Shown piece after piece: positions 1-63,086 of a DNA stretch of 63,086 nt. The notes under the pieces are model-generated. The model did no database searches and had not been told where the DNA came from. It worked only from the letters and a program-made list of their open reading frames with translations. Location of the stretch: NCBI GenBank assembly GCA_964491085.1, contig CAZBFB010000046.1, positions 1 to 63,086 of the forward strand. The letters run 5' to 3'. This stretch comes from an uncultured Gammaproteobacteria bacterium. Its GTDB lineage: Bacteria; Patescibacteriota; Patescibacteriia; CAZBFB01. The position numbers and the translations under genes were made by a program. Positions within the stretch are counted from its first letter, which is position 1. Every line of letters begins with the position of its first letter.

Positions 1-1
1 A

Positions 2-148
2 AGCGCTGTCAACCGTTTGCGTTTGTCCGCCCGCGGCATTCACCGCGTGCTCAAAGTGGCGCGCACGATCGCCGACCTGGCCGCCAGCGAACTGGTGCAG
101 GGTGAACACGTCGCCGAAGCGTTGCAATACCGGAGGATTGAGAACTAG
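2..148 (+). CDS. 3' end of a ComM/YifB-type Mg-chelatase-like AAA+ protein (5' end outside the window)
   Basis: Frame 2 reads ...[41 protein letters not shown]. This is the conserved C-terminal tail of the ComM/YifB family. Confidence 0.7.
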
Positions 149-161
149 ATAAAGCAACCTT

Positions 162-267
162 TTGTCATTGCGAGCCCGACTTCGCCATCTGTGTTAATTT
201 AGCTCGATGGATTCGACCAGCTCACCACAGGGATTGCCACGTCGCTAGACGCTCCTCGCAATGACAA
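162..267. repeat. MITE-like element with terminal inverted repeats ttgtcattgcgag / ctcgcaatgacaa
   Basis: 13-bp perfect inverted termini at 162-174 and 255-267. They are related to the tgtcattcc...ggaatgaca family seen at 46.1, 48.2, 49.5 and 55.2 kb. Confidence 0.6.
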
Positions 268-283
268 GAGATAATTTGTACAC

Positions 284-312
284 TTGTCCGCAGATTTTTC
301 CTTTGCTAATCT
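284..312 (+). promoter_or_regulatory. Putative sigma70-type promoter: TTGTCC, 17-nt spacer, TGc-TAATCT
   Basis: The -35 and extended -10 hexamers have a 17-nt spacer. The -10 ends 9 nt before the ATG at 322 and no SD is visible. Confidence 0.4.
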
Positions 313-321
313 GATTTCATT

Positions 322-1230
322 ATGTCCAAACTATATTTAGTCACCGGCGGAGCCGGGTTTATCGGGTCGCATATCGTTGCGGCGTTGCTTCAGCGCGGCG
401 ACAAGGTGCGCGTGCTGGATAATATTTCAACCGGCAATGAGCAAAATATTCCGGCTGGCGCGGAATTGGTGCGCGCGGATATTCGTGATTTCGCGGCGAT
501 CAAAACGGCGTGCAGTGGGGTGGACGGTATTTTTCATACCGCCGCTTTGCCGCGGGTGCAACTTTCCATTGAACAACCGCTCGAAACCAATGAAATAAAT
601 ATTACCGGCACCTTGAACGTTTGCGTGGCGGCGCGTGACGCGGGTGTTAAGCGGATTATTTACTCGGCATCTTCATCGGCGTATGGTGATCCGGTTAAAT
701 TACCGTTGCGCGAAGACATGAAGCCAAATCCGAAGAGTCCATATGCGTTGCAAAAATATGTTGGTGAGGAATATTTGAAATTAGCAACGTTGTTGTGGCA
801 TGTGGAAACGGTGGCGTTACGTTATTTTAATGTCTATGGTCCGGGTTTGCCTTTGACTGGCGCGTATAAATTGGTCATGGCGGTATTTCTTGAACAGAAA
901 AAATTAGGCCAACCATTAACGATCACCGGCGATGGTACGCAGACGCGCGATTTTACTTTTGTTGATGATGTGGTGCGCGCGAATTTATTAGCCATGGATT
1001 CTCCGCGTGTCGGCCAAGGCGAAGTGATCAATATCGGCAACGGCGATAATCACAGCGTAAATGAAGTGGCAAAAATAATTGGCGGGCCGACTGTCAACAT
1101 TCCGCCGCGCGTTGAGCCGCACGATACTCTAGCGGATAGAACACGCGCCAAAGAATTGCTCGGCTGGGAACCGGAAATTACGTTTGAGAAAGGTATGCAG
1201 AAGACGATTGAATGGTTCGACAAACAGTAA
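322..1230 (+). CDS. NAD-dependent nucleotide-sugar epimerase/dehydratase (extended SDR)
   Basis: N-terminal TGGAGFIGSH Rossmann motif and an SPYALQK (YxxxK) catalytic motif; 302 aa. Confidence 0.85.
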   Translation: MSKLYLVTGGAGFIGSHIVAALLQRGDKVRVLDNISTGNEQNIPAGAELVRADIRDFAAIKTACSGVDGIFHTAALPRVQLSIEQPLETNEINITGTLNVCVAARDAGVKRIIYSASSSAYGDPVKLPLREDMKPNPKSPYALQKYVGEEYLKLATLLWHVETVALRYFNVYGPGLPLTGAYKLVMAVFLEQKKLGQPLTITGDGTQTRDFTFVDDVVRANLLAMDSPRVGQGEVINIGNGDNHSVNEVAKIIGGPTVNIPPRVEPHDTLADRTRAKELLGWEPEITFEKGMQKTIEWFDKQ

Positions 1231-1237
1231 AGTAAGA

Positions 1238-1327
1238 ACTAAGTAAAGTAAGTAAATTAAGCCAAGGGGTGCAAAGATGTATTTAGCTTACTCGCTTAAT
1301 TTACTTAGTCCTTAATTTACTTTTTTT
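1238..1327 (+). terminator. AT-rich inverted repeat followed by T7; possible terminator
   Basis: Perfect 12-bp stem agtaaattaagc (1251-1262) / gcttaatttact (1294-1305), then ttaatttac-ttttttt. The loop is long (31 nt), so this is uncertain. Confidence 0.3.
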
Positions 1328-2347
1328 ATGATTCTTGTTTCCGGATCTTTGGCGTATGATTTGATCATGGATTTCCCGGGGAAGTTTTCGGATCATATTA
1401 TGCCGGATAAAATTCACGCGTTGAACGTGAGTTTTTTTTTGGGCAGTCGTAGCCAAGAATTTGGCGGTACTGCTGGGAATATCGCGTATAATTTGGCGCT
1501 TTTAGGACTACAGCCGACAATTCTGGCATCGGTCGGAAATGATTTTGCCAAATACCGCGCGTGGCTGGAACAACACAACCTAGATTTGTCCCAGATAAAA
1601 ATAGTTGCCGAAGAACCCACCGCCGTAGCGCACATCATGACCGATCAGGCGGACAATCAAATCACCGGCTTTTATCCGGGCGCGATGTTGCAATCAGCCG
1701 CAACAAAACTCATCCCCCACCTTAATCCTCCCCCTTCTGCTGAAGAGGGAGGAAACAGAATTAATTTTCCTCCCTCTTGTACTCAAGGGGGAGGCCAGGT
1801 GGGGGATTTTGCTATCGTCTCTCCCGGTAACTTGGACGACATGCGGGCGTTGCCGAAATGGTATGCTGAAAAAAACATCCCCTATATTTACGATCCGGGG
1901 CAAGCAATTACCGGCTTGTCAGGGGAGGATTTGCAAGCGGGAATCAACGGCGCGAAATTTCTAATTTGCAATGATTACGAAGCCAGTTTGATTACCCACA
2001 AGACCGGATTGAAGCTTGAACATATCTTTGCTAAACTGTCTGCGATTATTATTACTCTAGGCGCTCTAGGTTCACGCTTGATTACCGTCTCGGGTGAAAT
2101 TTTAATCGCCCCGGCAAAGCCGAGTCAACTCGTTGATCCCACCGGCGCGGGTGATGCGTTCCGTGCGGGATTCATCCACGGTGTTTTACAAGGATGGTCA
2201 CTAAGTGATGCCTGTCGGTTAGGCGCAACCGTGGCGGTGTACACGGTAGAAAAACATGGCACACAAACGCACACTTTTACGCTTTCAGAATTACAAACAC
2301 GATATGAATTGAACTACGGTGTGAGAGTGGTGTCGGTGTTACTTTAA
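1328..2347 (+). CDS. PfkB-family carbohydrate/nucleoside kinase (adenosine-kinase-like) carrying an in-frame repeat insertion
   Basis: DPTGAGDAFRAGF signature near the C-terminus and an N-terminal GG motif region. Residues IPHLNPPPSAEEGGNRINFPPSCTQGGGQVGD are encoded by a repeat. Confidence 0.8.
   Translation: MILVSGSLAYDLIMDFPGKFSDHIMPDKIHALNVSFFLGSRSQEFGGTAGNIAYNLALLGLQPTILASVGNDFAKYRAWLEQHNLDLSQIKIVAEEPTAVAHIMTDQADNQITGFYPGAMLQSAATKLIPHLNPPPSAEEGGNRINFPPSCTQGGGQVGDFAIVSPGNLDDMRALPKWYAEKNIPYIYDPGQAITGLSGEDLQAGINGAKFLICNDYEASLITHKTGLKLEHIFAKLSAIIITLGALGSRLITVSGEILIAPAKPSQLVDPTGAGDAFRAGFIHGVLQGWSLSDACRLGATVAVYTVEKHGTQTHTFTLSELQTRYELNYGVRVVSVLL
1712..1807. repeat. Family-B palindromic repeat, head-to-head dimer (96 bp), inside the kinase CDS
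   Basis: atcccccacct..cctccccctt..aagagggaggaaa / spacer / ttttcctccctctt..aagggggagg..aggtgggggat. The length is 32 codons with no stop in the gene frame. Confidence 0.9.
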
Positions 2348-2453
2348 TGGTTCGATGTTTCCAGGAGAATCTTAGTATAATCAAGCTCGTCTGGTTTGCC
2401 GGTTTGTCTGTCGTTTTAATTTTGTTAATGTTGAAGTAACGTAAATAGAAGGC

Positions 2454-3689
2454 ATGACATCTGATGTTGTTATTATCGGCGCCGGCATTTTGGGAACGAG
2501 CGTGGCGGACAGGTTGGCGGCGGCTCGCCCGCATCTCAAGATTGTTGTGATCGAGCAGGCTGGTGCGCCGGCCTTTCATACTTCGGGTCGGAACACGGGC
2601 GTGATTCATCGGCCGTTTTATCTTGATCCGAAAACAAAACAAACCTTGGCGCGTTGTGCCCAAGAGTCATATTTTTTTTGGCAAGATTATGCGGCCAAAA
2701 AAGGATTACCCTGGCAAAAACTGGGCACGATTGAAGTGGCGCTCGCTGATCGACAGCTCGAGCGGTTGCATTGGTATAAGCGCTGGTCGTTGCAGAACGG
2801 GATGGCGGAAGACGAGATTCAAATTCTGTCGGCTGATGAGGTGCGGGAGCTTGAGCCGCAGATACGCTGTCGTGGCGCGCTTTTATGCACTACCGATACA
2901 GCCGTTGATTTTGCCGGTTTTACGCGCGCGCTTAAGGATGACGCTGCAGGCAAAGGAGTTGAATTTATTTTTGATACCATAGTGCGGAACATACGGCAAT
3001 GTACTGACGGCATTGAGATCGTAAGTAGTGATGAGCGAGTGTGGCAAACAAAATTTTTAATCAATTGCGCGGGTGGCAATGCTTTGTCGATCGCTCACCT
3101 GATGGGCGTGGCGCGTGAATATGCGGATATGAATTTTCGGGGCGAGTATTGGCTGGTGACGGGAGACAGCGCACATTTGGCGACGCACAATATTTATTCG
3201 GTGCCGCGGCACAGCGCGTTTCCATTTCTTGATCCGCATTATATTATTCGTAATGACGGTCGTGTGGAAATCGGGCCGAGCGCGGTGCCGGTGTTTAGTC
3301 CGTATAGTTATCGCGGTATCGGTCCCATTATGTCAAAAATAATGACGCGGCCGATGGGGAATAAATTGCGGCTGTTAACTAATCCGGAATTTATCACGCT
3401 ATGCGCGCAGGAATGGAAAAGTTCTTTGTTTAAATCAGTCATGGTGGAACGGGTGCAGGAATTCTTGCCGACCTTTCGTTTAGAGGATTGCACGCAACGG
3501 GGTAATGCCGGCGTACGCGCCGCGCTGATTGATCGCGCCGGTCGGTTTGTGCCGGAAGTGGTGGAAGCGTCTGATCAGCGTTCGTTTCATATTCTCAATT
3601 ATAATTCTCCCGGCGCCACCGGCGCACCGGCCTATGCCCGGCAGGTAGTGCAAAAATTATTGCGCGAAACAACGCTGGCGGTGGTCTGA
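2454..3689 (+). CDS. FAD-dependent oxidoreductase, L-2-hydroxyglutarate oxidase (LhgO)-like
   Basis: DVVIIGAGILGTS dinucleotide-binding motif, HTSGRNTGVIH, and C-terminal NYNSPGATGAP. Confidence 0.65.
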   Translation: MTSDVVIIGAGILGTSVADRLAAARPHLKIVVIEQAGAPAFHTSGRNTGVIHRPFYLDPKTKQTLARCAQESYFFWQDYAAKKGLPWQKLGTIEVALADRQLERLHWYKRWSLQNGMAEDEIQILSADEVRELEPQIRCRGALLCTTDTAVDFAGFTRALKDDAAGKGVEFIFDTIVRNIRQCTDGIEIVSSDERVWQTKFLINCAGGNALSIAHLMGVAREYADMNFRGEYWLVTGDSAHLATHNIYSVPRHSAFPFLDPHYIIRNDGRVEIGPSAVPVFSPYSYRGIGPIMSKIMTRPMGNKLRLLTNPEFITLCAQEWKSSLFKSVMVERVQEFLPTFRLEDCTQRGNAGVRAALIDRAGRFVPEVVEASDQRSFHILNYNSPGATGAPAYARQVVQKLLRETTLAVV

Positions 3690-3764
3690 TTTTATTAGAT
3701 TAAACCCGCAGTGTTTCTTGGTGATTTCTTGGTGATGATGAATGTCTGTGTGGGTATCTTATGA

Positions 3765-3793
3765 TTGACCGTCAGGGTCTGCTTTGCTAAGAT
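3765..3793 (+). promoter_or_regulatory. Putative promoter: TTGACC, 17-nt spacer, TGc-TAAGAT
   Basis: Consensus-like hexamers with an extended -10. It lies inside the long ORF 3765..5153, which argues for the internal ATG at 3825 as the ahcY start. Confidence 0.5.
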
Positions 3794-3824
3794 CGCTGTC
3801 ATTACTAGGTTATTTTTGAATAGT

Positions 3825-5153
3825 ATGAGCAAGGTAAAAGATTCATCGTTGGCTGAACAGGGGAAATTACTGATCGAATTGGCGGAAGGGCGGATGGGAG
3901 CTTTGCTTGAAGTGCAAAAACAATTTGTAGCGGAGAAACCGTTTGCCGGTTTGACGATCGGTTTGGCTTTGCATGTGACCAAAGAGACGGCGGTGTTAGT
4001 GAAAACATTAGTGGCCGGCGGTGCTGAAGTCGCCATTGCCGGGTGCAATCCGTTATCAACCCAAGATGCGGTCGCGGCGGCTTTGGCTGTGGAATCGGGT
4101 GTCGAAGTATTCGCCTGGAAACACCAAACAAACCAAGAATACTATGATAATTTAAAATCAGTGATTTCGGTTTTACAGGCAAACCTAAAACCTACTGCAC
4201 CTACTGCACCTACTGCACCTAAAACCCTAATCACTATTGATGACGGTTGTGATTTGGTGAGTTTGATTCACAAAGAATATCCGGCATTGATCCCGCACAT
4301 CATCGGCGGGTGCGAAGAGACCACGACCGGTATAGTGCGTTTGCAAGCGATGGTGCGTGCTGTGGCGCTTAAATATCCGGTGGTGGCGGTTAATGACAAC
4401 AAAACAAAACACTTGATGGATAATTATTACGGCACCGGGCAGTCAACGCTCGATGGTATTATTCGCGCGACGAATATTTTGTTGGCTGGAAAAATTTTAG
4501 TGGTTGTTGGTTATGGTAGTTGCGGCAAAGGTGTGAGCAAGCGAGCGCAGGGGATGGGATCAAACGTGATCGTAGTGGAGACCGACGCGTTTCGCGCTCT
4601 GCAAGCGGTCATGGACGGCTATCGCGTTATGCCCCTGCTCGAAGCGGCCGTCGTGGGTGATATTTTTGTCACCGTTACCGGCAACAAACATGTTATCCGA
4701 CCCGAGCATATGGCGCGCATGAAATCCGGCGCAATTTTGGCAAACTCCGGACATTTTGATTTGGAAATTGATTTGGTCGGTTTGAAAAAGATGAGCAGTG
4801 GCCAGCGCACCATGCGTCCATTTTTGGATGAGTACATATTGGAAAACAAAAAATTAATATTTGTAGTTGGTGAAGGTCGGTTGGTGAATTTGGCCGCGGC
4901 GGAGGGACACCCGTCGGAAGTGATGTCATTGTCGTTTTGCGGTCAGGCATTAGCGTGTTATTGGTTGGTGAATCAGTTGAATGGTCTTCGACAAGCTCAG
5001 GCAATAACAGGATTGGAAGCAAAACTCTATACGCTGCCGCCGGAGATTGATGACCGAATTTCGCAGTTGCAGTTGATGGCGATGGGTGTTACCAAAGATA
5101 CCATCACCCACGAACAACAAAAGTATTTAACCAGTTGGGAAGAAGGAACATGA
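3825..5153 (+). CDS. ahcY: Adenosylhomocysteinase (S-adenosyl-L-homocysteine hydrolase)
   Basis: LHVTKETAVL, GCNPLSTQD, CEETTTG, NDNKTKHLMDNYYGTGQS and GYGSCGKGV NAD motifs. The start is taken at MSKVKD. Confidence 0.9.
   Translation: MSKVKDSSLAEQGKLLIELAEGRMGALLEVQKQFVAEKPFAGLTIGLALHVTKETAVLVKTLVAGGAEVAIAGCNPLSTQDAVAAALAVESGVEVFAWKHQTNQEYYDNLKSVISVLQANLKPTAPTAPTAPKTLITIDDGCDLVSLIHKEYPALIPHIIGGCEETTTGIVRLQAMVRAVALKYPVVAVNDNKTKHLMDNYYGTGQSTLDGIIRATNILLAGKILVVVGYGSCGKGVSKRAQGMGSNVIVVETDAFRALQAVMDGYRVMPLLEAAVVGDIFVTVTGNKHVIRPEHMARMKSGAILANSGHFDLEIDLVGLKKMSSGQRTMRPFLDEYILENKKLIFVVGEGRLVNLAAAEGHPSEVMSLSFCGQALACYWLVNQLNGLRQAQAITGLEAKLYTLPPEIDDRISQLQLMAMGVTKDTITHEQQKYLTSWEEGT
4191..4220 (+). repeat. 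Tandem 9-bp repeat (cctactgca x3 + cct) encoding PTAPTAPTAP inside ahcY
   Basis: Three perfect 9-bp units, flanked by cctaaaacc on both sides. Confidence 0.9.
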
Positions 5154-5263
5154 AAATCAGTAAATCCGGTAAATTAAGTAAATCCAGTGGCGGAAGGTTT
5201 GAAAAAAAACGATTGAGTATTTTAGAGGCTTGGTGTAAACCCGACTGTCATTTATATTTAATA

Positions 5264-5305
5264 TTTTCCTCCTCTTCAGCAGAAGGGGAGGGTTAGGGAG
5301 GGGAT
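5264..5305 (+). repeat. Family-B palindromic repeat, short form
   Basis: ttttcctcctcttcagcagaaggggagggttagggaggggat. Confidence 0.8.
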
Positions 5306-5318
5306 TGTGTTTGCAAAA

Positions 5319-5446
5319 ATCCCCCACCTAACCGTTCCGGGGCTTCGCGGTCTGCGACATCACCAAGCCCGTCTCGCGGTTCGCAGGCAAAGCAGTTTGC
5401 CTGCTTTCCACCGCTCGACCCCCTTGACTACAAGAGGGAGGAAAAA
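5319..5446 (-). repeat. Family-B repeat, long form, with an 86-nt internal core
   Basis: Its reverse complement matches 62816..62940. The internal core is identical by eye; only the B-type arms differ at a few positions. Confidence 0.9.
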
Positions 5447-5453
5447 TTATAAC
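5424..5453 (+). promoter_or_regulatory. Putative promoter whose -35 (TTGACT) lies in the repeat terminus; -10 TATAAC
   Basis: TTGACT 5424-5429, 18-nt spacer, TATAAC 5448-5453; the ATG at 5471 is downstream. Confidence 0.4.
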
Positions 5454-5470
5454 ACCTTTATTTTTGTGTA

Positions 5471-6757
5471 ATGCCCTCATTTTTTACGCGTCTCTATCAT
5501 TGGTTGCTCGACCGGCCACTGTATAAAAACAGTTTTATTTTTTTTGTCGGAACGATTACGGCAGGACTGGGCGGGTATCTGTATCAGTTGGCCATGAGTC
5601 GAATGTTGTCGTTAGCTGATTTTGGGGCACTGTCGTCACTGGTCAGTGTATTCGGTTTGGTGGGTGTGCCGATTTCGGTAGTAGGAACGTTGACCATTCG
5701 CCAAGTGGCCGCCCTACAAGCGCACGGATCGTTGGGATCGGTTTCTTATTTGGTACGACGATTAACGCAGGCGAGTATCTGGGGAGGCGGCGTATTATTT
5801 TTGTTGTTTTTACTGGCTGGTTCGGCGGTAAAACAATACCTACAACTTGATTCATCGTGGCCGTATTATATTTTAATCGTTGGATTACCCTTATCGTTTA
5901 TCACAGCAATTTGGCAGGGCGTTTTGCCGGGTCTGCAGAGATTTCGGGTTTTTTCAACCAGCCAGATTATTGTGAGCGTGCTCAAATTATTTTTGGCTAT
6001 CGGTTTTGTGTTCCTGTCATGGGGAGTGACGGGGGCGATTGGAGCAACATTGATTGCGTCTGTCGTGGCAACGGTGTTTGTCGGTTGGCATTTGCGTGAT
6101 ATTTTTTCCTTTACTCCCGAACCGGTGACACTAGCACATCTCAAAACGATAGCGGGGGTGATTTTTGTTTGGACGCTGTCTCTGGCGGCGTTACAAAGTT
6201 TAGATGTAATTTTAGTCAAACGTTTTTTTGCACCGGACGAGGCCGGCGTGTATGCCGCATTTTCACTGTTGGGAAAAATAATTTTTTTTGGTGCCACGTC
6301 AGTAGCAGGTGTGCTTCTGCCTATGGCTACGGAATTATATGAGGCAGGTAAGCACGCGGCTCATCGTCGTCTCTTGCGTTTGAGTTTGGGATTGACGGCG
6401 GGTTTGGCGGGATTGGGTGTGACTACCTATTGGTTGGTACCGGCAACGATTATTCGGATTTTTTTAGGAGCGCGGTATCTTCCGTTTGGCGAGTATTTGG
6501 TCTGGTTTGGTTTGCTCGGATTTTGTTTGAGCGTGGTGCAAATTTTAGCGGTGTATTTTCTTTCAATCGGGCGCCGTTGGTTTTTGCTCATGCTGGCGCT
6601 GGCGCCGATTTTGGAAGTTGTGCTAGTGTATACTTTTCATGACTCATTACTCACGGTCTTAAAAATTTTTGTGGCGATTTTAGCGGTGTTGGCCTTGTCT
6701 TTATTCGGTGTTTTCCGGTTTGCCCGATCGGAGCAGACCGTCGGTGCGGATATATAA
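5471..6757 (+). CDS. Polysaccharide/oligosaccharide flippase (Wzx / MOP-superfamily-like), polytopic membrane protein
   Basis: 428 aa, roughly 12-14 hydrophobic segments, and an N-terminal pattern typical of polysaccharide biosynthesis (PST) proteins. It heads the glycan locus. Confidence 0.6.
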   Translation: MPSFFTRLYHWLLDRPLYKNSFIFFVGTITAGLGGYLYQLAMSRMLSLADFGALSSLVSVFGLVGVPISVVGTLTIRQVAALQAHGSLGSVSYLVRRLTQASIWGGGVLFLLFLLAGSAVKQYLQLDSSWPYYILIVGLPLSFITAIWQGVLPGLQRFRVFSTSQIIVSVLKLFLAIGFVFLSWGVTGAIGATLIASVVATVFVGWHLRDIFSFTPEPVTLAHLKTIAGVIFVWTLSLAALQSLDVILVKRFFAPDEAGVYAAFSLLGKIIFFGATSVAGVLLPMATELYEAGKHAAHRRLLRLSLGLTAGLAGLGVTTYWLVPATIIRIFLGARYLPFGEYLVWFGLLGFCLSVVQILAVYFLSIGRRWFLLMLALAPILEVVLVYTFHDSLLTVLKIFVAILAVLALSLFGVFRFARSEQTVGADI

Positions 6758-6772
6758 GTAGTCGTTCGGATT

Positions 6773-7714
6773 ATGAAATCATTGGTATCAATAATTGTTC
6801 CCCTCTATAACGAACAGCGATCGCTCGTTGAGTTGTGTCGTCGGATTGAGGCGGCTATGGCCGGTTTGACGGAGCGCTATGACTACGAATTGATGTTGGT
6901 TGATGACGGCAGTAGTGACGAGAGTGATCGGGCTTTGGCAGAGTTGGCGCAAACGAATAGTCGGGTGAAGCCGATTGTCTTTTCGCGTAACTTTGGCAAA
7001 GAAATGGCCATGTCGGCCGGGTTGATGAACGCTCACGGTCAGGTGGCGATTATCCTGGACGGTGATCTGCAACATCCGCCGGAATTATTACCGGAATTTT
7101 TACAGCGTTGGGAACAAGGCGCGGAGGTAGTGGTCGGGGTGCGTAAAACAAATCAGGGTGAAGGCATGATCAAACGCGTCGGATCGTGGTTGTTTTATCG
7201 CATCATGAAGCACATCGCCGAAATTGATTTGCTGCCGAACGCCACAGATTTTCGGTTGTTGGATCGTGCGGTGATTGACGAGTTTAATCGGTTTACCGAA
7301 CGTAACCGTATGACGCGCGCGTTGATTGATTGGCTCGGATTCAAGCGGGCCCATGTTTATTTTGACGCGCCGCGCCGCGCCGACGGTCAAGCGGGATATT
7401 CAATCAGAAAATTAGTGCGTCTGGCGACGGCGAGCTTTGTTTCCTTGAGTTTGTTTCCGTTGAAATTGGCCGGCTATCTCGGAGTGATCATTATTATCGT
7501 GGCCACCGGTTTCGGCGGATTCATGGTGATTGATAAATATGTTTTGCATGACCCCTGGGGATTTGATTTTTCCGGCACGGGTTTGCTCGCGATCATGATC
7601 CTTTTTTTGGTCGGCGTGGTGTTGGCCTGCCTCGGCTTGATCGCCTTGTACATCGCGCACATCCACAGCGAAGTAATCAATCGGCCGATGTATATTGTGC
7701 GGAAGTCAAAGTGA
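6773..7714 (+). CDS. GT2 polyprenyl-phosphate glycosyltransferase (GtrB/ArnC/DPM1-like)
   Basis: VSIIVPLYNE..., DDGSSD, DGDLQHPP, plus two C-terminal TM helices. This is the classic GtrB/ArnC architecture. Confidence 0.8.
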   Translation: MKSLVSIIVPLYNEQRSLVELCRRIEAAMAGLTERYDYELMLVDDGSSDESDRALAELAQTNSRVKPIVFSRNFGKEMAMSAGLMNAHGQVAIILDGDLQHPPELLPEFLQRWEQGAEVVVGVRKTNQGEGMIKRVGSWLFYRIMKHIAEIDLLPNATDFRLLDRAVIDEFNRFTERNRMTRALIDWLGFKRAHVYFDAPRRADGQAGYSIRKLVRLATASFVSLSLFPLKLAGYLGVIIIIVATGFGGFMVIDKYVLHDPWGFDFSGTGLLAIMILFLVGVVLACLGLIALYIAHIHSEVINRPMYIVRKSK

Positions 7715-8704
7715 TGATTTTTTGCCTTCAGACAAAGATAATCGTGCGATATCCGTTTGTACCATCATTCGTACCAAATCAGGGAAAGCAATCGTGGGAC
7801 TCCAATTGAGTTGGGTACGCGCTTTTGTGGAATCACCGTAATTTGCCCACAGCTCAGCGGGTCTTTTAAATTGACTATCGACACGGACGAACGGTTGCCA
7901 ATTATCTATCCCTACCGATGTAAACGCGATCTCAAGAAAATCTTTTAATGAGTGGGTTTCTCCGGTACATATAATATAATCATCCGGTAGCTTCGCCTGG
8001 AGCATACGCCACATCGCGTCAACATAATCTCCCGCAAATCCCCAGTCCCGTTTTGTGTCGAGATTGCCCAATGTTAGTTCACGGGTCATACCCAGTTTTA
8101 TTTTTGCCACACCGTCTGTAATTTTTCGCGTCACAAATTTTATATTTCTCAACGGACTTTCATGATTAAATGTAATGCCGTTTACGCCGAAGAGTCCATA
8201 ACCTTCTCTGAAATTTTTTACCAACCAATACGCGGCAACTTTTGAAACCGCATAAGGACTCCTTGGGGCAAGGGGTGTTTTTTCCGAGATAGAACCCTCT
8301 TGATTGCCAAACATCTCGCTGCTAGACGCCTGGTAATACTTTGTGTGGGGGGAGAGGTTTTTAATGGCATTTAGCAGGTGAAGGGTTCCCATGGCGTTTA
8401 CTTCCATGGTTAATGCGTTTTGTTCCCACGATGAGGCAACTGAAGACTTAGCTGCCAGATTATAAACTTCAGTGGGCTGTATTTGTGATATGAGTTCGCG
8501 GAGGCCGACACTGTCGGTCATATTGCCAAATACAAATTTGATTCGATCAGTAATGCCGAGGTAATCCGTAGTATAACCGCCATCGGTTTGTTTGCGATGA
8601 GTAAGCCCGTATACGATGTATCCTTTTTCTAAAAGAAATTTTGCCAGGTAAGGGCCATCCTGTCCCTGGATTCCGGTAACGAGCGCAATGTTAGGAGTAG
8701 ACAT
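7706..8704 (-). CDS. gmd: GDP-mannose 4,6-dehydratase (copy 1)
   Basis: ALVTGIQGQDGPYLAKFLLEKGY, YNLAA, SSSEMFG and SPYAVSK. Its 3' end overlaps the convergent GT2 gene by 9 nt. Confidence 0.85.
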   Translation of the reverse strand: MSTPNIALVTGIQGQDGPYLAKFLLEKGYIVYGLTHRKQTDGGYTTDYLGITDRIKFVFGNMTDSVGLRELISQIQPTEVYNLAAKSSVASSWEQNALTMEVNAMGTLHLLNAIKNLSPHTKYYQASSSEMFGNQEGSISEKTPLAPRSPYAVSKVAAYWLVKNFREGYGLFGVNGITFNHESPLRNIKFVTRKITDGVAKIKLGMTRELTLGNLDTKRDWGFAGDYVDAMWRMLQAKLPDDYIICTGETHSLKDFLEIAFTSVGIDNWQPFVRVDSQFKRPAELWANYGDSTKARTQLNWSPTIAFPDLVRMMVQTDIARLSLSEGKKSSL

Positions 8705-8712
8705 AGTAAAAG

Positions 8713-9816
8713 TTAAAAAATAGCCCGCGCTATTGCGGCATATGCCGCTTGGAACGTATACCGGCGGCTATCGTTCCATGCCGCAACACAATAACGCTTG
8801 TATGTTTCATTATCATGGAGAAGCTGAATAACATTGCAAGCAAGTGTTTCCGGATTATTCACTTTGCATACAATACCAGTAACGCCATCTTTGCAAGAAT
8901 CCCGTAAGCCATCAACATTATAGACGATTGCGGGCGTGCCTTGGCTATTAGCTTCGGTTACAATCAGACCCCAACCCTCCTTTACTGAGGTTGCTGCAAT
9001 AATGTGTGCTTTACTCATGAGTTCGAGTTTTTTTGCATGACTTACGCTTCCCCAATACATGATGTCATTTTTGCATGGTAATGATTGCAGTTGATTTAAG
9101 AAGGAATTAGCATATGACCCGCACCCTGATCCTGCAATCCATAACTGTAATTCAGGTATATGTTTTTTTGCAAGTAGGTATGCTTGTAAGACGTGATGGG
9201 GCCTCTTCATTTTTCTCAGTGAGCCAACGTAGAGAAGAACCGGTTTCCCAAATTTTTTTTGCTGGCGCAATGTTTCCACCGAGAGAGGCGGTGTTTCTAG
9301 TCCAATAGGGAATACACAGATATTAGTTGTAACATAGCCGTAGTGTATTAAATCTTGTTTTGTGCTTTCTGATTCAGTAAGCACAAAACGATTTTTGAGG
9401 CTGCGAAGATAGAGAGGTTCAAGGAGATATCCGAGTATATTAAGGGGAAAAGTCATTTGATAAAACCAAATATTATGGCAGAGTTGATAGATAAGCAGGA
9501 TATTTTTTTCTTGCACATACCATTTTAAAAAAAATGGTATAGTATTGACCTCGTCTATCGCTACATCAGCCCAGCCTTGTAAATGCTTTTTGTAGTATTG
9601 GTATGCTCGCAGGTATACGCTCCATTGATTTCCCAGCCGGACGATTTTATATCCATTGACATGCGCCTCGGCTGCTGAGCCGGGAAATCCTGTGACAATA
9701 AAAATTACATTATGACCATGCTGGACCAATTGGCTCGCAATACCCTCATTAACCTTTTCGGCTCCGCCCGCAAGCGGATGTGCGCTGTCTTTCCATGTAA
9801 ACCAGAGAATATTCAT
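8713..9816 (-). CDS. GT4-family (GT-B fold) glycosyltransferase
   Basis: C-terminal SVKEGWGLIVTEANSQGTPAIV (EX7E-type motif); 367 aa. Confidence 0.75.
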   Translation of the reverse strand: MNILWFTWKDSAHPLAGGAEKVNEGIASQLVQHGHNVIFIVTGFPGSAAEAHVNGYKIVRLGNQWSVYLRAYQYYKKHLQGWADVAIDEVNTIPFFLKWYVQEKNILLIYQLCHNIWFYQMTFPLNILGYLLEPLYLRSLKNRFVLTESESTKQDLIHYGYVTTNICVFPIGLETPPLSVETLRQQKKFGKPVLLYVGSLRKMKRPHHVLQAYLLAKKHIPELQLWIAGSGCGSYANSFLNQLQSLPCKNDIMYWGSVSHAKKLELMSKAHIIAATSVKEGWGLIVTEANSQGTPAIVYNVDGLRDSCKDGVTGIVCKVNNPETLACNVIQLLHDNETYKRYCVAAWNDSRRYTFQAAYAAIARAIF

Positions 9817-9891
9817 AGTTTGAAATATATCAAACTATGGCATGCCGATCAAATGGTCAAGGTGTATGCTGTTTTAGGCAACCACAGGTGA

Positions 9892-9920
9892 TTGACAGCT
9901 AAAATGATGTATGCTATAAA
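9892..9920 (+). promoter_or_regulatory. Putative promoter: TTGACA, 17-nt spacer, TGc-TATAAA
   Basis: Consensus -35 with an extended -10, upstream of the GC-rich three-gene island. Confidence 0.5.
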
Positions 9921-9949
9921 GTAACAAAACCAAGTCATAACGATTTGAT

Positions 9950-10540
9950 TTGATAAACCATGGCTCATTGAAAAAAAAGAGGTGCATCTTGGATATTCTA
10001 GCACGCAGTTATACCGAGGACGGCTATCAACCCATTCCGGCGGTACGTCTGTCGGATGACGAATACGGCCAAGGACTCCAGTGTTTCGCGCCGGCGTGTA
10101 GCGATGTGGTGCCGATTGACGTCGAGCGGAAAGTCATTTACCTCGCGCGTCGAGCGGCAAAGCCGATGACGGGGTGGTGGTGGATCGGTGGTCGCATGGC
10201 ACCCGACGATACCAAAGAAGCGGCCGCGGCCAGAAATTTTCAGCGCGAAACGAGATTGGTAATTACTGAAGACCGTCTCAAGTTGGTGGCGGTTTTCGAC
10301 TACCGCTGGAAAGATCGGGCACAGTCGCCGACGGAGATCGGTTGCCACATGGTCGCCTACACTTTCACCGTGGAACTCATGGCGGCAGAGTTGGCGACTC
10401 TTTCCGGCAATCTCGATCAGCAGGAATACGAGGCCGGGACTGGCCTGTCTGCGTTCAATCGCGAGCGACTGGTTGAAGAAAAAGTTTTTCCGGTCATTCT
10501 CGATTTCTACGATCGCGTGTTCCCGGCCGTAGCGGTTTGA
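9950..10540 (+). CDS. Nudix-fold protein, GDP-mannose mannosyl hydrolase (WcaH/NudD)-like, with a degenerate Nudix box
   Basis: KPMTGWWWIGGRMAPDDTKEAAAARNFQRETRL parallels [34 protein letters not shown] of WcaH (recalled from memory). The likelier start is TTG 9989, preceded by AAGAGG at 9977-9982. Confidence 0.45.
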   Translation: MINHGSLKKKRCILDILARSYTEDGYQPIPAVRLSDDEYGQGLQCFAPACSDVVPIDVERKVIYLARRAAKPMTGWWWIGGRMAPDDTKEAAAARNFQRETRLVITEDRLKLVAVFDYRWKDRAQSPTEIGCHMVAYTFTVELMAAELATLSGNLDQQEYEAGTGLSAFNRERLVEEKVFPVILDFYDRVFPAVAV

Positions 10541-10589
10541 TCGGCTAGGTTTTCATCCACCACAACACAAACTGCACAGGAGGAGAGTC

Positions 10590-11240
10590 ATGAAAAGAAT
10601 CGTGGCGTTAGTGGGTGGTCATATCCTCGCGGATACGGCTGGGTTTCGTACCAGCACGTATACTCCGGCCGATCTCGCCAATCCTTACGGGATTTTTGGA
10701 GACAACCTACGGGGAGAAGCTTCGGCAGTGTTGTATCGAGCAGCCCCCGAAAGGACGCAGGTGGTCGTGCTCGGGGGAGTGACACCGCTCCATAAGGAGA
10801 TGCCTGATGCGCCGCATCTTTCGGCCGTTATCAAAGAGGAAATGATCGCGGCGGGAGTGCCGGCATGGGCGATTACCGAAATCGACATGGATCCGGTGTG
10901 CGGGACTTTCAGGCAACTGACGGAGTTGGCCAAGTTTTTGGCACAAACGAGACGTGTTGAAGATGTCCTGATTGTGTCAAACGATTGGCAGCTCCCCCGC
11001 ATAAAGGCCATGATCGTTTTTCGGGATGAGCTCATGCTCTTGAGAAGTCATGAGCCCAGGACGCGGTGTGTGGCGGCGGAAGACGTGCTGGTTGGCACGA
11101 ATCCGGAGCGTTGGTACGACGAAATTTGTGCGGCGTATAACACGCCGGCTGTTCGCGCCACAATTGCCAAGGAACTCAACGGCGCGAAGATGATCGCGGA
11201 CGGGACGTATCAGTTCCCTACGACCCAACCTGCTCGTTAA
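10590..11240 (+). CDS. DUF218 / YdcF-family protein
   Basis: VVVLGG..., AGVPAWAI, and LIVSNDWQLPR (the family's H/Q-x-x-R motif region). A strong AGGAGG lies 6 nt upstream of the ATG. Confidence 0.55.
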   Translation: MKRIVALVGGHILADTAGFRTSTYTPADLANPYGIFGDNLRGEASAVLYRAAPERTQVVVLGGVTPLHKEMPDAPHLSAVIKEEMIAAGVPAWAITEIDMDPVCGTFRQLTELAKFLAQTRRVEDVLIVSNDWQLPRIKAMIVFRDELMLLRSHEPRTRCVAAEDVLVGTNPERWYDEICAAYNTPAVRATIAKELNGAKMIADGTYQFPTTQPAR

Positions 11241-11256
11241 CCAAACGGAGGCGATA

Positions 11257-11745
11257 ATGACCAGAGAAGAATTGGTGGCTTTGCTCCAGGGGATAAATCC
11301 CAGACAGTTCCGGCCGTATGGGACGGTGCTCTTTGAAGCGTTGGCGCGATGGATGCCGCCGGTCGCGTTCGAAATGGTCGCGTTGCGACGCAACGGGGAT
11401 GACGTGGAAGTGTTTATGACCTTGCGCAGACCGGATGAGTCCTATGCCGATCAGTGGCACAGCCCCGGCTCGGTCATGCGCTATGGTGAGCAGGAGGAGG
11501 ATGTGTTCCGGCGATTGGCCGAGAGTGAGTTTGGCACGAATGACTTGGGCCAGCCGGTTCTGGTGGGGGTGTTCAATAACACGACTGAAGAACGCGGACA
11601 CTTCTATTGCCCCGTGTATCTTTGCCAGATCGGCGCCACTTCCATGGGGAGATGGTTCCGAGTGGACGATCTGCCTGCCAACACCGTCAGGCACCATCGC
11701 GAAAAAATTATCCCGATCGCGTTGCGTGCCTTCAACCAGCGCTAG
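11257..11745 (+). CDS. Nudix hydrolase (WcaH-like arrangement)
   Basis: WHSPGSVMRYGEQEEDVFRRLAESEFG approximates the Nudix box GX5EX7REUXEEXGU. GGAGG lies 5 nt upstream of the ATG. Confidence 0.55.
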   Translation: MTREELVALLQGINPRQFRPYGTVLFEALARWMPPVAFEMVALRRNGDDVEVFMTLRRPDESYADQWHSPGSVMRYGEQEEDVFRRLAESEFGTNDLGQPVLVGVFNNTTEERGHFYCPVYLCQIGATSMGRWFRVDDLPANTVRHHREKIIPIALRAFNQR

Positions 11746-11762
11746 TGCTACGCGCTATTTCT

Positions 11763-11800
11763 GAACTCTTTTTTCGCTACGAGCGGAGAAAGAGTTTTTT
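11763..11800. terminator. Rho-independent terminator between convergent genes
   Basis: Stem aactcttt / aaagagtt with an inner cgct/agcg pairing, followed by a T run and attttat. Confidence 0.55.
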
Positions 11801-12380
11801 ATTTTATACCAAAATCATCCGATTCCGGTCGAGTCAGCCAGGCCGCGAGCGATGAGGCGTTGGCGTCTCGGGGAGACAGATTAGGGTTTTCTATCGGCCA
11901 GGTGATGCCGATAGCTGGATCATTCCAGATTATATTTGATTCGCCTAGTGGATTGTAGAGGGCGGTATATTGATACTCAACATCAACCCCGTCGCCTCGA
12001 GTACAAAATCCGCTGGCAAATCCAGGAGGCACAAAAAGCATTTTTTTATTTTTGGAGGAGAGTTCGGTGCTGAACCATTTTTTGCAGGTAGCAGATTTTT
12101 TTCGAATATCAACTGCCACCACAAATGCTTGTCCGGAAATGATTCGGATTAGCTTGCCTAGTGGTTTGTCCCATTGGAAATGTAGTCCTCGTAGTACGCC
12201 CGGTTTAGAAAAGCTGTGATTCGCTTGCACAAAGACGGCATCAATTCCTTGCGCAGCTAGAGCGTCTTGCCGATATATCTCAAGAAAAAATCCGCGCTCA
12301 TCGGCCATGATTTTGGGTTCTATCACGACCAGGCCGTTAAGAGGGGTTGGTGTAATTTGCATCATAGGTAATGAGCGCAA
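11799..12380 (-). CDS. rfbC: dTDP-4-dehydrorhamnose 3,5-epimerase
   Basis: ERGFFLEIYR, GVLRGLHFQ, VAVDIRK and PPGFASGF motifs. The start may instead be the ATG at 12365 or 12362. Confidence 0.85.
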   Translation of the reverse strand: MRSLPMMQITPTPLNGLVVIEPKIMADERGFFLEIYRQDALAAQGIDAVFVQANHSFSKPGVLRGLHFQWDKPLGKLIRIISGQAFVVAVDIRKKSATCKKWFSTELSSKNKKMLFVPPGFASGFCTRGDGVDVEYQYTALYNPLGESNIIWNDPAIGITWPIENPNLSPRDANASSLAAWLTRPESDDFGIK

Positions 12381-12383
12381 GCA

Positions 12384-13457
12384 TTACGAGCTGGGATGCG
12401 CGCGATACCAGTTAATGGTTGCTTCTAGACCTTGAGGCACATCATGCGCCGGCCGCCAGGTAAAATGTGAAAAGGTTTTAGTCATATCTGCTTGCCAAGC
12501 ATCACTATCATAGGCAACCGAATGGAAACTACCCCATTGCATTGGGCTGGTTGATTTTGTTAAATGCAGAGTTGTCTTTACGACTTCCGCCAGCGTTGTT
12601 TTTGTGCCCGTTCCCACCTGGAAAATTTCGCCAGGATAGTGGGCCGCTTTTGTCATTGCTTCCATGTATATATCAACGATATCTTCAACAAAAATAAAAT
12701 CGCGGGCGATGGTTGGTCTGGTTAGTGACACGGCTTCACCCCGGAGCGCATGTACGATCAGTTCATACACCAGCCGTCCGCGTTCCATGGCCGGTCCGTA
12801 GGGACTAAAAATACGGAAAGTAATAATCGGTTTTTTTTCTTGACGCGCCAGCGCTTGTCCATAAAGTGTCGAGGCCAGTTTAGTGATGCTATAGACCTCT
12901 CCCGGCTCACACCGATCCGTTTCTCGAACCGGATGATCTTGTACGCCGTACTCCAGAAAACTACCGGTGTTTATAAAAAATTTATAATCAATTTCCTGTA
13001 GGGCGCGCAACAGATTGGCCGTACCTAAAAAATTTACTCGCATCAGATCATCGTCTGGGGCATTGATCCCGCTTTTGATGTTTGATGCGGCCAAATGAAA
13101 CACGCCGCTAGGTTGTAGATCGCGTACTAATTTTTCAATCCCCAGGATATCAGTGAGGTCGCCATAACAGCACTGCACATGAGGCAGGAGGTCCGTAATC
13201 CGCCATGTATCTGTTGAATGTTTTAACAGGATCGCGACCGGACAGTTAGCACCGACGAGTCGACGGAGTAGAGCCGAGCCCATGAAACCAGCGGCGCCAG
13301 TTATAAAGATAGGTTGTGCGGCTGTAATCACAAAGTATGGCGTAAATGATTTATTATTTATACAGGTAAATATAGGTAGGGTCAAGTTAGGTTGTGCATA
13401 TTTGGTATGTTGCCAATGGTAATAATGGTGTGCTATAGTTTTTTTAATTCTTAACAT
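12384..13457 (-). CDS. NAD-dependent epimerase/dehydratase (extended SDR)
   Basis: FITGAAGFMGSAL and YSITK catalytic motifs. The roughly 45-aa N-terminal extension looks non-native; a GTG at 13331 just before the Rossmann motif is a plausible true start. Confidence 0.75.
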   Translation of the reverse strand: MLRIKKTIAHHYYHWQHTKYAQPNLTLPIFTCINNKSFTPYFVITAAQPIFITGAAGFMGSALLRRLVGANCPVAILLKHSTDTWRITDLLPHVQCCYGDLTDILGIEKLVRDLQPSGVFHLAASNIKSGINAPDDDLMRVNFLGTANLLRALQEIDYKFFINTGSFLEYGVQDHPVRETDRCEPGEVYSITKLASTLYGQALARQEKKPIITFRIFSPYGPAMERGRLVYELIVHALRGEAVSLTRPTIARDFIFVEDIVDIYMEAMTKAAHYPGEIFQVGTGTKTTLAEVVKTTLHLTKSTSPMQWGSFHSVAYDSDAWQADMTKTFSHFTWRPAHDVPQGLEATINWYRAHPSS

Positions 13458-13478
13458 TTAAGTAGAGTTTATAGGGAT

Positions 13479-14531
13479 ATGATTATCAACAGTGATGTAG
13501 AAAAAAAAGAGCAAGAGTATTTTTGGAAGAACAGACGTGTACTTATTACTGGCGCCAATGGTTTTCTGGCTAGTTGGGTGACTAAAGAATTGCTTGGTTA
13601 TGGCGCGCATATTGTTTCTTTGGTATTTGCCAAGAATCCGCTCTCTATTTTTGAGCAGGAACGTTTAGATAAAACCACCGAAACTATTTATGGCGATGTG
13701 CTGGATTTTGCGTTGCTAAAACGTATGATTGAGACCTATAAAATCCAAACCGTGTTTCATCTTGGCGCTCAGCCAATTTGCGCGGCCGCCGAAGCTGATC
13801 CGCTGACAACACTCGATATCAATATTAAAGGGACCTATCATGTACTGGAAGCGGTGCGGCAGGTTTCTCCGACCACGCATGTTTTAGTGGCTTCTTCTGA
13901 TAAGGCCTATGGTATTCACGAACAGTTGCCCTATGAAGAGCACTATCCCTTACACGGAGAGTATCCATATGAAGTGTCAAAAACATGCGCTGATTTAGTC
14001 AGTATGATGTATTGGCATACCTATAAGATTCCGGTTTGTGTAGTGCGTTGCGGTAATTTTTATGGCGGTGGGGATGCGCATTTTTCACGTTTGATACCCA
14101 ACACAATTAAATGTGCCTACTATAATAATCCCCCACTCCTTATTAGAAATGATTTACGGGATTATCTTTATGTTGAAGATGCTGCGCGGGGCTATGTATT
14201 GCTGGCTGAAAAAATGGCACGCGGCGCGGTATTAGGTGAGGCTTTTAATTTTGGCACCGAACAACCGCGCACGGTGGTAGATGTGATGGAAACGATCTTA
14301 CGTTTGATGGGTAAGCCACATTTACGGCCCCAGATTTCAGACAAGCCACGACTGGGAATTCCTAGCCAGTATCTTTCTTATAAGAAAGCCAAGCAGTTTT
14401 TGGGGTGGGAGCCACTAGTTTCATTTGAAGACGGTTTACAAAAAACGATTGCTTGGTATAGCGATTATTTTAATAAAGGAGTGCCAGCATCTTTACCGGT
14501 ATTTAGTATTCATCATCAGGACCTCGTATGA
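13479..14531 (+). CDS. NDP-hexose (CDP-glucose-type) 4,6-dehydratase, module 1
   Basis: FWKNRRVLITGANGF N-terminus typical of RfbG-like enzymes; SSDKAYG, YPYEVSK. It is collinear with the ORF at 17885..18859. Confidence 0.7.
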   Translation: MIINSDVEKKEQEYFWKNRRVLITGANGFLASWVTKELLGYGAHIVSLVFAKNPLSIFEQERLDKTTETIYGDVLDFALLKRMIETYKIQTVFHLGAQPICAAAEADPLTTLDINIKGTYHVLEAVRQVSPTTHVLVASSDKAYGIHEQLPYEEHYPLHGEYPYEVSKTCADLVSMMYWHTYKIPVCVVRCGNFYGGGDAHFSRLIPNTIKCAYYNNPPLLIRNDLRDYLYVEDAARGYVLLAEKMARGAVLGEAFNFGTEQPRTVVDVMETILRLMGKPHLRPQISDKPRLGIPSQYLSYKKAKQFLGWEPLVSFEDGLQKTIAWYSDYFNKGVPASLPVFSIHHQDLV

Positions 14532-15763
14532 AAAATAAAAAAAGCAAAGTCAGTCAGCAAACGATGCGCGTAAGTTATGCTAAGGCGGTGTTTGGTAAAG
14601 AAGAAATTGAGAGTGTAAACAAAGTACTTTCTACGCCGATGATTGTGGCCGGGCCTTATGTGAAAGAGTTTCAACAAAAAGTAGCCGGACTGTTTGCTAA
14701 AAGTTATGGAGTAATGGTGAATTCTGGTTCTTCGGCCAATCTTATTGCCTTCGAATTATTAAGATTACCAGCCGGATCAGAGGTTATTACCCCGGCGCTT
14801 ACCTTTAGCACTACCGTGGCGCCGATTTTACAGAAAGGATTAACTCCGGTACTAGCCGATGTGGACGAAGGTACTTATCAAATAAATATAGATCAGGTCG
14901 AGCAGTTGATTACCAAAAAAACGCGAGCCCTGATGATTCCATCTTTGATTGGAAATATACCAGATTATCCACGGTTGCGCCGAATTGCTAACAAGCATAA
15001 GCTGTATCTCATTGAGGATTCGTGCGATACTTTAGGACCGACCATTGCGGGAAAATCTACCGGGGTATATTCCGATATCTCAACGACCAGTTTTTATGGA
15101 TCGCATATGATTACTGCTGGGGGAAGCGGGGGAGTGATTTCCGTAAATAATAAGGCCTGGTATGAGCGAGCGATGATGTTGGTGGGGTGGGGGCGTTCCT
15201 CGGCAAAAAACGAGACGGAAAATCCGGCCGAGCGTTTCAATGTTTCGCTGTATGGAGTGCCTTACGATCGTAAATTTATTTTTGAAGAGATCGGATATAA
15301 TTTTCAATCAACCGATATTAATGCCGCGTTTGGTCTGGCGCAGTTGAATCGGTTGAAAGAATTTTCCAATCGCCGGAAAAGTAACTTTCGCACCTTGCTG
15401 GCTTTTTTTAAACGTTATGAGCAATTTTTTATTTTACCAAAACAAAATCCTTTGGCCGAAACTCCCTGGTTGGCATTTCCGCTTACTTTAAAAGAGGGAG
15501 CGCCGTTTACGCGCATTGATTTTGTGAAATATCTCGAAGGATGCAACATACAAACCCGGCCAATTTTTACCGGCAATATCCGGCGGCAACCCGCTTATCG
15601 GTCTAGCGCTCTGAAGACCCGGCGGGAAGGTTATCCGGTAGCTGATTATATTATGCGCCATGCTTTGCTGATTGGCTGTCATCAAGGTATGGGTGAACCG
15701 GAAATTAACTATATAAAAGAAGCGTGTCTTAATTTTTTTAAACGACTAAAACGTGCACGATAA
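14528..15763 (+). CDS. DegT/RfbH-family PLP/PMP enzyme with His at the catalytic Lys position (sugar 3-dehydratase-like), module 1
   Basis: SFYGSHMITAGGSGG (His where aminotransferases have Lys). YDRKFIFEEIGYNFQSTDINAAFGLAQLNRL resembles RfbH. There are no Cys residues in the GWGRSSAKNETENPAERF segment. Confidence 0.7.
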   Translation: MKNKKSKVSQQTMRVSYAKAVFGKEEIESVNKVLSTPMIVAGPYVKEFQQKVAGLFAKSYGVMVNSGSSANLIAFELLRLPAGSEVITPALTFSTTVAPILQKGLTPVLADVDEGTYQINIDQVEQLITKKTRALMIPSLIGNIPDYPRLRRIANKHKLYLIEDSCDTLGPTIAGKSTGVYSDISTTSFYGSHMITAGGSGGVISVNNKAWYERAMMLVGWGRSSAKNETENPAERFNVSLYGVPYDRKFIFEEIGYNFQSTDINAAFGLAQLNRLKEFSNRRKSNFRTLLAFFKRYEQFFILPKQNPLAETPWLAFPLTLKEGAPFTRIDFVKYLEGCNIQTRPIFTGNIRRQPAYRSSALKTRREGYPVADYIMRHALLIGCHQGMGEPEINYIKEACLNFFKRLKRAR

Positions 15764-15776
15764 TATCGGGACAGTT

Positions 15777-16342
15777 ATGCGTTCCGTCGACATTTTGATT
15801 ACCGGCATTACCGGGTTTATTGGTCAGCATTTAGCCAATGTTTTGCAGGCCCAAGGCGCCAATGTTACCGGTATTACGAGCCAGTCAGATAAGGCGTCTC
15901 GCGGGGTTGCTTGTATTGATTTACGTGACCATGCCCGTCTTCGTGAACATATTCAAACCATTCGTCCCGCGATTATTTTTCATTTAGGAGCGCATGTGGC
16001 TCTTGATAGGAACTACGAGACCGCGCGTAGTTGTGTGGAAGCCAATATTCAAGGGACGTTTAATTTACTCGATGCCGTTACTTCTTTGTCAGCTACGGTT
16101 AAACGCGTTGTGTTTTTAAGTACGGAAGAAGTGTACGGTAGCAGTCCGATACCGTATCAAGAAGATCAGCCAGTATTTCCGCTATCAAGTATGGTGCGAT
16201 TCCAGAACGGATTGGCGAGGCGGCTGTTTGGCAGTCGGACATTACCAAAGCTAATAAATTATTGCGGTGGACGCCTTTAATCTCTTTGACAGACGGTCTT
16301 ACAAAAACGATTGCCTATTATCGAGAGGCGCTCTTAACATGA
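15777..16342 (+). pseudogene. Decayed SDR epimerase/dehydratase gene with an internal deletion and frameshift
   Basis: The N-terminal roughly 140 aa (ITGITGFIGQHL ... EDQPVFPLS) are in one frame. The C-terminal tail (IPERIGEAAVWQSDITKANKLLRWTPLISLTDGLTKTIAYYREAL*) is in another frame. The roughly 130 aa catalytic middle is missing. Confidence 0.75.
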
Positions 16343-16349
16343 AGATATT

Positions 16350-17162
16350 ATGAGTTTACTGGTGACGGTGGTGGTGCCCACTTGTAATTCAGCCCGATTT
16401 TTGGAACGCTGTCTGGCGAGCATTAAGAATCAGACGTATTCTCATATTGAATTGATTGTGGTTGACGAGTATAGTGTTGATGCTACGCTTGCGATCGCCA
16501 AACGATATGCTAGCGCGATATATTCCGGCGGACCAGAGCGCAGTATTAAAAGAAACATCGGGATTGAACAGGCCAAAGGCGAGCTCGTGTTTATTATTGA
16601 TTCCGACATGGTACTTAGTTCTTTGGCAGTGGCGGAAGGCGTTGCGGCGATGAAGGACGAGTCAGTTGGCGGGGTTGTGATGCCGGAAATTTCTCAAGGC
16701 GAAGGCTTTTGGGCGCGTTGCATTACCCTTGATCGGGCGCTTCGATTTTGTGGTAATACACCTACCATTGGTGAAGCCGCGCGGTGTTTTCGTAAAGCCG
16801 AAGTTAAAAAAATAGGCGGGTATGATCCGGAGATAGTTGGTGCCGAAGATTGGGATTTGCACAACCGCATGGTACGCTTTGGACATTTTGTAAAAATTAA
16901 AGCGCCCATATACCATCAGGAAGGACGGGTATCACTTTACAAACGAATTAAGAAAAAGTATTATTACAGCCGATCGTTTCGTATCTATCTGAAACGATAT
17001 CCTAGGATTGCCGCGCTACAATTTTCTCCATTTAAGTGGGCGTATATTCGCGGCTTCTGTAGGGTTTTTAGACACCCCGCGCTGGGGATTGGCCTGATTA
17101 TTCTTAAGGGTGGAGAAGCGGTTGCTGGATTTGCGGGGTTGGTATTTTATCGTAAAGGATAA
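16350..17162 (+). CDS. GT2-family glycosyltransferase
   Basis: VVVPTCNSARFLERCLASIKNQTY, VVDEYSVD and IIDSDM motifs. Confidence 0.8.
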   Translation: MSLLVTVVVPTCNSARFLERCLASIKNQTYSHIELIVVDEYSVDATLAIAKRYASAIYSGGPERSIKRNIGIEQAKGELVFIIDSDMVLSSLAVAEGVAAMKDESVGGVVMPEISQGEGFWARCITLDRALRFCGNTPTIGEAARCFRKAEVKKIGGYDPEIVGAEDWDLHNRMVRFGHFVKIKAPIYHQEGRVSLYKRIKKKYYYSRSFRIYLKRYPRIAALQFSPFKWAYIRGFCRVFRHPALGIGLIILKGGEAVAGFAGLVFYRKG

Positions 17163-17181
17163 TTGGTATTAACAATTTGGT

Positions 17182-17910
17182 ATGCACGCAGTAATTTTGT
17201 GTGGCGGGAAAGGTACCCGTTTACGGGAATACACGGAAACAATCCCTAAACCACTGGTGGAAATTGGGGGCAAACCAATTATTTGGCATCTCATGAAATA
17301 TTACGCCCATTTTGGTGTGCGTGATTTTATTATTTGTACCGGGTATTTGCCAGACAAGTTTACGGAGTATTTTTCTCAACCCCATGAATTTCATAGTGTT
17401 ACTTGTATCAATACCGGCGTGGATACTTTGAAAAGTCAGCGCATCAAACAAATTCAGCCGCTCATTCCAGCCGGTCAGGATTTTTTTGTGGCCTATGGTG
17501 ATGATCTATCTGATGTGCCACTGCCGGAGTTACTTGATTTTCATAGCCACCATGATACGATAGCAACTTTGGTGGCAGTACAGCCCAAGAGTCAATATGG
17601 TATATTACAATTTTCAGGGCCAAAGGTTGGTAAATTTATAGAAAAACCAGTGCTGGAGCACTGGATGAATGGCGGATTTTTTATATTTAAATACGAAATA
17701 TTTAATCATTTGCACTATGGAGAATTGGAACAGGTAGTTTTGCCGAAATTGGCAGAAACAGGACAGGTGGCGGCTTATCGGCACAGCGGATTTTGGAAAT
17801 CAATGAATACGTTTCAGGACGCTCTTGAATTAAATGAGCTTCATGCTAATAATCAAGCGGCTTGGAAGATATGGGACAATTCCTATGAACATCAATTTTT
17901 GGCAAAATAA
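17182..17910 (+). CDS. rfbF: Glucose-1-phosphate cytidylyltransferase
   Basis: AVILCGGKGTRLREYTETIPKPLVEIGGKPIIWH N-terminus and the GGFFIF motif. Confidence 0.85.
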   Translation: MHAVILCGGKGTRLREYTETIPKPLVEIGGKPIIWHLMKYYAHFGVRDFIICTGYLPDKFTEYFSQPHEFHSVTCINTGVDTLKSQRIKQIQPLIPAGQDFFVAYGDDLSDVPLPELLDFHSHHDTIATLVAVQPKSQYGILQFSGPKVGKFIEKPVLEHWMNGGFFIFKYEIFNHLHYGELEQVVLPKLAETGQVAAYRHSGFWKSMNTFQDALELNELHANNQAAWKIWDNSYEHQFLAK

Positions 17911-18859
17911 AAATGTGCTGGTGACTGGCGGTACCGGATTTGTGGGAGCGGCGGCGGCCGAAGCGCTTGTTAACGCCGGCGCGCACACCGTTATCTTGGA
18001 ACGCGATCAGCCGCAGGCCAATGTGGCTAATGCGCGCGGATTGCGAGAGCGAGCGACATTTGTACGCGGAGATTTGACCGACCCCGGTCTTTTTCCGCGC
18101 ATTATTAATGAGTACTCGATAGATACTGTATTCCATATTGCCGCGCAGGCCATCGTGGGCGTAGCCAATCGTTCACCGCTGGCTACATTCGAATCAAATA
18201 TTCGGGGGACCTGGAACCTGCTTGAAGCGTGTCGTACGTCATCCTCAATAAAAAGAGTGGTAGTGGCTTCCTCTGACAAGGCCTATGGGGAACCAAAGTT
18301 CGTTCCCTATACCGAGGAGCATCCTTTGTTAGGACTGTATCCTTATGATGCTTCTAAGGCGTGTACGGATATTTTGGCTCGTTCCTATGCAACCACCTAC
18401 GGTATGCCGGTGGCTGTGACCCGCTGTTCGAATATTTATGGCGGAGGGGACATGAATTTTAATCGCCTGATTCCGGGTCTTATTTTATCTGTATTAAAAG
18501 GAGAAACGCCGATTATTCGTAGTGATGGTACGCCCCAGCGTGATTATATGTATATTGATGATACGGTCGAGGCCTATCTTATCTTGGCCGAGCAACTAGA
18601 GCGGCCGGAGGTGCGTGGGCAAGCGTTTAATTTTGGGGTCGGGACACCTAAGAGTGTGCTGGAATTGTTTGCAGCCATCATTCGTTTGTGCGGGAAGGAA
18701 GTTCAGCTACATATTTTAAATGAAGCCAAGAATGAAATCCAGGTACAGTATTTGTCTAGTGCTAAGGCAGAACGAGTTTTGGGGTGGAAGCCACGGTATG
18801 AATTGGAGGCAGGACTGCTCAAGACCATTGAGTGGTATAAACAGTATTTGCTTAAGTAA
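17885..18859 (+). CDS. rfbG: CDP-glucose 4,6-dehydratase, module 2
   Basis: MNINFWQNKNVLVTGGTGFVG, SSDKAYG, YPYDASK. The start is taken at ATG 17885, which overlaps the rfbF end by 26 nt. Confidence 0.75.
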   Translation: MNINFWQNKNVLVTGGTGFVGAAAAEALVNAGAHTVILERDQPQANVANARGLRERATFVRGDLTDPGLFPRIINEYSIDTVFHIAAQAIVGVANRSPLATFESNIRGTWNLLEACRTSSSIKRVVVASSDKAYGEPKFVPYTEEHPLLGLYPYDASKACTDILARSYATTYGMPVAVTRCSNIYGGGDMNFNRLIPGLILSVLKGETPIIRSDGTPQRDYMYIDDTVEAYLILAEQLERPEVRGQAFNFGVGTPKSVLELFAAIIRLCGKEVQLHILNEAKNEIQVQYLSSAKAERVLGWKPRYELEAGLLKTIEWYKQYLLK

Positions 18860-18872
18860 TCATTACTACCAT

Positions 18873-20087
18873 ATGCCAACGCGGAAAAAAATTGATCAAC
18901 AAATCGGTGTGGGGTCGGCTCAGATTAGTGATCGCGAAAAACAGTATGTCAATGAAGTATTGAATAGTAATCGTCTTTCGCACGGGAAATTTTTGAGTGC
19001 GTTCGAATCACAATTTAGTGAGCTGCATGGTTGCAAATATGCCATGATGATGAACAGCGGGACCAGCGCGCTGCGTGTGGCCATCGCTTGCTTAAAAGAA
19101 TGCGAAGATTGGCAGGACGGTGATGAGGTGCTGGTTCCGGCTATTACTTTTGTGGCCACTTCTAATGTTGTCATTGACCATGGATTGAGACCGGTTTTTG
19201 TAGACGTTGATTCTCGTACTTATAATATTGACCCGGCAAAAATTGAAGAGAAGATAACGAAGCGTACCCGCGCTATCATGCCGGTGCATCTGTTTGGACA
19301 GCCCTGCGCTATGGATCCGATTATGGAAATTGCCCGTCGCCATAATCTTAAGGTGATTGAGGATTCGTGCGAGACGATGTTTGTTAAGTATAGAGGGAAA
19401 CCGGTTGGCAGTTTTGGCGATATTTCCTGTTTTTCAACTTATGTGGCGCACCTGCTGGTAACTGGTGTTGGTGGACTTGCTCTGACAAACAATGATGAGT
19501 ATGCGGTAGTAATTAAAAGTTTAATGAATCACGGTCGCGATACGATCTATCTGCATATCGATGATGAAAAAAATCTTGATAAACAAGTATTTTTTCAATT
19601 AGTGCAACGGCGTTTCCGCTTTGTGCGTTTGGGGTACAGTTTTCGCGCTACTGAAATGGAAGGCGCCTTGGGTCTGGGACAGCTTGAAATCAAAGATAGC
19701 ATTCTTAAAACTCGGCAAGAAAATGCGCGTTATTTTATTGAGCGACTGAAACCGTATGAACGCTACTTGCAGTTACCTTGGCATCCCGAGGACGTAGAGC
19801 ATGCTTTTATGATGTTTCCGATTGTAGTGCGTGCCGGTGCGCCCTTTACCAAACAAGACCTGATTTTTTTCTTGGAAGAGAACAATATTGAAACTCGAGA
19901 CATGTTGCCACTTTTGAATCAACCCATCTACATCAAACTTTTTGGCGCGCTGGAAGATAAGTATCCGGTTGCCAAATGGATTAATAATAATGGTTTTTAT
20001 ATTGGTTCTCATCAGGGACTGTCTCCAGCAGAGCGTGAGTATATCATCGCCACCTTTATAGAATTTTTACATCATTATGACAGCTAA
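18873..20087 (+). CDS. DegT/DnrJ/EryC1-family enzyme with His at the catalytic Lys position, module 2
   Basis: MMNSGTSAL and EDSCE motifs; [14 protein letters not shown] (His in place of Lys). The start is taken at ATG 18873 (MPTRKK). Confidence 0.7.
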
Positions 20088-21138
20088 CGGAAAAAAAATA
20101 GCGCTCATTACCGGCATCACCGGTCAAGACGGTTCTTATTTGGCTGAATTATTATTGTCGAAAGGTTATCAAGTTAATGGTATTATTAGGCGTTCCAGCT
20201 CATTCAATACGGGTCGGATTGATCATATTTTTCAAGACCCCCACGAACAGGATTATCAATTCCGGCTATGGTATGGAGATTTAGCCGATAGTGGCGCCGT
20301 GATAAAATTATTAGCCAAAACACAACCTGATGAAATTTATAATTTAGCCGCCCAGAGTCATGTGCGGGTTTCGTTTGAAATTCCCGAATATACCGCCAAT
20401 ATTGTGGGACTAGGGACACTTCGTTTACTTGATGCGGTGCATAGTTTGGGTTTGTCAACGAAATTTTACCAAGGATCATCCAGTGAGATGTTTGGCGCAA
20501 CGCCACCCCCGCAAAAAGAGGATTCAATGTTTTTGCCGAGAAGCCCCTACGCGGCGGCGAAGGTGTTTGCTCACCATATGGCTATTAATTATCGTGAAGC
20601 ATACGGCATATTTTCTTGTGCCGGTATTTTATTTAATCACGAAAGTCCGCGGCGAGGTGAAACATTTGTCACAAAAAAAATTACGCGTGCTATTGCGAAA
20701 ATTTTGGCGAAACGGCAGGAGAAACTTTATTTGGGAAATCTTGAGGCGCGCCGTGACTGGGGGTATGCTCCCGAGTATGTGGAAGGAATGTGGCGTATGT
20801 TGCAGCAAGATAAACCAGACGATTATGTGCTTGCAACCGGTGAAGCGCATTCGGTGCAGGAATTTCTGGAGGCGGCCTTTACCGCTGTCGGGCTTGACTG
20901 GAGGATGTATGTAGAAGTTGATCAACGCTATTTCCGTCCGACGGAAGTAGAACATTTAATTGGTAATCCGCGGAAGGCAAAGGAGGTACTCGGGTGGTCG
21001 GCTAAGGTAACATTTAAAGATCTTGTGCAAATCATGTTGATTGATGATCTTAAAAAAGAGGGACTGGATCCCACGATCTACGAACTTCCCGGGCAACACC
21101 CCTTGGCTTCGCGGTTGCACGAGTTAGTGATTTCTTAG
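20077..21138 (+). CDS. gmd: GDP-mannose 4,6-dehydratase (copy 2)
   Basis: [54 protein letters not shown]. Confidence 0.9.
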
Positions 21139-21158
21139 TGCGCGGTTAGTATATAGGT

Positions 21159-22145
21159 ATGTCTACATTTTGGAATAATAAACGAGTATTGGTAACCGGC
21201 GGCGCGGGTTTTATTGGTAGTCATTTAGTGGAACTACTGCTGGCACAGGGTGCACGGGTGCGCGTGCCGGTGCGCACCAGCAATAAGCTCCATTCTTTTC
21301 TTGACGGTGTACATAATCAAGTTGAGTTCATGGCGGCTGATTTGTTGCGGTCTGAAGATTGCGTTCGGGTGTGTCAAGATCAAGACATCGTCATGCAACT
21401 GGCGGCTAAAGTGGGGGGGATAGAATATAATATTGCTCATCCCGGTTCAATTTTTCGAGATAATTTGTTGTTGTATATGAATGTGCTTGAAGCGGCGCGA
21501 GCGGCGGCTGTGGAGCGGTTTCTGGTTGTTAGTTCGGCTTGCGTGTATCCTCGTTTTTGTACGATCCCCACCCCGGAAGAAGAAGGATTTAACGAGCGTC
21601 CGGAACCCACCAACGAAGGATATGGCTGGGCAAAACGCATGGAAGAATTTCTGGCGGAAGCTTATCATCGTGAATATGGAATGAAGCTGGCGATTGCGCG
21701 TCCTTATAATGCCTATGGTCCGCGGGATAATTTTGACCCGGCTTCCTCGCACGTTATTCCAGCGCTTATCCGCCGTATTGTGGCGGGGGAAAATCCACTT
21801 CAGGTGTGGGGTTCAGGCAAGCAAAGCCGTTCGTTTTTATATGTGGAAGATTTTGCGCGCGGTCTTATGGAGATTGCTGAAAAGTATGCCATCGCTGATC
21901 CAATCAATCTCGGCGCCGATGAGGAAATCACCATAGCGGAAACCGTCAAGCTGATTTCCGAGATTTCCGGTATTCGTCCGGCGGTTCATTTTGACACTTC
22001 AAAACCAGAAGGTCAGCCGCGGCGGAAGTGTAACACGAGAAAAGCCAAGGAAAAAATTGGATTTGAAGCCCAGGTATCTTTGCGTGATGGTCTTAAAAAA
22101 ACAATTAATTGGTATATTAATGAACAGCGAATCTCTAAAAGCTAA
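21159..22145 (+). CDS. NAD-dependent epimerase/reductase (extended SDR), possibly a GDP-4-keto-6-deoxyhexose reductase/epimerase
   Basis: VLVTGGAGFIGSHL and YGWAKRMEE (YxxxK). It lies immediately downstream of gmd. Confidence 0.65.
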   Translation: MSTFWNNKRVLVTGGAGFIGSHLVELLLAQGARVRVPVRTSNKLHSFLDGVHNQVEFMAADLLRSEDCVRVCQDQDIVMQLAAKVGGIEYNIAHPGSIFRDNLLLYMNVLEAARAAAVERFLVVSSACVYPRFCTIPTPEEEGFNERPEPTNEGYGWAKRMEEFLAEAYHREYGMKLAIARPYNAYGPRDNFDPASSHVIPALIRRIVAGENPLQVWGSGKQSRSFLYVEDFARGLMEIAEKYAIADPINLGADEEITIAETVKLISEISGIRPAVHFDTSKPEGQPRRKCNTRKAKEKIGFEAQVSLRDGLKKTINWYINEQRISKS

Positions 22146-23280
22146 GCGCATAGTGATAGCCAGTCGCTTTCGTACAACGGTACCAGTGATGAATCTATGT
22201 GATTTTGTTAAAGACAGATCCATCGAGTGTATTCTCATTTTGCACCCTTTTTCATTTAACACTGCAGTAGGATCTCGCTACAAACATTACCGACAAGGAG
22301 TGATGGTTGATAATAAGACGATCATGTACTCACGGCAGAGCCATGAATTGCTGTTGTACCTAAAAACTTTATGGCAAACATGGCAATGGTTATTTAAAAA
22401 GAAAGCAGACATTTTTATTGGTTTGGGAGTGCTTGATGCGTTTAGTGGTATTGTGTTAAAAAAAATAGGACGGGTTGATCAAGTAATTTTTTATTCGCTT
22501 GATTTTTCGCCTCGACGTTTTCGCGGGCGTGGGCTTAATACCATATATAATTGGCTTGAGCGATGGGTTGTTATCCAGACGGATTTTGTCTGGAACCTTT
22601 CTCCGCTAATGGTTTCCGCGCGCGAGCAATTTCGCGGTGTTCCTCCGTCGTATCGCGCGAAGCAAATTATCGTGCCGATTGGCGTTGATACCGGCGCAGT
22701 ACATTATGGCATCGACGGTATTGAACGCTATCAGCTTTGTTATGCTGGGCATTTGCGCGCTGGTCAGGGGGTAGATTTTTTATTGCGTCTACTCCCACGA
22801 ATTATTGAACGGGTTCCAGAGACTACGTTACTTCTTATCGGAGGAGGAGATAAGGAAGAATCACTGCGTACATTTGCACAAGAACTAGGTATCGCCGAGC
22901 AGGTTCGTTTTACTGGATTTATGGAGAATCAAAAAGAAATGGAAGAATGTATTGCCCGGAGTGTCATTGCACTTGCTCCGTATGTCGACGATCCATTAAA
23001 TTTGACACGCTATACCGATCCCGGAAAACCAAAAGCATACTTGGCGGCCGGTGTTCCGGTAATAATGACCGACATAGTCGCCATCGCTGGGATTATTGAA
23101 ACACGACGCTGTGGCTTCTCCGTTCCTTATCAGGAAACTGCCTTTGTGGAGAAGATTGTACAACTGTTGATGGATGAACAATTATTGCGGGAGTATAAGG
23201 ACAATGCCCGTTGTTTGGCAGAAGAATTTGATTGGGAGCGTATATTTAAACAAGGGTTCATGGCGGCCGGTTTTTATTAA
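22120..23280 (+). CDS. GT4-like glycosyltransferase (paralog of 32952..34121)
   Basis: LLLIGGGDKEESLR..., RFTGFM, DPGKPKAYLAAGVPVIMTD. The start is taken at ATG 22120 (MNSESL). Confidence 0.65.
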   Translation: MNSESLKAKRIVIASRFRTTVPVMNLCDFVKDRSIECILILHPFSFNTAVGSRYKHYRQGVMVDNKTIMYSRQSHELLLYLKTLWQTWQWLFKKKADIFIGLGVLDAFSGIVLKKIGRVDQVIFYSLDFSPRRFRGRGLNTIYNWLERWVVIQTDFVWNLSPLMVSAREQFRGVPPSYRAKQIIVPIGVDTGAVHYGIDGIERYQLCYAGHLRAGQGVDFLLRLLPRIIERVPETTLLLIGGGDKEESLRTFAQELGIAEQVRFTGFMENQKEMEECIARSVIALAPYVDDPLNLTRYTDPGKPKAYLAAGVPVIMTDIVAIAGIIETRRCGFSVPYQETAFVEKIVQLLMDEQLLREYKDNARCLAEEFDWERIFKQGFMAAGFY

Positions 23281-23384
23281 ATGACACCAGGCGTCATTGT
23301 TTATATAAAAATATCCTTAGTATATCCACTTGCCAGGTAGGATTACTTGGGATAGGATTTAATTCAACTTAAAGAAAAAATTAT

Positions 23385-24005
23385 ATGAAAAAACTGATTA
23401 TTTCTCCCCATGTAGATGATGAAGTTTTGGCTTGTGGTGGCATTCTTGATAAGGAGTCATTTGTCTATTATTGCAGTATTGATGAAAGTAAGGTGGCACC
23501 TGATCCGGGGCATCGTCTAGCGGTTCCCGATCGAGAGAAAGAGTTGCGGGATTGCGCTAGTTATCTTCAATTTGATGTGGAAATTAACTATGCCAGCAAG
23601 GTTAATTTTTTAGTGGAGCAGGAAGTGTTGACCAATCTTGAGCGATTGATTAATAGCGTTCGTCCGGAGGCAATTTTTATACCGCATCCCGGATACAATC
23701 AGGATCACCGCACGGTATTTAGTGCGGCGCAAATTGCCTTACGGCCGCATGATAAGAATTTTTTTGTAAAAAAAGTACTGATCTATGAGGGCGTGCACGA
23801 TTTTTTTTGGTCGTATGATATATTTCGGCCTAATTATTTTGTACCGATTGATATTGAGCGTAAATTAAAAGCGTACGCACTTCAACCATCACAAGTTCGG
23901 GGGATGCGCAGTCCTGAGATGTTGCGTGATTTGGCGCGTTTACGCGGCGCCATGAGTAATACGGAATACGCGGAAGCTTTTTCAGTTTTACGCTGGGTAG
24001 AATAA
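23385..24005 (+). CDS. PIG-L / LmbE-family N-acetylglucosaminyl deacetylase
   Basis: LIISPHVDDEVLACGG zinc-binding signature and a later HPGYNQDH. Confidence 0.8.
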   Translation: MKKLIISPHVDDEVLACGGILDKESFVYYCSIDESKVAPDPGHRLAVPDREKELRDCASYLQFDVEINYASKVNFLVEQEVLTNLERLINSVRPEAIFIPHPGYNQDHRTVFSAAQIALRPHDKNFFVKKVLIYEGVHDFFWSYDIFRPNYFVPIDIERKLKAYALQPSQVRGMRSPEMLRDLARLRGAMSNTEYAEAFSVLRWVE

Positions 24006-24035
24006 TCTTGAGAAACCATACAGCAAATAAAATAT

Positions 24036-24986
24036 ATGAAACATATCTTAGTGGTGGGCGGAGCGGGGTATTTGGGCGGGGGGGTAACTGATTTATTAAT
24101 GCATCGTCCGGATTGTGATTTCCGGGTGTATGATAATTTGTTGTATGAAGATTCCTATCGCAAGGATGTTCATTTTATTTATGGCGATGTGCGGGATGAG
24201 AATAAATTATTACCGCATCTGCAGTGGGCTGACTGTGTCATTTGGCTCGCGGCGATCGTAGGCGACGGCGCCTGCACACTTGATCCTGACTTAACGGTGC
24301 AGATAAATCAAAATACAGTCAAGTGGCTGACGGAACATTTTGCTGGTCGGATTATTTTTACTTCTACTTGTAGCGTTTATGGCGCGCAAGCGGGCGAGCT
24401 TGAAGAACAGTCAGTGGTAAATCCTCTCTCGCTTTATGCCGGTACCAAACTAAAAGCCGAAGAATATTTGGCAGACAAAAATGCCTTGACCTTTCGGTTG
24501 GGTACGCTGTTTGGTGTGAGCGACCTGTTTTCGCGTATACGCATGGATTTGGTGGTGAATCTTATGACCGTACGGGCGCATAAGCTGGGAAAAATTAGTG
24601 TATTCGGCGGAGAACAATTCCGGCCGGTACTGAATGTTAAAGACGCGGCGCGAGCCATTGTTGATGCAATTGAATCGCCGCACATCGGGGTCTACAACTT
24701 GCTCAAACAGAATATACGGATGATTGATTTGGCGTATCAAATTCGCATGCATTATCCCGATATTGAGATTGAACGAACCGAAACACCGTTTCAAGATACG
24801 CGTAATTATCGTGTATCATGGGAAAAAGCTAAGAATGTGTTGGGGTTTGTACCGAAACATCCCATTGACAGCGGGATTGAGGATTTGAAGAATTTATTGG
24901 ATAATTCACGCGTAAAAAATCTTGACCATTTACGACACTCTAATCATCTTTTTTTAAAGGAATTATTGACAAAAAAGAGCGAATAA
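24036..24986 (+). CDS. NAD-dependent epimerase/dehydratase (extended SDR)
   Basis: ILVVGGAGYLGG, STCSVYG, SLYAGTK. Confidence 0.75.
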   Translation: MKHILVVGGAGYLGGGVTDLLMHRPDCDFRVYDNLLYEDSYRKDVHFIYGDVRDENKLLPHLQWADCVIWLAAIVGDGACTLDPDLTVQINQNTVKWLTEHFAGRIIFTSTCSVYGAQAGELEEQSVVNPLSLYAGTKLKAEEYLADKNALTFRLGTLFGVSDLFSRIRMDLVVNLMTVRAHKLGKISVFGGEQFRPVLNVKDAARAIVDAIESPHIGVYNLLKQNIRMIDLAYQIRMHYPDIEIERTETPFQDTRNYRVSWEKAKNVLGFVPKHPIDSGIEDLKNLLDNSRVKNLDHLRHSNHLFLKELLTKKSE

Positions 24987-24998
24987 ATTAACTGATAA

Positions 24999-25451
24999 AT
25001 GGAATATAAAATGCCGTTCATTATTCAGGGAGCAGTGGCGGTTGACGATCGTGGCACGGTGCGCTTCGTCAATGATTTTGATTTAAGCCAGGTGAAACGT
25101 TGTTATTTGGTTGATAATTTTTCGGTTGATATGATACGCGCTTTTCATGGTCATCAGCGCGAGGCAAAATATGTGTATGTGGTTTCCGGATCGGCAATTG
25201 TGGCGGCCGTTGAGATGGATGATGTGCACACCCCCAGCAAAACGAATACAGTGCAACGCTTTGTTTTATCAGCCCAAAAACCAACCGTACTATGCATACC
25301 ACCCGGCTACGCCAACGGATTTAAGCCCCTGGAGTCAGGCACAAAAATTATGTTTTTTTCTTCGGCCGGACTTAAGGAATCAGAAGGAGATGATTATCGT
25401 TTTCCCGCTGACTATTGGGGAAGCGAGGTGTGGGCAGTTGAAAATCGTTAA
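24999..25451 (+). CDS. RmlC-like cupin (sugar epimerase / ketoisomerase-like)
   Basis: 150 aa. DDRGTVRFVN, RAFHGHQREAKYVYVVSG and PPGYANGF form a cupin pattern. Confidence 0.5.
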   Translation: MEYKMPFIIQGAVAVDDRGTVRFVNDFDLSQVKRCYLVDNFSVDMIRAFHGHQREAKYVYVVSGSAIVAAVEMDDVHTPSKTNTVQRFVLSAQKPTVLCIPPGYANGFKPLESGTKIMFFSSAGLKESEGDDYRFPADYWGSEVWAVENR

Positions 25452-25454
25452 GAT

Positions 25455-26381
25455 ATGAAAAAAGTTCTTGTACTCGGAGCCAGCGGCATGCTTGGATCTA
25501 TGGTAGTTGATTATTGTGTTCACTCTGGCCGTTACGAGCTCGGTGGTACTTTACGCACACCGGAGCCAGCGCTTGCGGCCAAGTACGGTTCGGTGAATTG
25601 GCAAATATTAGATGCAGAACAAACTAGTGTTAATGAGCTTACCGGAATATTGTCGCCATACCGGCCGCATTACATTATCAACTGTATCGGAGTCATTAAG
25701 CCCTATTGTAAGGACAATGATCCGGTTGGTGTAGCCCGAGCAATTGTGGTAAATGCTCATTTTCCACAAGTACTAGCGAATGCCGCACAGGCAATCGGAG
25801 CTCGCGTTATTCAAATTGCTACGGACTGCGTTTACAGTGGTAAAGAAGGAAACTACACAGAAAGTGCTGCGCATGATGCGCTTGATGTGTACGGAAAAAC
25901 GAAAAGTTTGGGAGAGGTGAGAGCCCCGCATGTTTTACATTTACGAACATCCATCATTGGTCCGGAGCGAAAAGGGAAAGTGAGTTTGTTGGAATGGTTC
26001 CTACAGCAAAAAGACGGAGCCGCGCTCCAAGGATTTATGCATCACGAATGGAATGGAATGACCACCTGGCAATTTGCTCAAGTGTGCAATGACATAATCG
26101 ATAAAGGAGATGCGTATTTTGACCAGCTGACGGCGCTCTCATCCGTACATCATGTCATACTGAATACAACCGTTACAAAATATGAATTGCTCGTTGCCAT
26201 GAAAGAGATATTTGGTATTCCAATTACTATTACGCCGGTCGATGCGGTAGGCGCAAAAGTGTTGCGGACACTGGCCAGCGATTATTATGCGATTACTGCT
26301 AGAGATCAAAGATTGCTGTCCTTAACGCAGGCGCTTCATGAATTACGGAACTATATGTCCATGCGAAATTTTTATGAATGA
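25455..26381 (+). CDS. RmlD-like NDP-4-keto-sugar reductase (SDR)
   Basis: VLVLGASGMLGS, IQIATDCVYSG, YGKTKSLGE. Confidence 0.6.
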   Translation: MKKVLVLGASGMLGSMVVDYCVHSGRYELGGTLRTPEPALAAKYGSVNWQILDAEQTSVNELTGILSPYRPHYIINCIGVIKPYCKDNDPVGVARAIVVNAHFPQVLANAAQAIGARVIQIATDCVYSGKEGNYTESAAHDALDVYGKTKSLGEVRAPHVLHLRTSIIGPERKGKVSLLEWFLQQKDGAALQGFMHHEWNGMTTWQFAQVCNDIIDKGDAYFDQLTALSSVHHVILNTTVTKYELLVAMKEIFGIPITITPVDAVGAKVLRTLASDYYAITARDQRLLSLTQALHELRNYMSMRNFYE

Positions 26382-27357
26382 TATGATCTCGGTAATAGTC
26401 GTCAATTATAACGGAAAGCGTTTTTTGGAAAAACTGTTTACTTCTTTGCGCGCGCAAACATACGCAGCCAAAGAAATTATTTGCGTTGACAATGCGTCCA
26501 AAGACGATTCCGTGGATTTTATCAAAACAAGGTTTCCCGAAGTCCGGGTTATACAGGCGGAAAACAAAGGATACGGCACGGCGTGCAACTACGGCGCGCG
26601 CGAGGCGCAAGGGCAGTACGTTGTATTCTTGAACGAGGACATGCATTTTCACCCCGATTTTTTAGCTGATATGGTAACGCGATATCAAGAGATGAAAAAA
26701 AAGGATCCGGCCATAGGGGCGCTTGCGTGTACCGAGTCAAAATATGACACAACTGCTAATTCGGAGGTATTTCCCGGGACGATTGACATGTTCGGGTTTA
26801 TGGCACCCAATCACGGGCACAATATACAAGGCGCTTTTATTCCGGGTTGCCCTTTTTTCATTGCACGCGATCTATTTTTAACAAGCGGTGGATTTTGCGA
26901 GCACATTTTCTTGTATGGCGATGATACTGACCTGTCATGGCGACTCACGATTATGGGAAAGCACAACTATTCTGCGCCGGATATTCATTTATATCATTAC
27001 GAAGGAGGATCAATGGAAGGGTTTCCTCCGCGTAAAATTTTCTACCTTATTTTTGGAACCCTTGTTCCGATATTTAATAACTATTCAACTGCGTTTTTAC
27101 TGTTCTTCCTTCCGCTCAATTTGGTGTTTACGGTAGGCATCATTGCTCCGGCGCTTTTGGTGCTTACCCGGGGGAATATTCGTTATCCGTATGCGGTACT
27201 TAGTGCGGTAGTGGCATTTTTTCGAAAAGTTCCGCGCATGTACTCATTTCGATCTCGCGTGCAGAATCTTAGGAAGATAGGGGACGCGGAATTTTTGCAT
27301 CGCCATTTCTCGTGGATACCGGCGTTAATAGTAAGTAAAGGATATAAACGTTTATGA
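26374..27357 (+). CDS. GT2-family glycosyltransferase with a C-terminal membrane segment
   Basis: ISVIVVNYNGKRFLEKL, VDNASKDDS, FLNEDM, GDDTDLSWR. The start is taken at ATG 26374. Confidence 0.8.
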   Translation: MNDMISVIVVNYNGKRFLEKLFTSLRAQTYAAKEIICVDNASKDDSVDFIKTRFPEVRVIQAENKGYGTACNYGAREAQGQYVVFLNEDMHFHPDFLADMVTRYQEMKKKDPAIGALACTESKYDTTANSEVFPGTIDMFGFMAPNHGHNIQGAFIPGCPFFIARDLFLTSGGFCEHIFLYGDDTDLSWRLTIMGKHNYSAPDIHLYHYEGGSMEGFPPRKIFYLIFGTLVPIFNNYSTAFLLFFLPLNLVFTVGIIAPALLVLTRGNIRYPYAVLSAVVAFFRKVPRMYSFRSRVQNLRKIGDAEFLHRHFSWIPALIVSKGYKRL

Positions 27358-28208
27358 GAATTGGTTATTTTGGCTATCGCGGATGGGCGTTTAAGTTTCT
27401 TGACCGATTGCTCGCGGGAATAGATGTACAAAAAAGCACTATTCCATTGATCGGTACGGTAGAATATCGCGAAGAAAAAATAGAGTACACTCGTTATCCT
27501 CGGTTGCGTTTTTTTGATCCTAAGAAAAAAGCGGAACTTGTCGCGCTCATAGATGAGTACAAAATTGATGTAGCCCTGTTTTACGGCTGGTCGTGGATTG
27601 TTCCGAAAGAATTAACCGAGCGCATGGATTGCTTATGCCTTCACCCTTCGCTTCTTCCAAAGTATCGGGGAGGAACTCCGTTCCAGCATCAGATTTTAAA
27701 TAACGAACAAGAGGGGGGGCTGACAATTTTTCGCATGAACGATATACTTGATGGCGGTGATATTCTCGGCCAAAGGTCATTTCCTCTTACTGGAACGCTG
27801 GAGGATATTTTGGGCCGGGTGGTAGAGCAGGGGGCTTCGGCGACACTCGACATTGTCAGGGCCTACGAGCAGGGTACGGTACGCTATATCGTACAGCAGA
27901 ATTTAGAAGCATTCCCGCCCTATCCCCGAAGGAAGCCGGAACAGAGCGAAGTGAAATTTGAGCAGTTGTCAACCATCACTTGCAACGATTTTTACAATTT
28001 TGTTCGCGCGTTGGATGACCCATTTCCCAATTGTCGTATTACCTTTCACGACAATCGCATTATACTGCTGAAGCAAGTGGAAGCGTGCCTTCCCTCGTCC
28101 GGTGGTATAATATTTGACGGTTCCATTCATTCTTTCGAGGCAGGTAGACCTACCTACATTAAACTACAAGATGGATACATGGAAGTGATCCGTTACGAAA
28201 TTAAGTAA
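27354..28208 (+). CDS. Formyltransferase-family protein (sugar N-formyltransferase-like)
   Basis: CLHPSLLPKYRGGTPFQHQILN and MNDILDGGDIL motifs of the Fmt/PurN/ArnA formyltransferase domain. Confidence 0.75.
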   Translation: MRIGYFGYRGWAFKFLDRLLAGIDVQKSTIPLIGTVEYREEKIEYTRYPRLRFFDPKKKAELVALIDEYKIDVALFYGWSWIVPKELTERMDCLCLHPSLLPKYRGGTPFQHQILNNEQEGGLTIFRMNDILDGGDILGQRSFPLTGTLEDILGRVVEQGASATLDIVRAYEQGTVRYIVQQNLEAFPPYPRRKPEQSEVKFEQLSTITCNDFYNFVRALDDPFPNCRITFHDNRIILLKQVEACLPSSGGIIFDGSIHSFEAGRPTYIKLQDGYMEVIRYEIK

Positions 28209-28215
28209 AACGCAT

Positions 28216-29067
28216 ATGCATACACACGAAAAAGCGTGCCATAATTATTTTCAAGGACTTTTTTCAAAATGCAGGACTATTATTGAGGTAGTGAAACTCA
28301 TGAAAAATTTCCCCCTCTTTTTCTATGATTATGCCTTAACCGGTAGGAGACAGGGCGATACCCATTTTATCTATAGATTACGCGATGGCACCTCGTTTGC
28401 GGTCCGTCCTTTTACCGATGATAAATGGGTGTTGACTGACATTTGGATGAAAAATTATTATTGGCATCCCGATTTTTTACCGTTTCATGCTCATCCTGTT
28501 ATTCTAGATATAGGAGCGCACATAGGCGGATGGGCCATCAATACGATGCGTGCCTATCCCACAGGGACGATCTACGCGTTTGAGCCAGTGTTAGAAACAT
28601 TTAATATTTTAAAAAAGAACATAAAGCTCAATCATTTTGAACGGAATATCATACCCATACATGCCGCCATTGCACCGGAGTCCGGTACTATGGAGCTGTT
28701 TTATGATCCGCAAAAATCCGCGTTTACTTCCCTCAGTCAGCGGAGTACAAACGAAAAAGGCGTAAAACAACAAGTGAAGACCGTTACGTTGCCAGATATT
28801 ATACAAGAGTATGAACTAAATTATATAGATCTTGTGAAGAGTGATATAGAGGGTGGTGAGTTTGAATTTTTACCCAAACTGGATAAGTCGATTACGGACA
28901 TAATCGGAAATTTTTCCGTTGAATACCACTTGTTTGAAAAACACTATCATTTGGAAGATCTCATTGGCTTTTTTAAGGCACGAAATTTTTCATTGCTCGA
29001 GCACGATGCCACATTGCCAGATTCGGGATATATTAAATTGAAAAATAATAGGCCACCTCTTAATTAA
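28216..29067 (+). CDS. FkbM-family SAM-dependent methyltransferase
   Basis: ILDIGAHIGGWA, YAFEPVLETFNILKKN, SDIEGGE. Confidence 0.75.
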   Translation: MHTHEKACHNYFQGLFSKCRTIIEVVKLMKNFPLFFYDYALTGRRQGDTHFIYRLRDGTSFAVRPFTDDKWVLTDIWMKNYYWHPDFLPFHAHPVILDIGAHIGGWAINTMRAYPTGTIYAFEPVLETFNILKKNIKLNHFERNIIPIHAAIAPESGTMELFYDPQKSAFTSLSQRSTNEKGVKQQVKTVTLPDIIQEYELNYIDLVKSDIEGGEFEFLPKLDKSITDIIGNFSVEYHLFEKHYHLEDLIGFFKARNFSLLEHDATLPDSGYIKLKNNRPPLN

Positions 29068-29130
29068 TATGTGGAGAAAACGGCGACCCGCCGAAACGTT
29101 TTTTGGTGGCAGTCTCTGTAGCTACAGCAT

Positions 29131-29961
29131 ATGAAAAAATTACCCATCTCTGTGCTCCTTGTAATACATAATGAGGAACAATATATTGAGCGCTGTGTAA
29201 AATCATTTGCGGATATTGCGGATGAAATTTTAGTCGTGCATGATGGACCTTGTAGTGACCGGTCATTGGAATTATGCGGAAAGTATACGGACAAGATTTT
29301 TGTGAAGGAGCATGTGGGAATTGCCGAACCGCACATTGCCTGGCTCTGCTCATTTGCAAAAAATGATTGGCTTTTGGAAATGTGCCCGGACGAATTTCTC
29401 TCCGACGCCCTGCGCACGCATTTGCCCGAACTTATTACGGGGGATTCTCCTTATCAGGGGTATGATCTTCTTTTTCCTATTCTCTATAAAAGCAAGGAGT
29501 ATCGCGCTTATCATAAGCTGGCATTGGTGAATAAAAAATTCTTTTATTTTGTAGGATGTCCCAGCGAATATTTTCAACCGCTTAACCCCTCCGTGCAAAC
29601 CAAAATGTTAGATTACGGATTGGAGCACCGTCCCACGTATAACAACTTCACGTTGGCGATGTTTCGGAAAAAGTGGATACCGTGGGCAAAGTTAACCGCG
29701 CGATATTATGCAAAACCATTTTCAGATCTTATTACATTCAATTGTTCGCGCAAAGATTGGTATCCGCGTTTGCAGATCCGCATCGAACACCCTTTGGTAT
29801 TAGGCGTATTTGGTTCGGCGGTGTATCATATTGGATCAGGGTTTCGTTATTACATTATAAAACGAAATTTTATTTTTTTTAAGGCCGGAGCATTGATGGC
29901 ACTCTATCATATTTTTACCTTTTTTTATCTATGGAGATTGCAAAAGAAAGGAATGCGCTAA
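29131..29961 (+). CDS. GT2-family glycosyltransferase
   Basis: ISVLLVIHNEEQYIERCV, VVHDGPCSD, and hydrophobic C-terminal segments. Confidence 0.65.
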   Translation: MKKLPISVLLVIHNEEQYIERCVKSFADIADEILVVHDGPCSDRSLELCGKYTDKIFVKEHVGIAEPHIAWLCSFAKNDWLLEMCPDEFLSDALRTHLPELITGDSPYQGYDLLFPILYKSKEYRAYHKLALVNKKFFYFVGCPSEYFQPLNPSVQTKMLDYGLEHRPTYNNFTLAMFRKKWIPWAKLTARYYAKPFSDLITFNCSRKDWYPRLQIRIEHPLVLGVFGSAVYHIGSGFRYYIIKRNFIFFKAGALMALYHIFTFFYLWRLQKKGMR

Positions 29962-29979
29962 CCACTAACCATATCCGCT

Positions 29980-31023
29980 ATGAAAAAAGTTTCCATTATT
30001 ATTGTTACCTATAACGGGCGTAAATGGCTGGAAGGTTGTTTTGGCGCGCTGGCAAACCAAACCTATAAGAATTTCGAAGTTGTTTTTGTTGATAATAATT
30101 CTCGCGATGATAGCGCTGATTTTGTGGAAGCCACTTACCCGGGCACCATTGTTGTGAGGAATAAAGCCAATAGTGGGTTTGCCGGCGGCAATAATGTTGG
30201 TCTCCCCTATGCAACGGGGGAGTATATACTTTTGTTAAGCGATGATACTATTGCCGAGCCGACTTTTTTAGAAAATCTTCTCCGTGCCTTTGATGAAATT
30301 CCGCGTCTGGGGTGTGTGCAATCAAAACTTATTTTCATGTATGATCCCACGAAATTGGATTCCTGCGGGTCATATTTTACTTGGACCGGATTCATGAAAC
30401 ATATCGGTAATCAAAAGAGCGCGGCCGTCGCCGAATATAATAAACCTCGTCCGGTATTTAGTGTGAAGGGCGCCTGCATGATGTTTAAAAAAGAAATCTT
30501 GGAAAAAACCGGCGGGTTGTTTGATAATGATTATTGGTGCTATTTTGAAGAAACCGATTTTTGTATGCGCGTATGGCTGGCGGGGTATGAGTGTTGGTAT
30601 TATCCCGCTGCGGCTATTCAGCACGCGATGGGTGGCACCACGGGACGATTTTTTTCCAATGCTTTTATTCAATATTATTCTTTTAGAAATCGATTGATGA
30701 CATACCTAAAAGTATTGTCCAGCGCGACCCTACTGAGAATGCTTCCCGCGTATCTTTTGATGAACGTGCTTGTCAGTATTGGATTTTTGGCGGTGTTACA
30801 ATTTAAAAATTGTTTCGCGATTTATCGCGCGCTATGGTACAACATTATTAATTTTTCGCGAATCATGCGCCAGCGATCAGTGGTGCAGAAAATGGTGCGC
30901 ATTCGTCCCGACAGTGAGTATTTGCCCGCGCTTACAAAAAAACTTGAGCTTATGAAAGGAATATATGGCTTTGTGGTATATCTTTTCACCTATGAAAAAA
31001 GAGAGCGTAACAGCATACCTTAA
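29980..31023 (+). CDS. GT2-family glycosyltransferase (rhamnosyltransferase-like)
   Basis: VSIIIVTYNGRKWLEGC, VDNNSRDDS, LLSDDT, YFEETDFCMR. Confidence 0.8.
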   Translation: MKKVSIIIVTYNGRKWLEGCFGALANQTYKNFEVVFVDNNSRDDSADFVEATYPGTIVVRNKANSGFAGGNNVGLPYATGEYILLLSDDTIAEPTFLENLLRAFDEIPRLGCVQSKLIFMYDPTKLDSCGSYFTWTGFMKHIGNQKSAAVAEYNKPRPVFSVKGACMMFKKEILEKTGGLFDNDYWCYFEETDFCMRVWLAGYECWYYPAAAIQHAMGGTTGRFFSNAFIQYYSFRNRLMTYLKVLSSATLLRMLPAYLLMNVLVSIGFLAVLQFKNCFAIYRALWYNIINFSRIMRQRSVVQKMVRIRPDSEYLPALTKKLELMKGIYGFVVYLFTYEKRERNSIP

Positions 31024-31062
31024 TGGTAGGGTAGCGCATAATTAAATAGCACATGATTTAGT

Positions 31063-32136
31063 ATGGAGCGTAATTATCCGCTGGTCAATTACATTGTGGT
31101 AACTTACAATGAATACGCCTATACCGAAAAATGTTTGGTATCATTATTAAATGACGGGTATCCTAACAAAAAAATTATTTTTGTAGATAACGCCTCAAAA
31201 CCAGAAGCCAATCGATTTTTTCATGAGCGCCACAAAAATGATCAGGATATCGTATTTGTGGAGTCGAAACAAAATTTGGGATTTGGCGGGGGATGCAATC
31301 TTGGTCTAAAAGCAGTCACCTCCGGATATGTTGCTTTTTTAAATAATGACATTGAATTTGCACATGGGTGGCTTGATCCTATAATTACGTATATGGAGGA
31401 GCATCCGGAGGTGGGAGCCTGTCAGCCGAAGATTAGAAATATGCGGCAACCGGGATATTTTGAATATGCGGGAGCGGCCGGCGGATTTATGGATGTGTAT
31501 GGGTATCCATTTGCGCGGGGACGAATCTTTTATGATTTGGAAAAGGATGATGGGCAATATGATACTATCATAGACTTGGTGTGGTGTTCCGGTACGGCAA
31601 TGATCACAAAAAAGGAAGTGCTTGACAAGGTGGGATTGTTTGATGAGATTTATTTTATGTACGGCGAGGAGGCGGATTTATGTTGGCGAATCAATCATGC
31701 GGGGTATCGCTTGGTAAGCATTCCGGCCGCGGTGGTGTATCATTACGGCGCGGCCACCATGAGCAAAAATTCTTCACACCAGAAGGTTTTTTTACTCCAT
31801 CGCAATGGTCTTATCCTGTTGTTTAAAAATTATACGGTTAGAGAATGGTGGCGTTATGTGTCGATTCGTTTTTTACTCGATGGTGTAACCTTTTTTTATT
31901 ATCTGGTAACACGCTTTCATTCGCTGAACTGGTTTGCGCTACTTCGTGCTTACGCCTCTTTTCTCCGGGTGCTTCCGAAGATTTTGCGGCGGCATGTTCA
32001 AATCAGAAAATTCCGTATTCATTCTTCAGTTGTACCGGCGCCGCTTTACCAGAAGAGTATTGTGTTTGATTATTTTGTTTTAAGAAAAAAGAAATTTTCT
32101 GATTTGCGCGGCAGTAATTTTATCGGGCGGATATGA
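31063..32136 (+). CDS. GT2-family glycosyltransferase
   Basis: VNYIVVTYNEYAYTEKC, VDNASKPE, FLNNDI, YGEEADLCWR. Confidence 0.8.
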   Translation: MERNYPLVNYIVVTYNEYAYTEKCLVSLLNDGYPNKKIIFVDNASKPEANRFFHERHKNDQDIVFVESKQNLGFGGGCNLGLKAVTSGYVAFLNNDIEFAHGWLDPIITYMEEHPEVGACQPKIRNMRQPGYFEYAGAAGGFMDVYGYPFARGRIFYDLEKDDGQYDTIIDLVWCSGTAMITKKEVLDKVGLFDEIYFMYGEEADLCWRINHAGYRLVSIPAAVVYHYGAATMSKNSSHQKVFLLHRNGLILLFKNYTVREWWRYVSIRFLLDGVTFFYYLVTRFHSLNWFALLRAYASFLRVLPKILRRHVQIRKFRIHSSVVPAPLYQKSIVFDYFVLRKKKFSDLRGSNFIGRI

Positions 32137-32924
32137 ATATCATCAATCTAAATAAATTTAACGAGAGGCAAGAAATATTACAAAAAGATTTTTTTGCTGC
32201 CCAACCCTATCGTCATATTATTGTGGATAACTTTTTTTTATCAGAACATGCCACCGCCATGGCCACATCATTTCCTTCTGTTCAAGGCATGGCTATGAGT
32301 AGCGCTTTTAGCGGTATAGCTGAATCAAAACAGCAGTTATCATCTTTGGCATTATTGCCGACCATTTTCAAAAATGCCTTTGCCAGCATGATGGATCCTA
32401 GTTTTTTGACATTGCTCGCCAAGATGACAGGCATTAATCCATTATTACCCGATCCGGATCTGTCGGGCGGAGGACTTCATCAAGGTGGCCACGGCAGTTT
32501 TTTGGATATTCACGCAGATTTTAATAAGCATCCCAAAACTGGACAGTACCGCCGGTTAAATATTTTAGTGTATCTCAATAAAGATTGGCCGGAAGAATAT
32601 GGCGGACATTTAGAAATGTGGAACAGTAACATGACACGGTGTATAAAAAAAGTGGCGCCGATTTTTAATCGTTGTGTTATTTTTGCAACGGATCGAAGGA
32701 GTTTTCATGGATATAGAAAAATGACGCTCCCGGTCGGTGTTACCCGTAAATCTATTGCCGCTTATTATTATCATATGCAGCCGGCGCCGGGCGAGGATAC
32801 TCATTTTCACAATACTCTGTTCCAAGCTCGCCCCGGGGAAGTGCGCAATGCAATTCTTTACCCTTTATTGCGGTTGCCGTTGATTCAAATGTTGGGTAAG
32901 ATACTCGGGAGAATGGTTGGGTAA
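32133..32924 (+). CDS. 2OG-Fe(II) oxygenase-superfamily protein
   Basis: The FLDIHADFN (HxD) ... RRSFHGY pattern and YLNKDWPEEYGGHLEMW are typical of the P4H-like 2OG-FeII_Oxy family. Confidence 0.65.
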   Translation: MNIINLNKFNERQEILQKDFFAAQPYRHIIVDNFFLSEHATAMATSFPSVQGMAMSSAFSGIAESKQQLSSLALLPTIFKNAFASMMDPSFLTLLAKMTGINPLLPDPDLSGGGLHQGGHGSFLDIHADFNKHPKTGQYRRLNILVYLNKDWPEEYGGHLEMWNSNMTRCIKKVAPIFNRCVIFATDRRSFHGYRKMTLPVGVTRKSIAAYYYHMQPAPGEDTHFHNTLFQARPGEVRNAILYPLLRLPLIQMLGKILGRMVG

Positions 32925-32951
32925 GCGGTTTATTTGAAGTGTATTTAAACT

Positions 32952-34121
32952 ATGGAGAGAATATTTCAGAAGGTCGCTATTGTGCATCATAGTTACACGG
33001 TGACTAGTTTAGTCGAGGATGAACTTTTGCAGTATGTAAAGGGCAAGGCAGAAATGATTTTTTATATCACGCATCCTGTAAAAAATGCCCGAGATGGTCT
33101 TCCGCTCAATACGAAGGTTGAGGTGTATGAGCAGGGACAACTTGTCAAGACTATCAAGAGTATAAAAGTCTTTGGTCCAGAGGTGCTCTTTTTTATTAAA
33201 GACCTGCTTTTCACTCTGGGTTATTTTCTTTTACAAAAACAGAGAATCGATGTATTTTTTGGGATCGACAATCTCAACTCATTCGCCGGTATTCTCTTGA
33301 GGAAGTTGGGGAGAGTGCGTAAGGTGGTGTACTATGTGATTGACTATGTGCCAAAAAGGTTTGAGAACAGACTGTTGAATTCTATCTATCATTGGGTTGA
33401 TTTGTATTGTGTAAAAAATGCAGATCAAACATGGAATTTGTCGGATGCCATGGTGACTGCGCGTGAAGAGACGGGATTATCGCGACAGTATAGAACAAAA
33501 CAAATTACCGTTCCGGTGGGATGCCATCCCGTCGACCCCCTTGTTGGCGAAACGGAGACCGGTACCAAGAGAGTTGTGTTTCTTGGGATCCTGAACCATG
33601 AGCAGGGGATTGATACGTTTGTAGAGACACTGCCTTCTCTTATTCGGGTCGTCCCTGAAATGCGACTTGTTATCATCGGTTCCGGACCATTGGATGCGCA
33701 GTTACGACAACGAGTGCAGAAATTAGGACTTGCGTATGCGGTGGATTTTAAAGGATTTGTGAAGGAAAATAAAGATGTCGATGCGATGTTACGCACTTGT
33801 CATGTCGGTATCGCACCATACGAGGTGACGCCAACAAGTTTTAAGCATTTTACGGACCCGGGAAAGATAAAAACCTATCTTGGTGCCGGACTGCCCGTCG
33901 TGATGACAAATATATCGCATGTTGCTGACATGATTGATAAACGCAGAGCGGGGATTATTGTTGCGTCGAATAAAGATATTGCTGGGGCGGTTGTGTCGAT
34001 TTTTTTCGATAAAGATCGTCTTGTGCGGATGCGTCAGAGCGCCACGACTCTGGCACGCGAGTATGATTGGGCGTCTATATTTCAACGCGCATTTACGATG
34101 CTTTTCCAAGAGATAGTATGA
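32952..34121 (+). CDS. GT4-like glycosyltransferase (paralog of 22120..23280)
   Basis: VIIGSGPLDAQLR, DFKGFV, DPGKIKTYLGAGLPVVMTN. The N-terminal half is collinear with the 22120 ORF (WNLS, ...AREE...). Confidence 0.65.
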   Translation: MERIFQKVAIVHHSYTVTSLVEDELLQYVKGKAEMIFYITHPVKNARDGLPLNTKVEVYEQGQLVKTIKSIKVFGPEVLFFIKDLLFTLGYFLLQKQRIDVFFGIDNLNSFAGILLRKLGRVRKVVYYVIDYVPKRFENRLLNSIYHWVDLYCVKNADQTWNLSDAMVTAREETGLSRQYRTKQITVPVGCHPVDPLVGETETGTKRVVFLGILNHEQGIDTFVETLPSLIRVVPEMRLVIIGSGPLDAQLRQRVQKLGLAYAVDFKGFVKENKDVDAMLRTCHVGIAPYEVTPTSFKHFTDPGKIKTYLGAGLPVVMTNISHVADMIDKRRAGIIVASNKDIAGAVVSIFFDKDRLVRMRQSATTLAREYDWASIFQRAFTMLFQEIV

Positions 34122-34906
34122 GAAAATTTCGATCGCCATGGAAAAATGTTGGATATCTGTTCTACCGCTGGTTCGTACCACCCGCCAGCGAGATGCGATA
34201 TATTCCGCAAATTGTAATCCGATATAGTCGGTATGTTATGGATTGGTACCGGTACTCAAGGTTGCCCGGTGCAGAGAGGATGCGTGTAATAGATTCATGT
34301 CCGTGTGTACACGAGCGTGATGCGGCCACTGATGTCGATAGCCACTACTTTTATCAGGATGTATGGGCATTCCGAAAGATAGTGCTGTCTGGTGCGACAG
34401 AGCATGTAGATGTTGGGTCGCTTCTTGATTTCGTTGGCTGCCTCACCGCAGTGTGCTCTGTGGTCTATGTGGATATTCGTGTTCCCCGCGTTAAATTGGA
34501 TAATCTGAAGGTCAGAAAGGGGAGTATTCTCGCACTACCCTATGCCGATGCATCGGTACGTTCTTTATCATCACTGCATGTTGCCGAACATATCGGACTT
34601 GGTCGTTACGGTGATCCATTGGACTCGGCGGGAACACAAAAAGCATGTAGGGAGCTTACGCGCGTTTTGGCGCCAGGTGGAAATCTCTACTTCTCTCTTC
34701 CTGTCGGTAAGTCCCGTCTCTGCTTTAATGCGCATCGTATTCATATTCCACAAACCATTTTGCGGTATTTCGATGAGCTACAATTGGTTGAATTTTCGGG
34801 AGTGGATGATGAGGGACACTTTATGGGTAGTATCGATCCTGACGCACTGGCGCAGTCAGACTATGCATGCGGTATGTTCCATTTTAGGAAGAAAGAAACA
34901 GCATGA
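34118..34906 (+). CDS. Class I SAM-dependent methyltransferase (DUF268-like)
   Basis: LPYADASVRSLSSLHVAEHIGLGRYGDPLD and LAPGGNLYFSLPVG. The ATG overlaps the upstream stop (ATGA). Confidence 0.6.
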   Translation: MRKFRSPWKNVGYLFYRWFVPPASEMRYIPQIVIRYSRYVMDWYRYSRLPGAERMRVIDSCPCVHERDAATDVDSHYFYQDVWAFRKIVLSGATEHVDVGSLLDFVGCLTAVCSVVYVDIRVPRVKLDNLKVRKGSILALPYADASVRSLSSLHVAEHIGLGRYGDPLDSAGTQKACRELTRVLAPGGNLYFSLPVGKSRLCFNAHRIHIPQTILRYFDELQLVEFSGVDDEGHFMGSIDPDALAQSDYACGMFHFRKKETA

Positions 34907-35796
34907 GTATGCTCAATTGCGAGTTCTTATTTACTATTCGCGATCAGTATGGTAAACGTAGGGTTTACCGGATGCAACCGAGCGGGATTCTTAATGTGGA
35001 GTCACCATTTGGGAGTGATACATATAAAGAATCTTACGATCGTTTCGTAGAGGCATTCAAAGAGATGGGGTATTTTCGGAAATGGCTCAATGCCCGTCAA
35101 GGATCTTTGTACGTGTTGCAGAGAAGCTTTCTTCAAAAGATTATCGCTCGCCTCCTTACCCCGGTGCCGAAGATTTTTTCCTATGGAAATTTCCTTGATG
35201 TGGGTTGTAATACAGGAAATTTTCTCCATGCTCTTCCCGACCCATGGAACCGCTATGGTGTTGAGGTGAATCGAGAGGCATGTCAAGTTGTCAAGCGATA
35301 TCCCAATATTCGCGTTTTCAACACCTCCCTAGAGAAGTTCACTACTCCGCTGAGATTTGATTTTGTACGAGCATCTCATGTTATCGAACATGTGGAAGAC
35401 TACGAGAGGTTTCTGGAAAAAATGTATCACCTTATGGCGCCGAAAAGCTATGCACTCCTTTATACTCCTAATACACAGAGTTTTTCGTATGTTCTCTTTA
35501 AACGGTATTGGAGCGGGTTCGACGAGAGGACACATGTCAATCTTTTCAATCTAAAGAATCTTCAGGCGCTTTGTGAACGCTACGGTTTTATCGTAATTGC
35601 GACAGGTACCTATGATATGGGCATGACTGCACATTCTCTCTTGAAGTTGCTGCACATCAATGTCGCAAACACAGTCGGGTATGTCTTTTTTTGGTTTCTT
35701 TTTCTTGCATTGTATCCTTTTTGTTTCATTGCAAATGCATTTAAGCGTGATGGAGCACTGTACATCTATCTCATGAAGGATGAGAAAAAATCCTGA
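34903..35796 (+). CDS. Class I SAM-dependent methyltransferase with a C-terminal hydrophobic tail
   Basis: FLDVGCNTGNFL motif I and VRASHVIEHVED. Confidence 0.7.
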   Translation: MSMLNCEFLFTIRDQYGKRRVYRMQPSGILNVESPFGSDTYKESYDRFVEAFKEMGYFRKWLNARQGSLYVLQRSFLQKIIARLLTPVPKIFSYGNFLDVGCNTGNFLHALPDPWNRYGVEVNREACQVVKRYPNIRVFNTSLEKFTTPLRFDFVRASHVIEHVEDYERFLEKMYHLMAPKSYALLYTPNTQSFSYVLFKRYWSGFDERTHVNLFNLKNLQALCERYGFIVIATGTYDMGMTAHSLLKLLHINVANTVGYVFFWFLFLALYPFCFIANAFKRDGALYIYLMKDEKKS

Positions 35797-35801
35797 AATG
35801 T

Positions 35802-36824
35802 ATGTATCCAAAAATTTCAGTCGTGATTCCCGCCCATAATGAAGAGCAAAATTTTAAACGCTTGCTCCCTTCGCTTGAGAAGCAACAATATCCCAAAGGG
35901 TGTCTCGAATACATTGTAGTGAATGATGATTCCAATGATGGTACCAATGAGCTCGCGGAGACATTTGGGGCGCGAGTGATTTCAGTTAAAACCCATGACA
36001 TCGAGCTCAATAAAGGTATCGGTATGCACGTAGCAAGCGGAGAGTTCGTCTATTGGCTGGATGCTGACATGGAAATCTTTGGCAATAATTTTTTTGAACT
36101 TTTAGTACAACCACTTCAGGATAATCCAGCACTCCTGGGAAGTTTTACTAAGGAATTTGCACTTGATGGTTGTGATGCAAATGTTTTGCCTGCTCTGTTG
36201 CGGTTTATTTCTTATAATCCACTGCAACAAGATCCTCTTTATCAATTTTTTTCTCCATCGATTGATGAAACAATTGTTGAGCAAAAGAGTGACTTTTGTG
36301 TTTGTCGATTTTTTCCAGGGAGAATACCAGCGGTAGGGCGTATTATGTATCGAAGGGCAGAACTTATAAAAACCGCGGTTGGTAACAATAAATCTTTTGT
36401 GGATTTGGAAAGTGTAGAAATAGTCGCCCGCGCGGGGTATGAATTTTTTGCGTATGTGCCACAGGCAAAGATTCGACATTATCATGCCACTACACTGACC
36501 CAGCTTGTGCACAAAAGATTGAGAAATTTAGAGAATGATTATCTTCCCAACGTGGGTAATAAATATTATCTCTGGTTTAACCCTAATGATCCCAAGGATA
36601 TTTTGAAGATTGGAGGGTGGGTTTTGTACGCAAATCTTTTTATCCCGGAGTTTATTCGCGGTCTGGTAAAAGCAATTAAATTTAGAGATTATGCATTTTT
36701 TTGGCAACCCATTGTTTCAATTGCTACGACGGATGCTATTGTGTTTGGTTTTTTAAAAAAGTCCAGCGGAAGAAAATTTATCTTGCAATTACTGAAACAG
36801 TTACTGATGGCACTATTTCGGTAG
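35802..36824 (+). CDS. GT2-family glycosyltransferase
   Basis: ISVVIPAHNEEQNFKRLL, VNDDSNDGT, WLDADM. Confidence 0.8.
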   Translation: MYPKISVVIPAHNEEQNFKRLLPSLEKQQYPKGCLEYIVVNDDSNDGTNELAETFGARVISVKTHDIELNKGIGMHVASGEFVYWLDADMEIFGNNFFELLVQPLQDNPALLGSFTKEFALDGCDANVLPALLRFISYNPLQQDPLYQFFSPSIDETIVEQKSDFCVCRFFPGRIPAVGRIMYRRAELIKTAVGNNKSFVDLESVEIVARAGYEFFAYVPQAKIRHYHATTLTQLVHKRLRNLENDYLPNVGNKYYLWFNPNDPKDILKIGGWVLYANLFIPEFIRGLVKAIKFRDYAFFWQPIVSIATTDAIVFGFLKKSSGRKFILQLLKQLLMALFR

Positions 36825-36896
36825 GCAGCAGATGACTTGCAAATTGTGGCTGAATCCTGTAGTTTAGGTAATTATTGAGTAACTAGATAATGGTGT

Positions 36897-39518
36897 ATGC
36901 GATTTCCCAATAAACTTTTTCGATCAGAATGGATGGTGCTGTGTATAGCGGTGGCGCTATTTGTGGTACCATTTTTTTGGTTCAAGAATGGAGAGGCCGA
37001 TTTCGGCGGGGATGCGAGCCGCTTATATTTTTATGATGCACTAAATTCATTGCGCAATGTTGGCGCGCACACAGTCGCGACCTTTGATGTGCCGAGTATC
37101 CACATGTTACCGTTTTTTGCGCTACTGGCATTATTGCAAGTGGTGTTCAGGAACCCCTCCGTGTTGCTATCTCTCGTGAATGGGTGGCTCTTCTCTTTTT
37201 CTTTTTTATCTGTGTATTTGGTGCTTCGGGTATTACAAGAAGAAGACGATTGTTCAGAAGGTGATGCGGGTTCTATTTTAGGTGGCTTATTTTACGCCTT
37301 ATCAGGAATTTTTGTATATAGCTGGCAACGCTATCTGCAAAGTTTTCATGCGATTGTGGTATATCCTTTTGTCATTTGGCTCTTTCTTTTGTTTTTGAAA
37401 TCGGGCAGGAAACGATATCTGCTTTATGCGATTCTTTTGACGGTTCCTTTTGCGCACCTTTTTTCATGGTCTAACTCTCCCGGATTTTTTTCGTTTTTTC
37501 CACTCGCGAGCATTGTCCTTGTTTGGTACGCGTGGCGTAGAAGTAAAGTAGTATTGTTGCTTAAGGGCATGGCGTTCCTGATGATACTAACATCACTGAT
37601 TCAAGCATTTCATTTGCTGCCGCAGGTCGCGAATATTATGCAACCATCAAGTGGAGTACGACAGCTAATATTTAGTGATGCTGGGAAATTAGAGCGCGGA
37701 TTAAATTATTTTACCGCAAACGCACCCTATGTGCGCCTGGTATACAACTTGCTCGGATTCCCTCAATATTATTTGTATCAAACAATAGGAGCACCTCCTG
37801 CGATTGTGGACGCTATTGAGCATTACAGTATTCGTTACATTGGCTTATTTTTTATGATTCCTTTGACCGTATGCCTGGCCAGTATGGTTGTCTTTATACG
37901 GAGGCGTCAAGGGATCAAGGATAGTCGGCACGCTGTGTTTATAGGTTGGTTATCTATTTTTTTGATAATGACGTTTTTTATGACAGCCAATTTATTTGGC
38001 AGCTGGGGACCATCCTTCTATCGTAGTTTATTCTGGATTCCCGGTTTTTCCATGTTCAGAAGTTTTTATGGCGCGTTTTCTAATGCGTTTATATTTTTTT
38101 ACGCGCTCTTGTTTGGATTTAGCTGTGCTATTGTATTTCGCGAACTACGGAGCCGCGTGATTCTGTACGGATATATCTTACTTTTGGTGGTTCCTTTATT
38201 TTATGGAGCGTTCCCTTTGTTTGCCGGAAAAGTGGCCAATATAGAATTAGACGGGGCAGTGCATATGAAAGCTTCCCTCAAACTTAAGCCGGCGTATGGC
38301 CAAGTATTACAGTGGCTACGCGAGACCCCACTAGATACCACGCTTCTGCTGTTGCCGTTGGTTAATTTTGATTATCAGGTAATTGAAGGAGAACGGGGTG
38401 GAGCGTATGTGGGAGCGCCATCTATTCCGTTTTTAACGGGAAGATCAACCTATGCCGGGCTTGGTACATTTGAATTTAATAAGAGTAAAGTGGCTTCGTA
38501 TAATGCCATTGCGCAGAAAATAGAACAGCGGGACTATCGTTCGTTGCAGAGGTTGTTTTCTTTTCTTCATATCGGGTTTATTTTTCATAATGCCAGTCCG
38601 GAGGTGTATGATAATTTTTTTGGATTTCCTTATTCACCAGTTCTGAAAAAATTGTTTCCCACGGCCGCGGATGTGCAGACCTTTGTGAATGCCCTAGGAT
38701 ATACTAAAGTGTTTTCTGCAGGACCGTATTCAATTTTTTATGATGCAGAATTGTTTGTTCCCCAGTTGTTTATTCCTCGCACTATCATAAAAGTTAGTGC
38801 ACCGGAAGAAATCGCGACGGTCATTAGTTCCCAGGATTCGTATGATCCGGCCACCGCATTTTATCAAACCGGCGGTAGTCCGGCCAAGCAAATTGATGTT
38901 ATACCCGGCGGCGTTTTTAATGGACCAGCGCTTGAGTTCAAGAAAATAACTAGCACAAAATATAGAATTAGGGCACACAAAATGACATCTAGTTTTCCTT
39001 TGGTATTCGGCGATTATTTTAATGATGGCTGGCGGCTTTATCCGCAGACAGTAAAGCGGCCATCATGTCAGCTATTTAATAAAAATGACATTACTTTTTT
39101 TGGCGTCTCCAATGAAGAGGAGAATATCTGGTGTCACGAAGGAATTATCAGTACTAGCGGCCAAGCATTCATTTCACAGCCATACGCTGGCTCGATTCAA
39201 AACCAAAACTTGCCGGCCGGAACGATTTTTGAAACTTGGTTCCAACGTCCGCTGTCCGCTTCAGCACACCTTAAGGTAAATGACTACGCCAACTCTTGGT
39301 GGGTTGATCTGGAACAATTGAGGAGAGATTTTCCTGACCGGGTGTGGCAAAATATCAATGGGAGTTATGAGGTTGAGTTTATTTTAGAATTTATTCCGCA
39401 ACGATATTTTTATATAGGAACCGCTGTTTCCCTGCTGACATTTTTTGGGATTGTCGGATATAGCATTAGTGTGTGGGTGAGAAGGAAACGCTTACCGTAT
39501 GAAACGAATCACAAATAA
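36897..39518 (+). CDS. Large polytopic membrane protein, putative GT-C-fold glycosyltransferase (AftD/DUF3367-like), paralog A
   Basis: 873 aa. A roughly 470-aa multi-TM N-domain carries FFWFKNGEADFGGDASRLYFYD and PGFSMFRSFYG motifs. A roughly 370-aa non-hydrophobic domain and a C-terminal TM anchor follow. The family call is from memory and needs an HMM search. Confidence 0.5.
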   Translation: MRFPNKLFRSEWMVLCIAVALFVVPFFWFKNGEADFGGDASRLYFYDALNSLRNVGAHTVATFDVPSIHMLPFFALLALLQVVFRNPSVLLSLVNGWLFSFSFLSVYLVLRVLQEEDDCSEGDAGSILGGLFYALSGIFVYSWQRYLQSFHAIVVYPFVIWLFLLFLKSGRKRYLLYAILLTVPFAHLFSWSNSPGFFSFFPLASIVLVWYAWRRSKVVLLLKGMAFLMILTSLIQAFHLLPQVANIMQPSSGVRQLIFSDAGKLERGLNYFTANAPYVRLVYNLLGFPQYYLYQTIGAPPAIVDAIEHYSIRYIGLFFMIPLTVCLASMVVFIRRRQGIKDSRHAVFIGWLSIFLIMTFFMTANLFGSWGPSFYRSLFWIPGFSMFRSFYGAFSNAFIFFYALLFGFSCAIVFRELRSRVILYGYILLLVVPLFYGAFPLFAGKVANIELDGAVHMKASLKLKPAYGQVLQWLRETPLDTTLLLLPLVNFDYQVIEGERGGAYVGAPSIPFLTGRSTYAGLGTFEFNKSKVASYNAIAQKIEQRDYRSLQRLFSFLHIGFIFHNASPEVYDNFFGFPYSPVLKKLFPTAADVQTFVNALGYTKVFSAGPYSIFYDAELFVPQLFIPRTIIKVSAPEEIATVISSQDSYDPATAFYQTGGSPAKQIDVIPGGVFNGPALEFKKITSTKYRIRAHKMTSSFPLVFGDYFNDGWRLYPQTVKRPSCQLFNKNDITFFGVSNEEENIWCHEGIISTSGQAFISQPYAGSIQNQNLPAGTIFETWFQRPLSASAHLKVNDYANSWWVDLEQLRRDFPDRVWQNINGSYEVEFILEFIPQRYFYIGTAVSLLTFFGIVGYSISVWVRRKRLPYETNHK

Positions 39519-42447
39519 AATTTTACAGGCAAGCGGAATAATTCGCGTTTTTTTCGCTAATTATATCGGTCGTCTTTTAGTACTCGTGGCAGCCGTACTT
39601 ATTGGTAGGCACATTTTTTTGTTTGACATTTACGAAACGACTCTTTTGTTATTGTTAATGGGGAGTACGTTGGCGATAGTGCATCCTGCCCTGATCGCTT
39701 TTTGCGCAATAGTGATGTTTATCAGCGCGCCATTTTATCATTTGCAAGGAAATATTAATGCGGCCGAGCACGCGGTGGTGTATGGCTATTATTTATTATG
39801 GTTGCTGGTGGCACATCAGGCCGGTTTCTGGCTTTGGGAGCGTAGTATAATGATTCGTCGGATGGGAGCAGTGATGCGCAGTCGCGAGCAATCGATCTAT
39901 TATTTTTTTAGGCGACTCGGTCGGCGGGCTGCGGAAATTACGGTTAAATTTAGCGTCGCCGCGCTACGCCGGGTAGTGCATTTTATATGGCGCAATAAGG
40001 CAGAGCTCGCACTGGCGATTGTATTATTTTTTATTCCGTTTTTTTGGTTTCAAAATGGAGAAGCTGATTTTGGCGGCGACTCGTCGCGGTTATATTTTTA
40101 TGACCCGTTGAATTGGTTGAAATCAATGGGGCTGTATGAAATCAACGCCAGCGGTTTTGACAATCCGAATTTTTTTATTATCCCGTTTCTGCTGTTGTTG
40201 CAAGGCCTGAAGTGGCTTTTTAGGAACAACGCATCAACCATGCTGGCGGTGTTTAATGGCATGTTGTTAAGCGGAGCGTTCTTGTCAGTCTATGGCACCG
40301 TACGGGTGTTTCTTTCCCATCGTGAAGATAAGCGTTATGTTCGCGCGGCCGCGATCATGGGCGCGCTCTTTTTTGTTTTGTCACAGAGCATAATGTATGG
40401 TTGGCAAAAATCTCTTTATACATTCCACCAGATAGCGGTCTATCCCTTGGTGGTGTTGCTGTGGTTAGCGTATATTCGTTCTCGCCGGTTTTTTTATATC
40501 TTAGTATCTCTTTTAGTAACCTTCGTATTTTCGGTTAATTTTAGTCTTTACTCGGCACCTTCTTTTTTTAGTTTTTTTATGTTTGCGTTTCCGTTGGTTT
40601 CTTTGTATGCCGTTTTTGTAAAACGGAAGAAGGTATGGACGCAAGGGTTTGTATTGTTCCTTGTTTTGTTTCTGTTACTGCACGCCTTCCAGCTTTTTCC
40701 TCAACTCGTGTCAATCTCGAATCCCGCAAGTAACATTTACGAAAATTTATTTACCAAACACGGCCAACTTGATCGGGGTTTGAATTATTTTCACGGAGTG
40801 CGCTCCATGGTACGGCTTATTTATAATATAGTTGGGTTTACGCAGTATTATCTGTATACGCAAACCGTATCTTCTCTGCCGTTATTGAAAATGTTGTTTA
40901 CCTTCGGCGTGCAGGTATTATATCTATTTCTTATATTCCCGATCATAATCGTCGGTGGATTTATGATAAGTTTAAAAGAACGCGTCCGGGTAATGCGGCT
41001 CGTTTTACTCACCTTGATGTCCCTCCTTTTGATAAGCCTATTCTTCATGACGGCTAATATATTCGGGATTTGGGGACCAAAAATGTATGCAGCGCTTTTT
41101 TCTGTCCCTGGATTTTCTATGTTTAGGAGTTTTTATGGTGTCTTTGCTATTGTCTCCGTCTATATACTAGCTCTGACTTTTGGTGTGGCCAGTCACTATG
41201 TTTTGGTCTTTTTGCCGCACCGTGTTATGCGCGCCATTTTTATCGGCGGGCTTCTCGTACTGCTTGGTTATAATGGCATTCCTTTTTTTCAGGGAAGTAT
41301 TGTGAATGTTGTTATGTCCGATACCAAAGGAGTGAAACTTTCCAATCATTTTAGGTCATCACTGGATGAGATGCTGATCCATGTCAGAAATGATACGCTT
41401 GATGCTCGAATAGTAACGTTACCCCTAACAAATTTTGGTTATCAGATCATTGATGGTGAATTTGGAGGTGCCTATGTCGGCCCTTCTCCTTTGGGAATGC
41501 TCGCCGGGCGGCAGGTTTTTAGCGGATTGGCCTCATTTGATTATCCGCCAAGCTCTGTATTTTCTCAAGAATTTATTCTAGATCGCCTGCGAGTGAAGGA
41601 TTATCGTACCCTTAATCGTTTGTTTTCGCTCCTCAACGTGGGCTATATATTTTATAATTCAAATCCCGATATATACCTTGATAAATTCATCGGCTGGCCC
41701 TACTCAAAAGCAGTGTGGGATGCCTTTCCTCTGTTTGCTGATTTCGATGGCTTTATAAAGCGTTTGGGCTACACCCCTATTTACAGTGCGGATACCTATA
41801 TATTGTACAATAACCAGGCCTATTTTTTGCCGCATATTTATATTCCTCTCCGCATAAAAAAAGTTGACAACGAAGGTCAAATGAAAGATAACTTGATCAA
41901 TGATTCGGGCTATGAATTACAAACAGTGTTTTATGTAACGGGTACCGCCGCTGACTCATTGATCGCAAAATTTTCCGATGGGCTGGCGCATCCTCCGATA
42001 CTTGAGATAAAAAAAATTAACACCACAAAATATCGTTTACTGATTAGTAATATTACTGCGAATTTTCCGCTCATTTTCAGTGAGCCGTTCCACCCTGGTT
42101 GGCGGCTGGCTTTGGAGTCGGTAGCCGGCGCGTCAGGGACTGATGGTATAACTGCTTCTAGACAAATAGGGCTCCTCGATGAAAAAAATCACACGCGGGC
42201 AAACCAATACGCCAATGGTTGGTGGATTGATCTCAATTATATACGCGATCATTACGGGCAAGCGCTTAAACAAAACGTAGATGGTAGTTATACTATGAAC
42301 GCAACCCTTATTTTTGCTCCCCAAGAAAATTTTTATACCGGAGCCGCGATTTCTTTACTAGCTCTTATTATTATCGTGCTTCTTACTATTGTGCTCGGCG
42401 TCGTGTATGGTATCCAGGCGCGGGGTAGAGTAGCGCAGGGAAAATAA
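39499..42447 (+). CDS. Large polytopic membrane protein, putative GT-C-fold glycosyltransferase, paralog B, with an extra roughly 165-aa N-terminal membrane module
   Basis: 982 aa, collinear with paralog A: FFWFQNGEADFGGDSSRLYFYD, PGFSMFRSFYG, LPLTNFGYQIIDGEFGGAYVG, NQYANGWWIDL. Confidence 0.5.
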   Translation: MKRITNKILQASGIIRVFFANYIGRLLVLVAAVLIGRHIFLFDIYETTLLLLLMGSTLAIVHPALIAFCAIVMFISAPFYHLQGNINAAEHAVVYGYYLLWLLVAHQAGFWLWERSIMIRRMGAVMRSREQSIYYFFRRLGRRAAEITVKFSVAALRRVVHFIWRNKAELALAIVLFFIPFFWFQNGEADFGGDSSRLYFYDPLNWLKSMGLYEINASGFDNPNFFIIPFLLLLQGLKWLFRNNASTMLAVFNGMLLSGAFLSVYGTVRVFLSHREDKRYVRAAAIMGALFFVLSQSIMYGWQKSLYTFHQIAVYPLVVLLWLAYIRSRRFFYILVSLLVTFVFSVNFSLYSAPSFFSFFMFAFPLVSLYAVFVKRKKVWTQGFVLFLVLFLLLHAFQLFPQLVSISNPASNIYENLFTKHGQLDRGLNYFHGVRSMVRLIYNIVGFTQYYLYTQTVSSLPLLKMLFTFGVQVLYLFLIFPIIIVGGFMISLKERVRVMRLVLLTLMSLLLISLFFMTANIFGIWGPKMYAALFSVPGFSMFRSFYGVFAIVSVYILALTFGVASHYVLVFLPHRVMRAIFIGGLLVLLGYNGIPFFQGSIVNVVMSDTKGVKLSNHFRSSLDEMLIHVRNDTLDARIVTLPLTNFGYQIIDGEFGGAYVGPSPLGMLAGRQVFSGLASFDYPPSSVFSQEFILDRLRVKDYRTLNRLFSLLNVGYIFYNSNPDIYLDKFIGWPYSKAVWDAFPLFADFDGFIKRLGYTPIYSADTYILYNNQAYFLPHIYIPLRIKKVDNEGQMKDNLINDSGYELQTVFYVTGTAADSLIAKFSDGLAHPPILEIKKINTTKYRLLISNITANFPLIFSEPFHPGWRLALESVAGASGTDGITASRQIGLLDEKNHTRANQYANGWWIDLNYIRDHYGQALKQNVDGSYTMNATLIFAPQENFYTGAAISLLALIIIVLLTIVLGVVYGIQARGRVAQGK

Positions 42448-42458
42448 CCAATATTTAT

Positions 42459-43409
42459 ATGGGACAAGGGCAAGACAGATTCAATAAAATTTTTTTGATC
42501 GTTATTGCCGTGGGGATTGCCTACACGGTGCTTCACGTTACGATACTTGAAGCATTTTTAATTATTTATATTGCCACAGCAGTACTTTTTGACTGGAATG
42601 GGTCAGTGCCATTATTGGGTGGGATTGTTTTGTACGCCTTTACCAGGATACTAGTCAAGAGCCGTCCCGATTTTAATGCGGGGCAGCTTGAATTGTATAG
42701 CTGGTATCTGATAGGAACAGGACTCCTGCTGATGGTATGGAAACGTGTCTTAAATACTCGAGAGCGTATTTTCTTTTGGTTGAAGTCAGTTGTACCCAAG
42801 TTGAAGTCAGTTGTACAAATACGGCCACAGATTCATATGCCGAGGATAGTGGTACCGATACCTCGTTTGCGCTGGCATGATTTTTTTTCCAGCTTTAGAT
42901 TGGCTCGACTGTGGCTGACTCAATTTGTCGCTTCCACCATGCCGTATCTTCGCAATGTATTTAAGCAGGGCGTGGTTTTTACTGGGCGAGTACTAGTGAT
43001 GGGCAGTCGTTATTGTGTGTTGGAATTTATTAATTTATTTAAGGTGACATGTCAGTATGGCCGGCGAGTGTATCATATCGTTTTTGGTCATTTTTCTCGA
43101 CGAATGAAGGGCAACATAATTAGCATGGTCGCGGCGTTGTTTATATTGTTTTTCTTTACCAAATTTAATGCCGGTAGTGTGTTGCTTTTACTTTTTGCCT
43201 TAGCGATTTTTTTATTCAATCTTGACCGCCGTCTTCCCTTGGCGGCCAGCATCGGATTTTTTTTGGCAACCGCCGGAGCGCTTATTGCTGGCGTTAAAGA
43301 AACTATTATCGAAACATTGGTACTATACGCCTATTACTGTATGCTAATAGGAGTCCTGGGAGCTTTGTATACCGGCAGAAAAAAAATAATCCATGATTCG
43401 GTTTATTAA
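42459..43409 (+). CDS. Hypothetical polytopic membrane protein
   Basis: 316 aa with several hydrophobic helices and no recognisable catalytic motif. The ORF is open and tightly packed between the GT-C-like genes. Confidence 0.55.
   Translation: MGQGQDRFNKIFLIVIAVGIAYTVLHVTILEAFLIIYIATAVLFDWNGSVPLLGGIVLYAFTRILVKSRPDFNAGQLELYSWYLIGTGLLLMVWKRVLNTRERIFFWLKSVVPKLKSVVQIRPQIHMPRIVVPIPRLRWHDFFSSFRLARLWLTQFVASTMPYLRNVFKQGVVFTGRVLVMGSRYCVLEFINLFKVTCQYGRRVYHIVFGHFSRRMKGNIISMVAALFILFFFTKFNAGSVLLLLFALAIFLFNLDRRLPLAASIGFFLATAGALIAGVKETIIETLVLYAYYCMLIGVLGALYTGRKKIIHDSVY
42780..42816 (+). repeat. Tandem duplication, 21-bp period (ttgaagtcagttgtac x2) encoding LKSVVPK-LKSVVQ
   Basis: A 16-nt identical core repeated 21 nt apart inside the 42459 ORF. 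Confidence 0.85.
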
Positions 43410-45189
43410 ACATATTGCGTCAGCTGGTTTACAGCGGATGTCCAAACTATTAGGGAGATGGACAAATCCATTTTTTGTATTTCTGGGACTTACCTTGAGC
43501 GTTGTATTGCCGCTTTTTTTCAAGCCGGGCTTTTTGTTTTTGCTTGATTTTGCACCGGTACCCCAGTCATTGTTTCCCGAGGTGATCACGCGCAGCGATT
43601 TTTTGTTTCGGGCTAGCTGGTGGTTGTTAGATCTGTTTTTGCCGGGTGGTTTTTTGCAGAAACTTTTTTTGGGAGTAACTTTTTTTATGGCCGGGTTTGG
43701 TATGTTTCGTTTTTTGGCCTGGCGCGGAACAGCCGAGAGTAGCTCGTGGGCGCACTATTTTGGAGCATTTCTTTATTTGTTTAATCCCTTTGTATATTCA
43801 CGAATTCTCGTTGGACAATGGATTTTGATTGCCGCCTATGCCTTGTTGCCTTGGTTTGTCCAGGCGTTTATGGAATTTATCGAACGCCCATCATATCGCG
43901 GGGCATGGTTGACTGCTGTGTGGTGGACGGCCATATTTAATATAAATCTTCATTTAGGCGTAATAAGTATTATTTTTCCGATTATTTATGTAATAAGTAT
44001 CTTTTTCAAAATTCCCACAAAATTTTTTACGCTACCGCGCCTTAGATGCTATCTGGTTTTTATTGTTTTAATGGTTATCGGTAATGGCTATTGGATGGGG
44101 CCATTAGTCACCGGCCGTTCCCCAGTTGGTACTTTTGTGTTGACTACCATTAGCGACGTTGATATTTTTTCTTTTTTTACGCGAGCTGATCCAGTCCATG
44201 GCGTCATCTGGAATACAGCTGCCATGTATGGATTTTGGGCTGATGATGATGTGCGTTATTTTTCGCAGAAATTTTTTGCGCCATACTGGTTTTATGTTTT
44301 CTTTGTTATTTTTGGATTGGTACTATGGGGAATAATTAGTAGCCGTTTGCGGCGGGGGCAGGACAAGGTGGCGGCAATCGCTCTTAGTTTTTCTTTATGG
44401 ATTACCTTACTTGGTACAGGTATCCTGGCATTTTATGTAGCCGTGGGGGTGGCGCACCCTTTTTTTAAATCGTCGGTTCTTTGGTTATATAATCACGCTG
44501 TCTTTTTAAAAGGGTTTAGGGAGCCGCATAAATTTATTGCCCTTTTAGTATTTGTATACTGCGTCTTTAGTGCGGCTGGGGTAGCTGATATTCTGGGTCG
44601 TCTCGAGCAGTGGCAGGGACGATCTTGGTGGTGGTTAAAAATGATTACGCCAGGACTGCTTATAGTCATTCCTCTGATGTATTCTCCGGGAATGCTTTGG
44701 GGATTTTATGGCCAACTCCGCCCCGCCGATTATCCTAAGAGCTGGTTTGAGGTTGATCGTTTATTGGTTAATGATCAGGCAGAGTTTAAGGCGTTATTTT
44801 TGCCCTGGCACCAGTATATTTATCTGGCGTTTGCTAAAACAGTAATTGTTAATCCGGCCGATCAGTTTTTTCACAAGCCAATTATAGCCGGTGATAATAT
44901 TGAATTTGGTTCTATTTATACGCAAAGCACCCGATCAGAGTCAAAATATATTGAGGCGGATATTCTTGGTAGTCAAGGGAAGTTTGTTAAAATTAAGGGA
45001 AAGCCGCCCGAGTTGAGTTTAGGAGAAAAACTAAATCATCTCAATATCAAATACATAATTATGGCCAAGGAATCGGATGCGTTTAATTATACGTTTGTCC
45101 AGAATTCTCCCGATATAAAATTGGTGTATGATTCGCCGGAGTTGGCGGTATATCAAAATTTGTTATTCGCGACTGAAACAGTAAATTAG
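43393..45189 (+). CDS. Polytopic membrane protein, putative GT-C-like glycosyltransferase, paralog C (shorter)
   Basis: 598 aa, roughly 440 aa multi-TM plus a soluble C-terminus. FLKGFREPHKF aligns with FSMFRSFYGAF of paralogs A and B. Confidence 0.4.
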   Translation: MIRFIKHIASAGLQRMSKLLGRWTNPFFVFLGLTLSVVLPLFFKPGFLFLLDFAPVPQSLFPEVITRSDFLFRASWWLLDLFLPGGFLQKLFLGVTFFMAGFGMFRFLAWRGTAESSSWAHYFGAFLYLFNPFVYSRILVGQWILIAAYALLPWFVQAFMEFIERPSYRGAWLTAVWWTAIFNINLHLGVISIIFPIIYVISIFFKIPTKFFTLPRLRCYLVFIVLMVIGNGYWMGPLVTGRSPVGTFVLTTISDVDIFSFFTRADPVHGVIWNTAAMYGFWADDDVRYFSQKFFAPYWFYVFFVIFGLVLWGIISSRLRRGQDKVAAIALSFSLWITLLGTGILAFYVAVGVAHPFFKSSVLWLYNHAVFLKGFREPHKFIALLVFVYCVFSAAGVADILGRLEQWQGRSWWWLKMITPGLLIVIPLMYSPGMLWGFYGQLRPADYPKSWFEVDRLLVNDQAEFKALFLPWHQYIYLAFAKTVIVNPADQFFHKPIIAGDNIEFGSIYTQSTRSESKYIEADILGSQGKFVKIKGKPPELSLGEKLNHLNIKYIIMAKESDAFNYTFVQNSPDIKLVYDSPELAVYQNLLFATETVN

Positions 45190-45211
45190 TCAGGTTGATA
45201 ATAGATTACGC

Positions 45212-45964
45212 ATGACATCTTCCTTTCTTACTATTGATAAGCTTGAAGTCGTGGCCGGCGAGCAAGTGATTTTGCGCAATCTTAATTTGGTAATTGCGCC
45301 CGGTGAGATCCATGTTTTAATGGGCCCGAATGGTTCTGGTAAGTCAACGCTGTGTCATGCGCTGCTGGGGCATCCGAGCTATGTGGTGCGTGGGGGCACG
45401 ATTAAGTGGCAAGACCAAGATTTGTTAACCCTCTCAATCGACGCGCGAGCGCGAGCAGGATTGTTTTTGGCCTGGCAACATCCGTATGAAATTCCTGGTG
45501 TGAGTTTACCGCAGTTAGTGCGAGCGGCTCTTAATGCGCGGGCAGATAAAGACAGCCCGTTGACATCACCGGTTGCCTTGGTAAAAACATTAAAAGGATA
45601 TCTCAAGGATCTCGGGTTGTCGGAAGAGTTTTTAGCGCGTTCTCTGCATGAGAACGCTTCGGGCGGAGAAAAAAAGCGACTCGAGCTGGTGCAACTGTTA
45701 ATGCTCAACCCGCGGTTGGCCATGCTTGATGAAATTGATTCCGGCGTGGATATCGATGCCCTGCAGATGATGGCAAAAATAATCATGCAGCAGGCGCAAT
45801 CAGCCAACACGGCGTTTTTGATTATCACGCATTATCCGCGCCTGACAAAGTTTGTCACGCCGCACCAAGTTCATATTTTAAAAGAGGGGGCTATCGTAGC
45901 CAGCGGCGGGCCGGAATTGGCCGAACGAGTGGAACGAGATGGGTATGGAGCGTTTGGTATCTAA
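45212..45964 (+). CDS. sufC: Fe-S cluster assembly ATPase SufC
   Basis: GPNGSGKST Walker A, the SGGEKKR signature, LAMLDEIDSG Walker B, and ITHY. Confidence 0.92.
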   Translation: MTSSFLTIDKLEVVAGEQVILRNLNLVIAPGEIHVLMGPNGSGKSTLCHALLGHPSYVVRGGTIKWQDQDLLTLSIDARARAGLFLAWQHPYEIPGVSLPQLVRAALNARADKDSPLTSPVALVKTLKGYLKDLGLSEEFLARSLHENASGGEKKRLELVQLLMLNPRLAMLDEIDSGVDIDALQMMAKIIMQQAQSANTAFLIITHYPRLTKFVTPHQVHILKEGAIVASGGPELAERVERDGYGAFGI

Positions 45965-45975
45965 AACCAGTAAAA

Positions 45976-46098
45976 ATTCGAAATCCTAAGCCCGAAATCA
46001 GAAACGGGTTATAACCCCACCCCACCTCCCCTTAGATTAAGGGGAGGAGAGGAGGGGTTACGAATTTGTTTCTAGTTTCGGATTTCGTGCTGCGGATT
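45976..46098. repeat. Composite repeat: family-D arms (cgaaatc.../...gatttcg) with a family-B-like palindrome nested at 46014..46059
   Basis: ccgaaatcagaaac / gtttctagtttcgg inverted arms. The centre is aaccccaccccacctccccttagattaaggggaggagaggaggggtt. Confidence 0.7.
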
Positions 46099-46111
46099 TT
46101 TATTTAGAATG

Positions 46112-46142
46112 CTGGATTCCGGATCAAGTCCGGAATGACAAA
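46112..46142 (-). repeat. Family-A hairpin repeat (tgtcattcc-stem-loop-stem-ggaatccag)
   Basis: ctggattccggatcaagtccggaatgacaa, 10 nt before the sufB start. Confidence 0.85.
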
Positions 46143-46151
46143 ATAATCTCT

Positions 46152-47549
46152 ATGAAAATCATGGCGCATCCTCAAGATAACAATGACACTAGTTTTTTCA
46201 TGCCGGAGCAGTTTGTGTTTAAGGCGAAAAAGGGCTTGACTGAAGACACGGTGCGGGAAATTTCCGCGCACAAGCACGAACCGGCCTGGATGTTGGAATT
46301 TCGTCTCCAGGCGTATCAAATATTTTTGCAAAAACCGCTGCCGCTGTGGGGTGGCGATTTGTCAAAAATTAATTTTGACGACATTTATTATTATCTCAAA
46401 CCAACCGATCAATCCGAAAAAAGTTGGGACGATGTGCCGCGAGATATCAAAACCACGTTTGATCGTTTGGGTATTCCCGAGGCGGAGAAAAAATTTCTCG
46501 CTGGTGTCGGCGCGCAATACGATTCGGGCACTATCTATCACAGCTTGCAGGAGCATTTGCAAAAACAGGGCGTGATTTTTTTAGACACGGACGCGGCTCT
46601 GCAACAATATCCGGAATTATTCAAGCAATATTTCGGCACCATCGTCCCCGCGGCGGACAATAAATTCGCCGCGCTCAATTCGGCGGTCTGGTCGGGCGGC
46701 AGTTTTTTGTATGTGCCCGCTGGTGTGCACATTGAGTTGCCGCTGCAAGCATACTTCCGTATCAACGCCGAAAAAATGGGGCAGTTCGAGCGCACGCTGA
46801 TCATCGCCGAAGAGGGTAGTTCGGTGCATTATTCCGAGGGATGCACGGCGCCGAAATATAGTGCCAGTTCACTGCACAGCGCGGTGGTTGAAATTATTGT
46901 CAAACGCGGCGCGCGGGTGCAGTACACTACCATTCAAAATTGGGCGAAGAATGTTTATAATTTAGTAACCAAACGAGCACGCGCGTATCAAGATGCCACT
47001 ATGCTTTGGCTGGACGGAAATTTAGGGAGTTGTGTGACGATGAAATACCCGAGCGTGTATTTAATGGAGCCGGGGGCGCGGGCGGAAATTTTGTCATTGG
47101 CGTTCGCGGGATCTGATCAACATCAAGATGCCGGTGGCAAAGTGATTCATGTGGCGCGCGACACCAGCTCGCGGATTATTTCCAAATCATTGAGCAAAGG
47201 CAACGGCCGCACGAGTTATCGCGGTTTGGTGCAGGTGCATCCGGGTGCGACGGGAGTGAAGTCGCATGTGGTTTGCGATGCTTTGTTGCTTGATGAAACA
47301 TCGCGTTCCGATACCTATCCCACCATGAAAATTTATGAACCGGACACCGCGATCGCACACGAAGCCAATGTGAGTAAGTTGAGCGCGGAGAAATTATTAT
47401 ATCTCAAGAGCCGCGGCTTGTCCGAGGCGGATGCGCGCGGATTACTCATCAATGGTTTTTTTGAACCGATCGTGAAAGAGTTACCCATGGAATACGCCGT
47501 CGAATTGAATCGCTTGATTGATATGGAAATGGAAGGAGCGGTGGGGTAA
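46152..47549 (+). CDS. sufB: Fe-S cluster assembly scaffold SufB
   Basis: [36 protein letters not shown] and the C-terminal EMEGAVG. Confidence 0.92.
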
Positions 47550-47558
47550 GGTAATAAT

Positions 47559-48202
47559 ATGCTCATCTCGGCTCACGAACACAAAATAATTATCCAACCC
47601 CAAGCCCTTGATGGTGAAATTGTGCTTGAAGCGGAGGCGGATCTCATGTATCTTTTTTTATCGGTGAAAATACGCCGGCTGACGCTTCACTGATTTGTCG
47701 GTTGAACGGTCGGGGTGCGCGGGCAAATATTTTTGGATTTGATTTGCGTGCCCAGGGAAGCCATCGTTTGAGTCTGCGCTTAGAGTATGGTGCGGAACAA
47801 ACCTGGGGTCATGTATGGCTCACGTCAGTGTTGAGCGGTTCGGCAAAAAGCAAAGTTGATGCCATGCTTAAGATGGAGCAAACCGCCACCGGCGCGGATG
47901 GTTATTTTGCGCATCATACCTTATTGATTCCGACAAATGAACAAGCTAAACCATCGAGTCATACCCGTCCGGCGTTGGAAATTTTAGCGCACGACATTCG
48001 CGCCGGGCATGCCGCCACTACCAGCTCCCTTGATCCGGCTATGCTACTCTATCTGGGCACGCGCGGCATTGCTTCGGTCAGCGCGCGCCGGTTGTTGGTG
48101 GAAGGATTTGTGGCTCGTGCCATCACCCGTATTCCCGATCCGACCGCCCGCCAAGCGTGTGAAAAAATAGTCGGTGAGACATTAATGTCATTCTGGACTT
48201 GA
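47559..48202 (+). CDS. sufD: SufD-like protein, reading frame interrupted (apparent -1 shift at a T7 run, 47653-47659)
   Basis: The ATG 47559 frame stops at 47691-47693. The frame carrying the SufD C-terminal homology (ALEILAHDIRAGHAATTSSLDPAMLLYLGTRGI) is open from 47630. The two overlap around ttttttt. Confidence 0.65.
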
Positions 48203-48265
48203 TCCAGAATCCAGTAAGTACGTTTAATTTAAAAAATTGGATTCCAGCTTTCGCTGGAATGACAA
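48186..48265. repeat. Pair of inverted family-A hairpin repeats forming an 80-bp MITE-like unit
   Basis: tgtcattctggacttgatccagaatccag ... ttggattccagctttcgctggaatgacaa. The left copy contains the sufD stop codon. Confidence 0.85.
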
Positions 48266-48285
48266 TTAAGTGAGTCGTAGTTATT

Positions 48286-49488
48286 ATGTCTGATTTCAAA
48301 TCCCACTTCCCCATCTTCACGCATCACCCTGATCTCGTGTATCTCGACAGCGCCGCCACCACGCAAAAACCAGCGAGCGTGTTGGCCGCGATGCAGGATT
48401 TTTATGAGCACACGAATGCCAACATTTATCGTGGCCGGTATGATTTAAGTGAGATGGCCACAGCCCAGTATGAGGCCGGGCGCGATCAAGTTAAAAATTT
48501 TATCAACGCGCAGTGGCGTGAAGAAATTATTTTTACTCATGGTACGACCGAGGGGATTAATGCGGTGGCCTACACCTGGGGCGAACAGAATATAAAAACT
48601 GGCGATGAAATCGCGCTGACATACTTGGAGCACCATGCCAACATTGTGCCGTGGCTGGAGCTGGCCCGGCGGAAAGGCGCGGTGGTGAAAGCGATTGACA
48701 TTACGGATGATGGAAATATTGATCTGGTAAGTTTGACGCAGACAATCTCGGCCAAAACCAAACTGGTAGCCGTAACCCATGTGTCTAATGTGCTTGGAAC
48801 CATCGTGCCGTTGGAGCAAGTTATTGCCCAAGCCAAAGCGGTTGGGGCGCGCGTCTTGGTTGATGCGGCGCAGAGTATTGCTCACTTGCCGGTTGATGTG
48901 CAAAACATGGATTGTGACTGGTTGGTTTTTTCCGGACACAAAATGTATGGGCCCACCGGCGTGGGGGTGTTGTATGGTAAGCGTGAGGTGTTGGAGACGA
49001 TGTCGCCATTTTTGTTTGGCGGCGGTATGATTGATGAGGTTGATTTCCAGCGTGCGACCTGGGCGCCCATTCCGGAACGATTTGAGAGCGGCACGCCGCC
49101 GATTGCGGAAGTGATCGGTTTGAGTGCGGCGATTACCTGGCTGCAAACAATCGGCTGGCCGACGATTCAAGCGCATGAGCAAGTACTGTCAACCCGGGCG
49201 CGATCAGCGCTGCGCGCACTAGCGGGTGTAGAAATACAAGGCAACAATGATGCGAACGCCAGCGGAGTAATTTCGTTTATTATGCCGGGGATTCATCCGC
49301 ATGATATTGCCAGTATTGCCAACGAATTCGGGGTGGCCGTGCGGGCTGATCATCATTGTGCTCAACCATTATTGAAACGGCTTGGTGTCTCGGCCATCAC
49401 CCGCGCCAGTATTGGAATCTATAATGAGTCAAATGATATCGATCGGCTCATTGCGGCGCTGGCGCACGCGCGTAAAATTTTTCATTAA
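48286..49488 (+). CDS. sufS: Cysteine desulfurase SufS (class II aminotransferase V)
   Basis: YLDSAATTQKP, FSGHKMYGPTGVG (PLP Lys), RADHHCAQP (active-site Cys). Confidence 0.92.
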   Translation: MSDFKSHFPIFTHHPDLVYLDSAATTQKPASVLAAMQDFYEHTNANIYRGRYDLSEMATAQYEAGRDQVKNFINAQWREEIIFTHGTTEGINAVAYTWGEQNIKTGDEIALTYLEHHANIVPWLELARRKGAVVKAIDITDDGNIDLVSLTQTISAKTKLVAVTHVSNVLGTIVPLEQVIAQAKAVGARVLVDAAQSIAHLPVDVQNMDCDWLVFSGHKMYGPTGVGVLYGKREVLETMSPFLFGGGMIDEVDFQRATWAPIPERFESGTPPIAEVIGLSAAITWLQTIGWPTIQAHEQVLSTRARSALRALAGVEIQGNNDANASGVISFIMPGIHPHDIASIANEFGVAVRADHHCAQPLLKRLGVSAITRASIGIYNESNDIDRLIAALAHARKIFH

Positions 49489-49498
49489 AAACAATTTA

Positions 49499-49715
49499 TG
49501 TCATTCCGGACTCGATCCGGAATCCAGACCCCCCAGCTTAATAATTTCCACTACCCAATTTCCAACAAAATGTCCAATGCTTAATGCCAAATTTCATTTT
49601 GTAATTATCTGCCTGAGGCGGATCCGCCGCGGGCGGAGAAATTTCATTGGAAATTGGATATTGGAAATTAAACCCGTGGATTAATCTGGATCCCAAATCT
49701 AGTTTGGGATGACAA
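49499..49715. repeat. Nested composite: inverted family-A hairpins (49499-49527, 49686-49715) enclosing a family-C element (49543-49669)
   Basis: tgtcattccggactcgatccggaatccag ... [aatttcca...ccaatttcc... gcctgaggcggatccgccgcgggcggag ...ggaaattgg...ggaaatt] ... ctggatcccaaatctagtttgggatgacaa. Confidence 0.8.
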
Positions 49716-49723
49716 CACTATCT

Positions 49724-50080
49724 ATGGACCCCTATCGTGAATTGATTTTGGATCATTATAAGCACCCCCGTAATTTTGGTCGGTTGAAAAATCCGCAGTT
49801 GAGCGTGGATCATCGTAATTTTAGTTGTGGTGATGTTATTCATCTGGAACTAGTTTTGGACCATGATCAGCGGATTACCGCGGTGGCATTTTCCAGCGAT
49901 GGTTGCGCGCTTAGTCGGGCTGGCGCTTCGTTACTAACCGAGCACATTAAAGGTAAACCATTGGCTGAAGCGCAACAGCTTACTGTGCAAGATATTATGG
50001 ATTTTGGTGGCAGCACATTAAATCACAGTCGCTGGCGTTGCGCGGTGCTGGCTCTGGAAGCATTACAAAAAATTTATTAA
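49724..50080 (+). CDS. sufU: SufU/IscU-type Fe-S scaffold / sulfur acceptor
   Basis: ILDHYKHPRNFG, FSCGD, DGCALSRA and RWRCAVLA give three conserved Cys. The ATG at 49709 lies inside the repeat (gggATGACAa), so MDPYREL at 49724 is preferred. Confidence 0.85.
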   Translation: MDPYRELILDHYKHPRNFGRLKNPQLSVDHRNFSCGDVIHLELVLDHDQRITAVAFSSDGCALSRAGASLLTEHIKGKPLAEAQQLTVQDIMDFGGSTLNHSRWRCAVLALEALQKIY

Positions 50081-50084
50081 CAGC

Positions 50085-50387
50085 ATGCTTACGTTAGCGA
50101 GCATCATCAAGGCCTTGCGTCAGGTGTGTGATCCAGAATTGGGGATCAATATTATTGATTTAGGTTTAGTGTATGATGTGGTGATAACAGACAATGGATC
50201 AGTCACGATTCGATTGACGTTAACCAGTATCAACTGTCCACTGGGGTCGCAAATAATAACCGATATCAAGCAGGTGGTTGGCGTGTTACCGGATTCTCCG
50301 GAAATTATCTGCGCGTTGGTATGGGAGCCGGCCTGGAGCAAGTTGATGCTGAGTGAAGTAGCCAAAGCAGAGTTGGGTGTTTATTGA
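50085..50387 (+). CDS. DUF59 / SufT-like Fe-S assembly protein
   Basis: ALRQVCDPELGINIIDLGLVYDV and the LTSINCPLG motif. Confidence 0.85.
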   Translation: MLTLASIIKALRQVCDPELGINIIDLGLVYDVVITDNGSVTIRLTLTSINCPLGSQIITDIKQVVGVLPDSPEIICALVWEPAWSKLMLSEVAKAELGVY

Positions 50388-50389
50388 TA

Positions 50390-50407
50390 TGTGGACAATT
50401 ATCCACA
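50390..50407. promoter_or_regulatory. Two abutting, inverted DnaA-box-like 9-mers (TGTGGACAA | TTATCCACA)
   Basis: The second 9-mer equals the TTATCCACA consensus. The first is the reverse complement with one mismatch. The pair ends 7 nt before a -35 hexamer. Confidence 0.45.
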
Positions 50408-50414
50408 GGGGGCT

Positions 50415-50443
50415 TTGACCATGATTTAATAAATCGTTATAAT
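50415..50443 (+). promoter_or_regulatory. Putative promoter: TTGACC, 17-nt spacer, TATAAT
   Basis: Near-consensus hexamers with a 17-nt spacer, 60 nt upstream of the ATG at 50505. Confidence 0.6.
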
Positions 50444-50504
50444 GGATATATCAACTTGTGTATAAGTCAATTAGTAGAACTTTATTTATTTTAACGAGCC
50501 GTAT

Positions 50505-51608
50505 ATGAGTGAGAAAATAAAACAATATATAAATGGTCAGGTGGATAGTTTGATGGCGAGTGAAGCCAAGAAGCGTCGTTTTCAAGCCATGGTGGGTGTG
50601 GCAGTTATTGTTTTATTTATAGTTAGCTCAATTGTGGTTAACAATGGCGTGCAGGCCTTAAACCAAGCCAATGGTACTTATGGGTATTATGAGAATAACT
50701 TTGGTTATAAAGTTACTAGAACTTCTGATGCCTTGCCACGTGCGGTTACTAACTTTACTTGTACTGCTAATGCTAGCACCAGAGTGGTTTGTTCTTGGAC
50801 GCCACCCAGTCAAACTTTGCAAAGCACCAGTTTTGATAACTTTAGGAAGTATAATATTTACTATTCCACTTCAGACACTACTCCGGATAACGATGATACG
50901 CTTTGGACCTCGACAAATGATTCTACCTTGGCTACATTGGCCACCGGCACAACGAGCATTACCGGTTTGACCGCCAGCACCGCCTATTACTTCGCTTTGT
51001 ACTCAAATGATACTAACTTCAACGATTCAGCTACTTCCAACGTGCAAAGCGCCACCACCCAGGCGACCAGTACTAGCAGTGGTGTAGTTGGCGCTTCGCC
51101 TTCTTCTGGCAGTAGCGGTGGTAGTACTAGCACTCCGACGACTACAACCACAACTACTACTACAACGACCACGACTCCTTCTACCACAACCACAACCACG
51201 ACTCCTTCGAGCACCACCCCCGGCGCCAGTTTGGGAGTTACCACCCAAACTCCGTCCGCGACTGAAGCCCAAGGCGTAGTAGTGCCGACAGAAACATTGC
51301 GCGCCGGTAACTTCGCTTACAATGCCGCTCGGGTTGCCAACTTCCAAGTAGAAGCCAAGAGCGCAGTCGTAGTGAAGAATGGTATTGATACCGCGCTGGG
51401 TGCTAAAGTGTTCAATACCTTGTTCGTCAAGAATATTGCCAAGGGCAAGCAGTGGTGGGCAACCTATGTCAATGCTTATGTATATGGCGGGTATCCTATC
51501 AAAGCCATCAAGCAATCCATCAAGTTTGGCGGCAAGACTGTTCACCCCACACGACCGTGGACTGACTGGAAGAACTCGGCTGACTACAAGGCCTATATCA
51601 ACCGCTAA
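50505..51608 (+). CDS. Membrane-anchored/secreted surface protein with an Fn3-like domain, a Ser/Thr-rich linker and a C-terminal domain of unknown function
   Basis: N-terminal TM (AMVGVAVIVLFIVSSIVV). Fn3-like pattern (VTNFTC..VVCSWTPP..YNIYYS..TGLTASTAYYFALYS). The linker is STPTTTTTTTTTTTTTPSTTTTTTTPSSTTPG. Confidence 0.7.
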   Translation: MSEKIKQYINGQVDSLMASEAKKRRFQAMVGVAVIVLFIVSSIVVNNGVQALNQANGTYGYYENNFGYKVTRTSDALPRAVTNFTCTANASTRVVCSWTPPSQTLQSTSFDNFRKYNIYYSTSDTTPDNDDTLWTSTNDSTLATLATGTTSITGLTASTAYYFALYSNDTNFNDSATSNVQSATTQATSTSSGVVGASPSSGSSGGSTSTPTTTTTTTTTTTTTPSTTTTTTTPSSTTPGASLGVTTQTPSATEAQGVVVPTETLRAGNFAYNAARVANFQVEAKSAVVVKNGIDTALGAKVFNTLFVKNIAKGKQWWATYVNAYVYGGYPIKAIKQSIKFGGKTVHPTRPWTDWKNSADYKAYINR

Positions 51609-51627
51609 GCTCTCTCCTGAAGTAATT

Positions 51628-51658
51628 AAACCGCTCCGACTCACGTCGGAGCGGTTTT
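51628..51658 (+). terminator. Rho-independent terminator
   Basis: 13-bp stem aaaccgctccgac / gtcggagcggttt with loop tcac and a short T tail, 20 nt after the stop. Confidence 0.6.
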
Positions 51659-51673
51659 ACATTATGGTATTCT

Positions 51674-51711
51674 GTCTGCGATCGTCAGCGTCAAGTCCGC
51701 GTTAGTCCGCG
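51674..51711 (+). repeat. Family-E repeat (gtcagcg/gtccgcg units with roughly 11-nt periodicity)
   Basis: tctgcgatcgtcagcgtcaagtccgcgttagtccgcg, related to 53917-54000, 60601-60636 and 62699-62736. Confidence 0.65.
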
Positions 51712-51732
51712 GCGGCGTTCTCGCCGCACGTT

Positions 51733-51761
51733 TTGACCGGCTTCGTTAAACGCGATAGAAT
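51733..51761 (+). promoter_or_regulatory. Putative promoter: TTGACC, 17-nt spacer, TAGAAT, positioned for a leaderless transcript
   Basis: The -10 ends 6 nt before the ATG at 51768 and there is no SD. Confidence 0.5.
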
Positions 51762-51767
51762 GTAATT

Positions 51768-53141
51768 ATGCCGCGCTACCGCGACTGGCGACGGAATGAT
51801 AAAGACAGAACGAGCCGAAGTGAACAGATCGGTATTGCCGTTGCCACTAAACTTGTTCTGGGAATGTTTCAGGCATTGCGTTTTTTTAAGTGGTTCATCG
51901 CCGCTCTTTTTTTGTTGATGCTGTCACTGCTTAAATCGATTGCCCAGTGGACATTTAGTCACTTGTTGTTTCCGCTGTATCGTCAGGCGCGTGCCATGCA
52001 ACATTGGTTCACCAACCATATGGGCGGCCACCATCATTTGATTATTCGGTTGGTATCGCATCGTTGGTTTTTGCGTATCATGGCTGTTACGGCGGTGATT
52101 GCACTAGTAGGTTGGAATCAATTTGATCGCGCCATCCGCGCTGATGCGTATGGGGAGGATATGCCGGTAGATTTGTTGGTCCAAGCCGAGGAGGATGTCT
52201 TGATTGAAGAAATACAAACAGCCACCAGGACTACACTTACTACTGGCACCTTACTTGATGATTCATTGTCAGCCCAGTTCGGTGCGGAAGGGACAGATGA
52301 TTTAGCCCCAGAGCCGAGTACGGCTACCATTACCGCGGATTCAACCGCGCTTTTGAAACCAGAAGTGAGTAACCTGGGCGCACCCGCCACCCGCACCGAA
52401 CCAATTACCTACGTGATTGAAGCTGGTGACACGATCGGTTCCATTGCGGAGAAATATGGTATTTCCGTTAACACCATTATGTGGGCCAATAAGTTGACGG
52501 CACGCAATGTTCTACGGCCCGGCGCCTCACTAAAAATTTTGCCCACATCTGGCATCGGGCACAAAATTGTCCGCGGCGACACCCTGCAATCCGTGGCAAA
52601 AAAATATAATGTCGCCATCAATCAGATCCAAGAATTCAACGGTCTCGCGGCTGGCGCCAAACTCACTTTGGGACAAGAATTGGTTATACCGGGCGCTAGG
52701 CCGTTACCACCGCCGGCGCCGCCACGCCGTCCGATTGAGCCGGGTATTCTTGATCAAGTGATTATTCCTAGTGGCAAAGGCATGATGTGGCCTCTTGCTT
52801 CACGACGCGTAACGCAGTATTATAATTTTCGACATCATGCCATTGATATCGGCGCACCCACCGGCTCACCAGTTTACGCCGCTGATGATGGTATAGTAGA
52901 AATTGCTCGGCCTATCGGTTGGAATGGCGGCTACGGCAAAATGCTGGTCATTAATCATGGCGGCGGGTTGAGCACTCTGTACGCGCACAACTCACAATTA
53001 TTAGTTAAGCTGGGGGAGCGAGTGAGCAAAGGTCAGGCCTTGGCGTTTTCCGGTAATACTGGCCGTTCCACCGGACCGCATCTGCACTTTGAGGTTTGGA
53101 TTAATCGTATTCGTCAGAACCCCTTGTCGTATGTCCGTTAG
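51768..53141 (+). CDS. LysM-domain M23-family peptidoglycan endopeptidase
   Basis: Two LysM repeats (YVIEAGDTIGSIAEKYGISVNTIMWANKL; HKIVRGDTLQSVAKKYNV) and the M23 motifs HHAIDIG ... GNTGRSTGPHLHFEV. Confidence 0.9.
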   Translation: MPRYRDWRRNDKDRTSRSEQIGIAVATKLVLGMFQALRFFKWFIAALFLLMLSLLKSIAQWTFSHLLFPLYRQARAMQHWFTNHMGGHHHLIIRLVSHRWFLRIMAVTAVIALVGWNQFDRAIRADAYGEDMPVDLLVQAEEDVLIEEIQTATRTTLTTGTLLDDSLSAQFGAEGTDDLAPEPSTATITADSTALLKPEVSNLGAPATRTEPITYVIEAGDTIGSIAEKYGISVNTIMWANKLTARNVLRPGASLKILPTSGIGHKIVRGDTLQSVAKKYNVAINQIQEFNGLAAGAKLTLGQELVIPGARPLPPPAPPRRPIEPGILDQVIIPSGKGMMWPLASRRVTQYYNFRHHAIDIGAPTGSPVYAADDGIVEIARPIGWNGGYGKMLVINHGGGLSTLYAHNSQLLVKLGERVSKGQALAFSGNTGRSTGPHLHFEVWINRIRQNPLSYVR

Positions 53142-53151
53142 GTTTATTTAT

Positions 53152-53194
53152 TTTTTCTCCCTCTTGTAATCAAGGGCGAGGTGAGATGGGGGAT
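53152..53194 (+). repeat. Family-B palindromic repeat, short form
   Basis: tttttctccctcttgtaatcaagggcgaggtgagatgggggat, directly upstream of leuS. Confidence 0.8.
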
Positions 53195-53208
53195 AGTTAA
53201 AGTTGAGT

Positions 53209-55644
53209 ATGAAATCATATAACCACAAAACAATCGAACCAAAATGGCAAAAACGCTGGGACGAAGCGCAGATTTTTGCCGCTAAAAATTTTGATTCACG
53301 GCCTAAATTTTATGGCTTGATCGAATTTCCGTATCCGTCCGGCGAAGGACTGCATGTGGGGCATCCGCGTTCCTATACAGCCATGGATATTATCGCACGC
53401 CAGCGCCGTATGGCCGGAAATAATGTTTTATATCCAATCGGTTTTGACTCATTCGGCTTGCCCACCGAAAACTATGCCATAAAAACCGGTCGTCCGCCGG
53501 CCGAGATTACGCGAGAGAATATTGCTAACTTTACGCGCCAGTTGAAAAGTATCGGATTTAGTTTTGATTGGTCGCGGGTAGTAATTACGAGTGAGCCAGA
53601 ATATTACCAGTGGACCCAATGGATTTTTTTGCAGTTGTTCAAGCATGGTTTGGCGTATAAAAAGAAACAACCGATTAACTGGTGCTCGTCTTGTAAGATT
53701 GGCTTGGCGAACGAAGAGGTGGTTGATGGTAAATGCGAGCGTTGCGGTACACCGGTGGAACAACGCAATAAAGAACAATGGATGTTGGCAATTACCAAAT
53801 ATGCTGATAAATTATTGGCTGGTTTGGATACGGTTGATTATATTGAGCGCGCCAAAGTCCAGCAACAGAATTGGATCGGCCGAAGCGAAGGCGCGGAAAT
53901 TGAATTTTTGCTTATCGCTCGCGGACCAACGCGGACTGGTACGCGGACCAACGCAGACCAATTTCTGCGTAAGTCAGCGTCAAGTCAGCGTGAGTCTGCG
54001 ACTTTGACTTCAGTCAAAGTATTCACGACGCGACCGGATACATTGTTTGGCGTGACGTATTTGGTATTGGCGCCGGAACATGAATTGATTGCACAACTAC
54101 AAGCGCAAATTTCAAACTGGCCGGAAGTTCAAAACTATATTGAGCAAGTAACAAAGAAATCCGAGCAAGAACGCATGGCCGAAGATCGGCAAAAAACCGG
54201 TATGGAATTAAAAGGAATTATGGCTATCAATCCGGCCAATAACGAAGAAATTCCGGTGTGGGTCGCTGATTATGTATTGGCCAGTTATGGGACCGGCGCG
54301 ATTATGGCCGTACCGCAACATGATGCCCGCGATCGCGAATTCGCGGAAAAATTTAATTTACCGATTGTTGACCGACCGTTAGTTTCGAGTGATGAGATTA
54401 TTCATAAAGTCGGCGGCACAAAAACCGTTAAGTATAAACTTCGCGACTGGGTTTTTTCGCGCCAGCGCTATTGGGGCGAGCCGATTCCGCTGGTTTTTTG
54501 TGAGAGCTGTAAAGATTGGATTCCTTTGCCGGAGGATCAATTGCCGTTGGTATTGCCGGCGGTGGAAAAATATCAGCCCACGGATACGGGTGAATCACCG
54601 TTGGCGGCTATGACGGATTGGGTGAACACAACCTGTCCTCGTTGTAACGGGCCAGCCCGACGCGAAACCGACACCATGCCTAACTGGGCGGGTTCAAGTT
54701 GGTATTACCTTGCATACACCATGCAAGGAATTTCCAATTTCCCCGCTTCGACTCGTCGAAGGCGAGGCGAGCAATTTCCAATTTCTAACTATAAGGAAAT
54801 ATTTAAGTATTGGCTGCCCGTTGATTGGTACAACGGTGGTATGGAGCACACGACGTTGCATTTACTGTATTCTCGTTTTTGGAATGAGTTTTTGTTTGAC
54901 ATCGGCGTAGTGCCGGTATTCGAGCCGTACGCCAAGCGTACTTCGCACGGTATGATTTTGGCGGAGAATGGTGAAAAAATGTCCAAGTCGCGAGGCAATG
55001 TGGTAAATCCTGACACGGTGGTCAAAGAGTTGGGTGCGGACACTTTGCGCGTCTATGAAATGTTTATGGGTCCGTTTGCCGATGCCGTTCCGTGGAGCAC
55101 CAAAGGCATAATTGGCTTGCGCCGCTTTTTGGAACGCGTCTGGCGATTGGGTGCTGTTGTCATTCCCGCGGAGGCGGGAATCCAGGCGGATGATTTTTTG
55201 TTGCATCAAACCATAAAAAAAGTCAGCGCGGATATCGAGGCCATGAAATTCAACACAGCGATTTCCCAGATGATGATTTTGGTGAATGCCTGGACGAAAG
55301 ACGGCGTGTCGTCACGCCCTGCCTGGCTTGATTTTTTAAAATTATTAGCCCCGTTCGCGCCGCACCTGGCGGAAGAATTATGGGAACAAGCCGGTGAGAC
55401 GGGATTTATTTCGCTGGCCGCATGGCCAAAGTATGATCCGGCCAGAATTATCACGGAAACGGTTACGCTCGTGGTGCAGGTGAACGGTAAAGTCAGAGCC
55501 ACCATCATCGTACCGACCGATGTCCCGGAAACGGAATTGATCGCCCGCGCCCGCGCCGAAAAAAATGTTCAGCAGTGGTTGGCAGAACTTGAGCCAAAGA
55601 AAACCGTCGTGATCAAAGGCCGCCTGATAAATTTTGTCGTTTAA
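53209..55644 (+). CDS. leuS: Leucyl-tRNA synthetase (with three in-frame repeat-derived segments)
   Basis: KWQKRW, PYPSGEGLHVGH (HIGH), VFTTRPDTLFGVTY, and KMSKSRGN (KMSKS). The start is taken at ATG 53209. Confidence 0.95.
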   Translation: MKSYNHKTIEPKWQKRWDEAQIFAAKNFDSRPKFYGLIEFPYPSGEGLHVGHPRSYTAMDIIARQRRMAGNNVLYPIGFDSFGLPTENYAIKTGRPPAEITRENIANFTRQLKSIGFSFDWSRVVITSEPEYYQWTQWIFLQLFKHGLAYKKKQPINWCSSCKIGLANEEVVDGKCERCGTPVEQRNKEQWMLAITKYADKLLAGLDTVDYIERAKVQQQNWIGRSEGAEIEFLLIARGPTRTGTRTNADQFLRKSASSQRESATLTSVKVFTTRPDTLFGVTYLVLAPEHELIAQLQAQISNWPEVQNYIEQVTKKSEQERMAEDRQKTGMELKGIMAINPANNEEIPVWVADYVLASYGTGAIMAVPQHDARDREFAEKFNLPIVDRPLVSSDEIIHKVGGTKTVKYKLRDWVFSRQRYWGEPIPLVFCESCKDWIPLPEDQLPLVLPAVEKYQPTDTGESPLAAMTDWVNTTCPRCNGPARRETDTMPNWAGSSWYYLAYTMQGISNFPASTRRRRGEQFPISNYKEIFKYWLPVDWYNGGMEHTTLHLLYSRFWNEFLFDIGVVPVFEPYAKRTSHGMILAENGEKMSKSRGNVVNPDTVVKELGADTLRVYEMFMGPFADAVPWSTKGIIGLRRFLERVWRLGAVVIPAEAGIQADDFLLHQTIKKVSADIEAMKFNTAISQMMILVNAWTKDGVSSRPAWLDFLKLLAPFAPHLAEELWEQAGETGFISLAAWPKYDPARIITETVTLVVQVNGKVRATIIVPTDVPETELIARARAEKNVQQWLAELEPKKTVVIKGRLINFVV
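53917..54000. repeat. Family-E palindromic dimer (84 bp, 28 codons) inside leuS
   Basis: It encodes ARGPTRTGTRTNADQFLRKSASSQRESA between GAEIEF and VFTTRPDT. The same units occur in intergenic DNA. Confidence 0.75.
54729..54785. repeat. Family-C-related element (57 bp, 19 codons) inside leuS
   Basis: aatttccaatttc direct termini flank the palindrome cgcttcgactcgtcgaaggcg. It shares aatttcca/ccaatttcc with 49543-49669. Confidence 0.65.
55158..55185 (+). repeat. Family-A hairpin repeat inside leuS (encodes VIPAEAGIQ)
   Basis: tgtcattcccgcggaggcgggaatccag. It has the same termini as the intergenic copies at 46.1, 48.2 and 49.5 kb. Confidence 0.85.
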
Positions 55645-55683
55645 GTTTTCCACTCTTAAGGTAAGAGGGGATTAAGGGGAGTT

Positions 55684-56571
55684 ATGAATTTACGAAACGA
55701 TATCCAATCGCGTGCCCGAATTGCCGGCTTGACCCCTAATAAACTAAAAGGTCAGCATTTTTTGGTTGACGAACGAATACGAGACCGGGTATTAGCGGCC
55801 GCCATCCCCCACCTAACCTCCCCCTTGAGTACAAGAGGGAGGAAAGAATTAATTTTTCCTCCCTCTTCTCGAGAAGGGGGAGGCCAGGTGGGGGATGTCC
55901 TCGAAATCGGTCCCGGGCTTGGCGTTTTGACGGATGAATTAGTAAAACACGCTCGGCAGGTTGACGCCGTCGATATTGACGAGCAGGAAGTCATGTTTTT
56001 GCGCAAGCGTTATGTTGATAACAAAAATATCACCATTCATCATCAAGACGCCCTCGACTATGCGCCACTCGCCACCGGCTATTCGCTCATATCCAATTTG
56101 CCATACGAAATCACCACGCCGTTTTTGTGGCGCTATCTTTTGGAACTGCCGCTCAATCAGCGCCCGCAACAATTAGTGCTTCTGATTCAAAAAGAAGTGG
56201 CTGATCGCATACTGCAGAACAAGCCGCCGTTTAATCCGTTGGCGTTATTGGTACAATGGTTCGGCGAGGCCAAGCGCGTAATGAATGTTTCGCGTCACGC
56301 CTTTTGGCCCGAGCCGCGCGTTGAGGGAGCGGTGATAAAAATTACTCGTCAGGCCGATCTGGCGGATCCGGGCAAACTATTTGCATTAATCCGCGCCGGT
56401 TTTTCTCACCCCCGCCGTCAACTGGCAGTCAACCTCCGCGCCGCCGGCTACGCTCCCGCTGATATTACCCCTGCCCTCACCAACATCAACCTTCCCACTC
56501 TCGTCCGCGCCGAAGCGCTCGATCTGCCCGCCTGGCAGGCGTTTTCCCACAGTTTACCCGGACGCTCTTGA
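55684..56571 (+). CDS. rsmA: 16S rRNA (adenine1518/1519-N6)-dimethyltransferase RsmA/KsgA carrying an in-frame repeat insertion
   Basis: KGQHFLVD, VLEIGPGLGVLT (SAM motif I), ISNLPYEITTP. 31 extra residues lie between the first two motifs. Confidence 0.88.
   Translation: MNLRNDIQSRARIAGLTPNKLKGQHFLVDERIRDRVLAAAIPHLTSPLSTRGRKELIFPPSSREGGGQVGDVLEIGPGLGVLTDELVKHARQVDAVDIDEQEVMFLRKRYVDNKNITIHHQDALDYAPLATGYSLISNLPYEITTPFLWRYLLELPLNQRPQQLVLLIQKEVADRILQNKPPFNPLALLVQWFGEAKRVMNVSRHAFWPEPRVEGAVIKITRQADLADPGKLFALIRAGFSHPRRQLAVNLRAAGYAPADITPALTNINLPTLVRAEALDLPAWQAFSHSLPGRS
55804..55896. repeat. Family-B palindromic repeat, head-to-head dimer (93 bp) inside rsmA
   Basis: atcccccacctaacctcccccttgagtacaagagggaggaaa / gaattaa / tttttcctccctcttctcgagaagggggaggccaggtgggggat. 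The length is 31 codons. Confidence 0.9.
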
Positions 56572-56596
56572 TAGTGTGTAAACTCTGTGCTAGAGT
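56568..56596 (+). promoter_or_regulatory. Putative promoter: TTGATA, 17-nt spacer, TGc-TAGAGT, at the rsmA stop codon and positioned for a leaderless uvrA transcript
   Basis: Extended -10 ending 7 nt before the ATG at 56604; no SD. Confidence 0.5.
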
Positions 56597-56603
56597 GGAC
56601 GGC

Positions 56604-59420
56604 ATGACTTTGCGTAAAGAGGCCACCACCCTTTCCGTGCGCGGGGCGCGGGTGCATAATTTAAAAAATATTTCGCTTGACCTGCCTAAGGGCAAGTTAA
56701 TCGTGTTCACCGGTTTGTCCGGTTCGGGAAAATCCAGTTTGGCGTTTGATACGATTTATGCCGAAGGTCAGCGGCGTTATGTTGAATCACTGTCGGCGTA
56801 CGCGCGGCAGTTTTTAGGTTTGGCGGACAAACCCGATGTTGATCAAATTGACGGCCTGTCGCCTACGATTGCCATTAACCAAAAAGCCCTATCCGCCAAT
56901 CCGCGTTCCACCGTCGGCACCATTACGGAAATTTACGATTATTTGCGTTTGCTCTATGCGCGGATTGGCCAACCGCACTGTCCCCAGTGCGGCCAGCCGG
57001 TCGTTAAGCAAACCATTGATCAAATCGTTAAGCGAGTATTCGCTGGCGCGAGCGGTAAAGAAGTAATTATTTTGGCGCCGATGGTCCGTAGTCAAAAAGG
57101 CGAACATAAAAAAGTGCTGGAAGTAACCCAGCGCGTCGGTTATGTGCGGGTGCGCATTGATGGCGACATCATGACGCTGGAAGAAGCGCGCGGCCTAACG
57201 CTTGATAAGCAAAAAAAACATTCCGTTGATATTGTGGTGGATCGATTAGAAGCGAGTGCGGGCGAACGCACGCGCCTCACCGAATCATTGGAAGCGGCGC
57301 TGGATTTGGGTAATGGTTTGGTCATGGTGGCGCGCGCTGGCGCGGATGATATGATTTTTTCTCAACACTTTGCTTGTCCCGAGTGCCAAGTGGATTTACC
57401 AGAGCTGTCACCGCGCAGTTTTTCATTCAACTCACCCTATGGCGCTTGTCCGGTTTGTACTGGCTTGGGCACTAAACTCGAAGTTGATCCGGCGCTGATC
57501 GTGCCCAATCGGCGTTTAACCTTGGCCGAGGGCGCTGTTCGTCCTTGGAGTCGTTCGCTGGCGACCGCTGGTTGGCAAATGGACGCGCTGGAGCGCATGG
57601 CGCGAGCGGAGCACATTCCGCTCGATGTGCCCTGGCAAAAATTAACCAAGGCCCAACAAGACGCCGTCCTGTCGGGCACTGGTATCACGGCGGGTATCGA
57701 GTTTGAAGGCGTGATCCCAAATCTTGCCCGGCGCTGGAAAGAAACTGAATCAGATTACACCCGTTCGGAAATTGAAAAGTACATGCGTATTCAAGAGTGT
57801 CCGAGTTGTCGCGGTAAGCGTTTACAGCCAGTGGTGTTGGGCGTTATGGTGGGCGGAAAAAATATTACCGCGGTAACCGCGCTCACGGTGCGCGACAGTC
57901 GCCAGTTTTTTAATGACTTGGCCAAACCAACCTCCACCCTCACTAAACGCGAGCGGGAAATAGCGCGACAAATTTTAAAAGAAATTTCTGCTCGTTTAAC
58001 ATTTTTAGAAAATGTCGGCTTGGCCTATTTGACCGTTGATCGTTCGGCCGCCACGTTATCCGGCGGCGAAGCGCAACGCATCCGCTTAGCCACGCAGATC
58101 GGCTCGGCCTTGACCGGCGTGTTGTATGTGCTGGACGAACCGACGATTGGCTTGCACCAACGGGATAACGCCAAACTGATTGTTACGCTGAAAGAATTGC
58201 GCGACCTTGGCAATACGGTGATCGTAGTAGAGCACGACGAAGAAATGATCGGGACAGCGGATCATGTAGTAGATATTGGTCCGGGCGCAGGCGAGCACGG
58301 CGGAGCTATTGTGGCACAGGGCACGCCAGCCGAAATCAAGCGCAATCCCAAATCTATTACCGGCCGTTATTTGTCCGGCAAAGATTCTGTGCCCATACCC
58401 GAGAGTCGCCGTTTGGGCAGTGGTAAAAATTTAGTGGTCAAGGGCGCCAGCGAACATAATTTGCGTAATTTGGAGGTCGCCATTCCGCTCGGTACATTTA
58501 CCTGTTTGACCGGTGTGTCCGGGTCTGGCAAATCAACCTTAATGATAGATATTATTGCCAAGGCCTTAACGCATACATTTTATCAATCGCGCGCTTTACC
58601 GGGCAAACATAAATCCATTAATGGTATTGAACACATCAACAAAGTAATTCACATTGATCAATCACCAATCGGTCGTACTCCGCGTTCCAATCCGGCGACG
58701 TATACGGGAATTTTTACCGGTATTCGTGATTTGTTCACGCAAGTGCCCGAAGCAAAAATTCGCGGCTATAAAGCCGGGCGGTTTTCTTTCAATGTTAAAG
58801 GCGGGCGGTGTGAGGCCTGCGCCGGTGATGGTTTGGTGCGCATTGAAATGCAATTTTTGCCAGATGTGTACGTTGAATGTGAAGTGTGCCGGGGTCAACG
58901 TTATAACAAAGAGGCGCTCGAAATTCATTATCGCGGTAAAAATATTGCGGAAGTGTTGAACCTGACCGTGGAAGACGGTTGTGATTTTTTTGCCAAGATT
59001 CCGGCGCTCTACGATAAGCTGGCCGTGTTGGCCGAGGTTGGTTTGGGTTATATGAAACTTGGGCAATCTGCCACTACCTTATCCGGCGGTGAAGCTCAAC
59101 GCATAAAGTTGGCGACGGAATTATCGCGCCGAGCGACTGGTCGGACGATGTATTTGCTTGATGAACCAACCACTGGTTTGCATTTTGCCGATGTGCGGCG
59201 CTTGCTGGGTGTTTTGCAAAAATTAGTGGACAAGGGCAACACGGTGCTCGTGATTGAGCATAATCTGGATGTGATTAAGTGCGCTGATTGGTTGATTGAT
59301 TTGGGTCCAGAGGGAGGAGAGGATGGCGGTCAAATTATGGCCGAAGGCACACCCGAACAAGTGGCGCGCGTTACAAAAAGTTACACCGGGCAGTATCTCA
59401 AAGCGATTCTGAAAAAATAA
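56604..59420 (+). CDS. uvrA: Excinuclease ABC subunit A
   Basis: RGARVHNLKNISLDLPKGKLIVFTGLSGSGKSSLAFDTIYAEGQRRY, zinc-finger Cys pairs, and two ABC signatures (LSGGEAQR x2). Confidence 0.95.
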   Translation: MTLRKEATTLSVRGARVHNLKNISLDLPKGKLIVFTGLSGSGKSSLAFDTIYAEGQRRYVESLSAYARQFLGLADKPDVDQIDGLSPTIAINQKALSANPRSTVGTITEIYDYLRLLYARIGQPHCPQCGQPVVKQTIDQIVKRVFAGASGKEVIILAPMVRSQKGEHKKVLEVTQRVGYVRVRIDGDIMTLEEARGLTLDKQKKHSVDIVVDRLEASAGERTRLTESLEAALDLGNGLVMVARAGADDMIFSQHFACPECQVDLPELSPRSFSFNSPYGACPVCTGLGTKLEVDPALIVPNRRLTLAEGAVRPWSRSLATAGWQMDALERMARAEHIPLDVPWQKLTKAQQDAVLSGTGITAGIEFEGVIPNLARRWKETESDYTRSEIEKYMRIQECPSCRGKRLQPVVLGVMVGGKNITAVTALTVRDSRQFFNDLAKPTSTLTKREREIARQILKEISARLTFLENVGLAYLTVDRSAATLSGGEAQRIRLATQIGSALTGVLYVLDEPTIGLHQRDNAKLIVTLKELRDLGNTVIVVEHDEEMIGTADHVVDIGPGAGEHGGAIVAQGTPAEIKRNPKSITGRYLSGKDSVPIPESRRLGSGKNLVVKGASEHNLRNLEVAIPLGTFTCLTGVSGSGKSTLMIDIIAKALTHTFYQSRALPGKHKSINGIEHINKVIHIDQSPIGRTPRSNPATYTGIFTGIRDLFTQVPEAKIRGYKAGRFSFNVKGGRCEACAGDGLVRIEMQFLPDVYVECEVCRGQRYNKEALEIHYRGKNIAEVLNLTVEDGCDFFAKIPALYDKLAVLAEVGLGYMKLGQSATTLSGGEAQRIKLATELSRRATGRTMYLLDEPTTGLHFADVRRLLGVLQKLVDKGNTVLVIEHNLDVIKCADWLIDLGPEGGEDGGQIMAEGTPEQVARVTKSYTGQYLKAILKK

Positions 59421-59508
59421 GCGGAGCGTTGTATCCAGCTATCTGTCCGCCGGTCGGCTTGGCCGTTTTTTGTTTGGCAGGGGTGTCGGCGCGTGCTATG
59501 CTATAATC

Positions 59509-60465
59509 ATGAAACACCCGGTTGATCAGGCCATAATTCGCACGATTGTGTGGTTTGATTTGTTTGATTTCCCGCTTTTGCCGCTGGAAGTCGGCCGATT
59601 GTTATATGGCGGCCCGGCGCATGTTACCAGCGAACAGGTGTTTACACGGCTGGAGCAGAGTCCCTATCTCCAGCGCCATTTGGAAACGACAGACGGATTT
59701 TATCATCGGCGCGGTCGGGGGAGCATTGTGGCCATCCGTAATCAGCGTTACGCCACCACCAAGCGGCATCGCGAGCAGTGGCGTTTTCGGTTAGCGCTTA
59801 ATCTGTTGCGTTGCGCGCCATTTGTGCGATTTGTGGCTCTAGGTAATTCCGCGGCCTATGGCAACGCGCGCGCTTCGAGCGATCTTGATTTATTTATTGT
59901 TGTGCAAGACGGCTCGCTCTACACCGCGCGTTGGTTTATTACCGCGCTCTTTCAGGCGATCGGTATTCGTCGTCATGATCGGCGAGTGGCTGGTCGCGCG
60001 TGCTTGTCATTTTATGTCACTGAAACCGGTGCGGCTTTGTCGCCGTTATTATTGCCCGGCCAAGATCCATATTTTACCTTTTGGGCTGGTTTGCTGTGGC
60101 CATTATTTGACGCTGGCGGTCAAGCCCAGGTCAAGCGTTTAAACAATTGGCTGGGTGCGATTTTTCCGACCGAGCTGTTTGTGTGGTCATGGTCACCTGA
60201 TTTATTGACGGACTCGCGCGTTTCGCGTTTTATTCGTACTAGTTTGGAATATATTTTATCAGCTCCGCGCGCGCATACCTGGCTCGAGCGAATCAGCGAA
60301 CGCGTTCAGCAGTGGAAAATGAAACGTCATCCGTGCGCGCGGGCGCGCCAGCCGAATGCGTCGGTGGTGATATCATCAACCGTGTTGAAATTTCACGAAG
60401 ACGACCGCCGCCATGAACTCCGCCGTCGTTTTTTCTCCCAACTCCGCCGCTACGGCGCGGTGTGA
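59509..60465 (+). CDS. Hypothetical protein with a nucleotidyltransferase-fold-like motif
   Basis: GNSAAYGNARASSDLDLFIV resembles the G[SG]-x9-13-DxD NTase signature. The start is uncertain: TTG 59470, ATG 59509 or a downstream GTG. A TGcTATAAT extended -10 sits at 59499-59507. Confidence 0.5.
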   Translation: MKHPVDQAIIRTIVWFDLFDFPLLPLEVGRLLYGGPAHVTSEQVFTRLEQSPYLQRHLETTDGFYHRRGRGSIVAIRNQRYATTKRHREQWRFRLALNLLRCAPFVRFVALGNSAAYGNARASSDLDLFIVVQDGSLYTARWFITALFQAIGIRRHDRRVAGRACLSFYVTETGAALSPLLLPGQDPYFTFWAGLLWPLFDAGGQAQVKRLNNWLGAIFPTELFVWSWSPDLLTDSRVSRFIRTSLEYILSAPRAHTWLERISERVQQWKMKRHPCARARQPNASVVISSTVLKFHEDDRRHELRRRFFSQLRRYGAV

Positions 60466-60478
60466 TCAAATAGTAACA

Positions 60479-60533
60479 CGTAATCCGTCCGCCTCGGATC
60501 GACCGAGTCGAGACGGGTAACTCGTAACTGGTA
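60479..60533 (+). repeat. Family-F repeat, copy 1
   Basis: cgtaatccgtccgcctcggatcgaccgagtcgagacgggtaa (42 nt) is the perfect reverse complement of 62964..63005. Confidence 0.9.
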
Positions 60534-60550
60534 CAATAGCAACATTCATT

Positions 60551-60596
60551 TTTTCCTCCCTCTTCACCAGAAGGGGGAGGATTTAAGGTGGGGGAT
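60551..60596 (+). repeat. Family-B palindromic repeat, short form
   Basis: ttttcctccctcttcaccagaagggggaggatttaaggtgggggat. Confidence 0.85.
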
Positions 60597-60600
60597 TTTT

Positions 60601-60636
60601 CTGCGACAGTCGGCGTTAAGTCGGCATCAGTCCGCG
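60601..60636 (+). repeat. Family-E repeat, followed by the small hairpin cccacccca-gt-ggggtggg (60637-60655)
   Basis: ctgcgacagtcggcgttaagtcggcatcagtccgcg. It is roughly 80% similar to the reverse complement of 62699-62736. Confidence 0.6.
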
Positions 60637-60657
60637 CCCACCCCAGTGGGGTGGGAC

Positions 60658-60686
60658 TTGACAGGGAGTTTTTTATCGCTTAAACT
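60658..60686 (+). promoter_or_regulatory. groESL promoter: TTGACA, 17-nt spacer, TAAACT
   Basis: Consensus -35, 17-nt spacer, and the CIRCE operator immediately downstream. Confidence 0.6.
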
Positions 60687-60699
60687 GATTTTGATAGAG

Positions 60700-60726
60700 C
60701 TAGCACTCGACTGTCGCGAGTGCTAA
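60700..60726. promoter_or_regulatory. CIRCE operator (HrcA binding site)
   Basis: CTAGCACTC-gactgtcgc-GAGTGCTAA versus the consensus TTAGCACTC-N9-GAGTGCTAA, upstream of groES. Confidence 0.88.
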
Positions 60727-60765
60727 AAGTGGCTATTTAGTATTAGTTTTAATGTATTTAGGGCT

Positions 60766-62683
<1,918 letters not shown>

Positions 62684-62698
62684 TGCGCGAAGCGCATT

Positions 62699-62736
62699 CG
62701 CTGACTAACGCTGACTTTACGCAGACGGTCGCGGAC
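62699..62736 (-). repeat. Family-E repeat, preceded by the hairpin aatgcgc-gaa-gcgcatt at the groEL stop
   Basis: cgctgactaacgctgactttacgcagacggtcgcggac. Confidence 0.6.
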
Positions 62737-62754
62737 AAATATTCCGAACCAAAC

Positions 62755-62786
62755 AAAAAAAGAGCCCGGGGTCGGGCTCTTTTTTG
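62755..62786. terminator. Rho-independent (bidirectional-type) terminator of groESL
   Basis: aaaaaa-agagcccg-gggt-cgggctct-tttttg. The 8-bp GC-rich stem is flanked by A and T runs. Confidence 0.8.
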
Positions 62787-62815
62787 TTATTCTTCGAGTA
62801 GTGTTGAGAAATTTG

Positions 62816-62940
62816 TTTCCTCCCTCTTGTAATCAGGGGGTCGAGCGGTGGAAAGCAGGCAAACTGCTTTGCCTGCGAACCGCGAGACGGGCTTGGTGAT
62901 GTCGCAGACCGCGAAGCCCCGGGACGGTGAGGTGGGGGAC
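62816..62940 (+). repeat. Family-B repeat, long form, with an 86-nt core (mate of 5319..5446)
   Basis: tttcctccctcttgtaatcaggggg-[core]-gtgaggtgggggac. The core is the reverse complement of 5334-5419. Confidence 0.9.
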
Positions 62941-62943
62941 AAT

Positions 62944-63005
62944 TACGAGTTACCAGTTACAGTTTACCCGTCTCGACTCGGTCGATCCGAGGCGGACGGA
63001 TTACG
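62944..63005 (-). repeat. Family-F repeat, copy 2 (inverted relative to 60479..60533)
   Basis: The last 42 nt (62964-63005) are the perfect reverse complement of 60479-60520. Confidence 0.9.
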
Positions 63006-63018
63006 CCCCAAGCATAGC

Positions 63019-63047
63019 TTGACTTTTCCACACCCGTCTGCTATAGT
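63019..63047 (+). promoter_or_regulatory. Putative promoter: TTGACT, 17-nt spacer, TGc-TATAGT, firing toward the window edge
   Basis: Near-consensus hexamers with an extended -10. The downstream gene lies outside the window. Confidence 0.5.
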
Positions 63048-63086
63048 GTTTTATAAGTTTGTACTTCGAAAACTAACCTACAAAAA

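Follow-up and report, generated by a model that had tools for sequence, protein, structure and literature searches.

The window analyzed here, by which we mean the whole 63,086-nt stretch of DNA, contains two genes that each carry a palindromic repeat within their coding sequence. One (positions 1328 to 2347, plus strand) encodes a 339-aa PfkB-family carbohydrate/adenosine kinase (Pfam PF00294; E = 6e-43), and the other (55684 to 56571, plus strand) encodes a 295-aa 16S rRNA dimethyladenosine transferase, RsmA/KsgA (Pfam PF00398, RrnaAD). Within the PfkB open reading frame (ORF), positions 1712 to 1807 hold an inverted, box-outward dimer of 96 nt, or 32 codons, which nhmmer matched to the repeat family at E = 4e-15 and 4e-12; it consists of a forward unit (1712 to 1755), a center (1756 to 1765), and a reverse unit (1766 to 1807). 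The RsmA ORF holds an inverted dimer of 93 nt, or 31 codons, at 55804 to 55896, with its forward unit at 55804 to 55845 and its reverse unit at 55855 to 55896, and was recovered by repeat search, nhmmer, and folding. The original prediction had placed a 96-bp repeat dimer in the PfkB gene, on which sequence, frame, and the Pfam match agree, and a second copy in frame in rsmA, which we likewise found, in the same terminal codon register.

The repeat unit is ~42 nt long and consists of the box ATCCCCCACCT, a spacer of 1 to 5 nt, a hairpin, and an A-rich tail. The hairpin has the form CCTCCCCCTT-N6-AAGAGGGAGG, that is, a 10-bp stem with one C.A mismatch and a 6-nt loop. The box is 11 nt long and occurs eight times in the window at ≤1 mismatch, compared with an expectation of 0.68, and none of 100 shuffles reached eight occurrences. 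These units make up seven family sites in the window: the two genic dimers and five intergenic sites. Two of the intergenic sites are single units on the minus strand, located between the stop of an M23 peptidase gene (53141) and the start of leuS (53203) (53148 to 53194; nhmmer E = 7e-9) and upstream of groES (60547 to 60596; nhmmer E = 4e-13). The unit at 60547 to 60596 adjoins two other repeat families. A degenerate single unit lies downstream of an AdoHcy-hydrolase-like ORF (5259 to 5305, minus strand; nhmmer E = 4e-6). The remaining two sites are composite units. In the intergenic copy at 5319 to 5447 (plus strand), which was recognized by its 98% identity to positions 62835 to 62939, an extra structured module of 85 nt follows the box and precedes the hairpin. 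The second copy, downstream of groEL (62811 to 62940, minus strand), was identified by its box, the repeat match, and nhmmer. The 85-nt module between box and hairpin is identical in the two composites, and their 98% identity extends over 105 nt. The box-hairpin junction is a hotspot for added hairpin modules, which occur there in the window composites and at three loci on other contigs (L004:2542-2625, L038:11613-11671, and L046:4598-4660). This placement is suggestive of a modular design or of nested insertion.

Both genic dimers are nearly perfect long palindromes, with perfect 11-nt inverted terminal boxes and arms of ~42 nt. As RNA, the PfkB dimer folds at -64.2 kcal/mol (z = -8.0) and the RsmA dimer at -67.7 kcal/mol (z = -9.3). 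The PfkB dimer has the sequence atcccccacct...aggtgggggat and is translated in the host frame as IPHLNPPPSAEEGGNRINFPPSCTQGGGQVGD, and the RsmA dimer is translated in its host frame as IPHLTSPLSTRGRKELIFPPSSREGGGQVGD. The first 11 and the last 15 nucleotides are the same in both, and both read IPHL...GGGQVGD. Relative to the PfkB dimer, the RsmA dimer is 2 nt shorter in the box-hairpin spacer and a net 1 nt shorter in the center. As a result of these compensating indels, both dimers are multiples of three, yet the two genes read the first hairpin in different frames, giving the peptide NPPPSAEEGG in one dimer and TSPLSTRGR in the other. The identical phase that had been claimed for the two genes therefore holds only for 4 codons at the start and ~16 at the end and does not extend to the first hairpin. 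A shared orientation does not count as a second coincidence: the two dimers have 82 identical positions in one orientation and 84 in the other, and since palindromic elements match about equally well both ways, their orientation relative to the host gene is undefined. The dimers also have in common the central spacer GAATTAATTTT and an unusual GG spacer in the 3' half, which indicates that the dimer was copied as one unit. Inspection of the flanks (AAAACTC|..|TTTGCTA for PfkB and GGCCGCC|..|GTCCTCG for RsmA) revealed no direct repeat and thus no target-site duplication at the two genic dimers.

Comparison of the host proteins with their homologues points to insertion. In the kinase, the insert corresponds to residues 129 to 160. 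The 120 PfkB homologues among the matches listed are mostly 308 to 326 aa long, compared with 339 aa here; they are at most 56% identical to the window protein, and the named ones belong to Patescibacteria. The aligned homologues lack the 32-residue block and have a short variable loop at that position. In an AlphaFold (AF2) model based on a 61-sequence alignment (mean pLDDT of 86.7), residues 132 to 160 are predicted to be coil, located between a helix (residues 125 to 131) and a strand (residues 161 to 164), with pLDDT values of <50 for residues 135 to 157. The model thus predicts that the PfkB insert forms a disordered loop. In RsmA, the insert corresponds to residues 41 to 71, directly before SAM-binding motif I (VLEIGPG). 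Nearly all of the best 150 representatives align to this protein as two pieces, with the break at query residues 44 to 70. Thirteen RsmA orthologues have a 7-residue loop (e.g., GLRGGES) between a conserved "AA" and VLEIGPG, where the window protein has 31 residues, and the sequence of the Thermus thermophilus KsgA structure agrees in having a short loop where RsmA has the insert. Given the 7-residue loop of the orthologues, the net gain of RsmA is 24 residues rather than 31, which means that no clean insertion took place; judging from these alignments, the native loop was apparently lost.

The repeat family was also found on ~40 Patescibacteria metagenome or MAG contigs, and the Patescibacteria MAG JAHINX01 has three copies. 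The survey loci were chosen by an exact match to the 20-base hairpin core and come from few metagenomes; there are 39 metagenome loci with the exact core, most of which have the box 1 to 5 nt upstream of it. In all oriented copies, the conserved end is ATCCCCCACCT, and in this sample of surveyed contigs, ~40% of the oriented copies are genic. We considered a genic copy validated when the unit lay in frame inside a long ORF and the gene was confirmed by Pfam. Validated in-frame units are present in genes for CysRS (L003), ThrRS (L021), GlyRS (L026), TsaE (L013), a GNAT protein (L043), the O-antigen ligase Wzy_C (L046), and a reverse transcriptase (RVT_1; L032), as well as in two GT4 genes (L015), two GT9 genes (L035), and a GT2 gene (L031). 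Another in-frame unit is located in a 454-aa ORF with no Pfam match (L046). In the genes of these other contigs, the unit takes the form of singles, direct tandems (L031 and L043), a box-inward pair (L003), and a composite (L046:4598-4660). Compared with its solved homologue, GlyRS has gained a net 10 aa from a unit of 13 aa; for TsaE, the corresponding figures are 12 and 14 aa.

Several further searches bear on the nature of the family. Viral contigs contained no match to the core and two chance matches to box plus stem, both without the hairpin. A search of Rfam identified no family at the gathering thresholds; only generic miRNA-precursor hairpin models appeared, far below threshold. No consistent flank motif was seen at the other genic copies examined, and no transposase domain was detected in a scan of 20 window ORFs, a set that does not include the ~35 ORFs of the sugar/polysaccharide region. 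The element peptides, in the register called R0 below and in other registers, had no match at E ≤ 10 in a collection of 5.8 billion proteins; in local phmmer searches, unit-level peptide matches score ~20 bits, which corresponds to an E value much greater than 1 at that database size, so such a protein census is uninformative.

Repeats of other kinds are also present in the proteins of this group. The LeuRS of the same window contains in-frame copies of two other repeat families, and PfkB and RsmA orthologues from other Patescibacteria carry hairpin-shaped inserts whose sequences differ and which lie in the same loop or a different one. The hairpin insert of one orthologue (P0106, from L052) is unrepeated within its 13-kb locus and was therefore not classed as a repeat family.

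We described the reading of each genic copy by its register on the box strand: R0 (ATC|CCC|CAC, which is GTG|GGG|GAT on the other strand), R2 (A|TCC|CCC), or R1 (AT|CCC|CCA). R0 alone mirrors onto itself, so that in a palindromic dimer whose length is divisible by three, either both ends are in R0 or neither is. Counted as gene-level events in validated genes (n = 16), 12 copies were in R0, 4 in R2, and none in R1. The original prediction held that the phase agreement between two genes goes beyond chance. For the two window copies alone it is a 1-in-3 event, but the survey without these two discovery copies gave an R0:R2:R1 ratio of 10:4:0 (exact multinomial P = 0.002 versus a uniform expectation), and P was still 0.005 against a stop-aware expectation derived from the stop-free readings of non-genic units. 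This register sample is a small one, with 16 to 17 events obtained with an exact-match core pattern from few metagenomes. The copies in a register other than R0 are found in ThrRS, GT2, GT9, the O-antigen ligase (Wzy), and a second RsmA (L054); the last of these, a fifth R2 case, is a diverged dimer at a different site of that RsmA and was found by a separate route. A phase bias of the kind that the original prediction proposed to test for did appear in the wider sample, as a 12:4:0 skew that falls between a single phase and the spread over all phases named there as a refutation, with R0 and R2 both in use.

Stop codons do not explain this skew. Among the readings of 23 to 25 non-genic units, 36 of 50 were stop-free in R0, 33 of 50 in R1, and 30 of 50 in R2 (shares of 0.37, 0.33, and 0.30, respectively), meaning that the three registers are open about equally often, and we rejected stop codons as the cause on these grounds. 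Kyte-Doolittle hydropathy and polar fraction were also considered as causes and gave no clear separation of the registers. The preference for R0 is genuine and moderate, without being exclusive. At the relaxed 3'-terminal positions of ORFs, five ORFs ran into non-genic copies, four of the five in R1, and none of the five was validated by Pfam as a gene. That R0 is favored and R1 absent, though stop codons permit it, makes a small puzzle.

Other features of the genic copies point to selection on the translated product. In reverse units read in R0 that have a 2-nt spacer, this spacer was GG or CG in all four genic cases and AA in none of them (0/4), whereas six of the seven 2-nt spacers in non-genic units were AA, which in the reverse R0 reading produces TAG (Fisher's exact test, P = 0.015). 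The absence of stop-creating spacers from genic copies indicates that these copies are selected to remain free of stops in the host frame, and it speaks against both excision and bypassing by the ribosome. The hairpins of the 21 genic units gave 13 Pro/Gly-rich readings (PPP..EGG in forward units and PPS..GGG in reverse units), 3 readings of the type S(S/P)L..RGR, 2 Leu-rich readings (LPL..K(R/G)E), and 3 that were ambiguous. The resulting count of 13:3:2 departs from the pool expectation (P = 0.003); at the level of gene events and without the window copies, the count is 7:2:2 and not significant (P = 0.13). Because the forward and reverse Pro/Gly-rich readings use different DNA registers on the strand of the element itself, the factor that they have in common is the type of peptide and not the DNA phase. 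In the two units of L031, the box is read in R2 and the hairpin is still read as PPP..EGG, owing to a 2-nt spacer. The reverse Pro/Gly-rich reading that is commonest in the non-genic pool (R1, ..GGGLRWG, in 12 of 23 units) was never seen in genes, which indicates that the reading of the box itself (IPHL or xVGD versus RWG or PPP) also matters. Moreover, only ~40% of oriented copies are genic even though the window is almost all coding, suggesting that most genic insertions have been lost. The original prediction had offered two explanations, selection for a translatable frame or a frame-specific process of insertion and retention; these observations lead us to favor selection on a translatable, tolerated product and do not favor the frame-specific process. 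The register preference most probably results from selection on translatability together with a loop-compatible, Pro/Gly-rich peptide.

We think it probable that the repeats constitute a non-autonomous, hairpin-forming Patescibacteria family, that its in-frame survivors are translated as loops, and that their phase reflects this filter. The unit occurs alone, in direct tandems, in inverted pairs, and in composites that carry further hairpin modules, and in very gene-dense genomes many of the insertions would fall in genes. Genic copies would persist when they consist of a multiple of three bases, leave the host frame free of stops, and add a flexible surface loop rich in Pro and Gly. Two such survivors are probably the dimers of PfkB and RsmA, translated within their proteins. 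Their shared phase would then be a product of the filter, with the R0 box read as I-P-H-L or x-V-G-D and the hairpin usually as PPP..EGG or PPS..GGG. We infer a transposition-like spread of the copies and attribute the skew, likewise by inference, to selection rather than to the insertion step.

An insertion process that is itself phase-aware or coupled to its target would instead align the ends of the element with codon boundaries during entry into coding DNA; native ATC-CCN or GGN-GAT codons might, for instance, provide microhomology or a partner for recombination, with replacement of the loop-coding segment. Such a process would account for a register skew that stop codons leave unaccounted for and for the finding of AT|CCC|CCA in 0 of 16 events despite its being stop-free in 33 of 50 pool readings. 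It is also consistent with the RsmA element, which replaces a native 7-residue loop (net gain of 24 aa for a 31-aa element) and has terminal codons that align with T. thermophilus KsgA residues (IPH/RPF and GD/TG), and with GlyRS, in which the element's PPSFAKGGGAVGD lies opposite ..P-NAKGGV-D.. of the solved homologue. We nevertheless judge it unlikely. At least five validated copies are in another register (ThrRS, GT2, GT9, Wzy, and the L054 RsmA), the same peptide type arises from different hairpin DNA registers in forward and reverse units, the copies examined have neither a conserved flanking motif nor a target-site duplication, and the net gains in TsaE (12 of 14 aa) and GlyRS (10 of 13 aa) are nearly full length. 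In addition, we know of no DNA transposition mechanism that senses reading frame. It is quite unlikely, too, that a codon-aligned replacement of loops, based on recombination or repair and acting through the C-rich and G-rich terminal boxes, imposes the 12:4:0 bias at insertion; if it did, the repeat would serve Patescibacteria as a dedicated generator of protein loop insertions specific to individual lineages. The shared phase and the skew could also have arisen by chance or ascertainment, for example through descent from one coding-competent subfamily. Any retained insert must keep the host frame, so two copies agree with a probability of 1/3; the PfkB and RsmA dimers, with their common GAATTAATTTT and GG spacer, are copies of one master dimer; and the survey was limited to a handful of metagenomes and to loci matching an exact 20-base core. 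Set against this, the 10:4:0 ratio persists without the discovery pair (P = 0.002 to 0.005), and the events lie in different genes on at least nine different contigs, which makes coincidence improbable.

The remaining alternatives concern what the element does once it is in a gene. It could be a functional module, kept in one phase for a role of the mRNA hairpin (slowing of translation or transcript stability) or of the peptide. At -64 and -68 kcal/mol, the hairpins are exceptionally stable; they are intact in coding copies, and genic and non-genic units score equally well against the family profile, but because the loci were selected for an intact core, this apparent conservation is partly circular. 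The same sequence is found in intergenic regions in either orientation and in a dozen proteins whose functions are unrelated, its peptide is predicted by the PfkB model to be disordered, and it corresponds to no Rfam family at threshold; we therefore consider such a role very unlikely. Alternatively, the element might not be translated at all, as a result of ribosomal bypassing (of the T4 gene 60 or mitochondrial "byp" type) or excision at the RNA level. Known bypass elements are stable hairpins inside coding regions, the mitochondrial byps being GC-rich hairpin elements, and a stable hairpin within a coding region is what we observe here. However, a sequence that is skipped would need no open frame, no length in multiples of three, and no stop-free spacers, while the host frame runs through every genic copy without a stop, compensating indels have left the two window inserts divisible by three (96 and 93 nt), and genic copies specifically lack the spacer variants that would create a stop. 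We find this alternative hardly credible.

Protein-coding palindromic repeats are usually seen as a peculiarity of Rickettsia, and the present data indicate that an independent family does likewise in the candidate phyla radiation (CPR), where the genes hit include essential ones (those for aminoacyl-tRNA synthetases, RsmA, and TsaE). Together, the LeuRS repeats and the hairpin-shaped inserts of the orthologues suggest an origin for some lineage-specific insertions in CPR proteins. The family also constitutes a natural data set, in which one short sequence has been inserted independently many times, in different frames and with different spacers, and with which the tolerance of loops to random peptides could be measured. 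The puzzle of the favored R0 and the absent R1 is testable.

A literature search for elements of this type in Patescibacteria/CPR found none. We compared the family with systems known from other hosts. Rickettsia palindromic elements (RPE-1 to RPE-10) are described as being fused in frame to many conserved genes and encoding a conserved peptide (Ogata et al. 2000, 2002, as summarized in PMC10969869, PMC2229807, and PMC3767692). Like RPEs, the family described here is made up of dispersed palindromic repeats that form long hairpins and exist both as intergenic copies and as in-frame fusions in unrelated conserved genes, which here include those for aminoacyl-tRNA synthetases and RNA-modification enzymes. 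Both also inhabit small, gene-dense genomes and place a recurrent peptide at a position presumed compatible with the fold, a position that is predicted here from the PfkB model and the RsmA loop. The family is set apart from RPEs by host and architecture rather than by a comparison of consensus sequences: its host belongs to the Patescibacteria and not to Rickettsia or Wolbachia, and its 42-nt unit and 93- to 96-nt dimers are shorter than RPEs (105 to 150 bp). In contrast to RPEs, it is modular (box, spacer, and hairpin), occurs as singles, tandems, inverted pairs, and forms with extra hairpin modules, and varies in spacer length, so that the internal reading frame differs between copies.

The family also resembles REP, BIME, and REPIN sequences, which are imperfect palindromes of 20 to 40 nt, in that one end of the short palindrome bears a conserved tag and that inverted pairs, which are frequent, form a larger hairpin. 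Intragenic REP singles and dimers of the GTAG- and CGTC-tagged kinds are in frame and encode 20 to 30 aa (Di Nocera et al. 2013; PMC3733652). As in the present family, they are often located in housekeeping genes, although REPs are mostly extragenic and the genic fraction in our sample is high (~40% of oriented copies). The tag is different as well, an 11-nt C-rich box instead of GTAG or CGTC (PMC3733652). REP doublets are mobilized by RAYT transposases, and the 20 window ORFs scanned include no RAYT or other Y1 transposase. Bacterial MITEs, such as Correia/NEMIS, ERIC, RUP, and Nezha (PMC3184786 and PMC10969869), are similar in that they are small and non-coding, have terminal inverted repeats, form a long RNA stem-loop, and are occasionally fused in frame to an ORF; they differ in that the genic copies examined here have no target-site duplication and that the half-element appears to be the functional unit, as it also occurs alone. 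Finally, the repetitive hairpin-forming elements of sponge mitochondria and the GC clusters of yeast are GC-rich mitochondrial hairpins (PMC2800124). Together with byps, they share with the present family the properties of G+C-rich, palindromic, mobile hairpins that enter the coding regions of compact genomes. The mitochondrial elements frequently disrupt the frame, being bypassed or tolerated in some other way, whereas every genic copy here is open and in frame, and the 96- and 93-nt inserts of the window are stop-free, unlike the translational bypass elements of T4 gene 60 and the mitochondrial byps, whose untranslated gap contains stops or breaks up the frame. The repeat family is new, and its behavior is of a known kind, RPE-like or intragenic REP-like.

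Inverted repeats were also found within the genes of other Patescibacteria PfkB orthologues, at positions 1657-1724 of locus L051 (protein P0005), 6406-6471 of L052 (P0106), and 405-443 and 755-777 of L053 (P0065). These repeats coincide with extra segments of the respective proteins and are unrelated in sequence, and two of the extra segments lie in the loop that holds the insert of the window PfkB. No further copy of the L052 hairpin was detected within its 13-kb locus. Another RsmA orthologue (P0126) carries a diverged inverted dimer of the main-family type (L054:440-525). Its site differs from that in the window RsmA, lying between the DAL motif and NLPY, and the register in which the box is read, GAT|GGG|GGA|T, is the minority one. 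An in-frame main-family unit is also hosted by a reverse transcriptase gene (RVT_1; L032:1286-2410), where the sequence AGGGGAT comes after it, apparently left over from another box in reverse orientation.

Composite units, in which an extra hairpin module accompanies the box and hairpin, are present in the window at 5319-5447 and 62811-62940 and in three other Patescibacteria loci (L004:2542-2625, L038:11613-11671, and L046:4598-4660). The extra modules differ among these units and range from 24 to 85 nt, and their position is always the junction of box and hairpin. The pair in the window shares 98% identity across 105 nt, so the composite unit itself was copied. Clusters of three repeat families lie on both sides of the groES-groEL operon (60479-60640 and 62698-63005), and the outermost pair bracketing the operon (60479-60533 and 62951-63005; 55 nt) is 95% complementary. 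The window also contains two large, adjacent, paralogous ORFs (36897..39518, 873 aa; 39499..42447, 982 aa), whose common segments have 74-79% nucleotide identity at a constant offset of 3,067-3,070 nt.

A third repeat family, with the architecture GTCATTCC-(hairpin)-GGAATCCAG, has copies flanking sufB, sufD, and sufS (46112-46139, 48187-48214, and 49500-49527). The ORF that follows sufB (47702..48202) bears a repeat copy at its 3' end. The match of this ORF to the SufBD core domain is confined to the C-terminal half (profile positions 101-232), and sufD may therefore be truncated or mis-started. A variant of the third family at 55150-55176 lies in frame in leuS, where it encodes the LeuRS peptide VIPAEAGIQ. 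The leuS ORF (53203..55644) also contains, at 53920-54001, an in-frame copy of the TCTGCG..GTCAGCGTCAAGTC.. family, which is different from the main box-hairpin family; this copy encodes the LeuRS peptide ..LRKSASSQRESA.., and the further copies of this family (51675-51711, 60600-60636, and 62698-62735) are all intergenic. Residues 237-270 of the window LeuRS are without a counterpart in the Thermus thermophilus enzyme.

Follow-up and report, generated by a model that had tools for sequence, protein, structure and literature searches.

In the three-component schemes GtrA/B/C and CsbB-GtcA-YfhO, a GtrB-type GT2 enzyme with two C-terminal TM helices is combined with a four-helix GtrA/GtcA protein as flippase and with a GT-C-fold extracytoplasmic transferase (GtrC or YfhO). 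The arabinan/LM-LAM system unites several paralogous GT-C enzymes with a polyprenyl-P-sugar synthase, and mutagenesis of mycobacterial AftD (PDB 6W98, ~1,400 aa) showed that its D41 is essential. MmpA (NCgl2761/Rv0226c) acts in trehalose-mycolate transport. In euryarchaeal Agl N-glycosylation, the glycan is built on dolichol monophosphate from a hexose linking sugar, with no phosphoglycosyltransferase (PGT), and is afterwards handled by a Wzx-like protein and by GT-C transferases.

Here we describe a densely packed glycan gene cluster of ~40 kb (positions 5471-45189), delimited by Pfam and NCBIfam annotation in a 63,086-nucleotide stretch of DNA (the window), a single contig of a Patescibacteria (CPR) organism. 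With slightly better than even confidence, we favour a composite locus for the assembly of a cell-surface glycan which the GT-Cs finish outside the cell. Its conserved core consists of a MOP flippase, a GtrB-type enzyme, a GT4, three AftD-like GT-Cs and a small membrane protein as partner. This core is surrounded by an enlarged gene set of lower GC for GDP-6-deoxyhexose, CDP-dideoxy/amino-hexose and Rml-type sugars, for tailoring by N-formylation, O-methylation, de-N-acetylation and hydroxylation, and for about nine more cytoplasmic GT2/GT4 enzymes. A CPR bacterium would thereby be spending ~40 kb on a decorated surface sugar polymer.

Gene Content and Composition

The features are collected in Table 1. 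The GT2/GT4 genes number ten by Pfam/NCBIfam, not eleven as in the original prediction, while its several sugar-nucleotide pathways are borne out by GDP-, CDP- and Rml-type genes, and every member of its rich tailoring set was recovered.

Table 1. Features of the glycan locus and its surroundings; positions are those of the window.
Feature	Position	Strand	Basis or content
MOP-family (Wzx-like) flippase candidate, 428 aa	5471..6757	+	PF01943, PF13440
GtrB/ArnC-type polyprenyl-phosphate glycosyltransferase, GT2, 313 aa	6773..7714	+	
Gmd and GT4a	7706..9816	-	Gmd 7706-8704, PF16363, 377 bits; GT4a 8713-9816, PF00534, 114 bits
NUDIX/DUF218/NUDIX, GC-rich block breaking up the locus	9950..11745	+	Pfam
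Nucleotide-sugar block, first part	11799..22145		RmlC(-), SDR(-), CDP-Glc-dehydratase-like, RfbH-like DegT, truncated SDR fragment (Pfam)
Nucleotide-sugar block, second part	11799..22145		GT2a, RfbF-like, RfbG-like, DegT2, Gmd2, Fcl-like (Pfam)
Glycosyltransferase/tailoring block, first part	21991..36824	+	GT4b, PIG-L, SDR/RmlC-like/RmlD-like, GT2b, formyltransferase, FkbM methyltransferase (Pfam)
Glycosyltransferase/tailoring block, second part	21991..36824	+	GT2c, GT2d, GT2e, 2OG oxygenase, GT4c, two methyltransferases, GT2f (Pfam)
Predicted GT-C-fold glycosyltransferase, AftD-like, 873 aa	36897..39518	+	predicted structure
Paralogous predicted GT-C-fold glycosyltransferase, 982 aa	39499..42447	+	homology to 873-aa protein
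Small polytopic membrane protein, 316 aa, ~6 TM	42459..43409	+	conserved partner, gene directly 5' of 598-aa GT-C
Compact predicted GT-C-fold protein, 598 aa	43393..45189	+	distant relative of MmpA and AftD N-terminal module
Membrane-anchored fn3 protein, poly-Thr/Ser linker; tentative candidate acceptor or partner	50505..51608	+	sequence
GT2 genes (n=7)	6773, 16350, 26338, 29131, 29980, 31063, 35802		Pfam/NCBIfam
GT4 genes (n=3)	8713(-), 21991, 32952		Pfam/NCBIfam
Two Gmd genes	7706(-), 20077		mutual identity 45%
Fcl-like	21159		NCBIfam Fcl, 229 bits
RfbF-like	17182		NCBIfam G1P cytidylyltransferase, 216 bits
CDP-glucose-dehydratase-like, two genes	13479, 17834		NCBIfam CDP-4,6-dehydratase, 205 and 200 bits
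RfbH/DegT, two genes	14528, 18720		NCBIfam RfbH, 339 and 252 bits
RmlC	11799(-)		NCBIfam, 192 bits, over cut-off
SDR/RmlC-like/RmlD-like trio	24036-26381		
PIG-L; formyltransferase; 2OG oxygenase	23385; 27354; 32133		tailoring
Methyltransferases, three	28216, 34067, 34903		tailoring

The GC content of 11799-45189 is 43.5%, below that of the flanks (49.5%), as against 54.3% in 9817-11798; the earlier hand counts (20/60, 29/60 and 32/60) were exact. The locus is split at 9.8-11.8 kb by strand switches and by the NUDIX/DUF218/NUDIX block, with a GC3 of 0.62-0.72, and because of this break the left and right parts could form distinct operons with different products, which counts against our preferred explanation. 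It had also been proposed that two loci were fused or amplified; an old composite fits, but since the paralogue pairs are just 31-45% identical, recent amplification does not.

At the left end, the Wzx-like protein has ~12 hydrophobic segments and matches PF01943 weakly but above threshold (34 bits, cut-off 28.2), as well as PF13440 (26 bits), and its gene ends 15 nt 5' of the GtrB gene. The predicted GtrB/ArnC type of the latter is upheld, as residues 5-309 align to Synechocystis GtrB (PDB 5EKP, E 2.6e-65), with further matches to ArnC (1.7e-39) and DPMS (5e-20) and two C-terminal TM helices (235-253 and 272-290). In NCBIfam, it matches PgfS (217 bits) and ArnC (156 bits), both under the equivalog cut-offs, and weakly AglJ and Dol-P-hexose transferase.

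GT-C-Fold Proteins

Four membrane proteins with no Pfam match are now resolved as three GT-C-fold proteins and the 316-aa partner. The 873-aa protein matches neither Pfam nor NCBIfam; its AF2 model (pLDDT 90.1, pTM 0.90) has AftD as the best Foldseek match (6W98, E 8.7e-8), ahead of STT3, PglB and ALG12. The 982-aa protein is 37% identical to it over 833 aa and carries an additional N-terminal membrane extension of ~155 aa. Likewise, the model of the 598-aa protein (pLDDT 92.8) matches AftD (E 1.7e-9, TMq 0.61). Judged by these models, which agree with the GT-C candidates originally named, all three proteins are GT-C-fold enzymes, with AftD the best structural match of both families, and by sequence profile the two families are homologous (hhalign, 98.3% probability). 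Unlike AftD, however, the window proteins are far smaller (598-982 aa) and show no PF11847 match, and identity to AftD is ~10-13%.

The 873-aa and 982-aa proteins share the motif GEADFGGD in the first outer loop (EL1). In their family, G37, G38, D39 and R388 (numbering of the 873-aa protein) are invariant and D35 is at least 90% conserved, while E33 is seen in both window paralogues; in the 598-aa protein, D52, K90, R376, K380 and H473 are invariant. The invariant EL1 Asp, D39 of GGD and D52, respectively, occupies the position equivalent to the essential D41 of AftD.

The 598-aa protein also matches the NCBIfam MmpA model (NF053599; residues 31-511, E 5e-39) at 134 bits, below the 210-bit cut-off, and its homologues carry PF11847, PF20176 or PF10131 domains. 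Like MmpA, it comprises ~10-11 TM helices and a single outer domain at the C-terminus and is similar to the AftD N-terminal module. Unlike MmpA, it is encoded in a glycan locus and keeps the invariant EL1 Asp, and nothing ties this organism to trehalose-mycolate chemistry. For the 316-aa protein, neither Pfam or NCBIfam nor a word-indexed search gave a match; homologues lie directly 5' of the orthologues of the 598-aa gene in loci L053 and L054 (84 and 59 bits), with a weak one in L003.

The 873/982 family, undescribed in Pfam and NCBIfam, falls into at least 1,520 clusters at 50% identity; all named members are Patescibacteria, the exceptions being a few MAGs whose labels are probably wrong. 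Its genes often form tandem arrays of 2-3 in glycan loci, and in 43 such loci they are accompanied by adjoining GT2/GT4 genes (31/43), NDP-sugar genes (26/43) and methyltransferases (24/43).

Related Loci and Missing Functions

The predicted link of GtrB with the GT-Cs is real. In a Saccharimonadales MAG (L056), one 9.6-kb run reads Wzx-GtrB-GT4-GT2-pyruvyltransferase-GT-C-GT-C, with the Wzx orthologue (81 bits) 5' and the GT4a orthologue (271 bits) 3' of the GtrB orthologue (352 bits) and both GT-C types present; this contiguity links the GtrB-bearing left and the GT-C-bearing right of the locus functionally. In L003, a GtrB orthologue lies amid GT-C genes. Counting against our explanation, a GtrB orthologue lies within 10 kb of an 873-family gene in just one of the 43 distinct loci of the first set retrieved. 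The relative L008 keeps the order GT2c-GT2d-GT2e-...-GT4c.

As originally predicted, no WecA/MraY, WbaP, Wzy, Wzz or Wzm/Wzt was found across the whole contig: PF00953, PF02397, Wzy, Wzz and ABC-2 models gave zero matches to any gene, and E. coli WecA, WcaJ and MraY, used as single-sequence phmmer queries (a limited detector of PGTs), had no match at E<=10 among six-frame ORFs of at least 40 aa. WaaL and LCP were likewise absent from the window in Pfam searches, and a hydrophobic-segment scan showed no further polytopic membrane protein of the locus that would suit as Wzy. Since the biggest intergenic gap is 133 nt, no undetected gene is hidden in the locus. Near the related loci, no PGT was detected at E<=1 (first 43) or at E<=1e-4 (four further). 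With one contig in view, the rest of the genome may carry a PGT, an LCP ligase or a Wzy, a further point against our explanation.

Comparison with Described Systems

The three-component Gtr scheme, invoked originally, therefore holds in part. The GtrB-type enzyme and the GT-C-fold proteins conform to it, but the flippase candidate is of MOP/Wzx type, the GT-Cs are AftD-like and not GtrC or YfhO, three of them are present, the scheme does not account for the structure on which about nine further cytoplasmic glycosyltransferases would build, and the GtrB and GT-C genes lie 30 kb apart in the window, besides the rarity of GtrB near related loci. The paralogous GT-Cs with a polyprenyl-P-sugar synthase recall the arabinan/LM-LAM system, although no DPA pathway genes are evident and the host is a Patescibacterium. 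Assembly with no PGT, together with the weak AglJ and Dol-P-hexose transferase matches, recalls Agl, but the organism is bacterial and no STT3/AglB-family protein or WWDxG motif is present; we regard this parallel as one of logic only. Wzx/Wzy O-antigen and capsule loci share the MOP flippase, the many GT2/GT4 and NDP-sugar genes, GC below the flanks and mosaic content, but not the lack of PGT, Wzy, Wzz/PCP, WaaL and LCP.

Proposed Assembly and Alternatives

To hypothesize, cytoplasmic glycosyltransferases would build a polyprenyl-linked oligosaccharide, whose initiation would fall to a housekeeping PGT from elsewhere in the genome or else to the GtrB-type enzyme, and the MOP protein would carry the lipid-linked sugar(s) across the membrane. 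On the outer face, the GT-Cs, each via its conserved EL1 Asp, would use polyprenyl-phosphate-linked donors, the GtrB product included, to lengthen the glycan, polymerise it or pass it on to an acceptor, and would therefore stand in for Wzy, ligase and exporter. Conceivable final acceptors are a wall polymer, a lipid anchor and a surface protein rich in Thr, and all genes may serve a single product.

A conventional PGT-primed, Wzx-dependent heteropolysaccharide locus, with the WecA/WbaP-type initiator and perhaps a polymerase or LCP ligase elsewhere and with GtrB and one or more of the GT-Cs adding no more than side-branch sugars after export, as in classic Gtr/YfhO-type decoration, is a tentative alternative that we take seriously at well below even confidence. 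E. coli O-antigen loci depend on a distant wecA, 63 kb of genome is in view, and the GtrB homology and the MOP flippase with many cytoplasmic GT2/GT4 enzymes, typical of Und-PP-linked repeat-unit assembly, would all fit; however, the locus encodes no Wzy-like or Wzz-like protein, a PGT match was near none of the 47 related loci at the thresholds given above, and three large GT-Cs, in tandem arrays recurring across Patescibacteria, exceed the usual need for side branches. Slightly less probable is protein O-glycosylation, similar to the PMT- or Pgf-type modification of Thr-rich adhesins, in which the 316-aa/598-aa pair, perhaps with the large GT-Cs, would transfer the GtrB product or a flipped oligosaccharide to the Ser/Thr linker of the fn3 protein. 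In this protein, a TM anchor is combined with an fn3 domain and a stretch of more than 20 Thr; homologues with 24-27% Ser+Thr lie directly 3' of the orthologues of the 598-aa gene in L003, L008, L009 and L054, and in L053 just past a transposase and a DUF218 gene, and in NCBIfam the GtrB homologue matches PgfS best, albeit under cut-off. Yet the suf operon parts the fn3 and GT-C genes in the window, L055 and L056 have no fn3 neighbour, no PMT (PF02366), STT3 signature or WWDxG motif was found, and gene adjacency by itself is no proof of a substrate relationship.

It seems improbable that the locus encodes a lipoglycan pathway like that of mycobacterial LM/LAM, with GT4s acting on a membrane glycolipid anchor in the cytoplasm, a flip, and outside elongation by GT-Cs from polyprenyl-P-sugars that the GtrB/Ppm1-like synthase supplies. 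Such a pathway needs no PGT, Wzy or exporter, PIM/LM/LAM synthesis follows the logic of GT4, GtrB and multiple GT-Cs, and both the AftD structure and the MmpA relationship would agree with it, but the GT4 matches in NCBIfam are generic, with no PimA/PimB-specific or inositol-related signal, and the many GT2s and exotic NDP-sugars look more like O-antigen or S-layer glycans. We give equally little credence to the GT-C-like proteins being non-enzymatic membrane scaffolds or transport accessories, as MmpA has been proposed to be in trehalose-lipid export. MmpA, matched by the 598-aa protein, was described as having no recognisable catalytic domains and suggested to anchor a complex in the membrane, and that this nearest characterised relative is without demonstrated glycosyltransferase activity counts against our preferred reading. 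Against a scaffold role, both families keep the invariant EL1 acidic residue and several invariant basic residues at AftD-essential positions, and their genes sit inside glycosyltransferase/NDP-sugar loci.

Gene Content of the Locus

The window is an entire NCBI contig of 63,086 nt. Its stretch from 5471 to 45189 holds 38 tightly packed genes, the largest intergenic gap being 133 nt, and housekeeping genes flank it on both sides. The original prediction had counted eleven GT2/GT4 genes, which Pfam reduces to ten (seven GT2 and three GT4), but its proposal of at least four sugar pathways with extensive tailoring is borne out by the gene list.

Features of the glycan locus, its flanks, related loci and palindromic elements; (-) denotes the minus strand
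Feature	Position	Remark
GT2 genes (7)	6773, 16350, 26338, 29131, 29980, 31063, 35802	Pfam
GT4 genes (3)	8713(-), 21991, 32952	Pfam
Gmd pair	7706(-), 20077	45% identical to each other
Fcl-like reductase	21159	
RfbF-like cytidylyltransferase	17182	
CDP-glucose-4,6-dehydratase-like SDRs (2)	13479, 17834	42.5% mutual identity
RfbH/DegT enzymes (2)	14528, 18720	14528: RfbH, 339 bits
RmlC	11799(-)	above cut-off; with SDR at 12384(-)
SDR, RmlC-like, RmlD-like trio	24036-26381	
PIG-L	23385	
Formyltransferase	27354	
Methyltransferases (3)	28216, 34067, 34903	FkbM and two others
2OG-Fe(II) oxygenase	32133	
Upstream flank		housekeeping: SDR, PfkB, DAO-type oxidoreductase, AdoHcy hydrolase
Downstream flank		housekeeping: sufCBD-sufS-nifU, fn3 protein, M23/LysM protein, LeuRS, KsgA, UvrA, GroEL
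L056 Wzx orthologue		81 bits
L056 GtrB orthologue		352 bits; two C-terminal TM helices
L056 GT4a orthologue		271 bits
L056 GT2a-like gene		199 bits
L056 pyruvyltransferase		
L056 929-aa protein		weak match (36 bits) to the 873-aa protein, no Pfam; taken as large GT-C
L056 orthologue of the 598-aa protein		224 bits
fn3 homologue, L003	12119-13426	
fn3 homologue, L008	18274-19488	
fn3 homologue, L009	7072-8271	
fn3 homologue, L054	10093-11343	
Palindromic elements	1723-1807, 5263-5305, 5408-5444, 53152-53194, 55809-55896, 60551-60593, 62815-62857	

GtrB Homologue, Candidate Flippase and Classical Machinery

The product of 6773-7714 contains a GT2 GT-A domain (PF00535, 101.6 bits) with the DxD-type motifs VDDGSSD and DGDLQH and two C-terminal TM helices (hydrophobic segments 235-253 and 272-290). 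It matches Synechocystis GtrB (5EKP) end to end, over residues 5-309 (E 2.6e-65), and ArnC (9HWJ) over residues 5-310 (E 1.7e-39), with archaeal DPMS weaker, and its top NCBIfam models, PgfS (217 bits) and ArnC (156 bits), both stay under the equivalog cut-offs. On these matches it is predicted to be a polyprenyl-phosphate glycosyltransferase of the GtrB/ArnC type. The other six GT2 genes gave generic GT2 matches only, with no GtrB/DPMS-like character. The candidate flippase is of the MOP type; as E. coli WzxC used as a query misses the Wzx-like protein of the window, single-sequence searches under-detect MOP proteins, and the low Wzx count in the related loci is not meaningful. Pfam tags do place MOP genes in L005, L055 and L056.

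The predicted absence of an initiating phosphoglycosyltransferase (PGT), Wzy, Wzz and an ABC exporter was upheld by Pfam and phmmer across the 63-kb contig. No gene of the contig matched PF00953, PF02397 or the Wzy, Wzz and ABC-2 models, and E. coli WecA, WcaJ and MraY, run as phmmer queries against all six-frame ORFs of at least 40 aa, detected no PGT at E<=10. Neither Pfam nor NCBIfam detected a Wzy polymerase or a Wzz/PCP protein, the sole unassigned membrane protein being one of 316 aa with about six TM segments. Hydropathy analysis leaves the locus with no polytopic membrane proteins besides the four at 36897-45189, the GtrB homologue and the Wzx-like protein, so it contains no unrecognised Wzy. 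Wzm/Wzt is also absent, since the only ABC ATPases on the contig are UvrA and SufC (45212, within the suf operon). For the other parts of a Gtr-type system, no gene matched the GtrA/GtcA-type four-helix flippase (PF04138) in Pfam, with no unassigned gap above 133 nt, nor did PF09586 or any other GtrC/YfhO model in Pfam give a match; the transferases of the window and those of the GtrC/YfhO type do have the GT-C fold class in common.

AftD-like GT-C Proteins

The four unannotated membrane proteins at 36897-45189 have no Pfam match even at E<=10, and we assign three of them (873 aa at 36897, 982 aa at 39499 and 598 aa at 43393) to the GT-C fold. They have 9-13 hydrophobic segments, and in the models of the 873-aa and 598-aa proteins an alpha/beta and beta-sandwich domain comes after the helical bundle. 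The 982-aa protein is a paralogue of the 873-aa one (37% identity over 833 aa). A word-indexed search returned about 100 homologues, every one annotated as hypothetical; those with named sources are nearly all from Patescibacteria (Falkow-, Levy-, Gottesman-, Ames- and Parcubacteria), and the weakest match carries PF11847, the AftD-type GT-C model. An exact-sequence look-up of the 873-aa protein gave no entry. Among named relatives, Falkowbacteria MAGs are nearest, and the complete Levyibacteriota genome CP066685.1 also carries the family. At 50% identity the family has at least 1,520 clusters. An exhaustive profile search returned 1,520 cluster representatives with a threshold of E<=1e-30, rising to 6,584 when it was relaxed to E<=1e-3, in two size classes of about 750-900 and 1,150-1,270 aa.

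The AlphaFold model of the 873-aa protein (pLDDT 90.1, pTM 0.90) has M. abscessus AftD (6W98) as its best PDB match (E 8.7e-8, TMq 0.44), followed by STT3, PglB and ALG12. In an alignment of 40 family sequences the invariant positions include G37, G38, D39, R388 and a number of aromatics, with D35 and D47 at least 90% conserved; the motif that holds G37-D39 reads GEADFGGD in both window paralogues and, with TM1 immediately before it, forms part of the first extracytoplasmic loop. The residues reported as essential in AftD are K39, D41, E251, K361 and D474.

The model of the 598-aa protein (pLDDT 92.8) likewise has AftD as its closest structure (E 1.7e-9, TMq 0.61, rmsd 5.9 Å), then STT3, DPY19, AftA, PglB and ArnT, and D52 (43 sequences), K90, R376, K380 and H473 are invariant in its family. 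Against the NCBIfam model of MmpA (NF053599) it scores 134.2 bits, below the cut-off of 210, and by this score it is only a distant homologue of MmpA. Homology of MmpA to the N-terminal module of AftD has already been noted in the MmpA paper. Many homologues of the 598-aa protein carry PF11847, PF20176 or PF10131, and the two GT-C families are homologous to each other in profile-profile comparison (98.3% probability, E 2.5e-14). None of the three window proteins matches PF11847 in Pfam, even at E<=10, and profile searches with both families against PDB sequences returned noise only; the kinship with AftD is visible only by fold and by weak precomputed Pfam tags on homologues. An STT3/AglB/PglB identity was ruled out, as PF02516, WWDxG and WW[DE] are all missing from the three proteins, and the absence of the WWDxG motif shows that they are not of the STT3/AglB type.

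The 316-aa protein (42459) belongs to no Pfam or NCBIfam family, and a word-indexed search returned only the protein itself. Homologues surfaced only when phmmer was run against neighbouring ORFs of related loci, and they lie directly upstream of the orthologue of the 598-aa protein (84 bits in L053, 59 bits in L054, weak in L003), hence we regard it as a conserved partner.

Related Loci and a Possible Acceptor

A genome scan gave 42 loci, which together with the other retrieved loci make 43 distinct ones. The named sources of the 42 are Patescibacteria, except for those labelled uncultured Gammaproteobacteria, which are probably mislabelled. Within 10 kb of genes of the 873 family, which very often stand in tandem as two or three paralogues, there were GT2/GT4 genes in 31 of the 43 loci, NDP-sugar genes in 26 and methyltransferases in 24. 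No PGT was found at E<=1 across about 700 kb of these 43 loci, nor at E<=1e-4 in four further loci. In L008, the nearest relative, the gene order is preserved as GT2c-GT2d-GT2e-...-GT4c-...-GTC873-GTC982-GTC598-fn3, where GTC marks the three GT-C genes.

Among the 43 loci scanned first, only L003 has a GtrB orthologue within 10 kb (210 bits), and there it stands amid GT-C genes. In L056, from a Saccharimonadales MAG (GCA_050730855.1), the seven-gene set listed in the table is contiguous in 9.6 kb. These two loci tie the left end of the window locus (Wzx-GtrB-GT4a) to its right end with the GT-Cs. From the fold and this co-location of GtrB, we infer that the donors of the GT-Cs are polyprenyl-phosphate-linked sugars.

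Two other loci have additions of their own. At L053 13168-14280, near the orthologue of the 598-aa protein, a 251-aa GT2 stands before a small membrane protein with DUF2304, a pair which we take to resemble mycobacterial PpgS/Rv3632 (polyprenyl-phosphate-sugar synthase and activator). At L005 4292-8290 (GCA_040961635.1) three radical-SAM genes, two of them B12-binding and one with a SPASM domain, lie among GT2, methyltransferase and GT-C genes, a possible sign of unusual C-methylation of sugars or of other radical-based tailoring.

In the protein at 50505-51608 a membrane anchor at the N-terminus is combined with an fn3 domain and a long poly-Thr/Ser linker. Its homologues (24-27% Ser+Thr) directly follow the orthologue of the 598-aa protein in L003, L008, L009 and L054; in L053 the homologue lies just past a transposase and a DUF218 gene, and in the window the suf operon separates the two genes. 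The fn3 protein is a possible glycoprotein substrate or acceptor, which we offer only as a lead. Were it glycosylated, N-formylated amino-6-deoxyhexose and O-methyl sugars would be expected.

Proposed Function and Significance

The best-supported reading is a surface-glycan locus whose extracytoplasmic steps are carried out by AftD-like GT-Cs. Polyprenyl-phosphate-linked donors, including the GtrB product, together with the MOP flippase would feed these enzymes, which would then take on steps that in other bacteria are done by Wzy, ligases or exporters. The original prediction had proposed a three-component scheme like Gtr or CsbB-GtcA-YfhO; its GtrB and GT-C part holds, but the flippase type and the GT-C family differ, and most of the locus is left unexplained by it.

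The roughly nine cytoplasmic glycosyltransferases may be primed in one of three ways: a PGT may be encoded elsewhere in the genome, the GtrB-type enzyme may act on polyprenyl monophosphate, or a lipid anchor may be used, by analogy with LM/LAM. Priming on polyprenyl monophosphate is documented for euryarchaeal N-glycans. To hypothesize further, a PGT-free route in Patescibacteria would combine GtrB-type priming of polyprenyl monophosphate (compare euryarchaeal Agl), extension by GT2/GT4 enzymes, MOP flipping and an AftD-like GT-C as polymerase or en-bloc transferase, possibly onto the Thr-rich fn3 proteins; we consider this complete route unlikely. Should the pathway prove to need no PGT, bacteria would have their own counterpart to the monophosphate-based glycan assembly of archaea.

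The GT-C fold and the general logic are already known. Neither GT-C family has been described, and the 873/982 family has no Pfam or NCBIfam model. The recurring set of MOP, GtrB, GT4, large GT-C, small partner and small GT-C without a PGT is likewise undescribed; a literature search on CPR GT-C or AftD-like enzymes, including the 873/982 family, returned nothing relevant. The analysis offers a predicted fold and a likely catalytic residue for two families of hypothetical proteins, one of which has thousands of sequences without a curated model, and new HMMs for both GT-C families would label many CPR genes.

Patescibacteria, whose genomes are below about 1 Mb, are mostly uncultured, live attached to other cells and have a surface chemistry that is almost unexplored. 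In organisms with such small genomes and attached life this chemistry is of central importance, and the locus provides a concrete, testable parts list for this surface, with genes for initiation, polymerisation and export consistently absent beside the related loci.

Composition, Mosaic Structure and Repeats

The three earlier hand counts of GC were exact on recount. GC is 43.5% in 11799-45189 compared with 49.5% in the flanks, and the Wzx and GtrB genes (47% and 51%) are flank-like. A NUDIX/DUF218/NUDIX trio at 9950-11745 (+) has 54% GC, with minus-strand gene pairs on both sides. The 175-aa ORF at 15753-16280, between DegT1 and GT2a (the DegT gene and the GT2 gene that adjoin it), corresponds to an SDR epimerase/dehydratase in its N-terminal half only (Pfam positions 1-135 of 240); it is a truncated gene remnant and points to past recombination. 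As the paralogue pairs of the locus are 31-45% identical, recent amplification was ruled out, and the locus is a mosaic of long standing, made up of two or more blocks. No island boundary is marked by a tRNA or Rfam element.

A 32-nt inverted repeat (94%) at 46112-46143 and 49496-49527 brackets sufB-sufS, a stretch that takes in 47702-48202, and in relatives the suf operon is missing between the gene of the 598-aa protein and the fn3 gene. The palindromic elements form a family of about 43 nt with the core TTTCCTCCCTCTT-N6-AAGGGGGAGG and the tail GGTGGGGGAT. Two palindrome pairs lie in frame within PfkB (peptide ...NFPPSCTQGGGQVGD...) and KsgA (...FPPSSREGGGQVGD...), reminiscent of Rickettsia palindromic elements in coding genes. 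An inverted repeat of 105 nt, its copies 98% identical and flanked by these hairpin elements of about 43 nt, occurs at 5320-5424, in the 318-nt intergenic stretch that directly precedes the Wzx-like gene, and at 62835-62939, downstream of GroEL. It resembles a MITE-like composite repeat, and the glycan locus itself is not bracketed by it. Another repeat family, 37 nt long (TCTGCG..GTCAGCGTCAAGTC..), is found at 51675-51711, 53964-54000 and 60600-60636, the middle copy being within the LeuRS ORF.

Follow-up and report, generated by a model that had tools for sequence, protein, structure and literature searches.

The window analysed here, a whole stretch of 63,086 nt, contains a cell-surface sugar locus of about 40 kb, and within it lies a counter-oriented cassette of three plus-strand genes (9989–11745) encoding a Nudix protein (Nudix1), a DUF218-like protein and a second Nudix protein (Nudix2) (Table 1). 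Gene order and strands around the cassette are as originally predicted, i.e. gmd (−), GT4 (−), cassette (+), rmlC-like (−) and SDR (−), with a G+C of 0.42–0.44 in the gmd paralogue and GT4 gene on one side and 0.46–0.47 in the rmlC-like and SDR genes on the other. The window holds two gmd paralogues. Pathways presumed to partner the cassette products are found 8–18 kb downstream in the same locus, and the genes of the module assigned to the DUF218-like protein and Nudix2 are 50–76% identical to those of modules in three related loci (L002, L004 and L005). The host is probably a CPR bacterium and has no near relative in GTDB; its LeuRS had at most 56% identity to any of 185,579 GTDB species genomes, with Patescibacteria at the top and Clostridia barely behind, and because these matches are weak and mixed the taxonomy is given only as "probably CPR". 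A cluster look-up of ten host proteins returned singletons in every case.

Table 1. Features of the cassette and of the surrounding locus (positions in the window).
Feature	Position	Strand	Basis and remarks
GDP-mannose 4,6-dehydratase (gmd) paralogue, divergent neighbour	7706–8704	−	Pfam; no SD
GT4 glycosyltransferase, divergent neighbour	8713–9816	−	Pfam; no SD
Sigma-70-type promoter	9892–9920	+	Direct sequence reading; TTGACA 9892–9897, 17-nt spacer, TG 9912–9913, TATAAA 9915–9920
Small 5′ leader hairpin of the Nudix1 family	9929–9954	+	RNAalifold, 7 leaders; 7 pairs, 3 with compensatory changes
Nudix1 SD site, AAGAGGTG	9977–9984	+	4 nt before TTG start; AAGAGG-6-TTG at 9989; duplex −7.1 kcal/mol
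Nudix1, Gmm-like, 183 aa	9989–10540	+	PF00293, 34.3 bits; modified Nudix box RNFQRE
Divergent DUF218-like protein, soluble, 216 aa	10590–11240	+	PF02698, 24.7 bits (Pfam cut-off 27.6)
Nudix2, divergent Nudix, 162 aa	11257–11745	+	PF00293, 22.7 bits; degenerate box RLAESE
Intrinsic terminator ending the cassette	11763–11807	+	16-pair stem, then TTTATTTTAT; site scored with its T run at 11763–11797
RmlC-like cupin, convergent neighbour	11799–12380	−	Pfam; no SD
SDR, convergent neighbour	12384–13457	−	Pfam; no SD
Gmd, presumed partner of Nudix1	20077–21138	+	65–67% identical to the gene downstream of Nudix1 homologues in L008/L013
SDR reductase, presumed partner of Nudix1	21159–22145	+	60% identical to its counterpart in L008/L013
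Presumed partner module of DUF218-like protein and Nudix2	23385–34906	+	Pfam; PIG-L, SDR, cupin, RmlD-like, GT2, formyltransferase, FkbM methyltransferase, GT2s, DUF268-like
Formyltransferase of the partner module	27354–28208	+	Pfam

Expression signals and composition

The cassette is a predicted single, self-contained transcription unit, comprising a strong, near-consensus promoter, a leader, three genes led by Shine-Dalgarno (SD) sites and a terminator. The promoter that had been proposed was missed by the promoter scanner because the scanner demanded T as the last base of the −10 element and left TATAAA unflagged; read directly, its boxes (−35 TTGAC[AG], −10 region ATG[CT]TA) align upstream of Nudix1 homologues in nine other loci. 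A weakly supported leader hairpin may be a further trait of the Nudix1 family, with one of the seven pairs broken in the window copy, and an Rfam scan of 9000–12500 gave no genuine match. All three SD–start pairs stand where they had been placed, those of the second and third genes being AGGAGG-6-ATG at 10590 and GGAGG-5-ATG at 11257. Anti-SD duplex energies for the three genes in order are −7.1, −10.3 and −9.5 kcal/mol, as against a mean of −2.0 kcal/mol for the 50 other genes of the window, two of which reach −6 kcal/mol or lower (Mann-Whitney p = 0.003), so that the claimed scarcity of SD sites elsewhere in the window holds as well. The terminator that had been claimed is the top-scoring one within 7000–14500.

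The cassette is compositionally foreign to both the housekeeping and the glycan genes of the window. Hand counts of G+C on which the original prediction was built were exact (35/60 at 10021–10080 and 38/60 at 11041–11100 in the cassette, 25/60 at both 9361–9420 and 12061–12120 in the flanks), and the sliding-window G+C, tetranucleotide and codon checks that it called for found the cassette most deviant. Against a background that is the 63-kb window rather than the genome, the cassette G+C of 0.565 is the maximum among all 1757-bp segments (z = 3.15; non-overlapping segments have a mean of 0.459, sd 0.034 and maximum 0.543), and its tetranucleotide distance from the rest of the window is likewise the maximum (z = 4.5). 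The steps in G+C are sharp, at about 9990 and 11750. GC3 is 0.62, 0.62 and 0.72 in the three cassette genes and 0.35–0.60 in all other genes of the window. Gene by gene, Nudix2 alone was clearly deviant in codon bias; since single-gene codon bias is confounded by gene length, a pooled test with size-matched blocks was used instead. Pooled codon bias of the cassette was 0.350 relative to housekeeping genes, where equal-size housekeeping blocks gave 0.223±0.029 with a maximum of 0.290, and 0.408 relative to glycan genes, where glycan blocks gave 0.228±0.050 with a maximum of 0.351.

The three encoded proteins

The domain calls of Nudix, DUF218 and Nudix were upheld, both Nudix proteins passing the PF00293 gathering cut-off of 21.1 bits and the DUF218 assignment, below its own cut-off, being backed by family profiles and by alignment to SanA. 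A likeness to the GDP-mannose mannosyl hydrolase WcaH/NudD (Gmm) had been proposed for both Nudix proteins; it stands for Nudix1, whose best PDB match is the E. coli enzyme (1RYA, E = 3e-4 when Nudix1 alone is the query, 1e-7 when the profile of its family is), and was not borne out for Nudix2, a generic divergent Nudix. Scores on the NCBIfam Gmm model PRK15434, with its cut-off of 146, were 29.1 bits for Nudix1, still the top family match of that protein, and 12 bits for Nudix2. The canonical Nudix box is GX5EX7REUXEEXGU. Both the Nudix1 box, GGRMAPDDTKEAAAARNFQRETRL, and the Nudix2 box, GSVMRYGEQEEDVFRRLAESEFGT, depart from it, each retaining only the last Glu of the REUXEE glutamates, and a modified box that keeps Arg and this last Glu is common to Gmm (RLTMAE), Nudix1 (RNFQRE) and Nudix2 (RLAESE).

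By its sequence, Nudix1 is a member of a CPR-wide family closest to Gmm, an enzyme that converts GDP-mannose to GDP and mannose by attack at C1. Gmm residues D22, R37 and E70 align with Nudix1 D39, R55 and E87, which are invariant in 36 homologues, and H102 with H120, which is nearly so. Nudix1 appears to lack Tyr103 and the catalytic His124 of Gmm, which align, towards a low-confidence end of the alignment, with M121 and L142 respectively. Nudix1 also differs from Gmm in bearing a 40-residue N-terminal extension and in belonging to a family restricted to uncultured, CPR-like bacteria (63 homologues, mostly from CPR bacteria), about 40% of which is fused at the C-terminus to a CapF-type (sugar-epimerase-type) cupin. 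Like gmm in the gmd-fcl-gmm colanic acid cluster of E. coli, the family is linked to gmd within glycan clusters: gmd lies directly downstream of Nudix1 homologues in L008, L013 and L105, and as a rule members either adjoin gmd or carry the cupin fusion. The link of the cassette to GDP-sugar chemistry that had been suggested is upheld.

Relatives of the DUF218-like protein numbered 6 by word-index search and 473 representatives by exhaustive profile search. Its family profile (A1) retrieves proteins scoring 46–73 bits on PF02698 (E = 1e-25 to 1e-40), and hhalign against E. coli SanA gave a probability of 87.7% (E = 3.4e-6). For SanA a Thr-His-Glu triad (T125, H149, E182) has been proposed, which it requires for its function (PMC12176290). 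In the window protein the Thr is kept as T106, the essential His149 is replaced by Gln134 so that the triad is incomplete, and E182 falls outside the aligned region, with E164 its likely equivalent by spacing; the wider family has the consensus YHLPR at the His site, and P0007 and P0087-89 retain this His. The predicted model (pLDDT 89) found only generic Rossmann-like matches in the PDB by Foldseek (TM < 0.4, none below E = 1e-3), and neither sequence nor fold searches of the PDB gave a significant match. The DUF218 alignment also had no match among GTDB species genomes, a set that includes neither the genome of the window nor that of L002.

The protein thus shares profile-level homology and the triad Thr with SanA, ElyC and YdcF of E. 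coli, all of them tied, as it is, to envelope glycan metabolism, and with YdcF it shares being soluble and cytoplasmic. It differs in that its clade has an invariant GGVTPLH motif, in having no membrane anchor, and in a gene context of nucleotide-sugar formyl/acyl pathways instead of peptidoglycan or ECA. In L002 and L005 the gene adjoins formyltransferase/PIG-L genes, in L004 it is part of that module, and in L123 its neighbours are an SDR-cupin pair. Among distant members there are fusions to Formyl_trans_N, CTP_transf_3, GNAT and GFO_IDH_MocA domains, including the arrangements CTP_transf_3-DUF218-GNAT and Formyl_trans_N-DUF218. These neighbourhoods and fusions connect the subfamily with pathways of amino-sugar N-formyl/N-acyl and CMP-sugar metabolism. 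The literature found on DUF218 concerned SanA, ElyC and YdcF only; apparent mentions in a CBASS preprint and a polymorphic-toxin paper were actually of DUF2188 and DUF2185.

The Nudix2 model (pLDDT 85) has a Nudix fold, for which hundreds of Nudix structures gave matches. Structurally it comes closest to the ligand-binding Nudix domains of AraR (Bacteroides) and NrtR (Shewanella), at TM about 0.64 and E about 2e-8, with which it shares a degenerate Nudix box; it differs from them in lacking a DNA-binding domain, with a low-confidence two-helix N-terminus, and identity is 16%. Six homologues were found plus one in L002, all in glycan loci except one on a short contig (L122) beside two rve transposases. 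PADLOC gave only marginal generic Nudix matches for the cassette, and a reading as a defence system was dropped.

Relatives in other loci and origin of the cassette

Members of all three families turn up repeatedly in the nucleotide-sugar loci of uncultured bacteria from groundwater (about 35 contigs), with exceptions such as L010, which has housekeeping neighbours, and the transposase-flanked L122. Relatives of the cassette genes share contigs with relatives of the glycan genes that flank it. The triplet of Nudix, DUF218 and Nudix did not recur as a unit in any of the approximately 35 loci; the DUF218–Nudix2 pair did so once, in L002, with the two genes 1.8 kb apart. Outside the window, a strong SD leads 12 of 22 close family members, compared with 20 of the 244 genes around them (Fisher p = 3e-7), a contrast that is conservative since in the rows for L098, L114, L115 and L119, which are unreliable, the ORF caller chose the wrong strand. 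Close homologues of Nudix1 mostly keep the GGAGGTG SD and TTG start, and promoter, SD and TTG traits persist in hosts whose neighbouring genes have a G+C anywhere from 0.30 to 0.61. Because SD sites in the families, and promoter and TTG in Nudix1, are conserved elsewhere, these signals are partly family traits and not just scars of a donor, and by themselves they do not demonstrate recent transfer.

With moderate confidence, we read the whole as a self-expressed accessory cassette of nucleotide-sugar metabolism that is compositionally foreign and came by exchange among CPR-like bacteria. Gene exchange within an uncultured CPR-like pool that shares glycan modules most likely brought it in or put it in place of older copies. 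The horizontal acquisition originally proposed fits the composition, but the other marks that might be expected of it are missing: no integrase, transposase or other mobility gene was found at the cassette, flanking repeats were short and at chance level, and viral contigs scanned with all three family alignments held no relatives. Pairwise identities of the DUF218 proteins among the window, L002, L005 and L004, four taxa only, rank just as they do for the formyltransferase, GT2 and SDR genes of the locus, which are low in GC, and with distances ordered like those of the partner genes no separate donor lineage is visible. Genomic islets and "moron"-like insertions in polysaccharide loci have in common with the cassette a compositional shift, their own promoter and terminator and opposite orientation; the cassette differs from them in that integrase, att-like repeats, IS elements and phage context are all absent, and in a gene content functionally matched to the host locus.

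An alternative explanation could be that no recent transfer took place and that the genes co-diverged with the glycan modules, the SD sites, promoters, counter-orientation and G+C being intrinsic to a separately regulated, SD-dependent class of genes in SD-poor genomes that happens to be clustered in this lineage. The excess of SD sites in the families, the persistence of the Nudix1 signals across hosts and the congruence of DUF218 distances with those of the partner genes are all consistent with this, as are the uniform G+C of L002, where SD sites are present without any shift, and the solitary, counter-oriented DUF218 genes of L002, L004, L005 and L123. Regulation would hardly account, however, for a GC3 of 0.62–0.77 in hosts at 0.37–0.46 (the window, L006, L007 and L120), and no such shift in GC3 is seen in GroEL or in other genes of the window that are probably highly expressed. 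Transfer is hinted at by the homologues of the cassette genes in L006, L007, L008, L105, L120 and L122, which are shifted in G+C against their hosts, by L120, where a foreign-like Nudix2 paralogue, rich in GC and led by an SD, adjoins a host-like one, and by the two rve transposases next to the homologue in L122. GC3 of the Nudix1 family (about 0.30–0.62) also spans a narrower range than that of the hosts (0.22–0.71), resembling incomplete amelioration after transfer. Co-divergence without recent transfer is possible and, in our judgement, on the unlikely side.

That the cassette is unrelated to glycan synthesis, with house-cleaning Nudix proteins (MutT-like or ADP-ribose-type) and a YdcF-like protein landed there by chance, would agree with weak sub-threshold NCBIfam and PDB matches to MutT-like and NadM-Nudix proteins. 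It is very improbable given the recurrence of the families in nucleotide-sugar loci with few exceptions, the Nudix1–cupin fusions, the fusion of DUF218 relatives to sugar formyl-, acetyl- and cytidylyl-transferases, and the lack in both Nudix boxes of glutamates typical of MutT-type enzymes. A chimeric contig joining DNA of a higher-GC organism might be suspected from the sharpness of the G+C steps and the metagenome source, but is scarcely credible: two mis-joins would have had to frame an intact promoter-to-terminator unit exactly, the two flanks are parts of a single coherent glycan locus, and an independent Logan assembly (L001, run ERR4904393) reproduces 10201–16814 at 100% identity, which rules out a mis-join at the right-hand junction.

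Proposed role and novelty

On the favoured reading, the cassette encodes three accessory proteins of nucleotide-sugar metabolism, all of them small and soluble. Nudix1 may bind and hydrolyze a GDP-hexose from the GDP-mannose 4,6-dehydratase route of the locus, trimming or clearing the pool, the DUF218-like protein would act on an intermediate of the downstream PIG-L/formyltransferase module, and Nudix2 could either hydrolyze a different NDP-sugar or serve as a ligand-binding subunit. Because catalytic residues appear to be missing in Nudix1, the essential His is replaced in the DUF218-like protein and the Nudix2 box is degenerate, any of the three may be non-catalytic or chemically different; substrates and catalysis, like the direction and timing of transfer, are things we infer, whereas the anatomy, the composition, the signals for expression, the family assignments and the gene neighbourhoods are shown. 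A broader and distinctly speculative possibility is that small, self-expressed, counter-oriented glycan accessory genes circulate as a pool among SD-poor CPR-like bacteria under an SD-dependent regime of initiation (for Nudix1, an extended −10 promoter, leader hairpin, GGAGGTG and TTG), and that the DUF218-like protein is an unrecognised enzyme of NDP-/CMP-sugar pathways, e.g. a non-orthologous replacement at a hydrolase step for nucleotide sugars.

Accessory Nudix hydrolases of polysaccharide clusters are already known from gmm/wcaH, so the core idea of an accessory Nudix in glycan clusters is not new. As far as the tools and literature search show, three things are undescribed: the large family of Gmm-like Nudix proteins in CPR bacteria, with its frequent fusions to a sugar-epimerase cupin; the soluble DUF218 subfamily tied to sugar formyl-, acetyl- and cytidylyl-transferases; and the repeated occurrence of strong SD sites, with their own promoters in Nudix1 relatives, in loci otherwise nearly free of SD. 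By title and abstract, the literature on Shine-Dalgarno sites and Patescibacteria held nothing on SD-led glycan genes. Should the SD pattern prove true genome-wide, one could directly test both how translation starts in uncultured lineages poor in SD sites and how genes flow between their surface-glycan loci. To our knowledge the chemistry of the DUF218 domain is still not known, even for SanA and ElyC of E. coli, and the neighbourhoods and fusions of this subfamily provide a concrete biochemical lead for it.

Composition and expression signals of the cassette

The cassette of three genes (Nudix1, DUF218-like and Nudix2) had the highest G+C, 0.565, of all 1757-bp windows in the 63 kb, the others having a mean of 0.459±0.034 and a maximum of 0.543 (z = 3.15), and also the highest tetranucleotide distance to the rest of the window (z = 4.5). 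GC3 was 0.62, 0.62 and 0.72 in the cassette genes, compared with 0.35–0.60 in every other gene of the window. Because the background of the window is of two kinds, housekeeping genes near its ends (Suf, LeuRS, KsgA, UvrA, GroEL; G+C ~0.48–0.54) and a 40-kb surface-sugar (glycan) locus (G+C 0.39–0.47), codon usage of the pooled cassette genes was compared with equal-size blocks of each class. Codon deviation of the cassette was 0.350 against housekeeping genes (blocks 0.223±0.029, maximum 0.290) and 0.408 against glycan genes (blocks 0.228±0.050, maximum 0.351), and no block of either class was as deviant. Among single genes, with gene length allowed for, Nudix2 was the only clear outlier. The cassette was deviant on all composition measures tried, and the possibility raised against the original prediction of horizontal acquisition, that composition does not differ from background, is clearly contradicted.

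Everything in the original description is present in the sequence, and the feature is real and well described: four 60-nt G+C counts were exact on recount, three Shine-Dalgarno (SD)–start pairs lie where they had been placed, and Pfam agrees with the domains and with the neighbours on either side. All three proteins were soluble. The terminator is the top-scoring terminator-like site within 7.5 kb. Anti-SD duplex energies were -7.1, -10.3 and -9.5 kcal/mol for Nudix1, DUF218-like and Nudix2, whereas the other 50 genes of the window averaged -2.0, no better than random 20-mers (-2.8), LeuRS and KsgA alone among them being at -6 kcal/mol or lower. A chimeric assembly is unlikely since 10201-16814 is identical in an independent assembly. 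An inverted repeat overlapping the start codon of GT4, in the divergent GT4-cassette promoter region, is a possible operator.

Features of the cassette and of the surrounding window
Feature	Position	Strand	Description
First gmd paralogue	7706-8704		In glycan locus
Left flank of cassette		-	gmd, GT4 (Pfam)
Inverted repeat	9814-9839		13+13 nt, no spacer, CATAGTTTGAAAT/ATATCAAACTATG, 92% complementary; candidate operator
Cassette promoter	9892-9920		TTGACA, 17 nt, TATAAA; TG 2 bases 5' of TATAAA
Leader hairpin	9929-9954		Nudix1-family consensus AUCAAGYC...GRYUUGAU
Nudix1	9989-10540	+	Pfam Nudix, 34 bits
DUF218-like	10590-11240	+	Pfam DUF218, 24.7 bits, slightly below 27.6 cut-off
Nudix2	11257-11745	+	Pfam Nudix, 22.7 bits
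Cassette terminator	11763-11797		16-pair hairpin and T run
Right flank of cassette		-	RmlC-like cupin, SDR (Pfam)
SDR-like ORF	15753-16280		175 aa; profile 1-135 of 240
Second gmd paralogue	20077-21138		In glycan locus
SDR	21159-22145
Downstream module	23385 to ~34900		PIG-L, SDR, cupin, RmlD-like, GT2, formyltransferase, FkbM methyltransferase, two more GT2s, DUF268-like
Three large ORFs	36897-45189		873, 982 and 598 aa
SufD-like ORF	47559-48202		C-terminal part of SUFBD core (166 aa)
'fn3' ORF	50505-51644		367 aa; GC1 0.40, GC2 0.54

Cassette proteins and sugar pathways of the locus

Named sources of the Nudix1 homologues (n = 63, identity 41–74%) include Candidatus Kerfeld-, Sung- and Niyogibacteria and groundwater metagenomes. 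Approximately 40% of family members are 306 aa long and carry a fused C-terminal cupin (matching PF14667 and Cupin_2), the CapF-type sugar-epimerase cupin; it occurs as a separate gene in L013, one of the related loci on other contigs (L numbers). In L098 the fusion is split into adjacent segments (1846-2331 and 2335-2781), which suggests a stop, frameshift or sequencing error. The closest solved relative of Nudix1 is E. coli GDP-mannose mannosyl hydrolase (Gmm), at E = 3e-4 with the single sequence and 1.1e-7 with the family profile; the second-best family reached only 8e-4. Residues corresponding to D22, R37, E70 and H102 of Gmm are invariant or almost invariant in the Nudix1 family, but different residues align with Y103 and the catalytic H124, and Nudix1 reaches 29 bits with the NCBIfam model of Gmm, whose cut-off is 146, a pattern which points to a protein working like a GDP-sugar-binding Nudix protein and not to a Gmm equivalog. 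The Gmm/WcaH likeness originally proposed for both Nudix proteins holds for Nudix1 and is loose for Nudix2, and does not extend to family membership for either. A gmd gene lies directly 3' of the Nudix1 homologue in L008, L013 and L105; its products have 62–67% identity to the second Gmd of the window, and the window SDR that follows has 60% identity to the next gene after gmd in L008. The two gmd paralogues of the glycan locus are 45% identical mutually, and it is the second that is related (65–67%) to gmd beside Nudix1 homologues.

For the DUF218-like protein, a word-index search found 6 relatives (48–54% identity) and an exhaustive profile search 473 representatives, with members fused to Formyl_trans_N, CTP_transf_3, GNAT or GFO_IDH_MocA domains and one having the architecture CTP_transf_3-DUF218-GNAT. 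In L002 and L005 the genes of close relatives have a DUF268-like gene on one side and formyltransferase plus PIG-L on the other; in L004 the gene is within the same formyltransferase/PIG-L module, and in L123 it adjoins an SDR-cupin pair; this link to sugar formyl/acyl/cytidylyl pathways is worth following up. Its AlphaFold model was confident (pLDDT 89) and no solved structure matched it below E = 1e-3. By hhalign, E. coli SanA, another DUF218 protein, matched with 87.7% probability; SanA T125 corresponds to T106, while H149, essential in SanA (PMC12176290), is replaced by Q134. A GGVTPLH motif is invariant in the DUF218-like clade.

Six homologues of Nudix2 were found, and a further one in L002 at a distance of 1.8 kb from the DUF218 gene. 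The Nudix box of Nudix2 is degenerate (RLAESE). The model (pLDDT 85) has a Nudix fold, for which the nearest structures are the Nudix domains that bind ligand in AraR and NrtR, with Gmm at rank 17. All homologues were found in nucleotide-sugar loci save one, on the short contig L122 (117-2831), beside two rve-family transposase genes. Another three-gene, GC-rich, SD-bearing run occurs in the low-GC sugar locus L007 (3654-5720; locus G+C ~0.41); its genes encode a phosphatase (His_Phos_1; G+C 0.51), an unknown protein of 201 aa (0.48) and a Nudix2 homologue (0.59).

The downstream module of the window has 50–76% identity to modules of L002, L004 and L005. In those loci the DUF218 gene is inside the module, whereas in the window it is 12–17 kb off, grouped with Nudix1 and Nudix2. 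The partner modules being in the same locus, the cassette gathers the small accessory genes belonging to two or more downstream sugar pathways, which is the chief reason for regarding it as functionally part of the locus and not as a random insertion. The cassette is an accessory nucleotide-sugar operon, matched to the locus in function and foreign to it in composition, with putative biochemical roles of its proteins drawn from homology, fusions and neighbourhoods. Profile searches of all fetched loci found no second cassette family in the same locus except in L002, and the Nudix-DUF218-Nudix triplet is so far unique to the window.

Recurrent SD sites and the origin of the cassette

The SD sites are more than a donor signature. 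Across eight related loci a cassette-family gene is often the sole strong-SD gene among 10–20 SD-less neighbours, L002 with its uniform G+C included. Over all loci outside the window, with the best start within 40 codons allowed for each gene, 12 of 22 close family members had energies of -9 kcal/mol or lower, compared with 20 of 244 other genes (Fisher p = 3e-7). Close Nudix1 homologues have GGAGGTG in common, mostly a TTG start, and an alignable promoter (TTGAC[AG], 13 nt, ATG[CT]TA...). Between promoter and SD is a small leader hairpin conserved in the Nudix1 family, also at ~9945-9965 in L008 and ~3040-3058 in L105, with compensatory changes in 3 of 7 pairs (weak, from 7 sequences) and no match in Rfam. 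The DUF218 gene is alone and counter-oriented in L002, L004, L005 and L123, as is the Nudix2 homologue in L006. Cassette-family genes may circulate as self-expressed units, or may be a conserved, separately regulated class, and these recurrent SD-bearing units in SD-poor loci also merit follow-up.

Horizontal transfer of the cassette is plausible rather than demonstrated. Composition departs from both host gene classes and the cassette is self-sufficient in expression; homologue G+C is likewise shifted relative to host in L006 (0.50 vs 0.37), L007 (0.59 vs 0.41), L008, L105, L120 and L122. Further consistent with transfer, GC3 of the Nudix1 family is confined to 0.30–0.62 while host GC3 spans 0.22–0.71, transposases adjoin the L122 homologue, and L120 has foreign-looking and host-looking Nudix2 paralogues in tandem (289-1713; G+C 0.585 with SD and 0.464 without). 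On the other hand, neither mobility genes nor flanking repeats were found at the cassette, nor copies on viral contigs. DUF218 identities of the window to L002, L005 and L004 (54, 57 and 50%; L002-L005 69%) parallel those of the formyltransferase (58, 60 and 54%; 78%) and other module genes, so that no separate donor is visible, and relatives of cassette genes and of neighbour genes are on the same contigs. The cassette thus appears to share in part the phylogenetic affiliation of its neighbours, which counts partly against the acquisition originally predicted, whereas its composition clearly differs from theirs.

Host and other features of the window

Across 185,579 species genomes, identity to LeuRS of the host did not exceed 56%, the four best matches being Patescibacteria/CPR with Clostridia 1–2 points behind, and all 10 host proteins checked were singletons at 90% identity. 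By these matches the host is probably a deep CPR lineage. The SDR-like ORF has only the N-terminal half of an epimerase/dehydratase and may be truncated or frameshifted. After SufB, the SufD-like ORF, preceded by a 44-aa ORF in a different frame, may reflect a frameshift, a pseudogene or a SufD of unusually small size. The true coding strand of the 'fn3' ORF is uncertain because of its odd codon-position G+C, overlap with a 205-aa minus-strand ORF and negative GC skew. The glycan locus ends in three large ORFs with a strongly T-rich coding strand and no Pfam match, which are probably membrane proteins.
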